In this document: piece after piece, positions 1 to 64,000 of the stretch
How the letters are laid out: the number at the start of each line of letters is the position of its first letter
Numbering within the stretch: the stretch's first letter is position 1
From: a virus
DNA length: 64,000 nt
Virus record (IMG/VR): IMGVR_UViG_3300042893_000474
Coordinates: 1 to 64,000 of that record
Reading direction: 5' to 3' (one strand)
Made by a program: the position numbers and the translations under genes
The notes under the pieces: model-generated
Told to the model about the DNA's origin: nothing
Database searches by the model: none
What the model saw: the letters and a program-made list of their open reading frames with translations, nothing else

Positions 1-9160: not shown

Positions 9161-9425
9161 TGACGATGACAAGCAGCTTATCACAGACCGAATGGACATT
9201 TGTCTCAACTGTCCCTACAACTCAAGAAATGCTAAAGTATCTTCCGAGTACATGGCTCTTACAGGTGTCCCATACTCTACTGGAAGAGCCGAATTCCACT
9301 GTGCGTTATGTGGTTGTGTCATCGAACTCAAAACAGCATGCTTAACTTGTAATTGTGGTATTGCCGACTGGAATTCTAAAAACTCTCAAAAGAAGTTATC
9401 TTTGAAGTGGACCAAAAAACCTTAA
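9051..9425 (+). CDS. Cys-rich (zinc-finger-like) protein
   Basis: RMDICLNCP, HCALCGC, CLTCNCG. Confidence 0.6.
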   Translation: MNPFADYMNLLKLGVKNADKIIEGISNKTLKEFNLLNDDDKQLITDRMDICLNCPYNSRNAKVSSEYMALTGVPYSTGRAEFHCALCGCVIELKTACLTCNCGIADWNSKNSQKKLSLKWTKKP

Positions 9426-9436
9426 CACCTACCTAT

Positions 9437-9589
9437 ATGAAAAAACCATCAATCAAATCAAAAGGTATTACAAACCTTAAAAAAGCATTCCGTATCCTTA
9501 ATGGTTGCGGAGGAAACAAAGGCACTAAGTGCGGAGTTGAAGTTTACTATATGCCTGCAGATAGTAAGCTCCAAGAAATTAACGCCTAA
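9437..9589 (+). CDS. small hypothetical protein
   Basis: ATG 9437, fills the gap between neighbours in the operon. Confidence 0.45.
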   Translation: MKKPSIKSKGITNLKKAFRILNGCGGNKGTKCGVEVYYMPADSKLQEINA

Positions 9590-9592
9590 ACT

Positions 9593-9796
9593 ATGACAAA
9601 ACAACCAACCAAACGTTTTGTACCTGAGAGTCAACCTACTTTCCAAGACAATTTGTTCATGGTAACAAAAGTCTTTTGGAAAGCAGGTTACTCTTATGGT
9701 AAAACGGGACGTAATGATGATTTCTATGCTCGAGTATTGGAGGATTTTGGTAATCTTCCTATCAACGAGTTTATAGCCAAATACGAAACACTATAA
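9593..9796 (+). CDS. hypothetical protein
   Basis: Tightly packed ORF in the operon. Confidence 0.55.
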   Translation: MTKQPTKRFVPESQPTFQDNLFMVTKVFWKAGYSYGKTGRNDDFYARVLEDFGNLPINEFIAKYETL

Positions 9797-9797
9797 C

Positions 9798-10115
9798 ATG
9801 GCACAGAAAAAACAAACTTACATCTCTGCCGAATTAGATTGGGCAGAAGAAAAACTTGCAGAGTGGAGACAGTATGTAGATGCTAATCCATTAAACTCAC
9901 TTAAAGATAGAGTAGAGTGGAAACCTACTGCTAAAGGGGGTGCTATACCTATGGTGATTGCATCCATTGAGCAACAGATTAAATCTATTCGAGATACTAT
10001 GAAAGAGTATCTTGCACTGCTTGATGTAGTAGATAAACTAAGAGAGAAGGAAGAAGCTAAACTTGAGATCAGAGGATCACAAGAGGTGAATGGTAAGATG
10101 AGTAAGTTTATGTAA
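9798..10115 (+). CDS. conserved helical protein upstream of TerL (possible terminase small subunit)
   Basis: Lies 1 nt before TerL; coiled-coil character; function inferred from position only. Confidence 0.5.
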   Translation: MAQKKQTYISAELDWAEEKLAEWRQYVDANPLNSLKDRVEWKPTAKGGAIPMVIASIEQQIKSIRDTMKEYLALLDVVDKLREKEEAKLEIRGSQEVNGKMSKFM

Positions 10116-10116
10116 T

Positions 10117-12117
10117 ATGCATTTAGATAGTCCAGAATTTTTTGTTAATGTTAAGTCTGTCCCCGATAAAGAGTCTTCTGAGTATGTTGCTTTTTGGGAA
10201 GCAGAAGATAAAAAGATAACTGAAGGTATTACCATCAATGGTTTTCACTTTTCTCCTTTTATCTATTGGCATTTAAATTACTGGTCTATTTATGTGGACA
10301 CTATGATAGGTAATAGGCAAGTTCGTAAACTTGACCGCCCACAACTATGGGATACCTATTTAGCTGTTGACGAAACAATACATAAAGCTGAGAATCATAT
10401 TGAAGGTAAGAAAGGCGTTGTAATGGTAGGGTCTCGACGTATTTCTAAATCAGTATTGACTTCATCGTATATTACCCATAAATCAGTTACCCAAAAAGGC
10501 AGTGATAATCTAATCTCAGCCTTGAATGGTCCTGACTTAAAAATTATAACTGAGTACGTAGACTTAGGTTTACGTAATCTTCCAGAGTACTTTAAGTTTC
10601 CCCGTATTGAGGACGATTGGAAACGGCAAGTAACTTTAGGATATAAAGACAAACAAAACGTAAGACATGAATGGTCTAAATTTCACATCCGAAACTTCGA
10701 TGAAGGTAACAATACGGAAGCAGCTGCTGGTCTTACTCTATCTTCTTTTCTCTTGGAGGAAGGAGGAAAAGGAAAGATTCTCAACTGCTTGGCGGCAACT
10801 ACTCCATGTTTTGATAGTCCATTTGGATGGCGTTGTTCTCCTTTTGTCATTGGGACTTCGGGAGATATGACAAGAGCGGGGGATCTTGAAGAATTATTCA
10901 ATAACCCTGAAGCATATAATTTTCTTTCTGTAGAATCTACAGAGTCTGGCAAATCTTATGGTTTGTTTATTCCAGGTACTAAATCATTAAAAGTTCCAAA
11001 AGAACCAAAATCTTTAGGACTTTACCTAGAGAAAGACTCCCCTTCTGAACTAGATAATGTTACAATTTGGGTATCCGATGAGGTAAAAGGAAGAGAACTT
11101 ATTTTAAAATCTCGTGAACAGATTAAAAAGTCAAGTGGTCTTGAAGCATATCTGAAAGAGATAATGTATTATCCTCTTACACATGAGGAATGTTTCCTTG
11201 AGTTATCGCAGAACATTTTCCCTGTAGATTTACTTCAAGAACAATTACAGAAAATAACTGCAGCTGATGCCAACCCAGATTATGTTGAGTTAGTTCAAAA
11301 GACTGATGGTACTATAACTCACAAGTTTACTGAAAAGAAACCAGTACAAACATTTCCTACAAAGCCTACTGATAACTTAGAAGGTGTAGTTCAGATTTGG
11401 GAATACCCTATTAATGGTGCACCCTATGGACTATATACAGCAGGGACTGACCCATATAAACAGTCTCAGGCTAAATACTCTACTTCATTAGGATCTACTT
11501 ACATATACAAACGTGTTCATGATATAGCTGGAGAAGGATGGCAAAACATTGTAGTAGCAGCATACACTGGGCGTCCTAGAAAAATTGAACAGTGGTATGA
11601 GTTAACTAAAATGCTTCTTAAGTATTATAATGCGAAGACTCTTTGTGAAAACATGGATATGGGTTTTATTCAGCATTGTATTGAAAAAAACGAATCAGCT
11701 TTCCACTTAGAACGTACTCCTTCTTTCTTGAATGATATTCATCCTAGTAGTGCAGTAAATCGTGAATACGGAATACACATGACTAGTGATATCAAAGACT
11801 ATTTAAACTCCCTAATCATTGAATACATTACTGAAGTCATTGACAGAGACGTAGACAAAGAAGGTAATGTCATTAAAGAAAGATTAGGGGTAACTCGAAT
11901 CTTAGATCCCCTACTATTAAAGGAGTTGATTAAGTTCACCCCTAAGTTAAACGTGGATAGGGTTATTTCATTTGGACTTACTTTGGCAATGGCAAAATCT
12001 TTAAATGGAAAGTCTATTGTAGTGTCTTCTACAGAAGATGCACGCATGCAAGATTACTTCAAAACATCAAAATCGAAACAACTTTTTAGGACAACTAGAA
12101 ACCCTTTTAGGTACTAA
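10117..12117 (+). CDS. terL: terminase large subunit
   Basis: Walker A-like GSRRISKS, Walker B FLLEEGG, RNase H-like nuclease GTDPY...NVDRV; followed by portal. Confidence 0.92.
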   Translation: MHLDSPEFFVNVKSVPDKESSEYVAFWEAEDKKITEGITINGFHFSPFIYWHLNYWSIYVDTMIGNRQVRKLDRPQLWDTYLAVDETIHKAENHIEGKKGVVMVGSRRISKSVLTSSYITHKSVTQKGSDNLISALNGPDLKIITEYVDLGLRNLPEYFKFPRIEDDWKRQVTLGYKDKQNVRHEWSKFHIRNFDEGNNTEAAAGLTLSSFLLEEGGKGKILNCLAATTPCFDSPFGWRCSPFVIGTSGDMTRAGDLEELFNNPEAYNFLSVESTESGKSYGLFIPGTKSLKVPKEPKSLGLYLEKDSPSELDNVTIWVSDEVKGRELILKSREQIKKSSGLEAYLKEIMYYPLTHEECFLELSQNIFPVDLLQEQLQKITAADANPDYVELVQKTDGTITHKFTEKKPVQTFPTKPTDNLEGVVQIWEYPINGAPYGLYTAGTDPYKQSQAKYSTSLGSTYIYKRVHDIAGEGWQNIVVAAYTGRPRKIEQWYELTKMLLKYYNAKTLCENMDMGFIQHCIEKNESAFHLERTPSFLNDIHPSSAVNREYGIHMTSDIKDYLNSLIIEYITEVIDRDVDKEGNVIKERLGVTRILDPLLLKELIKFTPKLNVDRVISFGLTLAMAKSLNGKSIVVSSTEDARMQDYFKTSKSKQLFRTTRNPFRY

Positions 12118-12216
12118 ACTAGACTTATTTTAAAAATTTAAGTAGCAAAATTAAGATTTGGTATTATTTTTACGCCTAGTTATACTTTAAAAGTTAATAC
12201 CTTAACATCCATTGTT

Positions 12217-14667
12217 ATGATCATAGAATCACTAAAAGAGTACACAGATCCACTAAACCACGCATACTTTTATCCAGAGCAATTTGTCTCTGCAAGCAAG
12301 AAACAAAAGCCCCGCTGGATTAAGTCAACGCTAGATTATTTTGCAAATATTGCATTTGCTCAGTATAGGGAGAACGTTAAGTTTCGTAAAAACTATCGTC
12401 TTTTCAATGGCGAGTTTAACTTTGACGATTATAATAATGAGCCTCAGATTAAAGAAATCATTAATTACTTATCAGACACTCCTGACCAGGAGCCAGAAAT
12501 CCCACAACATCTTAGACACTACCCCATTGTTAACCCTCCTATTAATCAATTAAAAGGAGAGTTAATCAATCGTCCTTTCAAGTATAAGGTAAAGGCAGTA
12601 GACGATGCAAGTGTAGATGAGAATATTGATTTCCGTACAGACTTGATTAAAGAGTTCTTTATGAATAAGATGGCAGCTCGTTTAGAAGGAGTGCCTGAAG
12701 AACAATTAGAACAAATCCAACAGGAGATGATGGTAGAAATTCAAAATAAGATTTTGGATTATACCTCAACTGCTGAAGAGTGGGGTAATAAAATATTAAA
12801 TGCCTTAAAGTATAGTTTCCGTTTAAAAGAAAAGTCTAGTCAATCTTTCTTAGATTTTTTAATTACAGGACAAGAGTTTCACCACTTTTACCCAGACAAC
12901 TCACGTATTGGCTTTAATTATAAAGTAGAGAATCCTTCTAACGTATGGTACTTAGCAAATCGTAATGCTATGTATACAAGTGATTGTTGGGCATTGGGAA
13001 CTATTGAAGTATTATCTATGTCTGAAATAGTAGACAGATTTAATCTTTCAGGTGAAGAAGTTAAACATCTGAACGATGATTCTCTTCAAAATCTTCGTAA
13101 CAACGAATATTCTCCATTATCCCCAGCACTTCCAAACCCTAACGATCCTTTGTGGCAGTTAACTTTTGAGAACGTAGGTGACTTTGCTAGTGGAGGTATA
13201 GATACTAATGTATTCTCTTTTAACTCTCAGCATGCATTTACAGTAGTCACTTGTTATTGGCAGTCTAAGAAAAAAGTATTTAAACGCCAATACATAGATG
13301 AAGAAGGATACATGCAAGAGCAGTTTGTTTCTGAAGACTATAAGTATGACAAAACAATGGGGGACATTGCCCTTGATGAGTTATGGATTAATGAATGGTG
13401 GAAAGGCGTTAAGATTGGTGCAGATATTTACATTGATGTAGAACCTTTAGAGTATAGCCAAACTCCTCCAATTGTTGGTATTATAAATACTACTAGAAAC
13501 ACTCAAGGTAAGTCTCTACTTGATTTACTTAAGCCTTACCAAGTCCTTTACAACATTTGTATGAATCAGTTGTGGGAACTTCTTGAAAAAGAGATTGGTG
13601 TTGTATTCTTAGGTGACCTTAAAGTAGTGCCTAAGAAAGATTCACAAGACCCAATTGAAACAATGTTGTGGAATGCAAAGAACAGAGGTTCTTTGTTTAT
13701 CGATACATCTCCAGAAAATACAGGAGGAGCAGTTCAGTTTAACCAATTATCTCGTGTAGACTTAACTAGAACTGCAGAAATACAATCACGTATTCAGTTA
13801 GCTCAAGCATTAAGAACTGAAGCATACGAACTGGTAGGTATCACTCGTCAAAGACTTGGGTCAATGACTCCTTCAGAAACAGCTACTGCTACTAAAGAAG
13901 GATTAGCTCAATCATTTGCTCAAACAGAAACATGGTTTGCTTGGCATGACAACGTAATGCAACAAGTATATCAAACAATGCTTGAGATGGCGCAATACAC
14001 AGAATTGCAAAAACCAACTTCTACTTTAAACTATCTAAACTCAGAACTAGAGACTGTATTTTTACGTATAACTAAGAATGAGTTGCTTCGTGAGTTGTTT
14101 GTATTTGTGACTTCATATGCTGAAGACAGAGTAACTCTAGAACAGTTAAGATCATTAGCACAACCAGCGCTTCAAAACGGAGCAGAGCTTATTGAGATAT
14201 TTGATTTGTATACTGCTGCATCAGAACGTTCATTGCGTAAGGTACTTGAAGGAGTACAAGAACGCAAATCTTCTATGCAACAACAACAAATGCAACAACA
14301 GCAGCAACAAATGGAAATGCAAAATCAGCAGTTCCAAGCTAAGATGCAAGCTGAAGGTCAACAAAAAGAAGCTGAAGCACAACGTGAGGATATGAACAAA
14401 GAACTTGACCGTCAGAATAGACTTGACGTAGAGCGTCTACGTGGTATTGCTAATGAAGGTTCATTCTCACAAGAAAAAGACTTGACTCCATTACTTATTC
14501 AACAAACCAACATGGCTAAAGAACAATCTAAGCTAAGGTTTGAGCAATCTAAGAATGAAGAACAAAATAAACTAAAGAGTAGAGAGCTTGACTTAAAGGA
14601 GAAGGATATAGATACTAAGCTCCAAATAGCCAAGCAAAACAAAAATAAATATGATAAAAAGAGATAA
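12217..14667 (+). CDS. portal protein (crAss-type)
   Basis: 816 aa after TerL; LRHYPIVNPPINQLKGE N-terminal motif; Q/M-rich coiled-coil C-terminus. Confidence 0.88.
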   Translation: MIIESLKEYTDPLNHAYFYPEQFVSASKKQKPRWIKSTLDYFANIAFAQYRENVKFRKNYRLFNGEFNFDDYNNEPQIKEIINYLSDTPDQEPEIPQHLRHYPIVNPPINQLKGELINRPFKYKVKAVDDASVDENIDFRTDLIKEFFMNKMAARLEGVPEEQLEQIQQEMMVEIQNKILDYTSTAEEWGNKILNALKYSFRLKEKSSQSFLDFLITGQEFHHFYPDNSRIGFNYKVENPSNVWYLANRNAMYTSDCWALGTIEVLSMSEIVDRFNLSGEEVKHLNDDSLQNLRNNEYSPLSPALPNPNDPLWQLTFENVGDFASGGIDTNVFSFNSQHAFTVVTCYWQSKKKVFKRQYIDEEGYMQEQFVSEDYKYDKTMGDIALDELWINEWWKGVKIGADIYIDVEPLEYSQTPPIVGIINTTRNTQGKSLLDLLKPYQVLYNICMNQLWELLEKEIGVVFLGDLKVVPKKDSQDPIETMLWNAKNRGSLFIDTSPENTGGAVQFNQLSRVDLTRTAEIQSRIQLAQALRTEAYELVGITRQRLGSMTPSETATATKEGLAQSFAQTETWFAWHDNVMQQVYQTMLEMAQYTELQKPTSTLNYLNSELETVFLRITKNELLRELFVFVTSYAEDRVTLEQLRSLAQPALQNGAELIEIFDLYTAASERSLRKVLEGVQERKSSMQQQQMQQQQQQMEMQNQQFQAKMQAEGQQKEAEAQREDMNKELDRQNRLDVERLRGIANEGSFSQEKDLTPLLIQQTNMAKEQSKLRFEQSKNEEQNKLKSRELDLKEKDIDTKLQIAKQNKNKYDKKR

Positions 14668-14712
14668 CAATCTTCTTTTATCTATATTCATACACTCACT
14701 TTTTCTAACCTA

Positions 14713-14742
14713 TTGTGTTAATTTTTTAAACGATTAACTTTG
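14713..14742 (+). promoter_or_regulatory. Bacteroidota-type promoter for capsid genes
   Basis: TTG 14713-14715, 19-nt spacer, TAACTTTG 14735-14742. Confidence 0.7.
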
Positions 14743-14770
14743 AAACCAGACAAACCAACCACCCATTGTC

Positions 14771-15961
14771 ATGAATAATAACCCAGAAAACGACCAATTA
14801 GGTTTAGACAACCTAGAGTTCTTTGAAAATTTTGCTACTGAAGATTTACTAGAAGATCCTCAGTTTGACCCAAACGCTAATCTTGCCCCTGATATTTTGT
14901 CAGGAGAGAAGATGGACTTAGAAGATGAAGACCTTCCTTTAGGAGGTCAAACGAAATCAACTGAGCCTGATGCCTCTACTTTAAAAGAAGAAGTTGTCCC
15001 AGACAATTTACTTGAAGACGAGGAAGAAGAACCAGCTGCTCAACCAGATGCCCTAGCGAATGAAGATGACGAGGAAGTTAACTACTATGAAGCATTTGGA
15101 AAAGGACTCCTCCGCTCAGGTCACTTTGACCTAGGAGAAGAACTAGATCCAGATCAAATAGAGTGGACAGAAGAATCTTTCTTAGATATGATGTCTGCAA
15201 CTGTAGAAAACAAAGCTTGGAAACAACTAGAAGAAATTGCTACTGAGGCTTACGGCCAAGAAGGACTAGAGTTAGTAAAAGATCTTTTTATTAACAAAGT
15301 TCCAGTACAGCAGTATCTAGCTAAGTACAACGAACAAGTTGCTCTTGAGAATGTAGATTTAACTAATCCTCAAAACCAAGAAGCAATCTTCCGTGAGTAC
15401 CTTAGCCGCACAGGTCTAGATGCCGATGAGATTGAAGAACAGTTAGAGTATGCTGTGAAGACAAACAAATTAGAAAACTTCTCTGAAAAATACTACGTAA
15501 AATTACTTGACCGTAGTAAACAAGAAAGAGAAGCTTTGGCTGAACAGAGTGCTCAACGTCAAAGAGAGATTCAAGAAAGAGAAAATACAAGACAAGAGTC
15601 TTATATTAAAACTCTTGAAGACGCAATTAAAGTAGGAGATATTAATGGATATCCCATTAATCAAAACGAAGCTTCTACCTTGTTTGATTATGTAACTAGT
15701 AAAAACTACCAGTTACCTAACGGACAAAAGATTAGTGAGTTTGAGTTTACTCTAGCTAAGATGCGTCAAGATGATCCTCAGAAATTTTTAGCAGTAGCAA
15801 GATTAGTTCAATCTAACTTAGACCTAGCTCCCATAAAGAAAAAAGGTGTAAGTGAAGAGACAAACTCAATTTTCAAAGAATTGCAAAACAAGTCTAAAAA
15901 AGGACCTAAAGGAGAACCTAGGAAAGAGACCCAACTCTTTAGTAATTTCTTCGGAAGGTAA
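14771..15961 (+). CDS. putative capsid scaffolding protein
   Basis: Highly acidic N-terminus, helical, located between portal and MCP. Confidence 0.65.
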   Translation: MNNNPENDQLGLDNLEFFENFATEDLLEDPQFDPNANLAPDILSGEKMDLEDEDLPLGGQTKSTEPDASTLKEEVVPDNLLEDEEEEPAAQPDALANEDDEEVNYYEAFGKGLLRSGHFDLGEELDPDQIEWTEESFLDMMSATVENKAWKQLEEIATEAYGQEGLELVKDLFINKVPVQQYLAKYNEQVALENVDLTNPQNQEAIFREYLSRTGLDADEIEEQLEYAVKTNKLENFSEKYYVKLLDRSKQEREALAEQSAQRQREIQERENTRQESYIKTLEDAIKVGDINGYPINQNEASTLFDYVTSKNYQLPNGQKISEFEFTLAKMRQDDPQKFLAVARLVQSNLDLAPIKKKGVSEETNSIFKELQNKSKKGPKGEPRKETQLFSNFFGR

Positions 15962-15990
15962 AAACTAAGCACACATAAACAAAAAATAAA

Positions 15991-17520
15991 ATGCCTAATC
16001 AATCCATTACCAGAGTTAACGGACGCGTTATAGCTAACGCCCACGTTACCAGCTCATACTATTCTAAGAATAGTTTGGGTAAACTGACTGACAAGAACTT
16101 TGTCGAGTCAATGTTGAAAACTAAGCCAGACCAGTATGACAAAGTTATGTTGCGTCTGTTTACTGACACTCGCTTGTATTCTAACGACTTGTTGGATCTT
16201 GTGATGAAGAACGGTAAACCTTTCATGGTTAACGATCCTAACGGAGTCTTCACTTACAAAATCAAGAAGCGTGCTGAATTGCCAAAGATCATTGCGAACT
16301 TTGCTACTACGTTAGCAAAACCAGGTATCGATGGACAAGAATTTGAAATCGTATTTGACAAACAAGGGTTTGTTGTAAACGATATCATTTCTGCACACCG
16401 TTATGAGCAAGAGACTTTGGTACAAATCGTATCTGAGCCTGAGCGTTATCAAAACGGATTCAAGTATCGTTGTCGTGCCGTTGCCGCTAGTAGCACTGAT
16501 TTTGTTAACCAACGTTTCTTGGTTATCGGAACTGAGTACTTCAAAGTAGGTAACGTGTTAGGTGAATTCACTACTTCATTCTCTAGCTTGGGATTGTTTG
16601 ACGGTGAGTTGGAAGTTATGGCTGACGTATTAAGTCAATATGGTGTTGAACACACTATCACTGACTGGGCTGATGCTACTAAACTTGGTATGCAGACTGA
16701 TGCAACTGGCAATCCTATGGATTTGACTTACTACACTTTGACTGATCCTACTGCACAAGCAGAAAAGACTAAGATTGTAGGTTGGGAACCAACAGTATCT
16801 CGTTTGTTGCGTATGGAAATGATGCGCATGAAAGCAAACATGATCATGTGGGGTCGTCAAGGTCAAACCAAAGACGAAAGAGGTCGCTCTACTCGTATGA
16901 AGCAAGGTTTGTGGCAGCAATTGCACTTGGGTAACATCATCCAATACGATCGTGGTCAGTTCTCTTTGAACTTACTTCGTACTGCAATTGGTGATTTGTT
17001 CTACAACCGTGTATTGATTGCTGATCGTAAAGTAAAAGTTTACACCAACCGTTCAGGTATGGAGTTGGCTTCTACTGCTATCAAAAAAGACTTTAACAAT
17101 GCAAACTTCATGGTTTCTGCTGATAAGTTTATGGATGGTAAAGATCGTTTGAAGCAAGGTTATGCTTTCCAATTCGACCACTACATGACTACTGAAACTG
17201 GTCCTGTTGAATTCGTTGAACTAGAGCAATTGAACATGCATGCTACTTTCTTGGAACTTGGTCCAAATAAGAAAACTCCTCCAATCTTTATCGTACTTGA
17301 CGTATCTGGTCAAGAAGATTCAGGTATCCGTGAGGTGAAATTGTCTACTCGTCCTAACATGTACTATCAGTACATCCCAGGTTCAGTAGGCTTTGGAAGT
17401 CAACAAACTGTAATTGCTAACAAAGATCCTTATAGCACTTACATTATGAAAGACTTCTGTGGTGTCTTCTTGGAAGATCCATCTCGTACTGTAATCATTA
17501 AAGAATATCCACGTCTCTAA
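15991..17520 (+). CDS. major capsid protein (crAss-type HK97 fold)
   Basis: 509 aa, strongly biased high-expression codons, position after scaffold, C-terminal DFCGVFLEDPSRT. Confidence 0.85.
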   Translation: MPNQSITRVNGRVIANAHVTSSYYSKNSLGKLTDKNFVESMLKTKPDQYDKVMLRLFTDTRLYSNDLLDLVMKNGKPFMVNDPNGVFTYKIKKRAELPKIIANFATTLAKPGIDGQEFEIVFDKQGFVVNDIISAHRYEQETLVQIVSEPERYQNGFKYRCRAVAASSTDFVNQRFLVIGTEYFKVGNVLGEFTTSFSSLGLFDGELEVMADVLSQYGVEHTITDWADATKLGMQTDATGNPMDLTYYTLTDPTAQAEKTKIVGWEPTVSRLLRMEMMRMKANMIMWGRQGQTKDERGRSTRMKQGLWQQLHLGNIIQYDRGQFSLNLLRTAIGDLFYNRVLIADRKVKVYTNRSGMELASTAIKKDFNNANFMVSADKFMDGKDRLKQGYAFQFDHYMTTETGPVEFVELEQLNMHATFLELGPNKKTPPIFIVLDVSGQEDSGIREVKLSTRPNMYYQYIPGSVGFGSQQTVIANKDPYSTYIMKDFCGVFLEDPSRTVIIKEYPRL

Positions 17521-17537
17521 TCTAGACGGTCTTTAGA

Positions 17538-17563
17538 AGGGGAGGGTTTTACGACTCTCCCCT
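17538..17563 (+). terminator. GC-rich hairpin after the MCP gene (terminator or stabiliser, no U-tract)
   Basis: AGGGGAGGGT / ACTCTCCCCT stem. Confidence 0.55.
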
Positions 17564-17603
17564 AATAAGGATAATAGATTAACTAAAACAATCAACCAAA
17601 ATA

Positions 17604-18545
17604 ATGAAAGGACAACAATTAGCACGCGGAACCAAGGTTATTAAACCTAGTCGCAAAGAACCTGCAAACTCGAGGAGTTTGGAGGGGTCGTTGTACAGGG
17701 AAGGACTTAACTTCATCCCAGGTACAGCAAAAAAGTTTTATCCTCGTGTTGACTCACGTGGAGTAATTCGAACAGGACTTGATGAAAACGCAATGAAATT
17801 GCGGACGATTGAAAACCCTGAAGTTAGAGAGCAAGAGATGCAACGTATTAAGTCTTTAAAAACTTACTACGAATCTATTTTAGATGAATCTCTTGAACCT
17901 ACAAGTACGTTCTATGACGAAATAAAAGAAAGTGGGTACACTTTGGAAGACGGTGACAACATCTTCAATCTAGAAAATCCCCGTGATGCAATTAACTTTT
18001 TCTGGTTACTTGAAACGGATATGATTGCTCCTAGTATGGAAGATCTTGAAACTGGCAAGATGGATGGATCTGTTGTGCGTTTTTATGTACATGATGGTGA
18101 AGTAGAATCTAAGACTGCCTTTGAGCGTAAGAAGAGGATTAATAGTGCTATTGCTGCATTAGATAAAATGACTTCAGTAAAACGTAAGAAAGTTCAAAAG
18201 CTTTTAGGTTTAGGATTGCCAGGAGACTCTAGCGAAGAAGATGTTTATAATGCTCTTGATGAGTATTTGCATATTCCAGCTACTGCACTTGACCAAGACC
18301 CTATCAATGCGTTTACGAAAATCACAAACTACAGTGATGAGACCTTAGCAATTAAGAGCTTAATCCGTGAGTTGATTGACTACAACGTAATAAGAGTTAA
18401 AGGTTCTATTGTGTATGAAGGTGAACACATTTGGGCTAAATCAATAGAAGAGTTAGAACTTATATTGGTTGACCCTAAAAACACCGAAGTATACGATTCC
18501 TTTAAAGACAAAGTAAAAAATAAAATGAAACTATCCGTTATCTAA
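17604..18545 (+). CDS. conserved crAss-like capsid-module protein
   Basis: Position immediately after MCP; synteny-based call. Confidence 0.6.
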   Translation: MKGQQLARGTKVIKPSRKEPANSRSLEGSLYREGLNFIPGTAKKFYPRVDSRGVIRTGLDENAMKLRTIENPEVREQEMQRIKSLKTYYESILDESLEPTSTFYDEIKESGYTLEDGDNIFNLENPRDAINFFWLLETDMIAPSMEDLETGKMDGSVVRFYVHDGEVESKTAFERKKRINSAIAALDKMTSVKRKKVQKLLGLGLPGDSSEEDVYNALDEYLHIPATALDQDPINAFTKITNYSDETLAIKSLIRELIDYNVIRVKGSIVYEGEHIWAKSIEELELILVDPKNTEVYDSFKDKVKNKMKLSVI

Positions 18546-18554
18546 TAACTAAAG

Positions 18555-19271
18555 ATGATACCAGTAGAAGAGTTGATATACGAATTTAAGTTAAACTTAA
18601 ATAAGATGGACAGGCAAGATAATGTGCAAGTCCCTCTAGAAGATATTTTGGTTTTTTTAAATCAGGCTCAAATCTCATGGATAAAATCTAAAGTAGGAGA
18701 AAATAATATTTTCAGAGACGGTTACGAAGGGACTAGAAAGAGAATTGATGACTTACAAGTATTAAAAGTTAACGATGCCTCTTTAACACTACAAAAAACA
18801 ACAGACGTTCTTTATAAAGGTTACAAAGCTGATTTAAAAACTATTCCAGATTACATGATGTACGTAATGTCTCATGTAGGTGCTAGGAAAGAAGATTGTA
18901 AAGCAGGTTTAACAGTAGATTTAATAAGACAAAACGATCTGTCAAGTTTATATTTTGATGCAAACTTTAGCCCCTCCTATGAATGGAGAACGACATTAGC
19001 GACTATAGGCCAAGATAACATCATAGTATACACTGACGATACGTTTGAAATTGAGAATCTTTATCTTACTTATCTAAGATATCCAATGCCGATTGATTCA
19101 GAAGGCTACATCAAAATAGATGGATTGGATTCAAGTAAGCAAGACTGTGAACTTCCTTATTATGCTAAACCAGATATTCTGAATTTAGCTACTAAGTTTG
19201 CCGCACAATCAGTAGACAATCAAGCTCAATCAACCTTTGCAGAGGACAGAAGTGTTAAAAATACAGAATAA
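18555..19271 (+). CDS. putative tail ring/adaptor protein
   Basis: FLNQAQ...YLRYP...CELP pattern typical of crAss ring proteins. Confidence 0.65.
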   Translation: MIPVEELIYEFKLNLNKMDRQDNVQVPLEDILVFLNQAQISWIKSKVGENNIFRDGYEGTRKRIDDLQVLKVNDASLTLQKTTDVLYKGYKADLKTIPDYMMYVMSHVGARKEDCKAGLTVDLIRQNDLSSLYFDANFSPSYEWRTTLATIGQDNIIVYTDDTFEIENLYLTYLRYPMPIDSEGYIKIDGLDSSKQDCELPYYAKPDILNLATKFAAQSVDNQAQSTFAEDRSVKNTE

Positions 19272-19288
19272 ACTAAAACTATAAAAAA

Positions 19289-20692
19289 ATGAACTACGAT
19301 TTCACCCAAGTATTTGTTGCAACAAACAAATACGTAACAACTGGAAACGGATTCGATGCACTCGGTGCTCGTATCTTCGGCGTATTTACTCCTACTTATG
19401 TATCAGGTACTGACCGTTTAGTAGGCTTTCAATCTGTTAACTACAGCACAGGTGCTCCTACACCATCTGCAACTCAACCTTTTAAAGAGATTATTATTGC
19501 TGTTGGAAATGCCACTACTTTCCCTTCAAACAAATTCGGAAGTTTCAAAACTCCTGTAATTCGTAAAGGTAAAGTAACTCAAGTATCTTATGTAGCTGCT
19601 GATGCAACTGCTGCTGCACAACAAGTTACTTACATCGGTTTTGACGAAGTTAACGATTTCAAATCACCTGCATTTGCTTGTGACGAAGAATACGTATTGA
19701 CTTTGAAGATTGATGAGTACTGGTCTAAAGGTGTATTCCAACCTTTGATTCAAGAGTCAGTTCGTGTTAAAACTGTAAGCTGCACAGAGTGTGGTGGTGG
19801 TTGTGATGCTTTGAACTGCTATGACTACATGCAAGAATTGACAAGACAGGTAAATGCTAACCCATTGTTGAACAAGTATGTATTAGCTACTCACGTATTT
19901 AAAGGCACTGCTCCTACTTTCAAGTACACTTTGACTGTTCCTGATACCTTCGGTTCTGGTGCTGCTGCAACTTACATCACTTCAACTTTGCAACCTTACT
20001 ACCCATCAGGTACCTACGGTACTATCACCTTGACTGCTGATGCTGACGGTGCTGATGACGCAAACTTGACTGGTAACACTATGTTTGAGATTGCAACTCC
20101 TGTAATTACAAACGTAAACGACATGCCTACTTTCAACGGTATTGCGTGGGAAAGACAATCAGTAACTGCTGGTTCTGTAACCGCTTGTGGTATCAAATTG
20201 GAAGGTAAAGCTTTGGATGCTTTCGGTAACGCTTGTGTTCCTGATGCAGTTCCTTACGTATTCAACTTGGTTAAGTTCCAAGCTAAAGTACATAAAGGTC
20301 CTTTCAACTCTCAAGACTTTGACATCGATGATGTACAAACTCCTTGGTTTGTTACCACCACTCAAAACATTCGTTATGCGATTGGTCAAGGTTCAGCTAT
20401 GGCTGAAATGGAGCGTCATTACTTCCGTAATAACTTGCCTAACGTAGCTGAGTCTGTTTACTATTGGAATCCAATTTACAACGAAGATGTAAACCAATTC
20501 TTGTTCGTAAACAGTACTTTGTTGTACAACGTACTTTCTATTAAATTCTTGGACGATGCTCCTGTAGGATTTGAGAAGAAGTCTACTAATAGCCATGAAG
20601 TCTTGGTTATGGTTGATACAACTAACGAAACTGCTAATGGTGTTATTGGAACTGCCAACGTATTGGCTTTCTTTAACTATTTCGCTGCCTAA
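19289..20692 (+). CDS. abundant virion protein (auxiliary capsid protein candidate)
   Basis: High-expression codon bias like the MCP; beta-rich; followed by a terminator. Confidence 0.6.
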   Translation: MNYDFTQVFVATNKYVTTGNGFDALGARIFGVFTPTYVSGTDRLVGFQSVNYSTGAPTPSATQPFKEIIIAVGNATTFPSNKFGSFKTPVIRKGKVTQVSYVAADATAAAQQVTYIGFDEVNDFKSPAFACDEEYVLTLKIDEYWSKGVFQPLIQESVRVKTVSCTECGGGCDALNCYDYMQELTRQVNANPLLNKYVLATHVFKGTAPTFKYTLTVPDTFGSGAAATYITSTLQPYYPSGTYGTITLTADADGADDANLTGNTMFEIATPVITNVNDMPTFNGIAWERQSVTAGSVTACGIKLEGKALDAFGNACVPDAVPYVFNLVKFQAKVHKGPFNSQDFDIDDVQTPWFVTTTQNIRYAIGQGSAMAEMERHYFRNNLPNVAESVYYWNPIYNEDVNQFLFVNSTLLYNVLSIKFLDDAPVGFEKKSTNSHEVLVMVDTTNETANGVIGTANVLAFFNYFAA

Positions 20693-20704
20693 TTATTAAA
20701 TAAC

Positions 20705-20730
20705 GGGGGGACTGATACTCCCCCCTTTTT
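20705..20730 (+). terminator. intrinsic terminator
   Basis: GGGGGGA...TCCCCCC followed by TTTTT. Confidence 0.8.
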
Positions 20731-20751
20731 AACTTTTTAAAAACAAAAAAA

Positions 20752-21225
20752 ATGGCAAAAGATATTATCCTAAAAACAGGAACTTACCTTCAAGTAGTAA
20801 CTAACAAAGACATTGCTAGTGGTAAGATTCCAGGTGCTTCTTTAGAAAAGTTCGTTGTGAACTTACTTAAGAGTCCTACATGTTGCGTTAAGTATGTGGC
20901 TTTAAGTAAAGCTAACTATACTCAAGCAACTTCATTAACTACTACAGTAGCAACAACTACACCTGCTGGAGAAATTACTCCATTCAGTGCTGTAACTACT
21001 GGAATTGGTTTAGCAGAAACTGGATTTACTGTAAACAATCCTTTTGTTACTGTTGACTCAGTTGTTTTGGCTAACGTTACTGACTACTCTGTTGCTCACG
21101 GAACCAATGGTCTTCCACAAGTAATTGTAGATGACATTGCTGCAGGTTCTTTTAAATTAATTATAGTAAACGGAGGAGCTAACGCTCTCAACGGTACTAT
21201 AAAAATTGGGTACTCAATTTTCTAA
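20752..21225 (+). CDS. putative virion decoration/fibre protein
   Basis: Thr-rich linker plus beta-rich C-terminal domain. Confidence 0.5.
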   Translation: MAKDIILKTGTYLQVVTNKDIASGKIPGASLEKFVVNLLKSPTCCVKYVALSKANYTQATSLTTTVATTTPAGEITPFSAVTTGIGLAETGFTVNNPFVTVDSVVLANVTDYSVAHGTNGLPQVIVDDIAAGSFKLIIVNGGANALNGTIKIGYSIF

Positions 21226-21231
21226 TTAAAT

Positions 21232-21254
21232 GGGGAGAGCAATCTCCCCTTTTA
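21232..21254 (+). terminator. intrinsic terminator
   Basis: GGGGAGA-GCAA-TCTCCCC-TTTT. Confidence 0.8.
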
Positions 21255-21265
21255 TTAAACATCAC

Positions 21266-21775
21266 ATGGCTAACTTACAAAGAAATATAGAAGTTTTAAA
21301 AGCTAAGGATTGTGCATATTTGTCAATCCTAGATACCTCGTACTATCCTGAAACTTTAGACGAGGCAAACATTCAAATTACTGCACCTGGTTATGATACT
21401 CCATTTGAATTTCCTTTTATTTTAAATGAAGTAAACATTTATAATTCATACACTTTTGGGTTTACGACTAGTGCAACGGCAGATTTTGTAGAATTGCCAG
21501 ATGGTTTATACACTTTGAATTTGACTACTTGCCCTGATACAGGAGTATGTACAAGATATCATTTACGTACTTGTAGGATTGATTGTAGACTTGCAGTACA
21601 ATGGGCTAAGTACGCACAAGATTGTGAAGATGAAAAGATTCTTTACTTCCTTGATAAGATAGAGTTTCTGTTGAGGGGTGCAGAAGCTAATGCAGATTTA
21701 TGTAACCCTGACAAAGCAATTGACCTTTATAGAAAAGCAGATGACCTACTTAGAAGATTTGAACTTGACTGTTAA
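21266..21775 (+). CDS. virion structural protein (Cys-rich)
   Basis: Start placed at ATG 21266 because the upstream in-frame ATG sits at the terminator; LPDGLY motif. Confidence 0.6.
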   Translation: MANLQRNIEVLKAKDCAYLSILDTSYYPETLDEANIQITAPGYDTPFEFPFILNEVNIYNSYTFGFTTSATADFVELPDGLYTLNLTTCPDTGVCTRYHLRTCRIDCRLAVQWAKYAQDCEDEKILYFLDKIEFLLRGAEANADLCNPDKAIDLYRKADDLLRRFELDC

Positions 21776-21929
21776 GGAAAAACTTGCTAAAGCTGCTGTT
21801 AAAGAAATGCAGCATATTAAGTACTTGACAAAACCTTACTACAAAAAATCTAGAAAGTATATGCGCTTTTTGAAACTAGCTCATTGCTTGGATTGCGTAG
21901 ACACGAATAACCTTAAAATTAAACTATAA
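21741..21929 (+). CDS. small hypothetical protein
   Basis: ATG 21741 overlaps the previous gene; CLDC motif. Confidence 0.5.
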   Translation: MTYLEDLNLTVKEKLAKAAVKEMQHIKYLTKPYYKKSRKYMRFLKLAHCLDCVDTNNLKIKL

Positions 21930-21940
21930 CTAATCACAAA

Positions 21941-22492
21941 ATGGCACATAAAGCATATAAACCTTGCTGCGAACCTAACAACTGTGGGGAAATTATTCCT
22001 TCTAAGTGTGTTAAGTATACTGGGACTCCTACTACAAATGGTCCTATTGATACTGAGTTTACTTGTACTCCGTATCTAAATGACGTTATTAATCTATTTG
22101 ATGACAACTTTAAAGACATTATCGAGAAAATTGGTATCAGTAAAACTGCACTTGATAGTGCTAACTCATCTTGTGGTCTTAACTTGGTTAATACTGGTTC
22201 TCTTACGACATATACAGTTAACGATACTCGCTACGTTCAAAGTGAAGTAGTAGTGCAGCTTTTAAATGTGGTTTGTGCTTTACAAAAACAAGTCAATTAT
22301 CTTAAGAATGAAAATGCTACTACTGATAGTGGCAATGTTTTTTGGATGGATTTGCCTTTAGACCAAGATTTTAAAACTTGGTTAAGTATAAATGGACAAT
22401 GTATTTTAACTGAACCTTGTGTACCTGCAGGTGGAATTACAACTTTGCGTGGGTTACTTCAAGCTATGATAACTAAAATTTGTAATCCTTAA
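21941..22492 (+). CDS. Cys-rich tail-fibre-associated protein
   Basis: CCEPNNCGEIIPSKCVKYTG N-terminus resembles that of 22506 (CLSTNYGKCITYSG). Confidence 0.55.
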   Translation: MAHKAYKPCCEPNNCGEIIPSKCVKYTGTPTTNGPIDTEFTCTPYLNDVINLFDDNFKDIIEKIGISKTALDSANSSCGLNLVNTGSLTTYTVNDTRYVQSEVVVQLLNVVCALQKQVNYLKNENATTDSGNVFWMDLPLDQDFKTWLSINGQCILTEPCVPAGGITTLRGLLQAMITKICNP

Positions 22493-22505
22493 TAATTAAA
22501 CTATA

Positions 22506-24431
22506 ATGAGTACTTGTCTTGACTGTTACGGCACTAATATAATTGAACCTTGTGAAGAGGTAGGATGTCTTTCCACAAATTATGGAAAGTGCATAACCTA
22601 TTCTGGCGCTGGTTTATTTTGTTCACTAGGCCCAATTAATACCTTTACCTTTTCAGGTACTGCGGTTTCCATTGTAAGCCCTGTTACGCTAGTACTAGCT
22701 GCTACAGGGGGTACTGGTTCTGGAGCTACTTTTAGTGTAACTCGTGGACCTTCTTCAACTAATTACAGTGTTGTTATTGTAAACAAAGGAAGTGGATACG
22801 CTGTAGGAGATACTTTGACTATTGCAGGTGCTTCTTTAGGAGGAGCTACTCCAGCAAATAACTTAAGCATTAGTGTTGCAACCTTGTCTGCAATTATTGA
22901 TACAACATACACAATGGATGCTGCTATCAAGAACTTGCATGATCGTATCTGTAACTTAACTCCATCTGGTCTTTTATACAGTGGATTTAACTTTAGTTGT
23001 TTAAGAGCTGCAGGTAACTTAGAATCAGTAGGTGCTGCAATTACAACAGCACAAGGATTTGCAGAAAGTTCTTCGGCTGCTTTATGTGCTTTGAATACAC
23101 GTTTAAAAGCAGTAGAAACTCCTACATTTACTGTGCCTGCTTGTGTAACAGGATTAACCTCTGGAGTATCTACTCTAGGAGCTATTCTTACTGAGTATGG
23201 TTCTAAACTTTGTGCTATCGTAAGTGGCTCAGGAGGTATTACAATTACAGGAGTTACAGTTCCTGGGTCTTGTACTATGACTGCACAACCTTCAGCAACT
23301 GCTGCTATTGGTACTTGGTTTGACTGGGTAGTGGACAACATGTGTTCAATCACTACGGGGTTAAACGCAGCAATTACTTCAACGAATTCAAACGTAAGTA
23401 CTATCACTACTTTTTTAGGAAGTACAGTTAAATTTAATAATAGTGCCAACTGCTTAACTGCTTTGGGGGGTACAGCAACTGATTCTGCTCATGCTACTAT
23501 TGGCTACTTAACTACCAAGGTATGTGCAGTAGACACAACAGTTACTGCTATACCTGCTTACATTAAGACTGATAGTGTAGCACTTAACTGGGTGGGTTGT
23601 TTTGGTTCTGCTCCGTATAGTTACACAAACACAGGAGCAAGTATTCAAACGCAACTGCAACGTATCGTAGCGGTATTGAATGCAGAAAAGACTGCATACT
23701 CTGGAGACTTTGTAGTAACTACTGCAGGTTGTGGTTCTAAGATTGTTTCTTTAGCTCCTTCTGCTGCTTTTTCTTGTAGTTCTTTGTCTGCGTGTTCTAT
23801 TGATTCTTTGGGAGATGTAGTAATAACTGCTCCCTCAAATCCTCATGTACTTTACTATAACGGAACTAACTGGATTAATAAGAATATCAATGCATTAGTT
23901 ACAATGACTAGTGTAGATACTTCTATCACAATCACTCCAACTACAACTGCAGGTAATGTAAACTTTGACTTAAGTGTTGCAGGACTTACTGCCACAAGAA
24001 GTAACCTTACTGCAATTGCAGTTACAGGAGCAAACAATACATTTAACGGAGCTTTTCCTACTACTCCTGGAAGTGGTTATGCACAAGTAACTAAACAAGG
24101 TAATATTGTATTGGTATCAGGTAGTATTGAGTTGGTTGTAACAAGTGGACTTACATTAGCTTTTGGTGCACCTGTACCTATTGCAACTGTTCCCGTTGGA
24201 TTCAGACCTTTAGCAGGAACTATTAGTTTTTACTCGAGAGTATTTAAAAAATCAATTGCTCCATACACTGACCCTGATGGTTCTTTTGACGCAAGAATTA
24301 CTATTGATATAGCAGGTACTGTAAATATAATTCCATACCCCGTATATCCTGCATCAAGTTTAGTACTTTCTGTTGCTGGATCAAAAGTAGAGATATTATT
24401 AGGAGCACACTCGTACAGTATCCTACCATAA
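22506..24431 (+). CDS. tail fibre / receptor-binding protein
   Basis: GSGYAVGDTLTI module; Cys-punctuated helical repeats; LGDVVIT...VLYYNGTNWIN fibre motif; C-terminal IATVPVGFRP domain. Confidence 0.7.
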   Translation: MSTCLDCYGTNIIEPCEEVGCLSTNYGKCITYSGAGLFCSLGPINTFTFSGTAVSIVSPVTLVLAATGGTGSGATFSVTRGPSSTNYSVVIVNKGSGYAVGDTLTIAGASLGGATPANNLSISVATLSAIIDTTYTMDAAIKNLHDRICNLTPSGLLYSGFNFSCLRAAGNLESVGAAITTAQGFAESSSAALCALNTRLKAVETPTFTVPACVTGLTSGVSTLGAILTEYGSKLCAIVSGSGGITITGVTVPGSCTMTAQPSATAAIGTWFDWVVDNMCSITTGLNAAITSTNSNVSTITTFLGSTVKFNNSANCLTALGGTATDSAHATIGYLTTKVCAVDTTVTAIPAYIKTDSVALNWVGCFGSAPYSYTNTGASIQTQLQRIVAVLNAEKTAYSGDFVVTTAGCGSKIVSLAPSAAFSCSSLSACSIDSLGDVVITAPSNPHVLYYNGTNWINKNINALVTMTSVDTSITITPTTTAGNVNFDLSVAGLTATRSNLTAIAVTGANNTFNGAFPTTPGSGYAQVTKQGNIVLVSGSIELVVTSGLTLAFGAPVPIATVPVGFRPLAGTISFYSRVFKKSIAPYTDPDGSFDARITIDIAGTVNIIPYPVYPASSLVLSVAGSKVEILLGAHSYSILP

Positions 24432-24477
24432 GACCTTGACAGTTTACTTGGGTTGGTTGTCTGTCAAAACCCCGAAT

Positions 24478-24502
24478 AGAGCCTAGGCAACTAGGCTCTT
24501 TT
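24478..24502 (+). terminator. intrinsic terminator
   Basis: AGAGCCTAG-GCAA-CTAGGCTCT-TTT. Confidence 0.85.
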
Positions 24503-24519
24503 GGTTTAATTAAAAGTAA

Positions 24520-24550
24520 TTGACATTAGTAATACTTTAAATTATATTTG
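24520..24550 (+). promoter_or_regulatory. Bacteroidota-type promoter for tail genes
   Basis: TTG 24520-24522, 20-nt spacer, TATATTTG 24543-24550. Confidence 0.7.
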
Positions 24551-24574
24551 TATAAAAGTAACTCTACATAAACT

Positions 24575-25204
24575 ATGACAATATCAGATATAATATCCAG
24601 AATTAAAATTTCTAATAAATTTATTAGTGACGATGATTTCATATCTGATAGGTTTATCTATAATACTCTTAAGAGTAAAGCTAGCGCAGTATTAAGAAGA
24701 GAAATTAACCTGCGCAAGTTATTAACTTCTGATAACGTTTATAGTGTTTATGAATGTGTTGAGTTAATTCCTGCACCTGGAGCTGAGTGTGATCTAGGAT
24801 GCGACATAAGAAGAACTAAGAAAAAACTACCTAAGATTGAAGAAGGTTTGTATTCTTACTTTATTCAAGGTGTATTTAACACATCTAACTCTGAGGAATT
24901 ATTTCCAACAACCATCCGTGACTTTATTAATCACACACGTTTAAGAGTTAAGACTAACAGATCTTATTACACAATTAGAAATGGGTATCTTTATGTTCTT
25001 AACCCAGATGTAGAAGCTGTTAATATGTACGCATATTTTACTGAACCTTTAAACATGAGTCCTTGTGCTAGTATGTATGAACAAGAATTTAAGTTCCCAG
25101 AATACTTAATGGATTCTCTATTGGAGTTAACTAATCAAAGCTTTATTAACTACCATAAATTACCTATGGAACCTTTCAGTGATAACAAAGATGACGCAAG
25201 CTAA
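24575..25204 (+). CDS. putative tail ring protein
   Basis: crAss tail-module position; YYTIRNGYLYV motif. Confidence 0.6.
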   Translation: MTISDIISRIKISNKFISDDDFISDRFIYNTLKSKASAVLRREINLRKLLTSDNVYSVYECVELIPAPGAECDLGCDIRRTKKKLPKIEEGLYSYFIQGVFNTSNSEELFPTTIRDFINHTRLRVKTNRSYYTIRNGYLYVLNPDVEAVNMYAYFTEPLNMSPCASMYEQEFKFPEYLMDSLLELTNQSFINYHKLPMEPFSDNKDDAS

Positions 25205-25631
25205 GGAAAAGTTTTCTTTGAAATCAGATGTTAACCCATCTTCCATGCAAGCTTATAAAAAGTTTGTAAAGGAGACAGGTCGTTCTGAAATTTCTTACGA
25301 GAAGTTTAGAACAATTATTCTAAAAGTAAATGAAAAGGTATTAGAGAAGGTAATGACGGGACGCTATAAGATAAGATTTCCTAAAATTGGCTTACTGTCG
25401 CTTATAAAGGTCACTCCTACTAAACTACTAAAGAAGATAGATTGGGGGCGTTACCATAAAGATGGAGTATATACAACCTTTAAAAACTACCATACGGATG
25501 GTATGATGTACCGAATCTTCTTTTATCTTTACGAAAGGAAATACCCACAGTTTGGATTTTACAACTTTAGGCTAAGTAAACCTAATCAAGTTATGTTAGG
25601 ACAAAAGATTAAAAACAATGAAATACGATAA
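25191..25631 (+). CDS. IHF-like protein of the crAss tail module
   Basis: KIRFPKIGLL HU/IHF-like strand; sits between ring and tubular protein genes. Confidence 0.55.
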   Translation: MTQAKEKFSLKSDVNPSSMQAYKKFVKETGRSEISYEKFRTIILKVNEKVLEKVMTGRYKIRFPKIGLLSLIKVTPTKLLKKIDWGRYHKDGVYTTFKNYHTDGMMYRIFFYLYERKYPQFGFYNFRLSKPNQVMLGQKIKNNEIR

Positions 25632-26448
25632 CATTAATTATATAACTTCTGAGCCTTTAATTGCTGAGGTAAAACAAGAACTAAAGTCCTACTTTGAAGC
25701 AGGTGCAATAAGTGAAGTACTCATTCCTTCCTTTATTGACCAGGCGTTAAGAAAATTAAAAGTACTAGTACTTCGTCCAGAAGAAGCCGTTATTCGTTTT
25801 GAAAACTATAAATCAGAACTACCTCCTGATTTTTATTTACTTGATTATGCTATGTCGTATGAAAGTAGTATATTTTGGGAAACAGGATTACAAACATATT
25901 CTGGTTACTGGTATAAAAATATAGAAGCAAGTTGTGAAGGTTGTGGGGATAAAATTGAAACCTTTGAACAAATAAGTGTAGTAAGTCCTGGTTATAAAAT
26001 TTCTCTAAAAGTTCCTAAGTGGATTAGAGTTTATTTTGATTCTTCTTCCCTGTGTGTAGAGGGTTGCAGTAATTTAAGAGTAGCAAGTGCTGATATTATT
26101 AAGATTAATCAACACAAAAAAGTTAGTGCAAACTTTATAGAAGGTTGTGTATATGTACGTTACTTCTCTAGACCTGTTGATGATTATGGTATTCCTATGA
26201 TTCCTGAAGTTTTAGAAGTAGAAGAATACATCAAATCGTATTTGAAGTATAAATTTTTTGAACAAATGTGGCATTCCGTAATGGATGAGTCTGCAAAACA
26301 AGTAACAGATAAACTAACGTATTACAAAAGAGAACAACTTGAAAAGCTTCAAGCTGCTTATAACTATCTAATGACTAAATCAAAACAACAGATAGCTGAC
26401 TCAATTGTACGTACTCGTAATCGTTTTAGTAAATTCCACATTAGATAA
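25618..26448 (+). CDS. tail tubular/ring protein
   Basis: ELPPDF and DDYGIPMIP motifs; precedes the tail stabilisation gene. Confidence 0.7.
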   Translation: MKYDNINYITSEPLIAEVKQELKSYFEAGAISEVLIPSFIDQALRKLKVLVLRPEEAVIRFENYKSELPPDFYLLDYAMSYESSIFWETGLQTYSGYWYKNIEASCEGCGDKIETFEQISVVSPGYKISLKVPKWIRVYFDSSSLCVEGCSNLRVASADIIKINQHKKVSANFIEGCVYVRYFSRPVDDYGIPMIPEVLEVEEYIKSYLKYKFFEQMWHSVMDESAKQVTDKLTYYKREQLEKLQAAYNYLMTKSKQQIADSIVRTRNRFSKFHIR

Positions 26449-29400
26449 TGGAAATTAAAGGTAATCAAAATACCAAAGGTCTGAACCTTGATTCAGTAAA
26501 TTGGCAGGTAGAAGGAAGCCAGCTTACTTGGGCATTGAACGCAAACATCATGTCCCATGATGGTAATACGTTTACCTATACTAATGAAATGTCTAATCAA
26601 ATTTGTGTTGACTTTAGTTCATTCAAAAACGGATACAGAATTAATGGTCTACTTAACATAGTAGAACAGAACAAAGTAATTGTATTTTTAGTAGGCCCAG
26701 ACGGAAAAGGAGAGATAGGAGTAATAACAAATAACGGTTTAGACTGTGTTGAGTTAGATTCTGTTGAGACAGACTGTGGTTGTGTAGGAGGTAAAGTAAT
26801 TAAAGACACCGTAGTAAAAGCAACTACTACCATAACTTCAAACTCATCTACTTGTTTTTATGGAATTATTTATGAAACTATTGATGATGGTTCTGGAACT
26901 AACGTAAGCAATTACGGATTTAATTATGCAGATTGTAACGGTAATAAAGTAAGTGGGAATACAAGCAGTTTAGTTTTTAAAACAGTAGAACAGTGGTATA
27001 TTGAATTAGGTTATACTAGTTACCCAACTATTAATCCTATTTATTTAAATCAAGTAGTATCTGTAATATGTTATGATTCTATAGCCACTATAGATTATAT
27101 CAACGAACTAGGAGTTGCTTCAAGTAATGTATCTCCATTACAACATCCTACCCCTTTACTATACGATACACTTCCTTGTGCTAATACAGTCGTTGAAAAA
27201 ACGTGTTGTGATTATGAACCAATTTTAATTGATGAGTGCTGTCAAGACTGTTGTCAGGATTGTTACACAGTAACTTTAGAAACATTTAATACTTCTATTC
27301 CTTTAGGAGGATCTACAGGACAAGTAGTAATTGAGTATACTGATTGTAATGGTATAGTTCGTGGTATCGAAACGCCTAACAATACATTTGAGGGATATGG
27401 TTCTTTTAACATGATTAAAGATTCATGGAGAGTTATTCAAAGAGGTAAACCTGGTGTAGACGTACGGATAGTTTCTGAGCAGGTGTTTTCTACTGGTAAC
27501 TGCACTCCTTGTTTAAATCCTGCCCCTGAAAATTGCTGTTTAAACTTTGACATTGATTATCCTATCTATGCTACTTATAGAGTAGACCAATGTGAGACTA
27601 GAGTATATTTTGTACAAAAGAATAATCCTCCTCGTTATCTTTCTCTAGAGTTTCCTCTAAATAGAGACTCTTGTGGGGAAGCACAAGACTGCGGAGGTAA
27701 AAAACTTGTAACAAAGAAGACTTGCAAAGAGTTAAACATCTTCCCAGATACTTGCCATCCTAAAGTAACTCCAACTAGAGTTTCTAATGGGGGTCAACTT
27801 AAAGCAGGTAACTATCAGTTTTCTATTGCTTATACAGATGATGAAGGTGCTGAGTTGACTGACTACTTTGATTTCTGTCAACCTATTCCAATCTTTGAAA
27901 AGAAATTAACTAATCTTACAGACTATCAAACTAACTATGCTATTACAGTACAGATTGATCATAAGGTTAATATCTTTGACTACTTTAACTTAGTAGTTGC
28001 AGAAACTATTCAAAATGGAACTACTAATTATCATTTAATCGGTAGATACCGAGTACAGAAACAATACCTTACAGACTCTATTGTTTATACTGGCGAGTAT
28101 AAATCTAGTTTTAGTTCTATCTCTCCATTAATAAGAACTCCTTATTATAAAAATGGAGGAATTGTTGAGAATCAAAATGACATCTTAATGATTGCTGATT
28201 TGGAAAGAGAGTATCAATACAACTTCCAACCATTTGCAAATAAACTTAAGCTACTCTGGGAAACTGTAAAAATGCCTCATGGGGATAAATGGGACTACTC
28301 TAATCCTGAAGTAGTGCATATGTTCCGTACCTACCAGCGTGATGAAGTATATGCCTTTGGTATCAAATTTAAATTAAAGACAGGTAAGTATACTGAAGTA
28401 TTTCATATCCCAGGAAGAGCTAAGAGTGCTGCACTTGGAGATACAACTTCTGTTCCTATTACTAGTACAGATTACTTTATAGAAGATGGGGATTGTTTAG
28501 ATGTAGCGGCTCCAAAAGAAAAGTGGGAAATTTATAATACAGCAGGGCAAGGACAAACTTTTATTCCAAACAACCCCACTGAACTAGAGAAACAATTCTC
28601 TTGTGCTATCTTCAATGATAAGCGGGGTGAGTTTGCATATTGGGAATCAAAAGAACTGTACCCATGTAACGAAGAAATTTGGGATGAGGATGCTTATGGA
28701 AATACTCTATCAGGTAAACCTATACGTTTTCATAAATTTCCTGATTCATTAGTATCACATATTCACGATGGTCTATTTAATGCAGGCAATGTATTTCCAA
28801 GTTTTGATAAGACAAGTAATATATTTCCTATTGGAGTACGTGTAGATGAAGATGCATTTAACAACTTGTTAAATACTTTAACTATAGCAAACCCAGGTAA
28901 TCCTAGTATGCCTTTCTATGCAAAAGATCTTATTTGTGGTTTTGAATTAGTGTATGCAACTCGTGTTGGACATAAATCTGTAGTAGCAAAAGGTCTTTTA
29001 TATGACGTAGGTAAATACAGAACAGATGATGGCAGTAAAGAATACTACTACCCTAACTATCCATTTAATGATATTAACTGGAGAGGAAGTAGTTCTGTAT
29101 CTGACCCTTATTTACGTACTTCAGGAGATTGGTATAAAAAACAAGATAGAAGAAATAAAAATGAAAATCTTGGTGACTTTAGCCATAATGGATTTGTAGA
29201 TAACAATATTATAAACTACAAGCACAGCAGATTCACATTCCACTCTCCAGATACTCACTTCTCCTATCCTAAGATTGGTAGTGAACTTAAGTTAGAGACT
29301 CTTGAGATTGGTAGTGTAATGGGACACTTTGTAGAGGTAGATGAGCACAGTAAAATAAAATTGTATACTGACAAGATACAAACTGTATCTAACCTTCTTT

Positions 29401-32042
29401 CTATCCTACTAAACATTAAAGACTACCGTATAATGACTGAAAACTATTTCCAAGACAAGGAAATGTTTGCTCAGTTGATTGAAAGATTTACTCCTAAAGT
29501 AAACTTTGCTTGGCAGTATAATGGGGTATCCAAGTATAATGGGTACTTAAGTATTCCAAACTCAGGAGACAAACGTAGAAGTGTTAAGTTTGGTAACTAT
29601 GCTCCTAGTGAAATTTTGAATTTTGGTCAGGGCGAAAAACCATTCCATAATAGATACAGAGAATCTAGTGTCTATTTATCTTTAAACACAACGTTTAATC
29701 ATCATCACTCAAATATTATAGATAACTCTAGATACGTAGCGTCAGAGCATAATAAATCTCTACCTACTGACATAGATGATAGTAGAACGACAAGAGCATA
29801 CTATGGTTCTGTAAAAGTCTATAGACCAAACCAATATGGTCCATTAACAAATTTACGCTACCTCTCTACTGGATACTCAGTAGACATAAACATCAATCCT
29901 AATAACGGGTTAGGTCAAATGCAAGAAACATACTATCCTGCATTTGGAGGAGATACATTTATCAATGCCTTTGCTTTAAAACGTAAGCATGCATTTTTCC
30001 GTCAAAACTTAGCAGGTAAGCCAGATGATATCCCATTTAACTATTACTTGTTTCCTAACTTAGGATACCCTAGTCACTTTTATGGATACAATGCTGCCGC
30101 TCAAGACATAGAAGCAGTTCTAAAAGACCAGTTGGACGACTTTCTTATTTGGGCATTAGTAGCAGCTGGTCTTGCAGGAGCCGCAGCTATATTTGGAGAT
30201 GGTATTGCTGTAGGAGAAATAGCATTTGCTGCTTTAACTACAGGGTTTAAGTTAGCTACTTTAAATGTAGTATCCGACTTATTGGCTTCTACTAAACCTT
30301 ATGTATTTTTAGATCAAGATGAAACATTTGCAAACACTTGGTTAAGTATTGGAGTAGGTGGAACATACTTCTATTATAAGGGTATGATTTATTTATTCTC
30401 TTACGGTCTTCCTATTTTCTTTGTTGAGTCTGACGTAAACGTAGATTTCCGTCATGGAAGAAATGACAAAGAAGAAAATTTCTATGGGGCTAAAGAACTT
30501 GGAGAAGTTCCTGACGCATGGTTGCAAGAAGTAAACGTACCTATCAAGTACGATAACTTCTATTTTTATAACTCTACTTACTCCGCTCAAAATGTAATTA
30601 ACCCTAATTTCCCTTACAATGAAAATTACCCAGAACTTTATTGCGAAACTGACCTATACAATAGAGTAGTGTATTCAGATGCAGCAGGTAGATATGGTAA
30701 AGGGGATCCTTGGTTAAACTTTAGAAGAGGTAACTTCTACGACTTTCCTAAAACTCATGGTAGGTTAATAGCTTTAAATGGAGTAGAGAATGGAAAAGTA
30801 TATGCTCGTTTTGAAAACAACACTAAAGTCTACAATGCTATAATCACACTAGACAGTAACAATCCAATTGCTATGGAGATTGGAGATGCTAGTATGTTTA
30901 AACAAAAGCCTATTGAGATGTCTACTGCAGACATTGGATATTTAGGTACACAGCATAAAGCTTTTATAAAGACAACGCATGGTGGATTCTGGGTAGACGC
31001 TCGTAGAGGACATGTGTACCAAGTAACTAGTGGGGGTATTGATGAGATTTCTTTAAAAGGTTCTATGCAGTGGTTTAAAGAACATCTTCCATTTAAGATT
31101 CTTAAAGACTTCCCTGACTTTCCAGTAGATAACAACTACAAAGGAATTGGTATTACTATGGGTTGGGATGAACGTTTCCATAGAATGTTCTTAACTAAAC
31201 TTGATTATCGGGTAAAAGAACAATACAGAGGATTAGTTACCTATGAAAATAAAAGGTTCTTCTACAATGATACTGAAATTGAGTTTGCTGATTTAACTTA
31301 TTTTGAGAATCACTCATACACAATTTCTTATAGTGTGTTATTGAAATCTTGGATTTCTTTCCACTCTTTCTTACCTAACGCTTATGTCTCTTTTATTGAT
31401 CACTTTCAGACAGTAACACAGACAGGCACTTGGAATCATAACTTATCTCCTCTTACTTATCAGACTTACTATAATCGTTTTTACCCTTATGTTATTGAGT
31501 ATGCTGTAAACAATGCTCCCAATACTCATATGGTAAACTCAGTTACTTATAATCAAGATATTCATAAGTACTATAATAGAAACGATTACTATTCACTAGG
31601 CTCTTACAATGATAAGAACACACCTAACTTTACTAAAGCTATAGTTTATAACAAAGAGCAGACTTCAGGATTAGTTAACTTAATTGCACAGATTCCGAAT
31701 GATGCTCGTCAACGTTTGTTATACCCAAGGGTAAGTAGATTTGGAACAGAAGTTCTTTTGACTAAAAAAGATCTTAAGAATAACTTTAATGGATTCTGGG
31801 ATGCTACTAATAACAAAGAAAATTTCCAAACTTTATTCAGTACTAAATGGGAAGATTTAAGTGCAGACTACCCTATTGATAAAGTAGTAAATCCAAAAGC
31901 TGTTATAACTACAACTAGACTTTCAGGCAAACAAAAGATTCGTTCTACGTTCTGTAAGATTAGACTTATTCAAGATAAGTTTAATCGTTATAAGTTCATT
32001 AACAACTTACAATTAACCCAAACCACAAACTCCATAACATGA
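26448..32042 (+). CDS. tail stabilisation (muzzle) protein with Cys-rich insertion
   Basis: 1864 aa; KGLNLD start, GQLKAGNYQF, YQRDEVYAFGI, FGGDTFI, WISFHSFLP motifs. Confidence 0.8.
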   Translation: MEIKGNQNTKGLNLDSVNWQVEGSQLTWALNANIMSHDGNTFTYTNEMSNQICVDFSSFKNGYRINGLLNIVEQNKVIVFLVGPDGKGEIGVITNNGLDCVELDSVETDCGCVGGKVIKDTVVKATTTITSNSSTCFYGIIYETIDDGSGTNVSNYGFNYADCNGNKVSGNTSSLVFKTVEQWYIELGYTSYPTINPIYLNQVVSVICYDSIATIDYINELGVASSNVSPLQHPTPLLYDTLPCANTVVEKTCCDYEPILIDECCQDCCQDCYTVTLETFNTSIPLGGSTGQVVIEYTDCNGIVRGIETPNNTFEGYGSFNMIKDSWRVIQRGKPGVDVRIVSEQVFSTGNCTPCLNPAPENCCLNFDIDYPIYATYRVDQCETRVYFVQKNNPPRYLSLEFPLNRDSCGEAQDCGGKKLVTKKTCKELNIFPDTCHPKVTPTRVSNGGQLKAGNYQFSIAYTDDEGAELTDYFDFCQPIPIFEKKLTNLTDYQTNYAITVQIDHKVNIFDYFNLVVAETIQNGTTNYHLIGRYRVQKQYLTDSIVYTGEYKSSFSSISPLIRTPYYKNGGIVENQNDILMIADLEREYQYNFQPFANKLKLLWETVKMPHGDKWDYSNPEVVHMFRTYQRDEVYAFGIKFKLKTGKYTEVFHIPGRAKSAALGDTTSVPITSTDYFIEDGDCLDVAAPKEKWEIYNTAGQGQTFIPNNPTELEKQFSCAIFNDKRGEFAYWESKELYPCNEEIWDEDAYGNTLSGKPIRFHKFPDSLVSHIHDGLFNAGNVFPSFDKTSNIFPIGVRVDEDAFNNLLNTLTIANPGNPSMPFYAKDLICGFELVYATRVGHKSVVAKGLLYDVGKYRTDDGSKEYYYPNYPFNDINWRGSSSVSDPYLRTSGDWYKKQDRRNKNENLGDFSHNGFVDNNIINYKHSRFTFHSPDTHFSYPKIGSELKLETLEIGSVMGHFVEVDEHSKIKLYTDKIQTVSNLLSILLNIKDYRIMTENYFQDKEMFAQLIERFTPKVNFAWQYNGVSKYNGYLSIPNSGDKRRSVKFGNYAPSEILNFGQGEKPFHNRYRESSVYLSLNTTFNHHHSNIIDNSRYVASEHNKSLPTDIDDSRTTRAYYGSVKVYRPNQYGPLTNLRYLSTGYSVDININPNNGLGQMQETYYPAFGGDTFINAFALKRKHAFFRQNLAGKPDDIPFNYYLFPNLGYPSHFYGYNAAAQDIEAVLKDQLDDFLIWALVAAGLAGAAAIFGDGIAVGEIAFAALTTGFKLATLNVVSDLLASTKPYVFLDQDETFANTWLSIGVGGTYFYYKGMIYLFSYGLPIFFVESDVNVDFRHGRNDKEENFYGAKELGEVPDAWLQEVNVPIKYDNFYFYNSTYSAQNVINPNFPYNENYPELYCETDLYNRVVYSDAAGRYGKGDPWLNFRRGNFYDFPKTHGRLIALNGVENGKVYARFENNTKVYNAIITLDSNNPIAMEIGDASMFKQKPIEMSTADIGYLGTQHKAFIKTTHGGFWVDARRGHVYQVTSGGIDEISLKGSMQWFKEHLPFKILKDFPDFPVDNNYKGIGITMGWDERFHRMFLTKLDYRVKEQYRGLVTYENKRFFYNDTEIEFADLTYFENHSYTISYSVLLKSWISFHSFLPNAYVSFIDHFQTVTQTGTWNHNLSPLTYQTYYNRFYPYVIEYAVNNAPNTHMVNSVTYNQDIHKYYNRNDYYSLGSYNDKNTPNFTKAIVYNKEQTSGLVNLIAQIPNDARQRLLYPRVSRFGTEVLLTKKDLKNNFNGFWDATNNKENFQTLFSTKWEDLSADYPIDKVVNPKAVITTTRLSGKQKIRSTFCKIRLIQDKFNRYKFINNLQLTQTTNSIT

Positions 32043-32416
32043 CACCAGAAGTAATTAGCTCAGTAAAACCCGAAGTGGTTTTAGGGCAGATGTTCCAGTC
32101 TAGAGATATGATGCACATTGCACATTTTCAAACTACATCTTACGCACAGCACACTACCTTACAAAAGTATTACGAAGGAATTCTAGAACTTGCAGACGAG
32201 ATAACAGAAGTATACTTTGGTTGTCTAGGAAAAAGGTTAAACTTTAAAATCCCTTCTGCTGATTATATGAATCCTGAGACACACTTAAAGCAGTTTAAGG
32301 AGTACATAAAAAAGCATAGAACTGTTTTTGGTTCTGATAGAACAGATGTACAAAATCTTATAGATGAGTTAATCGCTTTAATCAATAAGACATTATATTT
32401 GCTTAGCTTAACTTAA
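32039..32416 (+). CDS. ferritin/Dps-like four-helix protein
   Basis: HIAHF...SYAQH...YYE...ADEITE pattern. Confidence 0.7.
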   Translation: MTPEVISSVKPEVVLGQMFQSRDMMHIAHFQTTSYAQHTTLQKYYEGILELADEITEVYFGCLGKRLNFKIPSADYMNPETHLKQFKEYIKKHRTVFGSDRTDVQNLIDELIALINKTLYLLSLT

Positions 32417-32427
32417 TTATTAGTATT

Positions 32428-32670
32428 ATGAATAACTCTAGTCTAAAAGATATGTACTATGCCAAAAAAGGTATGGTAATGAAAAAAGGCGGTAAGTGGA
32501 TACAAAAAGCTGTTTCTAAAAATCCAGGTTCTTTTACTGCACAAGCTAAACGTGCTGGTATGACTACAAGTGCATTCAGAGAAAAAGTATTATCTAATAA
32601 AGAAAAGTTTTCATCAACTACAGTAAAGAGAGCTAACCTAGCTAAAACTTTATCTAAAATGAAAAAGTAA
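32428..32670 (+). CDS. small basic internal virion protein
   Basis: K-rich; KKGG motif; WIQKA...RANLAKTL. Confidence 0.6.
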   Translation: MNNSSLKDMYYAKKGMVMKKGGKWIQKAVSKNPGSFTAQAKRAGMTTSAFREKVLSNKEKFSSTTVKRANLAKTLSKMKK

Positions 32671-33905
32671 TGAAGTCATCTCTATTTGAACACTACAAAA
32701 AAAAGTATGCTATAGGAGGTAAAACTCCCGTACGTAAAACTGGTATGTGGTATCAGAATGGTGACGTAGTTGTTCCTTCTAGTGAGATTACCATGAAGGG
32801 TCCTAACGGAGAAAAGGATTATTTTGATTCTCCTATAATGGGTATTGGTATGCTTTCAGGAGACACTCAAGTAATGCAGCCTGGACAAGACTATTCATTC
32901 CCCAATGACAATGCAGTTTATGAAAAGAAAATGCAAATAGGAGCTAAAGTAAAGAATGAAAACATGACTCCTGAACAGCAAGCACGTTTTAATTCTTACC
33001 TAAAAAGTTCAGATTCCAGAAATATAAAAACTCCTGAATGGTTAGAATTATCTTCAGGTGCTACTAACTATGCTCGTAGATTAAATCGGATGAGTCAACA
33101 AGAACTCATAGGTATGCCTGGTGATATTTCTCAAAATGTAAATAATGCTTTTAGACAAGGTATTGATTACTCTCTTAATGTTCCCACAAGTGCAGGTCAA
33201 TTTAGTACCGAAGGTTCTTATAACCCATTTGGCGAGAACACAGTACAAGACATGTATAGTGGATTAACCTACACAAAAAACTTACCAAAAGGTTCTATTA
33301 GAATTAGTCCTGAAGAACAAAAGTTAACTTATAGAGGAAAAAAAGGAAACGTAAGTTATAAGAAAAAGATGTCTGACGAAGAACAAATATCTGAACTAGC
33401 TTTTAACTTAAATTTTTTACCAGAAAGTCTTAGCATTTATGGAGGAGGCAAAACATCTAACGGTCTTCTTTCTGCCACAGGTAAGGATCCTAAATTTCAA
33501 GTAAACGATAACTACAATATCAACGCAGGTGTTCGAGGCGATATAGGTCCTTTGTCTTATGATGTAAGTGGTAACTATAATCCTGAAACAGGTTATCGTT
33601 ATAATGCAGATGCACAGTTATCTCTACTTAAAGATAGATTACAGTTATCAGGTAATGTCGAAGGAAGTCAAGAACTAGGGTTAGAGTCTATATCTGCAGA
33701 AGCAAGAGCTAAAATATTAAAGAACTTAAATGTAAAAGCTGGCTACAGACAAAGTGGCAATAACCCAAGTTCTTATAATATTGGTTTAAGTTACAACAAA
33801 GCTTTTGGACAAGGAGGTATGTCCATACCAGGAGTTAATGGAAGTGTTATAGCTTCTGCACCAATGACTTTACAGAAGCAGTATAAAAATAAAAATAAGA
33901 AATGA
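32670..33905 (+). CDS. internal/cargo protein with beta-barrel-like segment
   Basis: YAIGG/MQIGA/FGQGG motifs flank an amphipathic beta-strand region. Confidence 0.6.
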   Translation: MKSSLFEHYKKKYAIGGKTPVRKTGMWYQNGDVVVPSSEITMKGPNGEKDYFDSPIMGIGMLSGDTQVMQPGQDYSFPNDNAVYEKKMQIGAKVKNENMTPEQQARFNSYLKSSDSRNIKTPEWLELSSGATNYARRLNRMSQQELIGMPGDISQNVNNAFRQGIDYSLNVPTSAGQFSTEGSYNPFGENTVQDMYSGLTYTKNLPKGSIRISPEEQKLTYRGKKGNVSYKKKMSDEEQISELAFNLNFLPESLSIYGGGKTSNGLLSATGKDPKFQVNDNYNINAGVRGDIGPLSYDVSGNYNPETGYRYNADAQLSLLKDRLQLSGNVEGSQELGLESISAEARAKILKNLNVKAGYRQSGNNPSSYNIGLSYNKAFGQGGMSIPGVNGSVIASAPMTLQKQYKNKNKK

Positions 33906-35551
33906 AAAAACAGATGATAAAACGGGCTGATGGTTCATATTCACAAAGAGGTCTTTGGGATAACATCCGTGCAAATCGTGGTAGTGGTAAGAAACCTACT
34001 GCTCAGATGCTTAAACAAGAACGTAAGATTAAATCTAACATGGCTGAGGGAGGTGTAAACAATCCTGGATTCCAAGCATTGCCAGGATACGTTCAAGCTA
34101 AAATTAGAGCTAATATGCAAGAGGGAGGAATGACAGGTTCCCCTATTGTAGATATGATTAATAATCAATCTCAGATGCCTATGATGCAAATGGGAGGAAA
34201 TATGCCTCAAACTAGTGCAGGTCGTTCTGTACTTCAAGAAGCTATGGCAATGAGTACAATGCAGATGGGAGGTAAAATGCCTGCTGATATTGCACGTGCT
34301 CGTTTTATGGCTGCTGCTAATGGTGATGCCTCTAAAGCAAAAGAAACTGCTTCTAAGTATGGATACAAAATGCAAAATGGTGCTTTGAACTTAATGGGAG
34401 TTCCTAACATGAATGCAGGCACACCAGGGTTTGATTTTGCAAAAGCTTCTGCATATGCCACTGCACCTAAAGAAGAAGTTCCTACTGATATAGAGAGAAT
34501 GCAAGCTGTAGACATTAAAAAGAAACGTTCTTTTATGGATAGAGTAAAAGGCAATGTAAGAAGGGCAGGAAGAGCTGTTGGATTAGGTAGCCCTGTTCCT
34601 AAGACAGACTCTCAGCAAGTAATGGATGAAGTGATTGGTCAAGTTAGAGCAGACGAACAAGCACGTATAAAATCTAACGCACCTACTACTGCCGAGACAA
34701 GTAGAACTGCATTTAATAAAATTAAATCTGGCGATGTGTCAATGAAAAATATAGGTGACTATATGGAAGGTTTTGGTACTTATTTAAATGCAAGTAGCGA
34801 CAGAAATGTAGTAACTGATTTATTTGATATTACGGCAACAGGAGCAGCAGCAGTTGGTGCTGGTAATGCAGCAAATAATATTCTACAAACTAAACAAGCT
34901 GCACAACTAGCAATGCAATCTCCTGTTGGTAAAGCATTAGATTTAGTAAACCCACTTAGTATTGGAGCTAATTTAGTTTCAGGTACTGCAGATGCAATGG
35001 GAGAATTATCTGAAGGTAATTATGGAGAAGCTACTGGAGTTGCTGCTAAGACAGCAGCACTTGCTGCTTTAAAAGGTAAAGCAGGAAATGTATCTAAAAA
35101 TGCCCTAGGCAGAACAGCTAGTGCTATAAATAGAACTAAAGTAGGAAGTGCTGCAAGTAACGCTATTGGTTCTGCTACTAGACATGGAGTAGGACATCAA
35201 CTTGAGCATGCAGGACAACACATGTTACTCTCTCCTCTCCTAGCACATAAGAATGGAGGTACTATCCAAGATATGTACTATATGAAGAAGGGTGGACAGT
35301 TCCCAGACCGTTATAAGAAGATGGGATTTAGCGGAGTAGACAAACCTAAAAGAACTACAAGCGGAGGTAAGAGTCATGCAGTAGTTACTAAGGTTGATGG
35401 CAATTATAAATTAATTCGTTTTGGTCAAGCAGGTGTAACAGGAGATAGAACTAATACTAAGCGAGCAGCATCTTTTAAATCACGTCACGCAAAGAATATA
35501 GCTAAAGGTAAATCTTCAGCTGCATACTGGGCTAATAAAGTAAAATGGTAA
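33902..35551 (+). CDS. modular internal/cargo protein with MxxGG repeats
   Basis: Multiple MxxGG motifs; Ala/Gly-rich centre; basic C-terminal domain KLIRFGQ...SAAYWA. Confidence 0.65.
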   Translation: MKKQMIKRADGSYSQRGLWDNIRANRGSGKKPTAQMLKQERKIKSNMAEGGVNNPGFQALPGYVQAKIRANMQEGGMTGSPIVDMINNQSQMPMMQMGGNMPQTSAGRSVLQEAMAMSTMQMGGKMPADIARARFMAAANGDASKAKETASKYGYKMQNGALNLMGVPNMNAGTPGFDFAKASAYATAPKEEVPTDIERMQAVDIKKKRSFMDRVKGNVRRAGRAVGLGSPVPKTDSQQVMDEVIGQVRADEQARIKSNAPTTAETSRTAFNKIKSGDVSMKNIGDYMEGFGTYLNASSDRNVVTDLFDITATGAAAVGAGNAANNILQTKQAAQLAMQSPVGKALDLVNPLSIGANLVSGTADAMGELSEGNYGEATGVAAKTAALAALKGKAGNVSKNALGRTASAINRTKVGSAASNAIGSATRHGVGHQLEHAGQHMLLSPLLAHKNGGTIQDMYYMKKGGQFPDRYKKMGFSGVDKPKRTTSGGKSHAVVTKVDGNYKLIRFGQAGVTGDRTNTKRAASFKSRHAKNIAKGKSSAAYWANKVKW

Positions 35552-35552
35552 T

Positions 35553-35705
35553 ATGGCAACTAAAAAAACAACCAAAGTAGTTTCTAACTCTGCTTCATTT
35601 AAAGAGAAGTCTAAAGTTAGTCGCCCTGGAGTTCATGCTAAAACTAAATCTTCTAAGTTAAAGCAGAGTAAGAACTATCAGAAAGCTTCGAGGGGTCAAG
35701 GTTAG
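35553..35705 (+). CDS. 50-aa highly basic protein (not in ORF track)
   Basis: MATKKTTKVVSNSASFKEKSKVSRPGVHAKTKSSKLKQSKNYQKASRGQG, starting 1 nt after the previous stop. Confidence 0.65.
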   Translation: MATKKTTKVVSNSASFKEKSKVSRPGVHAKTKSSKLKQSKNYQKASRGQG

Positions 35706-35712
35706 TATACTC

Positions 35713-35742
35713 TTGATTTTTATTGTTAATAGAGTATATTTG
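35713..35742 (+). promoter_or_regulatory. Bacteroidota-type promoter for cargo/RNAP genes
   Basis: TTG 35713-35715, 19-nt spacer, TATATTTG 35735-35742. Confidence 0.75.
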
Positions 35743-35803
35743 TATTTAAACTTTTTAAGTGCAAGTATATTTAACTTACAAAGTTAATTAATATTTAAAG
35801 TTA

Positions 35804-38797
35804 ATGAATACTGGAAAAAATAGAGTTAAAGGATTAAAGACTGAGCTTTTTAAGAAAAAGTATCAGACTAACCCTGTAGTAAATAACCCAACGAATCAGT
35901 TAGAGGGTAGGACTTTGTCAGACATGGTTACTGACAAAACTAAAGAATTTGAAGAAAAGTTAGCAACTCAACAAGCATACTTTAGTAGATACCCTTTAAA
36001 AATAAACAGTCCTAAGAAATATACTCCAGAAGAAATTAAGGCAATGCGTGAAGCATTTCCAATGTCTTCAGATGATTTTCAAACAGCTAATAGTTATGGG
36101 ATTACAGGAATTCCTGATTTAATGCAAGGGCAAGATGTTAACGATATTCGTACTCAAGATCAGATATTAGGACAAACTGAACTCCTCACTTCTACTCCAA
36201 AGTCACTCCAAAATTTCCAAGACCCTAACTTCAATGAAAGAGTAAAGGCAGCCTCAGAAGAATCTCTTAACGCTAAACCTAGTTCTGATAGTAATTGGAA
36301 AGATATGTTTCGTGATACTGATTGGAGAAATGTAATTCGCACAGGTACAGGGCTTGTTTCTGCTACAAAAGGAATTTATGATGATGTCCAAACAAGAGGA
36401 GACATAAACCAACGTATTCAAAATTTAAATGACCGTCCTCGTTATATGCCTAACGAATATGAGTATATGGGAAGACCAGGAAGCCAGAGTGTAATTTATG
36501 CTAAAGATGGTGCTATGATTCGTAGAGGCACAGAGTCAGGTGCAGAGGAAGCAGAGCTAGAACGTGGTGAAATGTTTATGTTGCCTAACATGGATAGTTA
36601 TGTAGTAGGAGGAAAGAAGCACTCACAAGGTGGAGAAGACTTTGTTTTGCCTGAAGGCACTATTGTATTCTCTGACCACTTAAAAGTTCCAGGATTAAAA
36701 AATACTTTTGCACAAGAAGCAAAAAAGTTTGATATAACTAAATACAAGGATACCCTTGAGAATCCCCATAGCAAGTCTGTAGATAGAACTACTGCTGAGG
36801 TTATGATGGATAGGAATATGAAAAAGCTCCAAGAGTTATTTCAGATTCAACAAGGTATTAATGGTGACTCTAATGGAGAGATGGAAGCTGAAGGTATTAA
36901 AAAAGGACAAAAAGGTTTAGTTAGTGTAGGATCCGTAGTTGCAGCAAACCAACCTCAAACTGCTTCTATGGCTCTCACTCCTGAGCAACAAAAAGAATAC
37001 TATCATAATCAAGGGATGTTTGATAACCCTAGCTATACATATGAAAATCGAGTAAAAAAAGCTTTTCCTGAAAAGTTTTCAAGTTGGAAAGAACAAGACT
37101 TGAGTATTGTAGCAGATGAGGCTGATGCATTAACTAAACAGATACAAGATAGAGTTCAAGCTGCAGAAAATAATAGAGTAGCAGCACAAGCAAACCCTAA
37201 TCCCTCTGGTACTTTAGGAGCAAACCCAGTAACAGTAGCAAATAGTGCAACCGAACAAGTTAATAAAACGGCTGACCCTAGTGCTGCAGGAACTGTAACC
37301 AATTCAAATGCAACAGATCCTTCTTCAATGCATTACAAAACTTTACCTAATGGTAAAAAAGTATTTGTAGAAGGTCAAGGAGAATTTAAAGGAAAAAGTT
37401 ATAGAGACCAGTACGGAGGAGATGTATTTAACTTAGTTAGAAACAGATTAAATGAATACGGAGAAACTTTAAACCCTACTCTTTTATCTGCTTACCAACT
37501 ACAGATTAAGGATAAGAATTTAATGGTAAAAGACTCTAACCAACTTGTAGATATTATGGAATCAGGAAACCATTCTTTAGATTCTATGAGACAATTCTAC
37601 AAAGGTATTGGCATGGAGGATGCTTTGTTTAATCCTGAGTTAGACAGATCTAAAGATGGTAATGAAAGTCAAAAGAAAACAGCTCAATTATTTGCAGACT
37701 ATGTTAAAAGTCCTCAGTACCTAGCGGATGTTAAAGCAGGTAAAGCGTCTCCTTATATTCCTTGGTTAAAGACTCAACCAAAAGAAGTTAAAAATGCTAA
37801 AGGAGAAGTAACAGGATATACTTTAGACGCTCCTGAGATGAGTCAGGAGTTTACTCAAAAATATCAAGCAGCTTACAAAGCTTTTGGGGCAGTTAAACAA
37901 ACACAGAAAGGAAAGTCCACAGACATGCTGAAAGGTTTTAGGATTGCTCCTGAAGGACTTTCGGATCACATGTGGATGGGACTTCCTATATCTCCTGTAG
38001 ATGAATGGGGAGGTAATACAACAATTGGGCAGATTAGTGCTTTTGAAGATGAAGAACCTAAAAAACCTACAAAACCTCCAGGAACTCCAGTAAAAACTAC
38101 TGATAATGGAAATACTTATAATACTCAATTAGAAAATGCTACTATGGGTAAGTATACTCCTGAAGGATTTGATTATCCTCAGTTAGCTCCAGAGATTTAT
38201 GGAGCAGCGGCTAGTCAAATGTTTGCTTATGCTCCTATGGATTACAATGCTCCATATGTAATGCCTCAGACTTTGAATATTCAACCTCAACTTCAAGATG
38301 TAGATAGTTCATATATGGCTGCACTTAATGCAGGGGCTGATCCTAACAGTGCATTGATTGCTACGTTAGGTGCTAAACAAAAACTATACTCAGAGAAACA
38401 AAACTTTGACGGACAACAAAGAGCACAAGTTGATCAAATAAATGCAAGTGCTAGGTGGCAAGAGGATGTTCAGGATATGCAGTCTTTAGACAAAGTATAC
38501 AATACTTTGATTGCAGGTGCTGACGATGCTGTTACAGCACAACGCCAAGCCCTAGTAAAATCTGCATCTGATAAACGTGCAGTTTGGAAAATGGAAGAAG
38601 CTAGAAAACAATTCTGGTATAACAATTTTGTTAAGAGCTTTGACTATGACCCTAAGACACGTTCTATGACTGTTAAAAAAGATGCAAGTAAAGAATTTGT
38701 TAATCAACTTAGTGCAGCTTACGGCAATGATTTTTCAATTCCAGAAGTAGATGAAACCGCCACTGCTACTTCAAATACTACAACAATAAATAATTAA
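35804..38797 (+). CDS. virion cargo (ejection) protein
   Basis: AELERGE...GKKHSQGG...VFSD motif; Cys-free; position before the RNAP module. Confidence 0.65.
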   Translation: MNTGKNRVKGLKTELFKKKYQTNPVVNNPTNQLEGRTLSDMVTDKTKEFEEKLATQQAYFSRYPLKINSPKKYTPEEIKAMREAFPMSSDDFQTANSYGITGIPDLMQGQDVNDIRTQDQILGQTELLTSTPKSLQNFQDPNFNERVKAASEESLNAKPSSDSNWKDMFRDTDWRNVIRTGTGLVSATKGIYDDVQTRGDINQRIQNLNDRPRYMPNEYEYMGRPGSQSVIYAKDGAMIRRGTESGAEEAELERGEMFMLPNMDSYVVGGKKHSQGGEDFVLPEGTIVFSDHLKVPGLKNTFAQEAKKFDITKYKDTLENPHSKSVDRTTAEVMMDRNMKKLQELFQIQQGINGDSNGEMEAEGIKKGQKGLVSVGSVVAANQPQTASMALTPEQQKEYYHNQGMFDNPSYTYENRVKKAFPEKFSSWKEQDLSIVADEADALTKQIQDRVQAAENNRVAAQANPNPSGTLGANPVTVANSATEQVNKTADPSAAGTVTNSNATDPSSMHYKTLPNGKKVFVEGQGEFKGKSYRDQYGGDVFNLVRNRLNEYGETLNPTLLSAYQLQIKDKNLMVKDSNQLVDIMESGNHSLDSMRQFYKGIGMEDALFNPELDRSKDGNESQKKTAQLFADYVKSPQYLADVKAGKASPYIPWLKTQPKEVKNAKGEVTGYTLDAPEMSQEFTQKYQAAYKAFGAVKQTQKGKSTDMLKGFRIAPEGLSDHMWMGLPISPVDEWGGNTTIGQISAFEDEEPKKPTKPPGTPVKTTDNGNTYNTQLENATMGKYTPEGFDYPQLAPEIYGAAASQMFAYAPMDYNAPYVMPQTLNIQPQLQDVDSSYMAALNAGADPNSALIATLGAKQKLYSEKQNFDGQQRAQVDQINASARWQEDVQDMQSLDKVYNTLIAGADDAVTAQRQALVKSASDKRAVWKMEEARKQFWYNNFVKSFDYDPKTRSMTVKKDASKEFVNQLSAAYGNDFSIPEVDETATATSNTTTINN

Positions 38798-38800
38798 ACT

Positions 38801-40513
38801 ATGGCTATTTCAGCACAACATACTCAATTTGTAACTAGCCCTTATATAAACGCACTTCCTGCTGAAGACCTTATCAAGGTTGCTTTAAAAAAGCAGGAGA
38901 TGTATGATGAAGGTAAAAAACAAATTAAACAGAATCTAGATAACTATGGTAAGTTACGTAGTAATATCATTAATGAAAATGAACGTAACTACTTTGACCA
39001 AGAGTTAAATAAAATGGTAAAGAACGTTCAGCAAAATGCTGGATTGGATTTTTCTAACATGTCAAATGTAGAAGCTGTAATTAACTTAGGTAAGCCTTTT
39101 GAAAACGACAACTACATTAAGACTGCTCTTGATAATGGAACAGAATATCAGCGTCGTCAAAAAGAATTAGCATCTGTACCTAAAGATAAAAGGAATGCAG
39201 ACAATGATTTAATTTATATGTACGATATCCAAAAACACATTGAAGGGGGAGGACTTGGACAAAAGTTACAAAAAAATACAAGTTACACTCAGTATGTTGA
39301 TATCAAAAAGAAATTAGCGGATATCGAAAAAGACGTACAAGGTGAGATGTCTACTATATATCGTCAAGGTCCTGCAGGGTACATTGAGAAAGTAGACATA
39401 GAAAGAAAAACTAGAGAGCAGATTGCTGCTCGTATTTCTCAAAGTCTTACACCAGATGAACAGGCGCAGATTCAAGTGCATGCACAAGCTCAAATGTATC
39501 GTATGGGTAGTGATGTTGTTTACCAAACTTGGGTAGGAGCAAACAAAGAAGAAGCGTTAATGGCTGAACAAGAATCCAAAAAAGCAATGTATGCTTTAGG
39601 AGATTTGCGAAAGGTTAAGAATCCCACAGCTCAACAACTTTCAGATATTCGAAATGCTGAAAGAGTTATTAAAGAAGCTCAAGACATTAAAGCTGCTACT
39701 AAAGCTAACATTGATATGGATCCTGATCAGTTTGATATGGGAGAGTATCTTCCTTTCTTTACCAATAGATTTATTTCTGGTATTGCAGGAAACCAAGTTA
39801 AAGAGGTAATTAAGACTGACTTAAAAGAAGATAAAGTTTATTTAAAGAACATGGAGCATCGTCAAACAATGTCAGAGATTTATGCAAGAGGTGCTGAGGA
39901 CAGAAAAAATGCTCAGTTTGAAAATGAACTTGAGTACACAACACAAAGTGGAGCATCTACTAATCTTCTTAAAGGTATTAGTAAAGTAGTAACTAATGTT
40001 ACTGGTACTACTGGTTCTGATAGAGTAAATAGTATGATTGCCCAAATTAATGCTAACACTAAATTAGGTGTTACTGTTAAAGAAAGAATGACAAGTCAGT
40101 TAGAAACTTTAAAAAGAACTTACCAATACGCTGAGGCTAATAAAGATAAAGGATATGTGGTTAGCATTAATCGTAGTTTAGGCAATGGTTATGTAACTAG
40201 TGTAGAAGATTTCTTGTCATCTGATCCTGTTCAACTTATTGAAAGTGGAGTTGCTAGTTCTATTGAAGTACGTGCTAAAACAGGAGGTACTGGTAAGTCA
40301 GGCAACAAGACCCCTGAACAGATAGAAGCTGAAGAAGGTGCAAAGACAAGAGGAGAATTAAATGCAAAAGCTAAATTCTTTGAAACCAATCCAGAGTTAG
40401 GTAAAATGCTTTTTGGTAAAACTGGTACTGCTGGTGGAGGAGGTGAAAAAACACCGACTGCAGAAGATTTAAAGAAGACAGCTGAAGCAATCAAAAAGAA
40501 AACTGACAGCTAA
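38801..40513 (+). CDS. virion cargo (ejection) protein
   Basis: Helical, Cys-free; KQEMYD N-terminal motif; synteny. Confidence 0.65.
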   Translation: MAISAQHTQFVTSPYINALPAEDLIKVALKKQEMYDEGKKQIKQNLDNYGKLRSNIINENERNYFDQELNKMVKNVQQNAGLDFSNMSNVEAVINLGKPFENDNYIKTALDNGTEYQRRQKELASVPKDKRNADNDLIYMYDIQKHIEGGGLGQKLQKNTSYTQYVDIKKKLADIEKDVQGEMSTIYRQGPAGYIEKVDIERKTREQIAARISQSLTPDEQAQIQVHAQAQMYRMGSDVVYQTWVGANKEEALMAEQESKKAMYALGDLRKVKNPTAQQLSDIRNAERVIKEAQDIKAATKANIDMDPDQFDMGEYLPFFTNRFISGIAGNQVKEVIKTDLKEDKVYLKNMEHRQTMSEIYARGAEDRKNAQFENELEYTTQSGASTNLLKGISKVVTNVTGTTGSDRVNSMIAQINANTKLGVTVKERMTSQLETLKRTYQYAEANKDKGYVVSINRSLGNGYVTSVEDFLSSDPVQLIESGVASSIEVRAKTGGTGKSGNKTPEQIEAEEGAKTRGELNAKAKFFETNPELGKMLFGKTGTAGGGGEKTPTAEDLKKTAEAIKKKTDS

Positions 40514-43500
40514 TGATTTCTCCAGGAACTATACGAGCAGCATCCTTAGTTAGTAAGGGTGTTTCTCCCGAAGCGGCTTTAAGAACCGCTAATAATATTG
40601 ATATCTATACTGAGAATAGAAGAAGTTTTTTGGCTTCTAATCCTACTACAAATCAAGTTACTCCTAATACAAGTATTAATGGTAGTAGCACTAGTGCAAT
40701 TCCAAGTACAGTAGTAAATACTCCAACACCTAGCCCAATGGCTAAAGGAGTATCTCTAGGTAACATAAACTCTTCTCTTAGTAACGTAGCAGTTAAAGCT
40801 AGTAAAGATTTTACAAAAGACGAATCAGATGCCATAAGTAAGTTAGCTGCTAGTGTAGAAAATCCTATTAAAAAGAAAGCAATTGTTTTTGGAGACCCTA
40901 CAGCTTTAATAGATGATCAAGCAACTTCTGAGGGGTTAGCTAAACTTAGTCCAAAACAATTAGGACAATTAGGAGCAAATCTTCAATCTACTTTACACCA
41001 AAACTATATTGATAATCTTCCTACTGCTTCAAGTAAACTTAATTTTGTTCCTGATCAATACAAGAATAAGAACTATGAGAAAGAATTAATCAAGAACTTA
41101 GATAAGTTATACATTGATTATAACAGTGGTTTGATGGATTCTCCTACAGTTGCAGGTTTGATGAAGGCAGAGCACACTAAAAGATTAAGTAGTTACCAAG
41201 GACTTGTTAAAGGATTTACAACTTCAAAAGATTTTAATGGGCTGTCAAAGAGCTATGAAGGTTTAATTAGTGAACTAGATCTTCAAGATAAAAATGCTAC
41301 TGATGAATTTGAGAATGCACAAAGACAATACAATCGAGGTAAGTCAGATATAAAACAAACTTCTTTAACTGTAGGGCAAGGTTCTCAAGATTACCAAAGA
41401 AACAAGAATAAATACAAAGCACTAAAAGAAGAACTATCTAGCGTATATAATAAAAGAGCTAATGCTATGTTAGCTAATGAAGTTTTAGACATAATTGATA
41501 CTAGATATAAAGAAGCTTCAAAGGTTAATCCACAGTTATCTAAAGAAAAGTTTTTTGAGCAACAGCAAAAACAATATGGATTAGATAAGAGTGCATTTGG
41601 ACTTGGTCAGATATTAGTAGAATCAGGAAGATTTGAAAGCTATCAAGACTATATTCGTTTCACTAATCCTACTAAATATTCCAAAAAGTCAACTACGGCA
41701 GGAAGAGAACAAGGCTTTACTTTAGAAGATCCTTTTGTAAAAAATAACACAGAAGCTTTAGACCTTAGTAGATCTTATGAAGGAATGTCTAACGTACAAG
41801 GGTACGACCAAACTAGAAATAGAGAAACAGGTAGCTATAAATATAACGATACTAAAGATGATCTTATTTTTACTGGTATCAAATTCGCTCAATCAATTTC
41901 AGAGGAATTAGATAATAGAACTATCAAGTCTATTAAAGAACGTGAGCAGTTAAAGTTACAGTACAATAAAAAAGAGATGCTTGGTACATCTACTAAAGAA
42001 GATAAACAACAATATGAAACTCGACTAGCAGAGTTAGATAGTCAAGTAGAGTATAGTGATTCTTTTAGCAAAACAATTCCAGAAGTATACAAGTACGACA
42101 AAATAAAAAACAACGGTCTTATAAAAAGTTTTGCAGAGGATCGCAGACTGTTTTTAGATCAACAAAAGAATTGGAATGATCTAAAGAATGCCCCCGTACA
42201 AACTGCTTGGTATCAAGATGTTGCTTTAAGTATGATGGTAGGCAATTTTGGTAAAACTCAAACAGGAGCTTACTGGAAAGAACTTGGAAATAGAGTGTGG
42301 GGAAAAGCATTAGGCATGGGTGCTGACATTGCAAAGTTTACTGACCAAACAATATTAAATGAAACCTTAGGAGTACCTAAGAGTGCTAGTTATAACGATA
42401 GGAATCAATTCTACAATTACATGAGGCAACGTTTAGATGTTCCTGAAGTAATTGATGAGAGAGCAAGTTTAATGGCAGGAAAACCAATTACAAGTACAAC
42501 TATTTTTTGGACAGACCCAGCAGCAAGTTGGTACAATCCTACAGGTTGGAACTTTAGTTGGAAAGGTACTTTAATGACAGGTGCAGAAACTTTACCACAG
42601 TTGTATGCTTTTTCTGGAGCAGGTAGAATAGCTCAAAGTTTAGGGGGAGGTGTTTTAAAAGCAGGATTGGCTACTGGTGTTACTACTACACTACTAGGGC
42701 AAGCTAATGCTGCCAGGTTTGCGTTGACTTTACAAAAGACAGGTAGCACAGCCGCTGCTTGGGGGAACACATTTAGAAACAGTAACAATGTTTTCTTAAA
42801 AGAAGCATTGGCTGATCGTATTCCTTCTGCTTTAGGTATGGCTACAGTAATGTACCCAGAACAATACAACAGAACTTTAGAAAGATTAGAAATGCAAGGT
42901 GTGAAGAACGCACGTAGCATTGCTCATAACGTAGCTTTGCTAAGTACAGGTATTGAACTTATTGCTGAAAACTTTGTTCCTAACATCAGATATCTAGATG
43001 ACTTTGCTGAAAAAGGAACTGGCTTTAAAAGTCTTTTAGGAAAACTAGGAGCAAAAAGTTGGATAGGTGACTTTGACCAATACCGTGCATTATACTCTGG
43101 AGTACTTGGAGATAAGTTTTCGGAAAAATCAATTAATTATTTAGCTCGTAACTCTGCAGAACTTTTTGGTAAAGTAGGAGCAGCGGGTAGATTCTATGCA
43201 TCACGTGGTGCAGAGGAAGGTATAGAAGAAGTATTTTCAGAACTTGTTAATGGTGTAATTGACGCTAAGACTAGTTATGCTAATTACCGACAGGAAGCTC
43301 CCAATGAATTAAGTTTTGATAGTATTGTAAATGCTTTTGCTGGAGGATTCTTTGTTCCTTCTGCAGGTGCTAGTAATCAGATGAAAATATACACTGAGAA
43401 TAAAAAATATTCTGCAATGTATGACATGATGATTAACTCGGATTACTACAAGAACAAAATCAATACAGCATTCAAAGCAGGTGAGATTACTCAGGAACAG

Positions 43501-46500
43501 GCTACTAACATGTTAAGTAGGGTTCAAGATTTAGTTTCAGTTGCAGATGAGTTTGGTGTACAAAATTTAAAGAGACAGCCTGATGCTGCTAGATTTACTG
43601 CTGACTTAGTTAATGATGAGGATAAACAGTTTGATTACTTTAAACAAGTACTTAAAGCAAGAGGCATTGAAGAAAAGCTTGGTAAAGATAATGCTGTTAT
43701 AAAAGATGAGGAACGTACTGCATTACTTGCTGAATCTGAAGAAGCGACTAAAAGAATTGATAAGTATAAAAGACAAGTTTCAGTATTTGAGAGTATGTCT
43801 GATACTCAAAAGACTCAGATAGTTAATGATACTATTGCAGCTAAAGTTCAGACTGCTAAGTTTTCATCTAATAGTCAGATTTTATCTGAGTCTATTGAAA
43901 ATGCAGATAATCAACTTGCACGTGCTATCCAACAGAAAGCACCAGAGACTCGTATAAGTGCTTTAAAAGAATACCGTAATGCTTTAATACAAGCTTCTGA
44001 GGATAGAGCATCTGCAAAACAAGTTGCTTTAGATAGAGGAACTTACAATCCAGTTATCCAAGCTGTTACTTCTACTGGAGAAGCATCTCCTTTAGATTTG
44101 TCAGAAATCAAAACAGGAGAAGACGCTATAGATGTAGTAGTGCAATCAATGTTAGATCCTGAAAATGGTATGGATATGTATTATCATATTACAGGTCAGA
44201 CACAACAAAGTTTAGAGCAAGTAAAACAAGATAAAGAAAACCTTGTTGACAATTTCTTAGATTACTTAGAGCAGACTGAAGCAGGCCCTACTGTCGATAA
44301 CACAAGAGAAAGTGCACCTACTACTGCTAACACCGCTACTGAAAGAGTTAAATATAAAACTATATCAGATTTGAATGATTCTCAAAAAGATATGTTTGAG
44401 GATTTAGCGGAAAGAATAGATGATGAACTGTTAGATCTACAAACAAAAGTAGAGAAGTATGATTCTGTTTTAACTCAAGTTTTACAGCACGGGGCTATTA
44501 ATGCAAATATGTCACTAGAACAACAGGAGAAGTTTAGTGATTTTATATTTAAAAAGTTTGCAGCAGTTAAAAAAGTTGGCTTTAAAACTAATCAAGACAA
44601 AGGTTCAGAGTTATTTGACCTACAAGAGTTTGGTTTATACTTAGGAAGAAATCAAAAAGAAATTGAAAAAGAAATAAATGATATTGATGCGGCAATTACG
44701 AAAGAAGAGAATGCTCAGAAAGTTGAACGAGAAGAAGTATCTTTAGATGGTTTAGAGAATGTAGATGCTACTGAAGAACTAAAAGTTCCAGAACTTACTC
44801 CAGAAGATATCACTGACTCTTTTACGAGTAACTTAAATCTACTAGAAAATATAGTAGAGCAGCAGCAAGTAGAAGTTGTAGATAACCAGATTACAGGAGA
44901 AGTAGATACTTTAGTTGATTTGCCTAGAGAACGTTCTAGGATCATTAGTGCTTTAATAACAGAGATAGCAATGAACCCTGATATCAAAGGAGCTCAAGCT
45001 ATGATGGCTGCAGTAATGCAAGTCTTAGGTAAATCTAATCAAGAGATTGCAAAGACTTTGGCTCAAATGGGAGAGATAGCAGAAAACAAACCAGTCAATG
45101 AATCTGATTATACGCACATGTTTAATCTGTACCAATTGGCTCGTATGACTGAGAATGTTCCTGCAAGTACAGAAGCAGTTGAAAATGCGGCTGAAGATTT
45201 AACTGAAGCAGAGCCTGTTGTTGTAGAACCGATTATAGAACCTGTAGTTGAAGTTATTCCAACACCTGTTATTACACCTCCTGCTACAGAGAATCAGAAA
45301 GATGAGTTAGCAGATAAGACACAAATATCTTCTACCACTCCTATGTTCAGACCCACTAGTAAAAAAGACTTGGTTAATCTTGTTCATTATGAGATACAAG
45401 AATCAATTATTTTTGGATTGAATAAAGAGATTAGAGACAAGAAGGATGTAAACACTGCTATAGTAGATTTATTTACTATGATAGATGAAGTTCTTGGAGA
45501 AGAAACTCTTGCAGGTTTAGAAAAAGTTTTTAATGAAGCTGCTAGTTTAGCTGTAGGAGAACAAAGGTTACAAGAGTTACGTGCAGAATTTATGTCTTTG
45601 TTTCCAAGTGGATTCTTAAGACAGACTGTACTGGATTATATGTTTGACCAAATTATTGTTAACAAAGTTGCTCAGTCGGATGTTACAGAAAAAGGAAAAG
45701 AAAAGTTAGATGCTAGTGATGAAGAATTAATTGCTCTTAATAAAAACAGAGAAGTATCAATTCAAATGGCAGATGGCCGCAAGTTTACTAAAGTTAAAGT
45801 AGTAAGTAAAGATGGAGTATTATTGTATGCAATAGAGAAAGGAAAAGAAGATGGCAAAACACTTTGGTTAAAAGTAGATAGAACTAAAGATAAAGTTATT
45901 GGACTTAAGTATCCTATCTTAGGAACTCGACCTATTCAATTTAGTGATTTAAATGCTTTGTTGTTTACTGTACTTGATAATAACGGAAATATTCAGAAGT
46001 ATGGAGAAGATGGTAATAGAAATGAATCAGGAGATAAATCTCTAGCATTTTATTTGCCCACCCCTAAGTATAAAGCAGAACCTACGGAAACGCAGAAACA
46101 GTTCAATGGACTAAGACAAAAGATAGTCGCTGGAGACAGAGTAAAAGTAAATGCTCCTGTTAAAGGTATGTCTGTAAGTAAAGGAGTAGTTACTATTGGG
46201 CAACCTGATGGCTCTACTATAACTAAGAATACAGACTATGCACTTGAATTTAGTACGGAGAACTTATCTGTAAAAGAACAAACTCCAAGTGAGGCTACTC
46301 AATTTACTCAAGCCAAAGAAGCAAAAGTTATAAGTGAGAACATCTCACCAACACAGGCAACAACAATTGCTGCTGTTGAAAAAATGATTGCTGACTCTAA
46401 AAAGATTCCTGATCCAAGTAAAGAAGGTTACCTTATTAATGGGAAGCGTTATGAAAGACAATCTAATTTTGTTAAACGAGCATTAGGAGACAGTAATGTT

Positions 46501-47448
46501 GTTACAGAAGACTCTATCGTTAATATGGAGATGGGTGCAGCTGTAGGTAACTTACTTGATATTATAGGCCGTGACGTACTTGGTGGCAATAAAATAAACT
46601 CTTTAGCTGATTACATTAAAGAAGCTGAACGTATGGGCAAATCTCTTAAAGGAGGTACTGGGTATAAGATTAACTTTACTCAAGAACAGTTTGACCAACT
46701 ATTAGCAGAACTTACAGAAGTTAAGGAGGAATTAAATTCACAAGGGTGGAAGTTGTTTACTGAAGGATTGATTGTACATCGTGAGTTTACTGAAAAAGAA
46801 AAACAAGAAACTGGCTATGAAGGTGTAGCTGGAGCAATGGATATCTTAGCAGTAGATCCTGAAGGTAAAGTACACATCATTGACTTTAAGAATAAGAAGT
46901 ACAGAACTCAAAATAAGTTTACAAGTACTCTGTATAGTTCTAAACAAGGTTATCCTTCTAACGTAAGCAAGTGGTCTATTCAACAAACTACCTACGCTAT
47001 CTTAGGAGAAGACTTTGGATTACCTGTAGATTCAATTAGTATCTTAGCATTTGCATCCGAGTATGCAGAAGCTAATGGTACAGTTACTATTGGTGGATTA
47101 ACTCTAGGTAGTAAGAAAGCAGAAGTACTTGACAAGCATAAGAGTCCTGTGTCAACTAGTCTGATTAAACTTGGATTTGATTCTAAGATTATCAAACATA
47201 TTAAACTGCGTACTGAAAAGCCTTCTAGAGAAATAGCTGTTAAACCTACCGAGGCTACTACTATTGCTGCCGCAGACCAAACAAACTTAGATAAGCTACA
47301 AGAGAATTTACCACAAATAGCTTCAGAAAATGCTGAAAACGTTTTTGATGTATTAAATTTGTTAGGTATAGAAATGGATACATTAGGAGTAATTCTTCCA
47401 ACTGAAGGAAGTACTGACCCTGATGCCCTTAACCCACCCCCATGTTAG
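40513..47448 (+). CDS. giant cargo protein with membrane-like segments and C-terminal PD-(D/E)xK nuclease
   Basis: 2311 aa; Gly/Ala hydrophobic region; GAMDILAV...HIIDFK...QQTTY nuclease motifs. Confidence 0.75.
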   Translation: MISPGTIRAASLVSKGVSPEAALRTANNIDIYTENRRSFLASNPTTNQVTPNTSINGSSTSAIPSTVVNTPTPSPMAKGVSLGNINSSLSNVAVKASKDFTKDESDAISKLAASVENPIKKKAIVFGDPTALIDDQATSEGLAKLSPKQLGQLGANLQSTLHQNYIDNLPTASSKLNFVPDQYKNKNYEKELIKNLDKLYIDYNSGLMDSPTVAGLMKAEHTKRLSSYQGLVKGFTTSKDFNGLSKSYEGLISELDLQDKNATDEFENAQRQYNRGKSDIKQTSLTVGQGSQDYQRNKNKYKALKEELSSVYNKRANAMLANEVLDIIDTRYKEASKVNPQLSKEKFFEQQQKQYGLDKSAFGLGQILVESGRFESYQDYIRFTNPTKYSKKSTTAGREQGFTLEDPFVKNNTEALDLSRSYEGMSNVQGYDQTRNRETGSYKYNDTKDDLIFTGIKFAQSISEELDNRTIKSIKEREQLKLQYNKKEMLGTSTKEDKQQYETRLAELDSQVEYSDSFSKTIPEVYKYDKIKNNGLIKSFAEDRRLFLDQQKNWNDLKNAPVQTAWYQDVALSMMVGNFGKTQTGAYWKELGNRVWGKALGMGADIAKFTDQTILNETLGVPKSASYNDRNQFYNYMRQRLDVPEVIDERASLMAGKPITSTTIFWTDPAASWYNPTGWNFSWKGTLMTGAETLPQLYAFSGAGRIAQSLGGGVLKAGLATGVTTTLLGQANAARFALTLQKTGSTAAAWGNTFRNSNNVFLKEALADRIPSALGMATVMYPEQYNRTLERLEMQGVKNARSIAHNVALLSTGIELIAENFVPNIRYLDDFAEKGTGFKSLLGKLGAKSWIGDFDQYRALYSGVLGDKFSEKSINYLARNSAELFGKVGAAGRFYASRGAEEGIEEVFSELVNGVIDAKTSYANYRQEAPNELSFDSIVNAFAGGFFVPSAGASNQMKIYTENKKYSAMYDMMINSDYYKNKINTAFKAGEITQEQATNMLSRVQDLVSVADEFGVQNLKRQPDAARFTADLVNDEDKQFDYFKQVLKARGIEEKLGKDNAVIKDEERTALLAESEEATKRIDKYKRQVSVFESMSDTQKTQIVNDTIAAKVQTAKFSSNSQILSESIENADNQLARAIQQKAPETRISALKEYRNALIQASEDRASAKQVALDRGTYNPVIQAVTSTGEASPLDLSEIKTGEDAIDVVVQSMLDPENGMDMYYHITGQTQQSLEQVKQDKENLVDNFLDYLEQTEAGPTVDNTRESAPTTANTATERVKYKTISDLNDSQKDMFEDLAERIDDELLDLQTKVEKYDSVLTQVLQHGAINANMSLEQQEKFSDFIFKKFAAVKKVGFKTNQDKGSELFDLQEFGLYLGRNQKEIEKEINDIDAAITKEENAQKVEREEVSLDGLENVDATEELKVPELTPEDITDSFTSNLNLLENIVEQQQVEVVDNQITGEVDTLVDLPRERSRIISALITEIAMNPDIKGAQAMMAAVMQVLGKSNQEIAKTLAQMGEIAENKPVNESDYTHMFNLYQLARMTENVPASTEAVENAAEDLTEAEPVVVEPIIEPVVEVIPTPVITPPATENQKDELADKTQISSTTPMFRPTSKKDLVNLVHYEIQESIIFGLNKEIRDKKDVNTAIVDLFTMIDEVLGEETLAGLEKVFNEAASLAVGEQRLQELRAEFMSLFPSGFLRQTVLDYMFDQIIVNKVAQSDVTEKGKEKLDASDEELIALNKNREVSIQMADGRKFTKVKVVSKDGVLLYAIEKGKEDGKTLWLKVDRTKDKVIGLKYPILGTRPIQFSDLNALLFTVLDNNGNIQKYGEDGNRNESGDKSLAFYLPTPKYKAEPTETQKQFNGLRQKIVAGDRVKVNAPVKGMSVSKGVVTIGQPDGSTITKNTDYALEFSTENLSVKEQTPSEATQFTQAKEAKVISENISPTQATTIAAVEKMIADSKKIPDPSKEGYLINGKRYERQSNFVKRALGDSNVVTEDSIVNMEMGAAVGNLLDIIGRDVLGGNKINSLADYIKEAERMGKSLKGGTGYKINFTQEQFDQLLAELTEVKEELNSQGWKLFTEGLIVHREFTEKEKQETGYEGVAGAMDILAVDPEGKVHIIDFKNKKYRTQNKFTSTLYSSKQGYPSNVSKWSIQQTTYAILGEDFGLPVDSISILAFASEYAEANGTVTIGGLTLGSKKAEVLDKHKSPVSTSLIKLGFDSKIIKHIKLRTEKPSREIAVKPTEATTIAAADQTNLDKLQENLPQIASENAENVFDVLNLLGIEMDTLGVILPTEGSTDPDALNPPPC

Positions 47449-47454
47449 TAAAAG

Positions 47455-50400
47455 ATGAACGCCTGTAGTATAAAAGGAACTTCCTACGAAAAAGAGTACA
47501 GACAGATTTTGTCTGAACCTGCTATGATATTTGTTTGGAATGCAAACAATGAACAACCTTTAGATAAAAAGAAAGTAGGAAATGAGGTAATAGAAAATCC
47601 TCTTTATACTGCTCTACTAAATCACCCAGTAACAAAAGGAGAAAGACAGAATGCACTTAAGTTAGTAGCACAAAGTTTTTTACCTGCATTCACTAGAGAG
47701 TATACTCCTAACGAAGAAGGAGACTACTCTTTAGAACAAGTGGTAAGTTATGTAGAGAAGAGACAGAAACAAGCACAAGATCAAAGAGAGCAGCTAAAGT
47801 CAAGTATTAACTTGCCAACTAGCATGGCAATTAATATTCCAGATGGTGTTATTAATGAAACTGCTCGCCAAATATTCTTTTCAGAAGAACAGGGACAAGA
47901 CATCTATGACACACTTCAGTATTTACTAGGAGTAAAAAAGTCATGGGATGGTGTGTACAGTGAGTTAGTAAATCAACGTAATACTATTTTAGGTAGAGTA
48001 AAAGCAGGACAACACTTTTCTGAAGACCCTGAGAGATTAGCATACAATGAAATCCTTGTACAAAACTTTGATAAGATTAAGTCTTGGTACGATTCTAAAG
48101 AAGGTTTAGTAGGAGAAGCAGAACTTGAGAGTCAGTTTGGAGATTCTGAAGATTGGAAGTCAAAAGATAAATCACAAGCTCAAAGGGCTTCTTCTATTAT
48201 ATTAGGATTAGTTACTTCATTACCTGCATACCGTACTGCTATCCCAGGAGAAATAGATTTTGAAACAGGCGAAGAATATCAACAAGTTACACAAGTTCAA
48301 GTTCAATCAACTGTAACAGGACTACCTAAGTCAGGAGACTTCCAAAAGAACTGGAGTTTACTAGGAAGTACATTGTCAGGTATGACTAATTATTCGGACA
48401 TGTATGAGGCTATTGAAGGTTTATCTAGTAGATATCCTCAGTTTGCTTACTTGTTGAGTAAGATACCGAATGCTAAAATCCCTGGAAGTTTTAAGGATGT
48501 TAGACAATTCTTATTGGCTAGTGAATTTAAAAGAGTATTTAGTGTACCTGAAGTTTCTTCTGTAGTAGTAGACGTTACATTAAAAGAAAACGGTAAGATT
48601 GCTACAACACAGCAACTAAAAGGATTTCAACCTGTTAGAAATGCAGTAGCTCTTTATGATTCTCAGTACTTTAGTTATAATCAAAAATATTTAGTAAAGG
48701 GTTTAGAAGGAAACGAAGTAAATCTAGAAGGAATTATAGAAGACTTTCAAGGTTTATTTAACGACTTAGGAAGTGCTTTGACTAAGAAAGTTCCTATGCA
48801 GAACTTTTTATTCCCTGCTCGTCTAGATAAGTTTGTACAGTTTTTACAATCAGTTGGACTAGGGCTTAACAATCAAGAGTATCTTAAAAGTACCAACATT
48901 AATGGGACTAAGGAATTTATCCAAGCAAACTTAGATAAGTTAAAAACTATTTACGAGAAGTTAAAGATTGTTAGCATTGCAAATGAGTATTTAACTGATG
49001 ATGCTAAAATAAAAGTAGATAGACCTCTTTCATTTCTTAGAGATACCATCCAAGAGATTTATGTATCTAAAGGTAAAGTAAGACCTGACGTAGAGGCAGC
49101 ATTAGAACAAGCTTTTGCAGATAACAAGTTGCGTTATAAAGGAGGTGTTAAACAAGCTATTGGATACTTGGGAATTAAGAAAACTGAAATTAGTCCTTTT
49201 ATTAACTTCTTTACTCAATACGATGCTGAGTTTAGGCCAAGTTCTTATATGAACGCAGCAGACAAGAAAAAGTTTGTAAGAGGCCCATGGTTTTATTTAA
49301 CTCAACAAACAAATGTAATTAACTCAGTAAGCAGTTACGATGAGTTAATCAACATACCAGGTTTTGAAAGATTTGATTATCGTAAGAATCCAGATATTCT
49401 TGGATCACTTTGGTTACAAAGAATGTTTGGGTTACCTAGAACTAAGAATGCTATAGAAGCAAACCCTCTAGGTACTTATGTACGGAAGAAAGATACGTTA
49501 GGTAATCCTATAGAACTTAACATAGCCAATTTTGATGGTATGGAGATTAAAAACTTTGGAGCTAAGTCAGGTAAAACAACTACTGACCAGCATCCAAATG
49601 ATAAAATCTTCCAAGACTTTGCTAGTTTTTTCCAATCTCTTGAGATGGAAAATATTCGTTTTGGTGACAAGACAGCTGCATTTACAGTTCGTGCTTCTAA
49701 TCCAATTCTTTCTGAAAAGATATACGTGGCTTTAAATGCTGCGGAACTTATTACTCCTACGGAAAGATTAGAATCAGAAAAAAGTTTAACCGAGTTATTC
49801 AATGGTTACTTAGCTTCAGAAGCAACAAGAATCATAAAGCTGATAGAAGAAAAAGGTAGAGGTACAACGTATGACAGATTGGGTAAGAATCTCTTTATCT
49901 TTAATGACATTCTTCCTGAAGATACATTAAATAAATTCAAAGACGCTAAAACTAGAGAAGAAGTAATTGCAGCCTACACAGAGGCTACATCAATGATGTC
50001 TACTGTTTTACAAGAGTACTTCTCACAAGAGTCTCAGAAGTTAGTAGACAAGCTAGTAGATACCTTTAGTACTTCTGTAAATATTACAACAGGACAAGAG
50101 GTAACTCAAGCCCAAAGATTAAAACAAACTGTAGAGAAGTTAAATAAACTTAATCTTATAAGTACACAGTTACTGCCTAGTGAGGTTAGAGATAATCCTC
50201 CAAAGATTACAGTAGAAAACTTGCCTTATTTAGCTGAAATCTATTTGAAGAACGGCTTTGTACATAACGTTGAGTTCTTAAAAATGTTTGTTGGGGATTT
50301 ATCAAATTTTGATAAAACTAATTTAGACGCTCGTGAGATATTCAAACGTATTCCTTTTACTTCTTCTCCTGGTAATGTGTTCTTTTGGGATGAAGCAGCT

Positions 50401-53400
50401 CAAGAGTTCTTTGATAATGATACAAACCAAGATGCATTAAGTATTGCTTATACAGGAGTTGCTAATAAGTTTAGTCCAATTCTTAAAACAGTTGTCTATA
50501 ATGATGTAAATACTTTTAGTTCTGAGTCTTATCAGGAGTACAAAGAAGCTTATGATAGTGACGATAGTTGGGATGCTTTAACTGAGGACGAGAAGTCAGA
50601 ATTTTCTGAATACGCTAATAAACCAAAAGAAGCAGATGCTCAAGGAGTAATTACCCTAGACTCTTACCGTAACTATCTACTAGGAATCAATCGCTGGAGT
50701 TCAGAACAAGAACAGGCATATAACAGACAAGTAAGACTAGTAAAAATTAATCAGGAGTTAAATAACAATCCAACAAATGCAGAAGAATTATACAAAGAGA
50801 AGAATGAGATTGTTGAGAATTTTGGTTCTGCCTTATTCCCTCCTCTTAAGTTAGGTCACTACGGAGCTATTGTAGAAGACCCTAAGTTAATAGCATTACA
50901 TAAGTTCTCATTGATTCCTTTGATTCCTAGCGCAATAGAAGGTAAAGCTTTAGAAAAGCAACTTGAGTTAATGTATAGGAACAAAATCAATTACTATACA
51001 TTCAAGTCAGGTTCTAAGATGGCTCAGTATGGAGAGTCTATTGATTTCTACAAAGAAGTAACTAACGAACAAGGAGAGAAAGTACTTGTAGTAAATGACG
51101 CACTAGGAGAAAATAATGTTACATCTATCCACCTTCAGAACTTAAGAGAGCAGCAGTATCAAGCCCCTAAGTTTAAAACTCAAGCTACACTTGCTACTCA
51201 GATGATGAAGTTGGTGTTTGGGGACTTCTTTGAGAATGGAGAAATATCTTCTGACTTTAGTGAAGGTACACAAAGACAAATTGAATCCTTGTATGATTCA
51301 TTTAAAAACAATATTAACGACCTAATTACTTTTGAAACAATTAAACTAGAAAGAAAGTTAGGAATTAGACGTAATGCAGCTAAAGAAATTATAGAAGTAG
51401 ATCAGTTGCAGATGGCAAGATTTTTTGCCGAGGAGTTAGAAAATAAAGAAGCTCCTGAAGCATTACGTAGATTCATTCAAGTAAACGAAGATGGTACATT
51501 TAAGTATCCTCTAGATGCAATCAACAACAGAAATCAATTAGAAAGTCTTGTACTAAATGTAATCAACAATAAAGTTATTTCTCAGAAAATCAATGGGGAG
51601 AGTTACATTCAGGTAGCAGGTACAGGGTTTGAGACTAAGCGATATGTTAAACCAACAGCTGAACAGTTAAAAGAGTTTGGTGCTAACGATCTTCAATTCT
51701 ATACAAGAGACCCTATTACGGGGGAAACTTTACCTATGGAAGTTAAAGTAGGATTCAATGTTAAAAAACATGGAGGCTTACTTAAGTTAGAGTATGGTAA
51801 AGGGAAAGTAGAAACTTTAAAACAGTTAAATAAAATCCTAGGATCTAAAGCTCCTTTAGATATTGCTTGGAAAAAGAAGCACATGGATAAGTTAACTATG
51901 GTAGGAGTTCGTATTCCTGTGCAAGGTTTCTCTCAAATGGAATATGCAACCATTAAAGAGTTCTTACCAGAATCTGCTGGAGCAATCATGGTTCTTCCTG
52001 CGCAGATTGTAGTTAAGTCAGGAGGAGATTATGATATTGATAAGTTGACTTTCTTTGAAACATCGTACGATAATAAGGGTGAGGTTTATAAAAAATCATT
52101 CAACTTAAAAGATTACGAAGCCAAGTTAGAAAAGCAAAAAGAGTTAAAGAAAACTAGACAAGAGCTTATAACTTTAAGTGAGTTACTTGAGAAAGAAATT
52201 GCTGATAACGATATCTTTAGAGAAAGAGAATCTCTTAAGAAAGAAATCAATGAAATTAAAAAAGAGATATTAAATGCTAAAGCAGCAGTAGAAGATTTCT
52301 TAGATAGTGGATTTTTAACAAAAGAAGATGCTAGCTGGGCAAGAGAAGCTGCCTCTGATAAAGAAGATTTACAAAGAGCTTTTGCTGACTTAGATAGTTT
52401 TGATACTGCAAACGATGTTCGTGTATTACAGACTGTATCTTTAATTAAAAGTAAACTTAGAGAGATCAGCAAAGAAGTAGAAAGTATAGATGCCTACAAA
52501 AAGAGTTTAAGTAATAACTTAGTAGGCATTCTTAAGGGAGTATTGATGCAAGGAGAATTATACAATGCATTGATTACTCCAAATACAAACAGTGTTTTAA
52601 CTCAGTATACACCTCCAGGAGAGAAGATAAGCACTACAGCTGTGTTTAGTCCTTTAACTTCTTGGAGAATCTATATGGAGAACATTCTTTCTAAAGATGC
52701 ATTAGGAATCGATGCTAAGATAAATACGCTTCAGAAAGAATTCCAAAGAGCAGGATTGAAGATTACAGGTAGTCTACTAAAGAAGTATTACTTTGAGTCT
52801 AACAAAGACAAACAAGGAAATATAATTTTAGGAGGCAAGAAAGATGCACGGGGGGAAAACCGTATTTCTAAAGTATTGAGTGAGTTCATTAACGGACACG
52901 TAGACATTGCTAAAGAAGACTGGATTATTTTATTAGGATTAGACCAAGAAACTAGTCCATTGGCACACGCAATGATTCTTACAGGAACTCCTGTAGAACA
53001 AGTGTTAGGTTTAATTAACTCTCCTATTATTAAAACAGTTCTTCAGTTAGGTAATAGACCAGAGATTCAAAAGAAACTAGATAATATTAGACCTAATAAA
53101 AAGAAAGCGATTCTTGGTTTAATTAAAAACAAACTTACTAAAGTTACAGACCCTGAGGTTAAAGCATTAATTGATGCTGCTCAGTTAGCTATTAGTGGGT
53201 TGAAAGTAAAGTCTACAAATGGTATTACGGATACTTTTGTAAACAACCTACTAGTAAATCCTATATTCAACAAACATATAAGCAACTTTAAACCTACAGA
53301 AAGTTTAAGTGAGGAAGAGTCTGCTATAAGAGATTTAGCATATTTGATGCAATTCTATGTAGTAGTAAGGCAGCAGGAAAGTTTGAGAGAGTTAACTTCT

Positions 53401-55515
53401 ATGAGTGACTTTAACACTACTAGTTATAGAACTTCGTTCCAGTCTGAAGAATTATTAACAGCTGGTAGCAAACTAAAGAATAACTTTAATGAAGAAGCTA
53501 TCGACTTTATGTTTAAAGAGTCTGCTTTAGCTCAGTTTAATGTAGGTAGTCTTGTTCAAGAAACTATGAGACAGATTTATCCTCTATCAGATTCTAAAGA
53601 AGTCCATTCAGATATTTATACCTTTATGGAGAGAAAAGGATTGTTCAAAGAAGAGGAAAAAATGCAAGCCATTCAAGGGTACAAGAACAATCTACTAGTT
53701 CCCTATGTTCTACTAAACGCCCAAACGCCAGAGAAAGGAAACTTACTAGAGTACTACAGAGGCAAGAAAGGAATATTTGTAAGAACAACTGCTAATAATA
53801 TGGAAGAAAGATTCCAAAGATTATTACAGAATCCAGAAATGAGGAACAACTTTGTCATGACTAACATCTATATAGACATAGAGAACTCAGGCAGAGAGAT
53901 TGAGTTTAAACTAAAGAACACTGATGTAGACGAGAACAGTAAGAGTTATAGACTTGCTTTCTTAGAAGGTTTAAATAGTCCTAATCCAGAAGTTAAAAGT
54001 TTCTTTGAAGACTTAGGTATGGGTTCGTACTTACAGTATGCAGGTTCATATGCATCTGGCCATGTATCTACTATTGTGCCTCATGAAGTTTATGTAAGCC
54101 ATACTACAAATGCTTTCAACAAACTAACCGAACTTAAAGATACTGATAGTGCTAAGTTTGATGCTTACTTAAGTTTAGTTAGATTCTCTACTAAAATGGC
54201 TCTTGAGACTGCGGGACCTATTAAAGGGTTAAGTACATTCTTTGTAAGTAACTATGCTGAGATGGCTAAGACTATTACTGGATTAAGCCCAGAAGTACTT
54301 AAGCTATATAAGAACAGAGAAAACCTCACCTCAGGTAAAGTAGAGTCTCTTCAGCAATCTCCATCTACTAGTGTTGAAGTAATTCCTCTAAATGAATCAC
54401 AAAGATTTACTAGAGAATCAGCTGAAAAAGATACAGAGTATATGTATTTATTTACAGATAATGCTGGTAGAACATCAGGCTCAGGAGTTATTGATCCTAA
54501 CAGTTGGTATGCTAAAAAATATGGTGCAGATAAAAAATATGCAAGTAAAACACAAGCTGTAGCAAGAGGTCTTAAAAATGTTTATCCTATTACTACAATG
54601 GTAGATGATAAGAGAACTCAATGGACAGATGACCAGTTTAATGAATACAAGAAAATTATTGATGATGAAATAGAAACTATTAAACAGGCATCTAAGAAGT
54701 ATAATGGTATTAAGTTTGGTGCAGAAATGCCTTTTGGTAAAGGTGCTATTTCTAATATGAAAGACAGTGCTCCTAAAATATGGAATTATCTTAATACAAA
54801 ACTTGCTGAAATAGGTATTGATAATACAGGAGATATACCTGTATCTACTCAACCATCTACTAGTGTTAATCTTTTAGTAGAAGCAGGAGTTAAGCCTACT
54901 GATATGGCAGGTAATGCTGCTAAAGATATACAGATGGCTTCTGAGTCTACTCAGTTTATTGGATTCCAATCAGGAACTGCAACTGTGAGTTCTACCAACA
55001 AATACAAAGAAGCTTGGGGAGATAAAGCAAACACAGGAAATTATACTGCGGACGATGTAGTAATGGTTTCAGGTAGTGGTTTATTTAGGGGAGTTACTGA
55101 AGCTCAGATAAAAGAAACTTTAACTAATAAATACAAACCTTTGTTAGAACAGGCTATTGCAGCTGGTGCTTCTTTTAGAGTGGGTAATCAATATGCTAAA
55201 GGAAATCTTTCTGATCAGTTAATTGCTCAGTATCTAAAAACTAAAGGATACCAAGAGGAGAAATTTAATGGGTATTCTAAATGGACTCCTAAAGTTACTG
55301 AAACAAGTCAAGAGATTCAAAAAGAAGTTATAGAAAACTTTGAAGAAGATTCTGATGTTACGGATACCAATGTGCCAAATACTCCGACACAGTTTCCTCC
55401 AACCAAAACAGATGATATTCAACTTACCTTAAAGTTAGACCCTGATCAGAAAGATGATGATAAAGGGAACTTAGATGACTTAGGGTTTGAAGAAGATACC
55501 TGTGAGATAGTTTAA
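47455..55515 (+). CDS. virion-packaged single-subunit double-psi-beta-barrel RNA polymerase
   Basis: 2686 aa; RIP motif near 51910 and catalytic GGDYDIDK (DYDID 52027-52041), the equivalent of DFDID in phi14:2 gp66. Confidence 0.88.
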   Translation: MNACSIKGTSYEKEYRQILSEPAMIFVWNANNEQPLDKKKVGNEVIENPLYTALLNHPVTKGERQNALKLVAQSFLPAFTREYTPNEEGDYSLEQVVSYVEKRQKQAQDQREQLKSSINLPTSMAINIPDGVINETARQIFFSEEQGQDIYDTLQYLLGVKKSWDGVYSELVNQRNTILGRVKAGQHFSEDPERLAYNEILVQNFDKIKSWYDSKEGLVGEAELESQFGDSEDWKSKDKSQAQRASSIILGLVTSLPAYRTAIPGEIDFETGEEYQQVTQVQVQSTVTGLPKSGDFQKNWSLLGSTLSGMTNYSDMYEAIEGLSSRYPQFAYLLSKIPNAKIPGSFKDVRQFLLASEFKRVFSVPEVSSVVVDVTLKENGKIATTQQLKGFQPVRNAVALYDSQYFSYNQKYLVKGLEGNEVNLEGIIEDFQGLFNDLGSALTKKVPMQNFLFPARLDKFVQFLQSVGLGLNNQEYLKSTNINGTKEFIQANLDKLKTIYEKLKIVSIANEYLTDDAKIKVDRPLSFLRDTIQEIYVSKGKVRPDVEAALEQAFADNKLRYKGGVKQAIGYLGIKKTEISPFINFFTQYDAEFRPSSYMNAADKKKFVRGPWFYLTQQTNVINSVSSYDELINIPGFERFDYRKNPDILGSLWLQRMFGLPRTKNAIEANPLGTYVRKKDTLGNPIELNIANFDGMEIKNFGAKSGKTTTDQHPNDKIFQDFASFFQSLEMENIRFGDKTAAFTVRASNPILSEKIYVALNAAELITPTERLESEKSLTELFNGYLASEATRIIKLIEEKGRGTTYDRLGKNLFIFNDILPEDTLNKFKDAKTREEVIAAYTEATSMMSTVLQEYFSQESQKLVDKLVDTFSTSVNITTGQEVTQAQRLKQTVEKLNKLNLISTQLLPSEVRDNPPKITVENLPYLAEIYLKNGFVHNVEFLKMFVGDLSNFDKTNLDAREIFKRIPFTSSPGNVFFWDEAAQEFFDNDTNQDALSIAYTGVANKFSPILKTVVYNDVNTFSSESYQEYKEAYDSDDSWDALTEDEKSEFSEYANKPKEADAQGVITLDSYRNYLLGINRWSSEQEQAYNRQVRLVKINQELNNNPTNAEELYKEKNEIVENFGSALFPPLKLGHYGAIVEDPKLIALHKFSLIPLIPSAIEGKALEKQLELMYRNKINYYTFKSGSKMAQYGESIDFYKEVTNEQGEKVLVVNDALGENNVTSIHLQNLREQQYQAPKFKTQATLATQMMKLVFGDFFENGEISSDFSEGTQRQIESLYDSFKNNINDLITFETIKLERKLGIRRNAAKEIIEVDQLQMARFFAEELENKEAPEALRRFIQVNEDGTFKYPLDAINNRNQLESLVLNVINNKVISQKINGESYIQVAGTGFETKRYVKPTAEQLKEFGANDLQFYTRDPITGETLPMEVKVGFNVKKHGGLLKLEYGKGKVETLKQLNKILGSKAPLDIAWKKKHMDKLTMVGVRIPVQGFSQMEYATIKEFLPESAGAIMVLPAQIVVKSGGDYDIDKLTFFETSYDNKGEVYKKSFNLKDYEAKLEKQKELKKTRQELITLSELLEKEIADNDIFRERESLKKEINEIKKEILNAKAAVEDFLDSGFLTKEDASWAREAASDKEDLQRAFADLDSFDTANDVRVLQTVSLIKSKLREISKEVESIDAYKKSLSNNLVGILKGVLMQGELYNALITPNTNSVLTQYTPPGEKISTTAVFSPLTSWRIYMENILSKDALGIDAKINTLQKEFQRAGLKITGSLLKKYYFESNKDKQGNIILGGKKDARGENRISKVLSEFINGHVDIAKEDWIILLGLDQETSPLAHAMILTGTPVEQVLGLINSPIIKTVLQLGNRPEIQKKLDNIRPNKKKAILGLIKNKLTKVTDPEVKALIDAAQLAISGLKVKSTNGITDTFVNNLLVNPIFNKHISNFKPTESLSEEESAIRDLAYLMQFYVVVRQQESLRELTSMSDFNTTSYRTSFQSEELLTAGSKLKNNFNEEAIDFMFKESALAQFNVGSLVQETMRQIYPLSDSKEVHSDIYTFMERKGLFKEEEKMQAIQGYKNNLLVPYVLLNAQTPEKGNLLEYYRGKKGIFVRTTANNMEERFQRLLQNPEMRNNFVMTNIYIDIENSGREIEFKLKNTDVDENSKSYRLAFLEGLNSPNPEVKSFFEDLGMGSYLQYAGSYASGHVSTIVPHEVYVSHTTNAFNKLTELKDTDSAKFDAYLSLVRFSTKMALETAGPIKGLSTFFVSNYAEMAKTITGLSPEVLKLYKNRENLTSGKVESLQQSPSTSVEVIPLNESQRFTRESAEKDTEYMYLFTDNAGRTSGSGVIDPNSWYAKKYGADKKYASKTQAVARGLKNVYPITTMVDDKRTQWTDDQFNEYKKIIDDEIETIKQASKKYNGIKFGAEMPFGKGAISNMKDSAPKIWNYLNTKLAEIGIDNTGDIPVSTQPSTSVNLLVEAGVKPTDMAGNAAKDIQMASESTQFIGFQSGTATVSSTNKYKEAWGDKANTGNYTADDVVMVSGSGLFRGVTEAQIKETLTNKYKPLLEQAIAAGASFRVGNQYAKGNLSDQLIAQYLKTKGYQEEKFNGYSKWTPKVTETSQEIQKEVIENFEEDSDVTDTNVPNTPTQFPPTKTDDIQLTLKLDPDQKDDDKGNLDDLGFEEDTCEIV
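54361..54867 (+). repeat. 15-bp in-frame direct repeat CCATCTACTAGTGTT (PSTSV) bracketing a domain
   Basis: Exact copies at 54361-54375 and 54853-54867. Confidence 0.85.
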
Positions 55516-55526
55516 CTTACAAAGTG

Positions 55527-55556
55527 AAGGGGTGCAAGTCTTTACTTGCATTCCTT
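55527..55556 (+). terminator. hairpin terminator after RNAP, overlapping the next promoter
   Basis: AAGGGGTGCAAGT-CTTT-ACTTGCATTCCTT followed by T-rich sequence. Confidence 0.65.
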
Positions 55557-55575
55557 GTTATTTCGATTAAATTTG
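55546..55575 (+). promoter_or_regulatory. Bacteroidota-type promoter
   Basis: TTG 55546-55548, 19-nt spacer, TAAATTTG 55568-55575. Confidence 0.7.
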
Positions 55576-55601
55576 TATAACTAATAATACAACATTCTAC
55601 A

Positions 55602-58600
55602 ATGTCTTGTTTTGCAAAAATAAAATCTCCACTCAACGGTAAAACTATAACTAGTCCTGCCTACTACCAATTAACATCATTTTTTCCACCTGCTGAAGGG
55701 AGAAGAATATATGAGGCTACTACCACTATTAGTTTTAAAACCGAAATTGGTTTTGATTGGACTAAACGTCAACAAGGATACAGCCCTAAGCTAAACTTTG
55801 CTGGGGAGCCTACTTTAGATCAAATCAATACACACCTTAGACTAAACTTAAATCCACGGGAGATTAGAGCAGGAGAACAAATGGATGAAGTAGCAAGTCT
55901 AGGTTACCTAAACAAAGGTTATGCTAATCCAAATGCTTTTAACCTAATCACCAACGAGATTAACTTAAACCCCAAATATAGTTTAATAGAGAGCGAGGTA
56001 CTAGCAAGAGACGGCAAGTACTATCTATCAGTTAAACCAGTACCAAATGGCAAGTCTGTAAAACCTGTAAGTAAAGATTACTTAAGAACAGTAAAGTTTC
56101 CTGATATGATTGTTAACAGTGTTGAGGATTTTTCCAATGCAGGGTTAATAGAGTTGATGGATAACTTACTTAAGAACAAAGAGTTACCTCCTTTCCAACA
56201 CAAGATGTTAGAAAGATTGCGTAATTTAATGAAGATAAACCCAACACTTAAACTTGCAGTATTTGATGATGCTGAAGTAGACCAAGAGTTTCAAAGGTCA
56301 TTTTACGACCCCAAGAGTAACACCATATACATTGGTAAGACAATAACATCAGATTTTAATAAAGAATCATTTGCTCGTGAGTTAATTCACGAAGCAGTGC
56401 ATGCTTATACTATCTCAGCTTTAACTAATCCAGTAACTGCCGAAGAGAATAGATTCAGACAGGAGATGGAAAGATACATCTCTGAGTATAAATCTAAGTT
56501 TCCTAGACTACAACAGCAGTATGGTTTTAAAAATGTAGAAGAATTTGTTTCGGAGTATCTCTCTAATCCCTACTTTAGAAATGATTTACAGGAAGCAGAG
56601 AGAACAAGTAAAGATAAAACATTTATAGGCCGTGTTACAGGCAACATAAAGAGATTCTTAAAGAACGTATTAGGTTTAGGAGATACTTTGTTTGACAGAG
56701 TTAACCAAACGATAGATGATTACTTTGACTATCTGGAGAATCTAGAAGACATGCCTGACCTTGCAGGTGAGCATGAACTAAGATTTAACCAACCTTATGC
56801 AGCACAGCCTGTAAACCCACTTAGTGTTAACTTGAGTCAGTTCCAACAGTATGTTGATAGTACTTTTAATAGTTCTAGTTGGAAGCAACTAAGTCAAGGG
56901 TTATCTGAGATTGATCCACGTTTTGCTTCTATTGAAAGAATTAGGGAGAAATTTGGAAACATCTCAAGTGCGTCATTAGGCAGCACTATTAAATCTTCTA
57001 TTGACTATCTAGTAGCAATAGAGCAACTAGTAGATAGAGTTGCTAAGGATGTTGATTTGCACAGAGACAACTTAGGCTATTATAGTTCAGAAGATGCTGT
57101 ATCGGTATTTAATCATGCAATACATATAGCTGAGTTTGTTCAAGAGCAGATGGCTGCTTACAATCAATATTTGATGCCTCAGTTGAGGATGGAACAAACA
57201 AAAACTGACTTAGATATAAACCCTGTAGGAGCTGCAGAATTTAGACAAGAGCGTAGAAGTCAAGTAGAGAATTTTGATATTGTATCTCAGGAGTTAATTG
57301 CCAAACTTAAAGGTATCTCTAACAAATCAAACAGTTTAAAGAGTGAAGCTAAGTCTTCTATTTTAGCTCCAGTAGCATCCCAGTTAAGTGAGCCTTTTAT
57401 ATTAATTGCTGCTCAGTTAAAAGAGCCCAACAGTCAATTGAACCAAGAGATTGATGCTAAAGAAAAGTTGTATCAACAAGCTTTGGCAAGCAATCAGAAT
57501 AAGAAAGCAGCTGATATGTTAAAGGACTTGAATCAACTTAGAATGTTTAGAGATTGGGTTCCTACCCAACAAAACATTATTAAGTTGCTTCAGACTGGTA
57601 TGAATCCTGAGTACACAGGTGCTAACTTTTTTACTATTTACTTGGGAGTGGCTAACATGACAGGTAGCCCTTTGGTTCAAGTAGTTAAAGAATACTTAGA
57701 CGTACACTTGACTGAAGCAGGTAACAAGAGTCTTGAGTACACCAATAGAGCAAGTAAATTATTTGATAAAATTGAAGCTAGGAATAAAAAGCAAGGTATT
57801 CGTTGGACACAAAGTATAGACAACTTTTACAAGAACTTAACTCGTGAGGTTGATATGGTTTACTATGACGCCAATGGTGTGCGTAGAGTAGTAAAACAAC
57901 TTGCTTATAATACAAAGTTTAAAGAAGCTGAGTTCAGAAATGATTTACAGGAGTTAAAAAGAAATGTAGATTCGGCTAAAAAGGGAGGAGTAGAGGCAGA
58001 AATAGTAGAAGCTCAAGAAAAATTACAAAAGTTCCTAGATGATTACGCAGTACGCCCTTACACAGATGAATACTATGAAGCAGAAGATTTATTAATTTCA
58101 GAAGCTAGAGATGCTAGAGCAGATTTATTAGACCAACTAGAAGAGCACCAGGCTGTGTTTGGAGATGCAGAGGCTAGTCAAGAAGAAAGAAAGCATAGAA
58201 CAGAGTTAAGAAGAGCTTATGAAAGACTAGGTTCTATTTATAATGAAGATGGTACTGAGAAACCTAAAGGAACTAAAGAAAGAAACATTGCAGATTCTAT
58301 TATTGCTTATAAAAATAAACGTAAGGCACTAGAAGCTATTGAATTTGTAATCCCAGATAAAGTTAAAGTACGTTTTGATATTGAGAAGAACTCACGTAAA
58401 CAAAAAGTAGCTGACTTAGAACGTAAGATTAGTATCTTAAATACTGATATTGCAGATGAGATTGCTCTTGGGCAGGATCCTACTACTAAACAAAATGAGT
58501 TAGTAGATATAACAGCACAGCTAGAAATAGCTAAAAATGATTTAACTAAATGGCTCAATGCTAACACTCGTACTGAGATTGACCCTGAGTTTTTTGAATT

Positions 58601-61600
58601 GCAAAGAAGCATTGCAGATAAAATCAAAAACATCTTTCTTAAATATGGAGAAGATCCTTTATTAAGTGAGGCGTATGATGAGTTGTTTAATTCAGTTAAA
58701 GGGTACAGAGACCAGGATGGTATTATAGTAGGTAGCCAAATCCAGAGAGGATTAGGACAAACTATTAAAGACTTAGAGACAAAGATTGAAAAACTTAAAG
58801 AGGACGCAGAAGAAAATAGACAGATATCTGACCAAGATAAAGAAACTCTAAAAGTTCTATTCAAACAGATCAGCGATATTCAAACTAAAGAAACTACTGA
58901 ATACTACGTAGAGCAATACAACAGCGTTGCTCGTGCCGCTAGAGTAGACTTATATGCAGATGCTCAACAAGTAATAGAGATTAAAGAACTTTCGGAAAAA
59001 TTAGCAGACCAGTATATTGAGAATGAAGGTTTAGTTGACGAAGATTTAGAGTTAGACGATAACTTACCTGTTCTAAACCATCCTTCTGAATTTGGTACAG
59101 ATAAACATAGGAATGATTTGATATCTTCTTATGAGAATATGATTACTGAGATGCGTTTGCAACAAAGAATCAAAGAAAGCGATTGGTATAAAGGAAATCA
59201 TATTTCTATTAAGAAGAGTTACACAGATAAAAAGACAGGAAAGAAAGTAATTAAGATTTACGAAAGACCTATTTATATCTGGAACCGTACTATTCCTCGT
59301 AATGCTGCTTATATAAAACAAGAGAACCCAAACTTTGATTGGGCAGTACCTAGAGTTAGAGATGAGTACAAAAACAAAGATTATAATTTCTTAGGTTCTG
59401 CTAGACCTAGACAAACTACAGACAATAAATATACTAACGAAGTTTATACTAAATCACTACAAGACGATAAAGACATTGCTGATGAGATGGTAGGTCTTTA
59501 TGAGGACATACAAAGAAACTTGCCTGTATCACAACGTCTTGAAGGTTATGTTGTACCTAACAAGACTAGAGAGGCTAAAGAAAATATAACTGATATGTTT
59601 ACTAATCCTTTGGCTAGATTCAAAGGTTGGGTAGATGGTTGGAAACTTATCTTTAAACCAGGTTTAGCGGGAGAAGATCAGTATGAAGATGAGATATCTA
59701 GTTTAATTAATGAAGAAGACAAACAAAAGATATCAAAATCAAAAAGAAAAGTACAATTAATTAAAACCAGATATAAAGAACCTTTAAACACAAATCAAGT
59801 ATCCCGTGTATTAGTTCAATCACTTGCTGAGTATGGTGCATATGCTGCTGAATTTGGAGGATTAAAGAAAGCAATGCCTGCAGTATTTGCTGCTAGAGAA
59901 GCTGCTTTAGAGACAAACATACCTGATGGAGATGTTCAGATGCTGGATAATGAGATTCAAAGATTCTTTTATGGAGGGGAAGTAAGCAATACTAGTTTGG
60001 GAAATAATCCATACATGAAGGCTACTATGCGTGCTATGAGAAGAATGTTCAGGTTTAGTCAGAGTCGAGTCTTGTTGTTTAATTTTCTGCGTGTATTTAA
60101 AAACATCTTTAACAACTTCCTTAAGATTGTTTTAAGTAAGAATAAGTATGGATTAACTAGAAAAGAATTACTCAGAGCATGGTGGAAAGGTTTAAATATG
60201 AGGCGAAGTCTGGTATCACTAGAGATAGGTTCTAAACAACATAGTGACTATGCATTAAAACTAGTTCATTTTAGAGCGTTACCTGCAGCAGACCCAACTA
60301 AACTAGCATCAAACGTACACCAAACAAGTATTTTTAAATACGCCAACGCTGAGAATTTCAGTGGTCAGATATTTGGATATATGGAGATGGCTTCTACCAT
60401 ACCTATTTATGAAGCATTAATTGCTCGTTTGGATGTACCTATTGTAATTAACGGTCAACAAACTAGAATTAACTTAAGCGATGCTTACGAAGTAATTGAT
60501 GGTATTCTTGTTCCAAAAGAAGGAGTATTTGGATTAGAGTTAAACGCAATGCGTTCTTTAGTAGAAGATAGAAAGCAAATAATATCAACGTATTTAGCCC
60601 AAGAAGGAGTCTCTACTATAGAAAAATTAAGCAGTGCGCAAAAGACAAAGTTAAAAGGACTATTAACTTCAATAGACGTAAAGATTAATAGTTTAGAAAA
60701 AGTAAACTCAGTAAAGCAAGAAAAGTTAAAATTAATAGAACAACAGTTAAGAGACCAGATACACGAATTATACACTAGTACACAGGGTAACTACTACGGA
60801 AGATCTCGTTCTGCTTATGAGAAGAATCTTTTTGCAAGTATGGTAATGTCTATGAGACGCTGGTTAGCTCCTAATCTTCAGACAAACTTTGGACAGCGTA
60901 GACTTTCTTTGTACACAGGTAATCTAGAAGGAGGATTTTATGCAGAGGGTGGAAAATCTTTACTTAGAAAAATGCGATACTTAGTCGCTGGAGAGAGAAT
61001 GGATTTAGGAAGTACTGAGTTTGAGAAAGAAAAGCATCAAAGAATATTTAGAGATACTTTAAACGTAGTAGGACTACATGCTATCTCATTAGGATTAACT
61101 TCACTTTTATTTATGGGATTAGGAGGTGGAGGAGATGATGACCCTTCTAAGTTGTTATCACTTCTAGCTATTATTTCTTTAGGTACATATGATGAAGCAA
61201 TTAGTTTACATCCATTACTAGCTCCTGCAAACTGGACTTATAAAACATTCTTTAGACAGCCTTTGGCAAGACCAGGAGATGAAGAAGGAGGTGCTAGTAG
61301 TGCAGTGAGACATGGACTCTATGCTTTATTTGGACCTCAGATGAGAAGTTTTGACCAAATTTTTGAAGCAATTTTTGACTCAAGAAATATTACAGACCCA
61401 TTTGAACCTTACTACGAACAAAGAAGAGACATGGGAGGTAATAGTATTGTTAATACCCCTGCTCCTACTAGAGGATTACCTAGAGTACTTGCAATGGCTA
61501 TGAAGTATTATGGAGTAGAGTCAGGTTTAAAACCATTCTATGCGCCTAGAAAAAGAGTTATGGATATGTTAAAACTTAATCCTATGTTAGGAATGCAAGA

Positions 61601-62039
61601 TCCTTTGGGAGATTACGTACAAATTCAACAAAAGATATCTGATTTACAAAAAGATATCCTAAAGAGAGACCCTCAAGATAATGTCTACTTTATGGAAGGC
61701 GAGTGGGATAAAATGTCTAAACCTGATGTAGAAGAAATGAAATCTAAAGTTGCTGAGTGGGGAGTTCTTAAAGTAGAAAAGATGATGATGGAGTCGTCAA
61801 ACCCAGTTATTGAAGCTGCTAAAATGGAAAAAGACATTAGTGCTTATGAAGGTTCTCAAGATGTAAAACAGATAGAATTTATGTTGCAAGACTTTTATGA
61901 TGTTAAATTACCTAAAGCTCCTAAGAATGAACAGACTGAATTTTATAAATCAGTAGAGAAAGCATTTCAAAAGAATAGACGTAGCACTATCCAGAAAAGT
62001 TTTGAGCAACTACAACAAAGCCAGATGTCTCCAGAATAA
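55602..62039 (+). CDS. giant cargo protein with zincin metallopeptidase domain
   Basis: 2145 aa; LIHEAVH (56388-56402) plus downstream EEFVSE; C-terminal hydrophobic hairpin. Confidence 0.78.
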   Translation: MSCFAKIKSPLNGKTITSPAYYQLTSFFPPAEGRRIYEATTTISFKTEIGFDWTKRQQGYSPKLNFAGEPTLDQINTHLRLNLNPREIRAGEQMDEVASLGYLNKGYANPNAFNLITNEINLNPKYSLIESEVLARDGKYYLSVKPVPNGKSVKPVSKDYLRTVKFPDMIVNSVEDFSNAGLIELMDNLLKNKELPPFQHKMLERLRNLMKINPTLKLAVFDDAEVDQEFQRSFYDPKSNTIYIGKTITSDFNKESFARELIHEAVHAYTISALTNPVTAEENRFRQEMERYISEYKSKFPRLQQQYGFKNVEEFVSEYLSNPYFRNDLQEAERTSKDKTFIGRVTGNIKRFLKNVLGLGDTLFDRVNQTIDDYFDYLENLEDMPDLAGEHELRFNQPYAAQPVNPLSVNLSQFQQYVDSTFNSSSWKQLSQGLSEIDPRFASIERIREKFGNISSASLGSTIKSSIDYLVAIEQLVDRVAKDVDLHRDNLGYYSSEDAVSVFNHAIHIAEFVQEQMAAYNQYLMPQLRMEQTKTDLDINPVGAAEFRQERRSQVENFDIVSQELIAKLKGISNKSNSLKSEAKSSILAPVASQLSEPFILIAAQLKEPNSQLNQEIDAKEKLYQQALASNQNKKAADMLKDLNQLRMFRDWVPTQQNIIKLLQTGMNPEYTGANFFTIYLGVANMTGSPLVQVVKEYLDVHLTEAGNKSLEYTNRASKLFDKIEARNKKQGIRWTQSIDNFYKNLTREVDMVYYDANGVRRVVKQLAYNTKFKEAEFRNDLQELKRNVDSAKKGGVEAEIVEAQEKLQKFLDDYAVRPYTDEYYEAEDLLISEARDARADLLDQLEEHQAVFGDAEASQEERKHRTELRRAYERLGSIYNEDGTEKPKGTKERNIADSIIAYKNKRKALEAIEFVIPDKVKVRFDIEKNSRKQKVADLERKISILNTDIADEIALGQDPTTKQNELVDITAQLEIAKNDLTKWLNANTRTEIDPEFFELQRSIADKIKNIFLKYGEDPLLSEAYDELFNSVKGYRDQDGIIVGSQIQRGLGQTIKDLETKIEKLKEDAEENRQISDQDKETLKVLFKQISDIQTKETTEYYVEQYNSVARAARVDLYADAQQVIEIKELSEKLADQYIENEGLVDEDLELDDNLPVLNHPSEFGTDKHRNDLISSYENMITEMRLQQRIKESDWYKGNHISIKKSYTDKKTGKKVIKIYERPIYIWNRTIPRNAAYIKQENPNFDWAVPRVRDEYKNKDYNFLGSARPRQTTDNKYTNEVYTKSLQDDKDIADEMVGLYEDIQRNLPVSQRLEGYVVPNKTREAKENITDMFTNPLARFKGWVDGWKLIFKPGLAGEDQYEDEISSLINEEDKQKISKSKRKVQLIKTRYKEPLNTNQVSRVLVQSLAEYGAYAAEFGGLKKAMPAVFAAREAALETNIPDGDVQMLDNEIQRFFYGGEVSNTSLGNNPYMKATMRAMRRMFRFSQSRVLLFNFLRVFKNIFNNFLKIVLSKNKYGLTRKELLRAWWKGLNMRRSLVSLEIGSKQHSDYALKLVHFRALPAADPTKLASNVHQTSIFKYANAENFSGQIFGYMEMASTIPIYEALIARLDVPIVINGQQTRINLSDAYEVIDGILVPKEGVFGLELNAMRSLVEDRKQIISTYLAQEGVSTIEKLSSAQKTKLKGLLTSIDVKINSLEKVNSVKQEKLKLIEQQLRDQIHELYTSTQGNYYGRSRSAYEKNLFASMVMSMRRWLAPNLQTNFGQRRLSLYTGNLEGGFYAEGGKSLLRKMRYLVAGERMDLGSTEFEKEKHQRIFRDTLNVVGLHAISLGLTSLLFMGLGGGGDDDPSKLLSLLAIISLGTYDEAISLHPLLAPANWTYKTFFRQPLARPGDEEGGASSAVRHGLYALFGPQMRSFDQIFEAIFDSRNITDPFEPYYEQRRDMGGNSIVNTPAPTRGLPRVLAMAMKYYGVESGLKPFYAPRKRVMDMLKLNPMLGMQDPLGDYVQIQQKISDLQKDILKRDPQDNVYFMEGEWDKMSKPDVEEMKSKVAEWGVLKVEKMMMESSNPVIEAAKMEKDISAYEGSQDVKQIEFMLQDFYDVKLPKAPKNEQTEFYKSVEKAFQKNRRSTIQKSFEQLQQSQMSPE

Positions 62040-62047
62040 GAAATAAC

Positions 62048-62077
62048 TTGACAAAATAACAATTAAAATTAACTTTG
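62048..62077 (+). promoter_or_regulatory. Bacteroidota-type promoter
   Basis: TTG 62048-62050, 19-nt spacer, TAACTTTG 62070-62077. Confidence 0.75.
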
Positions 62078-62124
62078 TATTGTCGGGCGAAAGCCGAGTG
62101 GCAACACTGTAAAGATTAAATAAA

Positions 62125-64000
62125 ATGGACAATTCACAACTACTAAACGAACAAGCTAGGAAACTTAGGCAACTAGCTAACACCCTTGAGTCTGCTACAG
62201 CGTATCAGACCAATGGACAAAACAGATTAAGAGTATCAATCGAGGGCGGAGCTGCTGTTGTTAACACAACTCTTGCACCTGCAACTATGCGTCCCACTTT
62301 AGGTGGTGACTTGCAATTTGGTCTTCCGATTCGAGGCTCAGAAAACTTAACCGATCCCGTAGATCGTTTCCGTGTATCTCAGCCTCAGTCAATGTTTGAT
62401 ACTGACTTTGAATATGGTACACAGCCTACAAAGTGGGAAACAATCAACTTGATTAACAATAGACCCTACGCTACTTATAACGTACAAACCCCTTTGGCTG
62501 TTAGTGCTATTTCTAGCGTTGCTGGTTCTCGTGTCGTAACTGTAACTACTGCTACTTCGGTAGCTGCTGGTTCTCCTGTATTTATCCAAGACGCTACTTC
62601 GGAGTTTGCTAATGGTTTATTTACTGCAAATACTACTGGTACAACATTTACTTACACTGCTCAATATCCAGCACCGACTACAGGTTCTATATTAAACTCA
62701 GGTGTAACTGCGGTATACCAAGGACAAATTTATACAGGAGCTGCAATCGGAACTGCTCCAACTTTTGGTTGGACTTCTGGCTTATTAATTCCTGTTACAA
62801 CTACCGTTCCTCACGGATTGGCTTTAGGTAATGAGATTGTTGTTACGGGTACTTCTCAAGCTAACGCAAACGGTGCGTGGACAGTTGTTCGTATTATATC
62901 TGAAACTCAGTTTGCATATTATGCTACTACAGCCCCTGCTGCTAACCCTACAGGTGGATTAGTATTTAGCCGTCCTCAAGGTTCTGCTTTACATAGAGCG
63001 TTTGATGGAGGTGTTAAATTCTCATCTAACGCACAATCTGCAAACGAGCAGTTGATTCGTCAGACTCGTAAATACTTCCGTTATCAATCTGGTAAAGGTA
63101 TTATGATGTCTACGGGTTCTATTTTGAAGCCATCTTTTAACCCTGATTTGATTACATCTGTTGGAACTTTAGTTACTGTTAATACTAAAGAGGCTCACAG
63201 TCTTCAGTTTGGGGCTCAGATTGTAGTACTTGGTTGTGTAGAAACTGCATATAATGGTACATTCAACGTAACAGCAGTAATTAGCCCTACTCAGTTTCAA
63301 TATGTTGCTGGTTCAACTCCTAGTGCTGCTTCAGCCTCAGGGCAATACCAAATATATGTAAACGCTTGGGTAGGTTCTATTTGTCGTTTAGGTATGTACG
63401 ATGAACAGAACGGAATGTTTTTTGAATTTGACGGACAAACTTTGTACGCTGTTCGCAGGGCCTCTGTTTATCAAATTTCAGGTAGTATCACAGTAAATAA
63501 CGGGGCAAATCTTGTAACGGGCGTAGGTTCTGAGTTTTCAACTCAATTAATTGCTAACGATAAGGTTGTAATTAAAGGACAGTCTTATAAAGTTGTTAGA
63601 GTAATTAGTGATACTCAATTCACAATCAATCCTTCATATAGAGGACCCTCTATTACCGCACCTTCTTTTGCGTATGTAACTAAGACTGTAGACACAAAAA
63701 TTCCTCAGTCTCTTTGGAACATTGATAGAATGAATGGTGCTGGTGGAACTGCTAACCCATCAGGATTTAACTTGGATTTATCTAAGATGCAGATGTTCTA
63801 CATCGATTATTCTTGGTATGGTGCAGGACCGATTCGTTGGGGATTCCGTGGTGCAAATGGTCAAGTGACTTATTGCCACAAGTTATCTAACAACAACGTA
63901 AATCTTGAGGCATATATGAGATCGGGTAACTTACCTGCTCGTTATGAGACAAGTACAGTACCTCCTACAACTCGTATTATTTCAAATGTAGGTGCAAGTG
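62125..64000 (+). CDS. large beta-rich virion/fibre protein, 3' truncated by the window (not in ORF track)
   Basis: Open from ATG 62125 (MDNSQLLNEQ...) to the window end; repeated HGL...VVTG...NG.W/F.V modules; DTDFEYG and YFRYQSGKG motifs. Confidence 0.75.
   Translation, partial: MDNSQLLNEQARKLRQLANTLESATAYQTNGQNRLRVSIEGGAAVVNTTLAPATMRPTLGGDLQFGLPIRGSENLTDPVDRFRVSQPQSMFDTDFEYGTQPTKWETINLINNRPYATYNVQTPLAVSAISSVAGSRVVTVTTATSVAAGSPVFIQDATSEFANGLFTANTTGTTFTYTAQYPAPTTGSILNSGVTAVYQGQIYTGAAIGTAPTFGWTSGLLIPVTTTVPHGLALGNEIVVTGTSQANANGAWTVVRIISETQFAYYATTAPAANPTGGLVFSRPQGSALHRAFDGGVKFSSNAQSANEQLIRQTRKYFRYQSGKGIMMSTGSILKPSFNPDLITSVGTLVTVNTKEAHSLQFGAQIVVLGCVETAYNGTFNVTAVISPTQFQYVAGSTPSAASASGQYQIYVNAWVGSICRLGMYDEQNGMFFEFDGQTLYAVRRASVYQISGSITVNNGANLVTGVGSEFSTQLIANDKVVIKGQSYKVVRVISDTQFTINPSYRGPSITAPSFAYVTKTVDTKIPQSLWNIDRMNGAGGTANPSGFNLDLSKMQMFYIDYSWYGAGPIRWGFRGANGQVTYCHKLSNNNVNLEAYMRSGNLPARYETSTVPPTTRIISNVGAS

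Follow-up and report, generated by a model that had tools for sequence, protein, structure and literature searches.

Three consecutive giant proteins encoded by a crAss-like phage contain only four cysteines among 7142 residues, and all four lie at the termini where one protein faces the next in gene order. The proteins, here called p1, p2 and p3, are encoded on a 64,000-nt stretch of viral DNA (positions 1 to 64,000 of IMG/VR record IMGVR_UViG_3300042893_000474; hereafter the window), and their features are collected in Table 1. A computed count places the cysteines at p1 -1, p2 +4, p2 -4 and p3 +3 (negative positions being counted from the C-terminus). Together with direct reading of the codons, it returns the same four residues as an earlier sequence-only reading of the window and confirms that the two outer ends, the N-terminus of p1 and the C-terminus of p3, carry no Cys. 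The earlier reading went on to propose that C-to-N disulfides link the three proteins into one chain, which would fix stoichiometry and ejection order, a proposal that is now partly supported: sequence comparison and analogy with another phage make it probable that the p1-p2-p3 cargo is joined by head-to-tail disulfides into an injected thread. Its remark that no such system had been described is not quite right, as cryo-EM of the virion of cyanopodophage A4 shows a disulfide between Cys1715 of gp27 and Cys5 of gp26 (PNAS 2025, PMC12002296). What the sequences show is the Cys pattern, its conservation, its agreement with the fused and split states of the genes, and the occurrence of the same signature in A4, where it is a proven disulfide.

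Table 1. Features of the cargo block in the window.
Feature	Position (nt)	Strand	Details
Four consecutive Cys-free proteins 5′ of the chain	32670..40513	+	411, 549, 997 and 570 aa
p1, first chain member	40513..47448	+	2311 aa, 256 kDa; single Cys is the final residue
p1 Cys2311 codon TGT (...NPPPC)	47443..47445	+	Followed by tandem stops TAG TAA; codons read directly
p2, middle chain member, virion RNA polymerase homologue	47455..55515	+	2686 aa, 304 kDa
p2 Cys4 codon TGT (MNACSIKG)	47464..47466	+	Codon read directly
Two-barrel RNA polymerase catalytic motif D[FY]D[IV]D, here GGDYDIDK	52021..52044	+	p2 residues 1523-1530
p2 Cys2683 codon TGT (...EEDTCEIV)	55501..55503	+	Closes the acidic tail; codon read directly
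p3, last chain member	55602..62039	+	2145 aa, 246 kDa; sole Cys is residue 3
p3 Cys3 codon TGT (MSCFAKIK)	55608..55610	+	Codon read directly
HEAVH zincin-like motif	56388-56402	+	p3 residues 263-267

The Cys pattern in the window is confirmed as real. The remaining 21 open reading frames of at least 150 aa contain 115 Cys in 9193 aa (1.25%), a rate at which the 9669-aa cargo block, comprising p1-p3 and the four proteins directly upstream, would be expected to hold about 121; for four or fewer in the block, the Poisson probability is 3e-46. The upstream proteins are entirely free of Cys over their 2527 aa, a point absent from the earlier reading. Were four Cys placed at random, the probability that one would fall within each of the four 4-residue windows at the facing ends is ~2e-12. 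Their position makes it probable that the upstream Cys-free proteins belong to the channel or are cargo of smaller size. Among them, the 570-aa member (MAISAQHT...) is kept 5′ of p1 in relatives, with a Cys-free protein beginning MAISAQHT or MPISAQHT preceding the chain in loci L002-L010 and L037. The description of both C-terminal Cys as following acidic, disordered tails stands for the acidity (net charge of the last 80 aa, -9 in p1 and -15 in p2); the tails are long and contain few hydrophobic residues and, as judged by composition, may be disordered.

The three genes lie downstream of a crAss-type structural module, in which a terminase (phrog_6681, E 9e-91), a portal protein (phrog_6547, E 1e-98) and a major head protein are encoded on the same strand. 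BLASTP against crAss001 matched p2 to gp50 (E 2e-13), p1 to its counterpart gp47 (E 1e-8) and, weakly, p3 to gp49 (E 5e-3). When GenBank phages were searched by tblastn, the conserved core of p2 retrieved the crAssphage "RNAP catalytic subunit", and the N-terminal 1000 aa of p2 gave no match. The three Asp residues of the p2 catalytic motif (D1525, D1527 and D1529) are invariant in an alignment of 28 homologues. Single-sequence and profile searches of PDB chains returned no match for p2, p3 or a p1 profile, so p2 is assigned as an RNA polymerase by its motif and by its annotated crass homologues. Pfam and PHROGs offered nothing useful on p1-p3: p2 matched DUF7831 slightly under the cut-off, and p3 gave weak matches to DUF7217 (E 0.0068, under the cut-off) and phrog_37402 (E 0.00098). 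By homology to the cargo of crAss001 and phi14:2, p1-p3 are predicted to be virion proteins.

As a chain would lead one to expect, the terminal cysteines are conserved among homologues, down to 22% identity. Homologues of p1 contain exactly one Cys in 36 of 36 cases, at -1 to -5, and C2311 is invariant in their alignment. All 120 p2 homologues, the most distant at 22% identity, have a Cys at -1 to -8, and those with a p2-type N-terminus carry another at 3-6; the MNACSIKG N-terminus itself is kept to ~50% identity. Among 39 homologues of p3, 38 have Cys at the N-end only (position 3 in 37, position 4 in one), the N-terminus mostly reads MSC[FI]A.IK, and none has a Cys near the C-end. Across 79 distinct IMG/VR loci, 122 of 154 gene junctions have Cys on both facing ends and 31 on neither, the one borderline case being L009, with a Cys at -19. 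The proteins of these loci total 519,355 aa and contain 250 terminal versus 34 internal Cys, every terminal one at most nine residues from the chain end. Chains of two, three and four proteins all follow the rule, and wherever a chain is complete, its first member lacks an N-terminal Cys and its last a C-terminal one, without exception. The four-protein chains (L016, L050 and L064) include an additional small protein bearing a Cys at either terminus; Pfam yielded nothing for the additional small members of L016, L050, L064 and L062, nor for the p1 C-terminal domain.

These junctions bear on the idea that the pattern is a by-product of constraints at the DNA level, for instance signals for coupled translation in which a TGY codon occurs incidentally, or that it arose by chance in proteins poor in Cys. 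Many cargo genes do abut or overlap, but the p2-p3 spacer in the window measures 86 nt, and crAss001 gp47, which is encoded on the opposite strand from gp50 and is not adjacent to it, still has its C-end Cys. Equally tight junctions among the Cys-free upstream genes, and between these and p1, lack Cys in 31 of 31 cases. Both the codon (TGT or TGC) and the Cys position (-1 to -9 and 3 to 6) vary, so the target of selection is the amino acid and no motif in the DNA; for chance, the window alone gives the ~2e-12 noted above. As far as genomic data can tell, the junction counts refute this explanation, to which we assign a negligible probability.

The same counts speak to a second alternative, in which each Cys would act independently, through homotypic dimers (p1-p1, p3-p3), p2 cyclisation, or bonds with proteins of the capsid, the portal or the DNA end. 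Which thiol meets which is indeed unreadable from a protein sequence, and crAssphage encodes an 861-aa upstream protein with a lone Cys at -2, followed by a gene without an N-Cys partner, which makes this terminal Cys an exception to the chain rule. Independent action is nevertheless quite improbable: facing C-end and N-end Cys are present or absent together at 153 of 154 junctions, the outer ends are free in chains of all three lengths, and A4 directly shows C-to-N pairing. Intramolecular cyclisation of p2 as a general rule was considered separately and rejected, as neither protein of a two-protein chain carries a Cys at each of its ends.

Gene fusion offers a further comparison. Where relatives have the genes fused, the junction Cys pair is missing; this test and that of conservation, both proposed by the sequence-only reading, came out in favour of the chain. 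In L023, L066, L068, L071, L072 and L074, two-protein chains with p1 and p2 fused, the p2 region begins ~1600-2000 aa into the fused open reading frame, and no junction Cys is found. When transitions between fused and split states were set against loss or gain of the N-Cys on a tree, three were concordant, none opposite and two uninformative (sign test p 0.25, ~3 independent pairs). The crude "fused" label in this test also took in L063 and L076; the former is an N-terminal extension that retains its Cys, and the latter is a probable pseudo-split. The fusion argument is suggestive and not statistical, because the sample contains about three phylogenetically independent transitions.

The rule is likewise kept in cultured crassviruses. 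In crAss001, Cys occurs at -3 of gp47, at 5 and -9 of gp50, and at 5 of gp49; in phi14:2, it occurs at -1 of gp078, at 3 and -2 of gp077, and at 3 of gp076. The pairing order p1-p2-p3 thus fits gp47-gp50-gp49 and gp078-077-076, and the cargo of crAssphage and Flavobacterium phage FPSV-S29 also conforms. The phi14:2 gp077 (GenBank numbering) is the solved RNA polymerase "gp66" of Drobysheva 2021 and has its DFDID motif at 1361. All three phi14:2 proteins have been detected in virions by MS, as have the three of crAss001 (Bayfield 2023, PMC10172136), and partly unfolded ejection has been proposed for the cargo of both phages (Bayfield 2023, PMC10172136; Drobysheva 2021). The crAss001 and phi14:2 literature searched does not mention cargo cysteines or covalent links. 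In favour of the chain, disulfides do occur in crassvirus particles, being reported between tail hub and ring proteins of crAss001 (Bayfield 2023, PMC10172136); these could have formed during aerobic purification.

On the explanation that we favor, p1, p2 and p3 would be cargo packed in the capsid and injected into the host, and selection would have purged Cys from them while sparing one by each terminus that faces the next protein. From these patterns we infer the crassvirus bond, the timing of its formation and its role in threading. The C-terminal tail of each cargo protein would dock on the N-terminus of the next, and the thiol pair would oxidise once the particle is closed to the reductants of the cell or released from it. 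The product would be a linear p1-S-S-p2-S-S-p3 of ~806 kDa (summed mass of the three proteins, 806.5 kDa), with joints barely thicker than a single polypeptide because each bond would lie within ~9 residues of a terminus. In a partly unfolded state, the three proteins could traverse the portal and tail serially as one thread, of which only the leading end would have to find the channel, and host thiol reductants would release the individual proteins in the cytoplasm. Two circumstances speak against the disulfide reading: virion assembly takes place in the reducing cytoplasm, and the habitat of gut phages is anoxic.

The reducing site of assembly would also suit a model in which the facing Cys share a metal ion with acidic residues, or hold or mark the termini by other thiol chemistry, with no disulfide. 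C-terminal Cys are often flanked by Asp or Glu (EEDTCEIV, EESCDLG, DPFKC), but the flanking residues vary between lineages, and one Cys per end with no conserved His or second Cys nearby would leave at most two thiolate ligands per joint. In A4, moreover, this very signature corresponds to a disulfide. We regard metal or other thiol chemistry as very improbable.

A further alternative accepts the disulfides and sees in them a static lock of an ordered cargo or pre-ejectosome complex inside the capsid, as described for A4 gp27-gp26. The bonds would help the proteins to assemble, to be packaged together or to stay stable, and would contribute neither to threading nor to the order of ejection. 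The A4 gp27 chain inserts its C-terminal helix into a cleft in gp26, and their disulfide "further stabilises" a pentameric ring (PMC12002296); many C-ends in relatives resemble short amphipathic helices that finish with a Cys (LLDDLEC, LFNLEICE, LINEKICK). A stabilising bond could be placed anywhere on an interface, whereas 250 of 250 terminal Cys lie within nine residues of a chain end, with next to none elsewhere, and the C-tails of the window look more leash-like than interface-like. A purely static role is unlikely, if far from negligible.

Returning to the head-to-tail thread, its extension to a whole order can be offered only tentatively. All Crassvirales, and independently some cyanopodophages, may join their injected proteins by disulfides into a linear polymer of 7,000-9,000 residues that is threaded singly and cut by host reductants, a generalization that we consider possible but rather doubtful. 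A split gene would then be tolerable, the thread being restored by a Cys pair, and further cargo could be plugged in once supplied with a Cys at each end.

How podophages export folded protein by the megadalton from the capsid into the cell by way of a narrow tail, and in which order, is an open question, as is stated for crassviruses by Bayfield 2023 (PMC10172136) and by the 2026 N4 paper. A conserved rule, readable from sequence, that predicts which protein end meets which would provide a handle on this question. It predicts a reductant-sensitive species of ~700-800 kDa in virions of crAss001, phi14:2 and FPSV, along with specific linked peptides. Tethering would account for the free fusion and splitting of cargo genes, and Cys confined to chain ends could serve as a marker for injected cargo in uncultured phage genomes. 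If true, the arrangement would constitute a natural redox-released protein chain for delivery. No description of the terminal-Cys rule in crAss phages was found in the literature searched, whose coverage leaves out most subscription journals.

Among known systems, the closest in descent are crAss001 and phi14:2, whose cargo is homologous to the window proteins and shares the DFDxD-type motif and the terminal Cys pattern; the window sequences differ in being very divergent, with 22-24% identity over short stretches. Strong Cys suppression in proteins that exit the virion via the tail is shared with Schitoviridae and T7. Schitoviridae ejection proteins (N4 gp50 vRNAP and DEV gp71-gp73) are Cys-free, which the DEV authors discuss as avoiding disulfides during passage through the periplasm (PMC11445570), and T7 gp15 and gp16 likewise have no Cys. 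Complete absence of this type is seen in the four upstream proteins of the window and not in p1-p3, in which, unlike in Schitoviridae and T7 with neither Cys nor terminal pairs, suppression stops exactly at the facing termini.

The relation to A4 gp27-gp26 is one of mechanism, not family: homology of p1-p3 to gp26 or gp27 is undetectable by BLASTP (best E 0.036 or worse). In A4 (Anabaena phage A-4L, KF356198), the 1717-aa gp27 has a single Cys at -3 and the 1114-aa gp26 a single Cys at 5, reproducing the order of a lone Cys near the C-end followed by a lone Cys early in the next ejection protein. The A4 bond, seen in the virion, is part of an ordered ring complex. It is presented as a stabilising feature in the structure of a single phage, and neither as a means of threading nor as a chain or a rule that is conserved (PMC12002296). 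A4 has a T7-like pentameric core in which a single link joins two proteins and which includes no RNA polymerase, whereas the chains to which the window belongs would place two to three links in series and include the RNA polymerase, under a rule that is kept across a phage order.

The window is that of a crAss-like phage, with genes for the terminase (phrog_6681), portal (phrog_6547) and major head protein on the + strand upstream of three consecutive giant cargo proteins, p1–p3 (summed mass 806.5 kDa). In p2, GGDYDIDK represents the catalytic motif D[FY]D[IV]D known from the crass virion RNA polymerase; its three Asp are invariant across 28 homologues. HEAVH is present in p3. A sequence-only reading had counted by hand just four Cys in p1–p3, all at facing termini, and the computed count upholds this figure (4 per 7142 aa; sites in the table), with TGT as the codon at all four. 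The other 21 window ORFs (≥150 aa) have a mean Cys content of 1.25%. For the cargo block, comprising p1–p3 and the four proteins upstream, ~121 Cys are expected versus 4 observed (P ~3e-46), and the chance probability of where the four fall is ~2e-12; the Cys pattern is confirmed to be far beyond chance. The acidic C-tails noted in the same reading were likewise recovered, with net charges of -9 (p1) and -15 (p2) over the last 80 residues.

Features of the window and of loci from related or reference phages (L handles). Cys positions are counted from the N-end (positive) or the C-end (negative).
Genome or locus	Feature	Coordinates	Strand	Length (aa)	Cys
Window	four consecutive proteins upstream of p1	32670-40513		411, 549, 997, 570	none
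Window	p1, giant ORF abutting p2	40513-47448	+	2311	-1
Window	PD-(D/E)XK-like motif in p1	46810-46902
Window	p1–p2 interval	47446-47454
Window	p2, giant ORF	47455-55515	+	2686	4, 2683 (-4)
Window	p2–p3 spacer	55516-55601
Window	p3, giant ORF	55602-62039	+	2145	3
L016	extra protein between polymerase and last chain member	15493-17244			both ends
L050	extra protein, same placement	18396-20363			both ends
L064	extra protein, same placement	8510-10030			both ends
L076	split polymerase ORF	1854-14854
L082, crAssphage LMMB (MT006214)	protein upstream of chain	1639-4224		861	-2 only
L090, T7	gene 14 (gp14)	1229-1819			2 only
crAss001	gp47			2341	-3 only
crAss001	gp50			2412	5, one internal, -9
crAss001	gp49			1349	5 only
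phi14:2	gp078				-1
phi14:2	gp077, crystallised RNAP, DFDID at 1361			2180	3, -2
phi14:2	gp076				3
crAssphage LMMB	consecutive pair			1957, 4070	-2, then 3
Flavobacterium FPSV-S29	consecutive pair			4419, 1596	-2, then 3
L084, cr53_1 (NC_055889)	terminal Cys				-2 / 3

The four Cys-free proteins just upstream of p1 (2527 aa in total) are probably smaller cargo or channel proteins, C1/C2-like. Their sole match is phrog_7595 (unknown function), to the 549-aa protein, and the 570-aa protein (MAISAQHT...) is kept directly upstream of p1 in relatives. p1 and p2 share a reading frame and are parted only by TAG TAA AAG, tandem stops that argue against a read-through fusion. The 86-nt p2–p3 spacer displays an inverted repeat (tgcaagt ctt acttgca) and then a T-rich run, which may act between the polymerase and p3 as an attenuator or intrinsic terminator. 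Within the conserved C-terminal domain of p1 (residues ~2100–2130), a motif with the consensus ...GAMDILAVD...HIIDFKNKK resembles a PD-(D/E)XK nuclease site; the p1 match to crAss001 gp47 falls in the same region, for which Pfam and PDB sequence searches gave no match.

Homologues were retrieved from a 5.8-billion protein set. Among the matches listed (36 for p1, 120 for p2 and 39 for p3), every p1 relative (36/36) shows a single Cys, placed at -1 to -5, with the N-end free of Cys. In 38 of 39 p3 relatives, an N-terminal Cys occurs (position 3 in 37, position 4 in one) and Cys is absent near the C-end. Relatives of p2, which extend down to 22% identity and span 2,000–4,650 aa, typically contain two Cys, at 3–6 and -1 to -8. 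The residues flanking the Cys vary from lineage to lineage, its exact position shifts, and TGT and TGC are both in use; selection therefore acts on "a Cys near this end". An artefact at the DNA level is assigned a low probability as the source of the pattern.

An IMG/VR pattern scan with the p2 alignment yielded 80 loci with 10-kb flanks, 79 of them distinct and scored. Every pair of consecutive low-Cys ORFs of at least 500 aa was treated as a junction, and Cys were counted within 12 residues of an end. Both facing ends bear a Cys at 122 junctions and neither does at 31, the latter lying among Cys-free upstream proteins or between these and the first chain member; the single mismatch (L009) has its upstream Cys at -19. 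Across the 519,355 aa scored, 250 Cys are terminal versus 34 internal. A complete chain always starts with a member free of N-terminal Cys and ends with one free of C-terminal Cys.

The number of chain members differs between loci, and the Cys rule tracks it. Three members are found in the majority. In two-member chains (L023, L066, L068, L071, L072, L074 and others), the p2-homologous region begins 1,600–2,000 aa into an ORF of 4,150–4,950 aa and the junction Cys pair is absent. Three four-member loci encode an additional 500–650-aa protein that belongs to no Pfam family and may be further injected cargo plugged into the chain; in L062, the additional member lies upstream. That gene fusion goes with loss of the junction pair is suggestive and not statistically firm, since on the polymerase-core tree the architectures trace to few events (three independent pairs as expected, none opposite, two uninformative; p 0.25). 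Upkeep of the Cys pairs over very deep divergence is the stronger evidence. In L076, a 243-nt gap parts the polymerase region from a 2044-aa upstream ORF with Cys on neither side; the downstream piece begins at profile position 462, and the likely cause of the split is an intron, a frameshift or an assembly error within a fused gene, rather than a true protein boundary.

The predicted chain is directly testable in cultured phages. Several cultured and reference phages follow the Cys rule (table), as do cr118_1 and cr53_1. The rule holds in cr53_1 (Suoliviridae) even though its giant genes, read under table 11, contain many in-frame stops (40 in a 4645-aa ORF), a pattern that fits stop-codon recoding. 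The phi14:2 proteins gp078, gp077 and gp076 are all annotated as virion proteins from MS. The crAss001 genes for gp50 and gp49 share a strand and that for gp47 lies on the other, which shows that the rule does not depend on gene adjacency. In BLASTP, p1 matches gp47 and p2 matches gp50, with a weak match between p3 and gp49; this is the order predicted by Cys positions. In the T7 control, gp15 and gp16 are Cys-free and lack a terminal pair. T7 gp14 has a lone N-terminal Cys (MCWAAAIP), for which gp16 offers no C-terminal partner. The 861-aa crAssphage LMMB protein (...GGKQSCR) is followed by an 857-aa protein devoid of Cys, a misfit to the head-to-tail rule.

The sequence-only reading had further proposed that disulfides join the three proteins into a chain, an interpretation supported in part, by the terminal Cys pattern and its conservation. 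The likeliest explanation, which we somewhat favor, is a mechanism in which each C-tail would dock onto the N-terminus of the following protein and the facing thiols would form a disulfide inside the closed or released particle, affording one linear p1–p2–p3 molecule. The partly unfolded cargo could then pass the portal and tail as a single thread, to be freed by host reductants. The reducing cytoplasm and the anoxic gut both bear on when such bonds would form. Placement of the retained Cys no more than ~9 residues from a chain end would keep the thickness of each joint close to that of one chain, which fits threading, as does the near-total loss of internal Cys, given that other cross-links would jam extrusion. 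Facing Cys might instead bridge a metal, or the terminal Cys might serve independent roles; both are given low probability.

Disulfides in the crAss001 tail are described by Bayfield 2023 (PMC10172136), where cargo is proposed to be partly unfolded during extrusion and its ejection order set by protein interactions. Cargo cysteines go unmentioned there, in the Drobysheva preprint and in the 2026 N4 paper treating crass cargo. Cys suppression in the ejected proteins of N4-like phages has been discussed as avoiding disulfide formation in the periplasm (PMC11445570). Among the closest known systems is the pre-ejectosome of cyanopodophage A4, in which cryo-EM revealed a disulfide between gp27 Cys1715 and gp26 Cys5 (PMC12002296). 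In the A4 genome, gp27 (1717 aa) and gp26 (1114 aa) have one Cys each, at -3 and 5, and gp29 has none. The main rival keeps the disulfide but sees in it, as in A4, solely a static lock that holds an ordered core; we regard it as rather unlikely, and it leaves unexplained, as does any simple "stabilising bond", why every retained Cys is confined to within ~9 residues of a chain end. The A4 pair, where the bond is proven, shares the Cys signature of the p1–p3 junctions but no homology found by BLASTP. The predicted crass chain represents a type of linkage already seen in a single structure, from which it differs in being multi-link, in taking in the RNA polymerase and in its conservation across Crassvirales.

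Follow-up and report, generated by a model that had tools for sequence, protein, structure and literature searches.

A DNA-identical linker as a probable joint for the in-frame exchange of domain cassettes in a crAss-type RNA polymerase

The giant RNA polymerase gene of a divergent crAss-like phage shows, downstream of the polymerase body, small domain cassettes that are each introduced by a linker, and the DNA of this linker recurs in the polymerase genes of many relatives. The linker is probably a joint at which whole cassettes are exchanged in frame by recombination, on a polyvalent polymerase that would be injected into the host. Crassvirales rank with the most abundant of known phages, and to our knowledge their ways of coping with host defences are largely unknown. 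The gene lies in the window, the whole stretch of 64,000 nucleotides that was analysed (positions 1 to 64,000 of IMG/VR record IMGVR_UViG_3300042893_000474), and contains the following features:

47455 to 55515, plus strand: giant ORF of 2686 aa, crAss-type RNA polymerase with cassette array (ORF list, translation and tblastn)
52021 to 52044, plus strand: catalytic DxDxD motif GGDYDIDK, aa 1523-1530
54355 to 54375, plus strand: linker 1 (QSPSTSV), whose last 15 nt are the exact repeat and whose 5' half is non-canonical
54376 to 54846, plus strand: cassette 1 (D1), DUF7831 domain (Pfam PF25176), about 157 aa
54847 to 54867, plus strand: linker 2, the canonical 21-nt ACT CAA CCA TCT ACT AGT GTT (TQPSTSV)
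54868 to 55299, plus strand: cassette 2 (D2), unnamed Rossmann-like domain family, about 145 aa
55333 to 55512, plus strand: acidic C-terminal tail module with a near-terminal Cys2683, kept through cassette swaps

A giant polymerase gene of the crAss type

The polymerase ORF is one of three giant genes located after the structural genes. Its aa 900-1554 match crAssphage 'RNAP catalytic subunit' genes (tblastn, E 1e-7 to 7e-18, about 23% identity), including a gene of Carjivirus communis with this annotation, and it contains the metal-binding DxDxD motif of the two-barrel catalytic core (GGDYDIDK), which is kept in the polymerase homologues of loci L005, L006, L009, L010 and L012. The whole protein shows no direct match in PDB (phmmer). 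Judged on these sequence features, the ORF encodes the catalytic RNA polymerase of a divergent member of the crAss-like phages. The DxDxD motif, the giant size and the position among three giant genes are shared with the crAss virion polymerase and its cargo proteins (gp66 of Cellulophaga phage phi14:2; gp47, gp49 and gp50 of crAss001), although the identity of this ORF to the gut crAss polymerases is only about 23%. Virion packaging of the giant proteins associated with the crAss polymerase is published for crAss-like phages, crAss001 and phi14:2 (PMC10172136), and by homology with these the polymerase described here would also be packaged and ejected into the host. No mention of C-terminal cassette arrays was found in the published descriptions of crAss-like virion polymerases that were consulted. 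The downstream neighbour, at 55602, is another giant cargo-type ORF, which carries an HExxH motif at aa 263 and shows no peptidase family by Pfam. The ORF list contains no small immunity-like ORFs or orphan cassettes downstream of the polymerase gene. An ATPase of the Sak4 type (AAA_24), a candidate for an annealing protein, is also encoded in the genome.

Two cassettes of different families

Cassette 1 belongs to DUF7831. The isolated cassette matches PF25176 with an E value of 1.1e-8 and 35.3 bits (gathering cut-off 27 bits), the C-terminal 391 aa score 31.5 bits, and the full-length protein (2686 aa) falls just below the cut-off with 26.7 bits. It is predicted as a compact alpha/beta domain (pLDDT 82), its model matches DUF7831 proteins in BFVD (Foldseek, E 2e-11 to 8e-3), and stand-alone homologues of 150-160 aa exist, with about 60% identity. 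An earlier note, made from the letters alone, had described this domain as macro-like. A wide fold search with VIA-align gives weak signals of that kind, since macro domains are eight of the ten top matches (DarG, PARP9, TARG1, CHIKV nsP3, Poa1p and others) at Z scores of only 3.4-4.0 and rmsd of 4.3-4.8 over 111-131 residues; the family, however, is DUF7831, and the Macro profile (PF01661) has no Pfam match in D1 at E<=1 and none in the whole genome record, while control genomes were matched. Comparison of D1 with a cassette family carrying 'FVFGSN' was not significant by BLASTP or hhalign.

Cassette 2 shows no family match in Pfam, PHROG or NCBIfam, the last two giving noise only, and 30 members of its family show no Pfam match either. 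This family contains 291 representative clusters at E<=1e-3, mostly within giant proteins. D2 is predicted as a compact alpha/beta domain (AF2 model, pLDDT 91), and the fold search retrieves only generic three-layer alpha/beta, Rossmann-like folds with Z scores up to 5.4. The Rossmannoid part of the SLOG/Rossmannoid assignment made beforehand is therefore retained, and its SLOG part is tentative, with no Pfam match and an hhalign probability of 0.15% against a cpYpsA cassette. No usable match was obtained in the ESM Atlas. Alignment of D2 with the second cassette of L006 gives a probability of 82% (hhalign, E 1e-5), and by this profile comparison the two are probably distant homologues.

Neither cassette model has a PDB match better than E 0.1 (Foldseek), and no significant similarity of D1 or D2 to solved enzymes was found with the whole protein, the C-terminus and both family profiles against PDB or with Foldseek. 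The boundaries first proposed for the two domains are right: each is compact in the models and has stand-alone or differently placed homologues.

The linker and its recurrence at domain boundaries

The exact 15-mer CCATCTACTAGTGTT is located, as the earlier note had reported, at 54361 and 54853 on the plus strand, with exactly two copies in the window and no further copy at up to two mismatches. Both copies, 492 nt apart, are in frame in the polymerase ORF and encode PSTSV at aa 2303 and aa 2467. A 15-nt repeat by itself is weak evidence, because the window contains about 12 independent repeated 15-mers. This pair is nevertheless non-random, because the copies are in frame at a spacing of 492 nt, the probability that the second PSTSV takes the same 15 nt is 0.008 under the codon usage of the window, and the sequence marks domain boundaries in dozens of related genes as well. 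The repeat is the core of the 21-nt TQPSTSV linker that brackets polymerase cassettes in many IMG/VR crAss-like phages, and linker 2 is exactly identical over 25-27 nt to those linkers of L006, L009 and L010 that precede other cassettes. The repeat is not read as a target-site duplication, since in many genes unrelated cassettes are bounded by this sequence.

Two samples of linkers were compared. Canonical linkers came from a scan with the exact 15-mer: 45 of 46 in-frame QPSTSV sites have the same 18 nt, in a sample biased by ascertainment for those 15 nt, and the Gln codon, which lies outside the search pattern, is CAA in all 46. The unbiased sample comprises the loci found through a peptide inside D2. 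In these, deviating linkers mostly differ by one non-synonymous change or are of unrelated sequence, so the linker is not universal among D2-bearing relatives and its peptide does not appear to be strongly constrained.

No fewer than 31 cassette families occur behind the linker. The arrays contain up to six linkers, and all of them are in frame within ORFs of 2000-4000 aa. Cassette sizes are nearly uniform, ranging from 126 to 319 aa and mostly from 138 to 165 aa. The cassettes named by Pfam are NADAR, ART-PolyVal, cpYpsA (SLOG), DUF7831, 2OG-FeII_Oxy_2 (an AlkB-like oxygenase) and AAA_33/Zeta_toxin (a P-loop kinase). Among 37 long ORFs with the linker, 24 match the polymerase body and none matches either of the two remaining giant proteins. 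Literature searches on the linker peptide, on DUF7831, and on crAss-like phages with polyvalent proteins, DprA or NADAR found this feature nowhere described.

Gain, loss and replacement of cassettes

The cassette content of relatives changes exactly at the linker, in agreement with the plug-in array shuffled through the repeat that had been suggested. L004 and L005, from two different metagenomes, lack exactly cassette 1 and one linker on a backbone of about 91% identity: their nucleotide identity to this gene is 90.7% as far as 54360 and 94.9% once the alignment resumes at 54855. In L006 the polymerase body, shared up to 54375 (90.6%), and the acidic tail, shared from 55333 onward (97.4% nt), are both kept, with two different cassettes between the same linkers. 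D1 shows 99.4% nt identity to its copies in the polymerase genes of L007, L008 and L009, 98.8% to that of L010 and 92% to those of L011 and L012. This identity begins and ends at the linkers, and the polymerase bodies that host a near-identical D1 have just 24-45% aa identity to the one described here. The right-hand limits of D1 identity vary between 54835 and 54864, which fits homologous exchange and not precise site-specific cutting. The same junctions were recovered in independent metagenomes (L004 and L005, L007 and L008, L142 and L143). The opposite case, fixed domains in homologues together with a linker unconserved in DNA, fails in both respects: the contents vary and the linker is identical in DNA.

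How the cassettes may be exchanged

The exchange at the linker, shown by comparison of relatives at the sequence level, suggests the following model. Two autonomous small domains (DUF7831 and Rossmann-like) sit between the polymerase body and a conserved acidic tail ending near a Cys, each introduced by a Ser/Thr/Pro/Gln linker whose DNA, beyond its peptide, appears to be kept identical across many phages (21 nt, core of 15). The linker would act as an in-frame recombination joint. Homologous or microhomology recombination, or gene conversion, would there allow entire cassettes to be exchanged, inserted or deleted by phages that co-infect a cell or are related, while reading frame and tail are preserved; the fixed codons of the joint would keep the frame during exchange. 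With its 15-27 nt, the joint is short by the standards of classical homologous recombination, which counts against this model. Because homologues of the polymerase are virion proteins that enter the host cell, the cassettes are probably delivered at time zero. Their probable substrates are NAD/ADP-ribose-type nucleotides or modified nucleic acids, and their probable role is that of early helper or counter-defence enzymes, because NADAR, ART-PolyVal, SLOG, AlkB-like and kinase cassettes occupy the same joints; a nucleotide-processing or anti-defence role of D1 and D2 themselves is suggested by these neighbouring cassettes and by homology.

The linker could instead be mainly a proteolytic site, at which a co-packaged protease, for example the neighbouring HExxH giant protein, cuts TQPSTSV and frees small enzymes. 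The identity of the linker DNA would then be a by-product of cassette spread, which is compatible with exchange at the joints. The recurrence of the peptide at many domain boundaries and the HExxH motif of the downstream ORF agree with cleavage, and a passage of Iyer et al. (2017) proposes that zincin-like peptidases process polyvalent proteins. Against it, most variants alter the peptide (P to S or L, S to I or A, V to I, or shortened forms) and some relatives have unrelated linkers, which disfavours a strong constraint on the peptide, while the canonical copies are nearly without synonymous variation, the opposite of what long-term selection on a peptide predicts. Moreover, no Pfam peptidase family is found in the neighbouring ORF, and the crAss001 virion paper (PMC10172136) contains no word starting with 'cleav' or 'proteolytic'. 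Cleavage as the main function of the linker is thus rather unlikely.

It is a bolder and improbable proposition that the 21-nt linker is a selected, dedicated signal for in-frame exchange, possibly bound by a phage enzyme, as an 'integron within a gene'; if so, very divergent crAss-like phages would share one pool of injected effector domains. The linker DNA might also be targeted by a site-specific or homing mechanism dedicated to it, with integron-like in-frame capture in place of general recombination. The extreme conservation of the 21-nt sequence, its internal ACTAGT palindrome, and cassettes of near-uniform size arranged in arrays agree with such capture; however, the limits of shared identity vary over about 30 nt, some junctions keep only half a linker (such as the right side of L010), and the ORF lists of these loci show no integrase or homing endonuclease beside the arrays, which makes such capture very improbable. 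An artefact, either a chance repeat, of which the window offers about 12 at 15 nt, or chimeras formed during metagenome assembly at a 500-nt cassette, which could mislead assemblers when shared at 99% identity, is hardly credible, given identical junctions from independent metagenomes, arrays that are all in frame in their long ORFs, and a precise one-cassette deletion on a 91-95% identical backbone that a chimera would not give.

Relation to known modular proteins

In-frame recombination at the linker resembles several known systems. One is the class of polyvalent proteins described from phages and conjugative elements (Iyer, Burroughs, Anand, de Souza and Aravind, 2017; PMC5512222). These likewise contain disparate enzymatic domains in one polypeptide and presumably reach the host together with the DNA, and recombinational variability was already raised there for one polyvalent system. 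The carrier described here, a crAss-type two-barrel RNA polymerase, is absent from that paper, whose text contains neither 'crAss' nor 'linker', and so is the codon-identical 21-nt linker as an exchange joint. The repertoire is the same, since in relatives these joints carry ART-PolyVal, NADAR, SLOG and kinase cassettes. Here, the domains of disparate activity that share one polypeptide are the polymerase body, DUF7831 and D2.

In polymorphic toxins such as CdiA and Rhs, a short pre-toxin motif, for example VENN, is conserved in DNA and marks the recombinational swap of C-terminal domains. The conserved motif in the polymerase likewise marks where variable domains are replaced, but there are no immunity genes or downstream orphan cassette arrays, several cassettes stand in series with their own joint each, a conserved tail follows the variable part, and the domains are not evident toxins. 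The remark on recombinational variability in PMC5512222 also underlies this comparison. Integron cassettes share the compact modules of similar size, the recurring boundary sequence and the arrays that differ among close relatives; in the polymerase, however, exchange takes place in frame within one protein-coding gene, no attC-like structure or integrase is found, and the variable breakpoints point to homologous exchange.

The comparison of sequences gives a testable picture, in which the first protein into the cell would bear an exchangeable toolkit reshuffled between phages whose polymerases are 24-45% identical, and the linker looks like a built-in way of reshuffling probably injected helper or counter-defence enzymes. 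The 21-nt linker also provides a sequence handle to mine hundreds of uncharacterised candidate effector domains, which include two families without known function: DUF7831 and the D2 family with its 291 clusters.

The polymerase gene and its repeat

The window belongs to a 93.7-kb IMG/VR virus record with a G+C content of 36% and shows three giant ORFs, starting at 40513, 47455 and 55602, downstream of the structural genes. This layout agrees with crAss001, whose virions contain three RNAP-associated cargo proteins (PMC10172136). The middle ORF encodes the RNA polymerase (RNAP): residues 900-1554 are similar to the annotated RNAP catalytic subunit genes of crAssphage and other Crassvirales (tblastn; best E 7e-18, around 23% identity), and its DxDxD motif is GGDYDIDK, at residues 1523-1530. 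No PDB relative was found by phmmer, so the assignment to the crAss-type RNAPs is based on this motif, on the tblastn matches and on gene context. The features of this ORF are:

47455-55515, RNAP ORF of 2686 aa
54361 and 54853, + strand, copies of the 15-mer encoding PSTSV, core of a 21-nt linker (TQPSTSV)
54376-54846, cassette 1
54868-55299, cassette 2
from 55333, acidic C-terminal tail

The exact repeat described in the earlier note was recovered at both positions with its PSTSV encoding. There are exactly two copies in the window, both in frame, at residues 2303 and 2467, and no third copy was found within the window at up to two mismatches. Around 12 independent repeated 15-mers are present in the window, so that a repeated 15-mer is unremarkable by itself; what sets the PSTSV pair apart is that both copies are in frame, at a spacing of 492 nt. 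Under the codon usage of the window, a second copy encoding this peptide would have the same 15 nt with P = 0.008. The window also contains two exact 17-nt direct repeats: 7842-7858 / 8754-8770, 912 nt apart, and 56577-56593 / 57936-57952, 1359 nt apart and inside the third giant ORF.

Gain, loss and exchange of cassettes

Nine related loci were recovered from IMG/VR with the 571 C-terminal residues of the RNAP and compared with the window by translation and blastn. Loci L004 and L005, from different metagenomes, align with the window at 90.7% identity as far as 54360 and at 94.9% from 54855 onwards. What they are missing is precisely cassette 1 with one linker, and a degenerate linker, QQSTAV, marks the junction. 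In L006 the body is shared with the window as far as 54375, as is the acidic tail from 55333 onwards (97.4%), but two other domains stand between the same linkers; the second of these domains is probably a distant homologue of the cassette 2 family. The swaps leave the conserved tail and its near-terminal Cys in place, which accounts for the cassettes lying between body and tail and not at the very end. The domain content of the RNAP C-termini therefore varies at the linker boundaries, which bears out the plug-in array shuffled through the repeat that had been proposed: the aligned loci show that cassettes have been gained, lost and exchanged at the linker with the reading frame kept.

Cassette 1 has a nucleotide identity of 99.4% in L007, L008 and L009, 98.8% in L010 and 92% in L011 and L012. 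The left end of the shared identity falls at 54360-54363 and the right end at 54835-54864. Every gene with such a copy is an RNAP homologue, the catalytic motif being the same in most of them, and the bodies show only 24-45% amino acid identity to the window polymerase. Because copies of the module, delimited by linkers, are much closer to each other than the genes carrying them, these comparisons show recent horizontal spread of one cassette among very divergent polymerase genes.

Linker DNA across IMG/VR

The exact 15-mer matched at least 118 stretches of IMG/VR. Among the matches listed, around 55 are in-frame T(T)QPSTSV linkers in ORFs of 1000-4260 aa, followed by very different sequences and forming arrays of up to four at 447-480 nt spacing. 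The nucleotide-level identity of the linker claimed previously extends across genes: the same 18 nt is present in 45 of the 46 QPSTSV sites listed, and all 46 use CAA for Gln, a codon outside the search pattern. QSSTSV, QLSTSV and QPSTSI are each the consensus with single-nucleotide changes.

Among the matches listed, 24 of 37 non-redundant long linker-bearing ORFs match the RNAP body and none matches the other two giant proteins; most of the other 13 are fragments that lie at the ends of loci. An array usually follows the RNAP body on its C-terminal side, and in some loci (L142, L028) it precedes the body. L145 (ORF 1-9828) has six linkers after the body and L142/L143 (ORF 3421-12468) three to four before it, so arrays are possible on either side of the polymerase.

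A second set of loci was fetched with a peptide inside cassette 2, avoiding ascertainment by the linker. Upstream of it these loci show a canonical linker, a variant or shortened one, or an unrelated Ser/Thr/Gln/Pro-rich stretch; single-nucleotide non-synonymous or shortened forms are QPSTIV, QSSTSV, QQSTAV, TTQEST and TTQQST. Because of these variant and unrelated linkers, the peptide is not under strong constraint. The canonical linkers nevertheless have identical DNA, even in genes where synonymous sites must have reached saturation. Such a pattern is consistent with linkers being spread and homogenised by recombination; long-term selection for a peptide signal would account for it poorly. 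Joints share 15-27 nt of identical sequence.

The linker could also be a protease site, a role that may coexist with that of recombination joint. The downstream giant ORF, 55602-62039, has a zincin-like HExxH motif at residue 263 and no Pfam peptidase match, and is a candidate processing protease; zincin processing of polyvalent proteins is proposed by Iyer et al. (PMC5512222). The substitutions seen speak against the view that the linker is conserved mainly by selection on the peptide. A dedicated site-specific mechanism at the linker is unlikely, since the end points of shared identity vary. Chance or assembly artefact is excluded by junctions replicated across samples and an architecture that stays in frame.

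Outside the window, a 227-aa ORF of the same virus record (85442-86017, - strand) matches AAA_24 (Sak4-type ATPase) with a score around the Pfam cut-off, which is only suggestive of an annealing protein or phage recombination function.

Cassette families

The post-linker sequences cluster in at least 31 families, and bounded cassettes range from 126 to 319 aa, most of them 138-165 aa. Those named by Pfam are NADAR, ART-PolyVal, cpYpsA (SLOG), two DUF7831 subfamilies, 2OG-Fe(II) oxygenase and an AAA_33/Zeta-toxin-type kinase; many families show no Pfam match. The repertoire is the same as that of the polyvalent proteins (PMC5512222) and of the viral NAD/ADP-ribose network of the Aravind group (PMC9503650).

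Cassette 1 is a DUF7831 domain (Pfam, 35.3 bits against a 27-bit cut-off). Stand-alone homologues of 150-160 aa show around 60% identity, and in one homologue there is a fusion with a YpsA/MoCo-carrier-like motif (SGGQTGVD). The matches of the cassette 1 AF2 model (pLDDT 82) are DUF7831 proteins from crAss-like phages, from other phages and from giant viruses. The earlier note called this domain macro-like: macro domains are eight of the ten top matches among solved structures, but only at Z 3.4-4.0, and there is no Macro profile match, so the predicted macro-like fold is a lead only. A cassette 1 fragment, 94% identical (P0004), is deposited under a Candidatus Woesearchaeota MAG, the most likely explanation being that a phage contig was binned into an archaeal genome.

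The cassette 2 family has 291 representative clusters and no Pfam model. In most cases the domain lies inside a larger protein, of up to 6057 aa, and its position there varies; there are also stand-alone members and fusions with RNase H or DUF4326. Conserved motifs (54868-55299; database proteins P0038-P0177) include KD..MA..ATQFIG, SST..Y, ANTG.Y and D[VI]V.VS. The family may represent a new domain of giant phage proteins. The AF2 model (pLDDT 91) is a three-layer alpha/beta fold with only generic Rossmann-like neighbours; the Rossmannoid part of the former assignment stands, and SLOG membership found no support in one profile test.

Proposed delivery of the cassettes

The polymerase and its cassettes would be packed in the virion and then ejected into the host, where the cassettes may target nucleotides or modified macromolecules during the first minutes, plausibly to counter defences based on NAD/ADP-ribose. 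Published work already describes injected polyvalent proteins and raises the possibility that recombination makes them variable (PMC5512222); in the literature searched, no description was found of a crAss-type RNAP as cassette carrier or of a codon-fixed linker as exchange joint.

The only Cys of the first giant protein is its last residue (47443-47445), the RNAP has exactly two, Cys4 (47464-47466) and Cys2683 (55501-55503), and the third giant protein has one, Cys3 (55608-55610). A Cys lies within the last 10 residues in 37 of 77 long proteins bearing the cassette 2 domain, against around 2% expected. This terminal-cysteine pattern suggests head-to-tail linkage of the cargo proteins.
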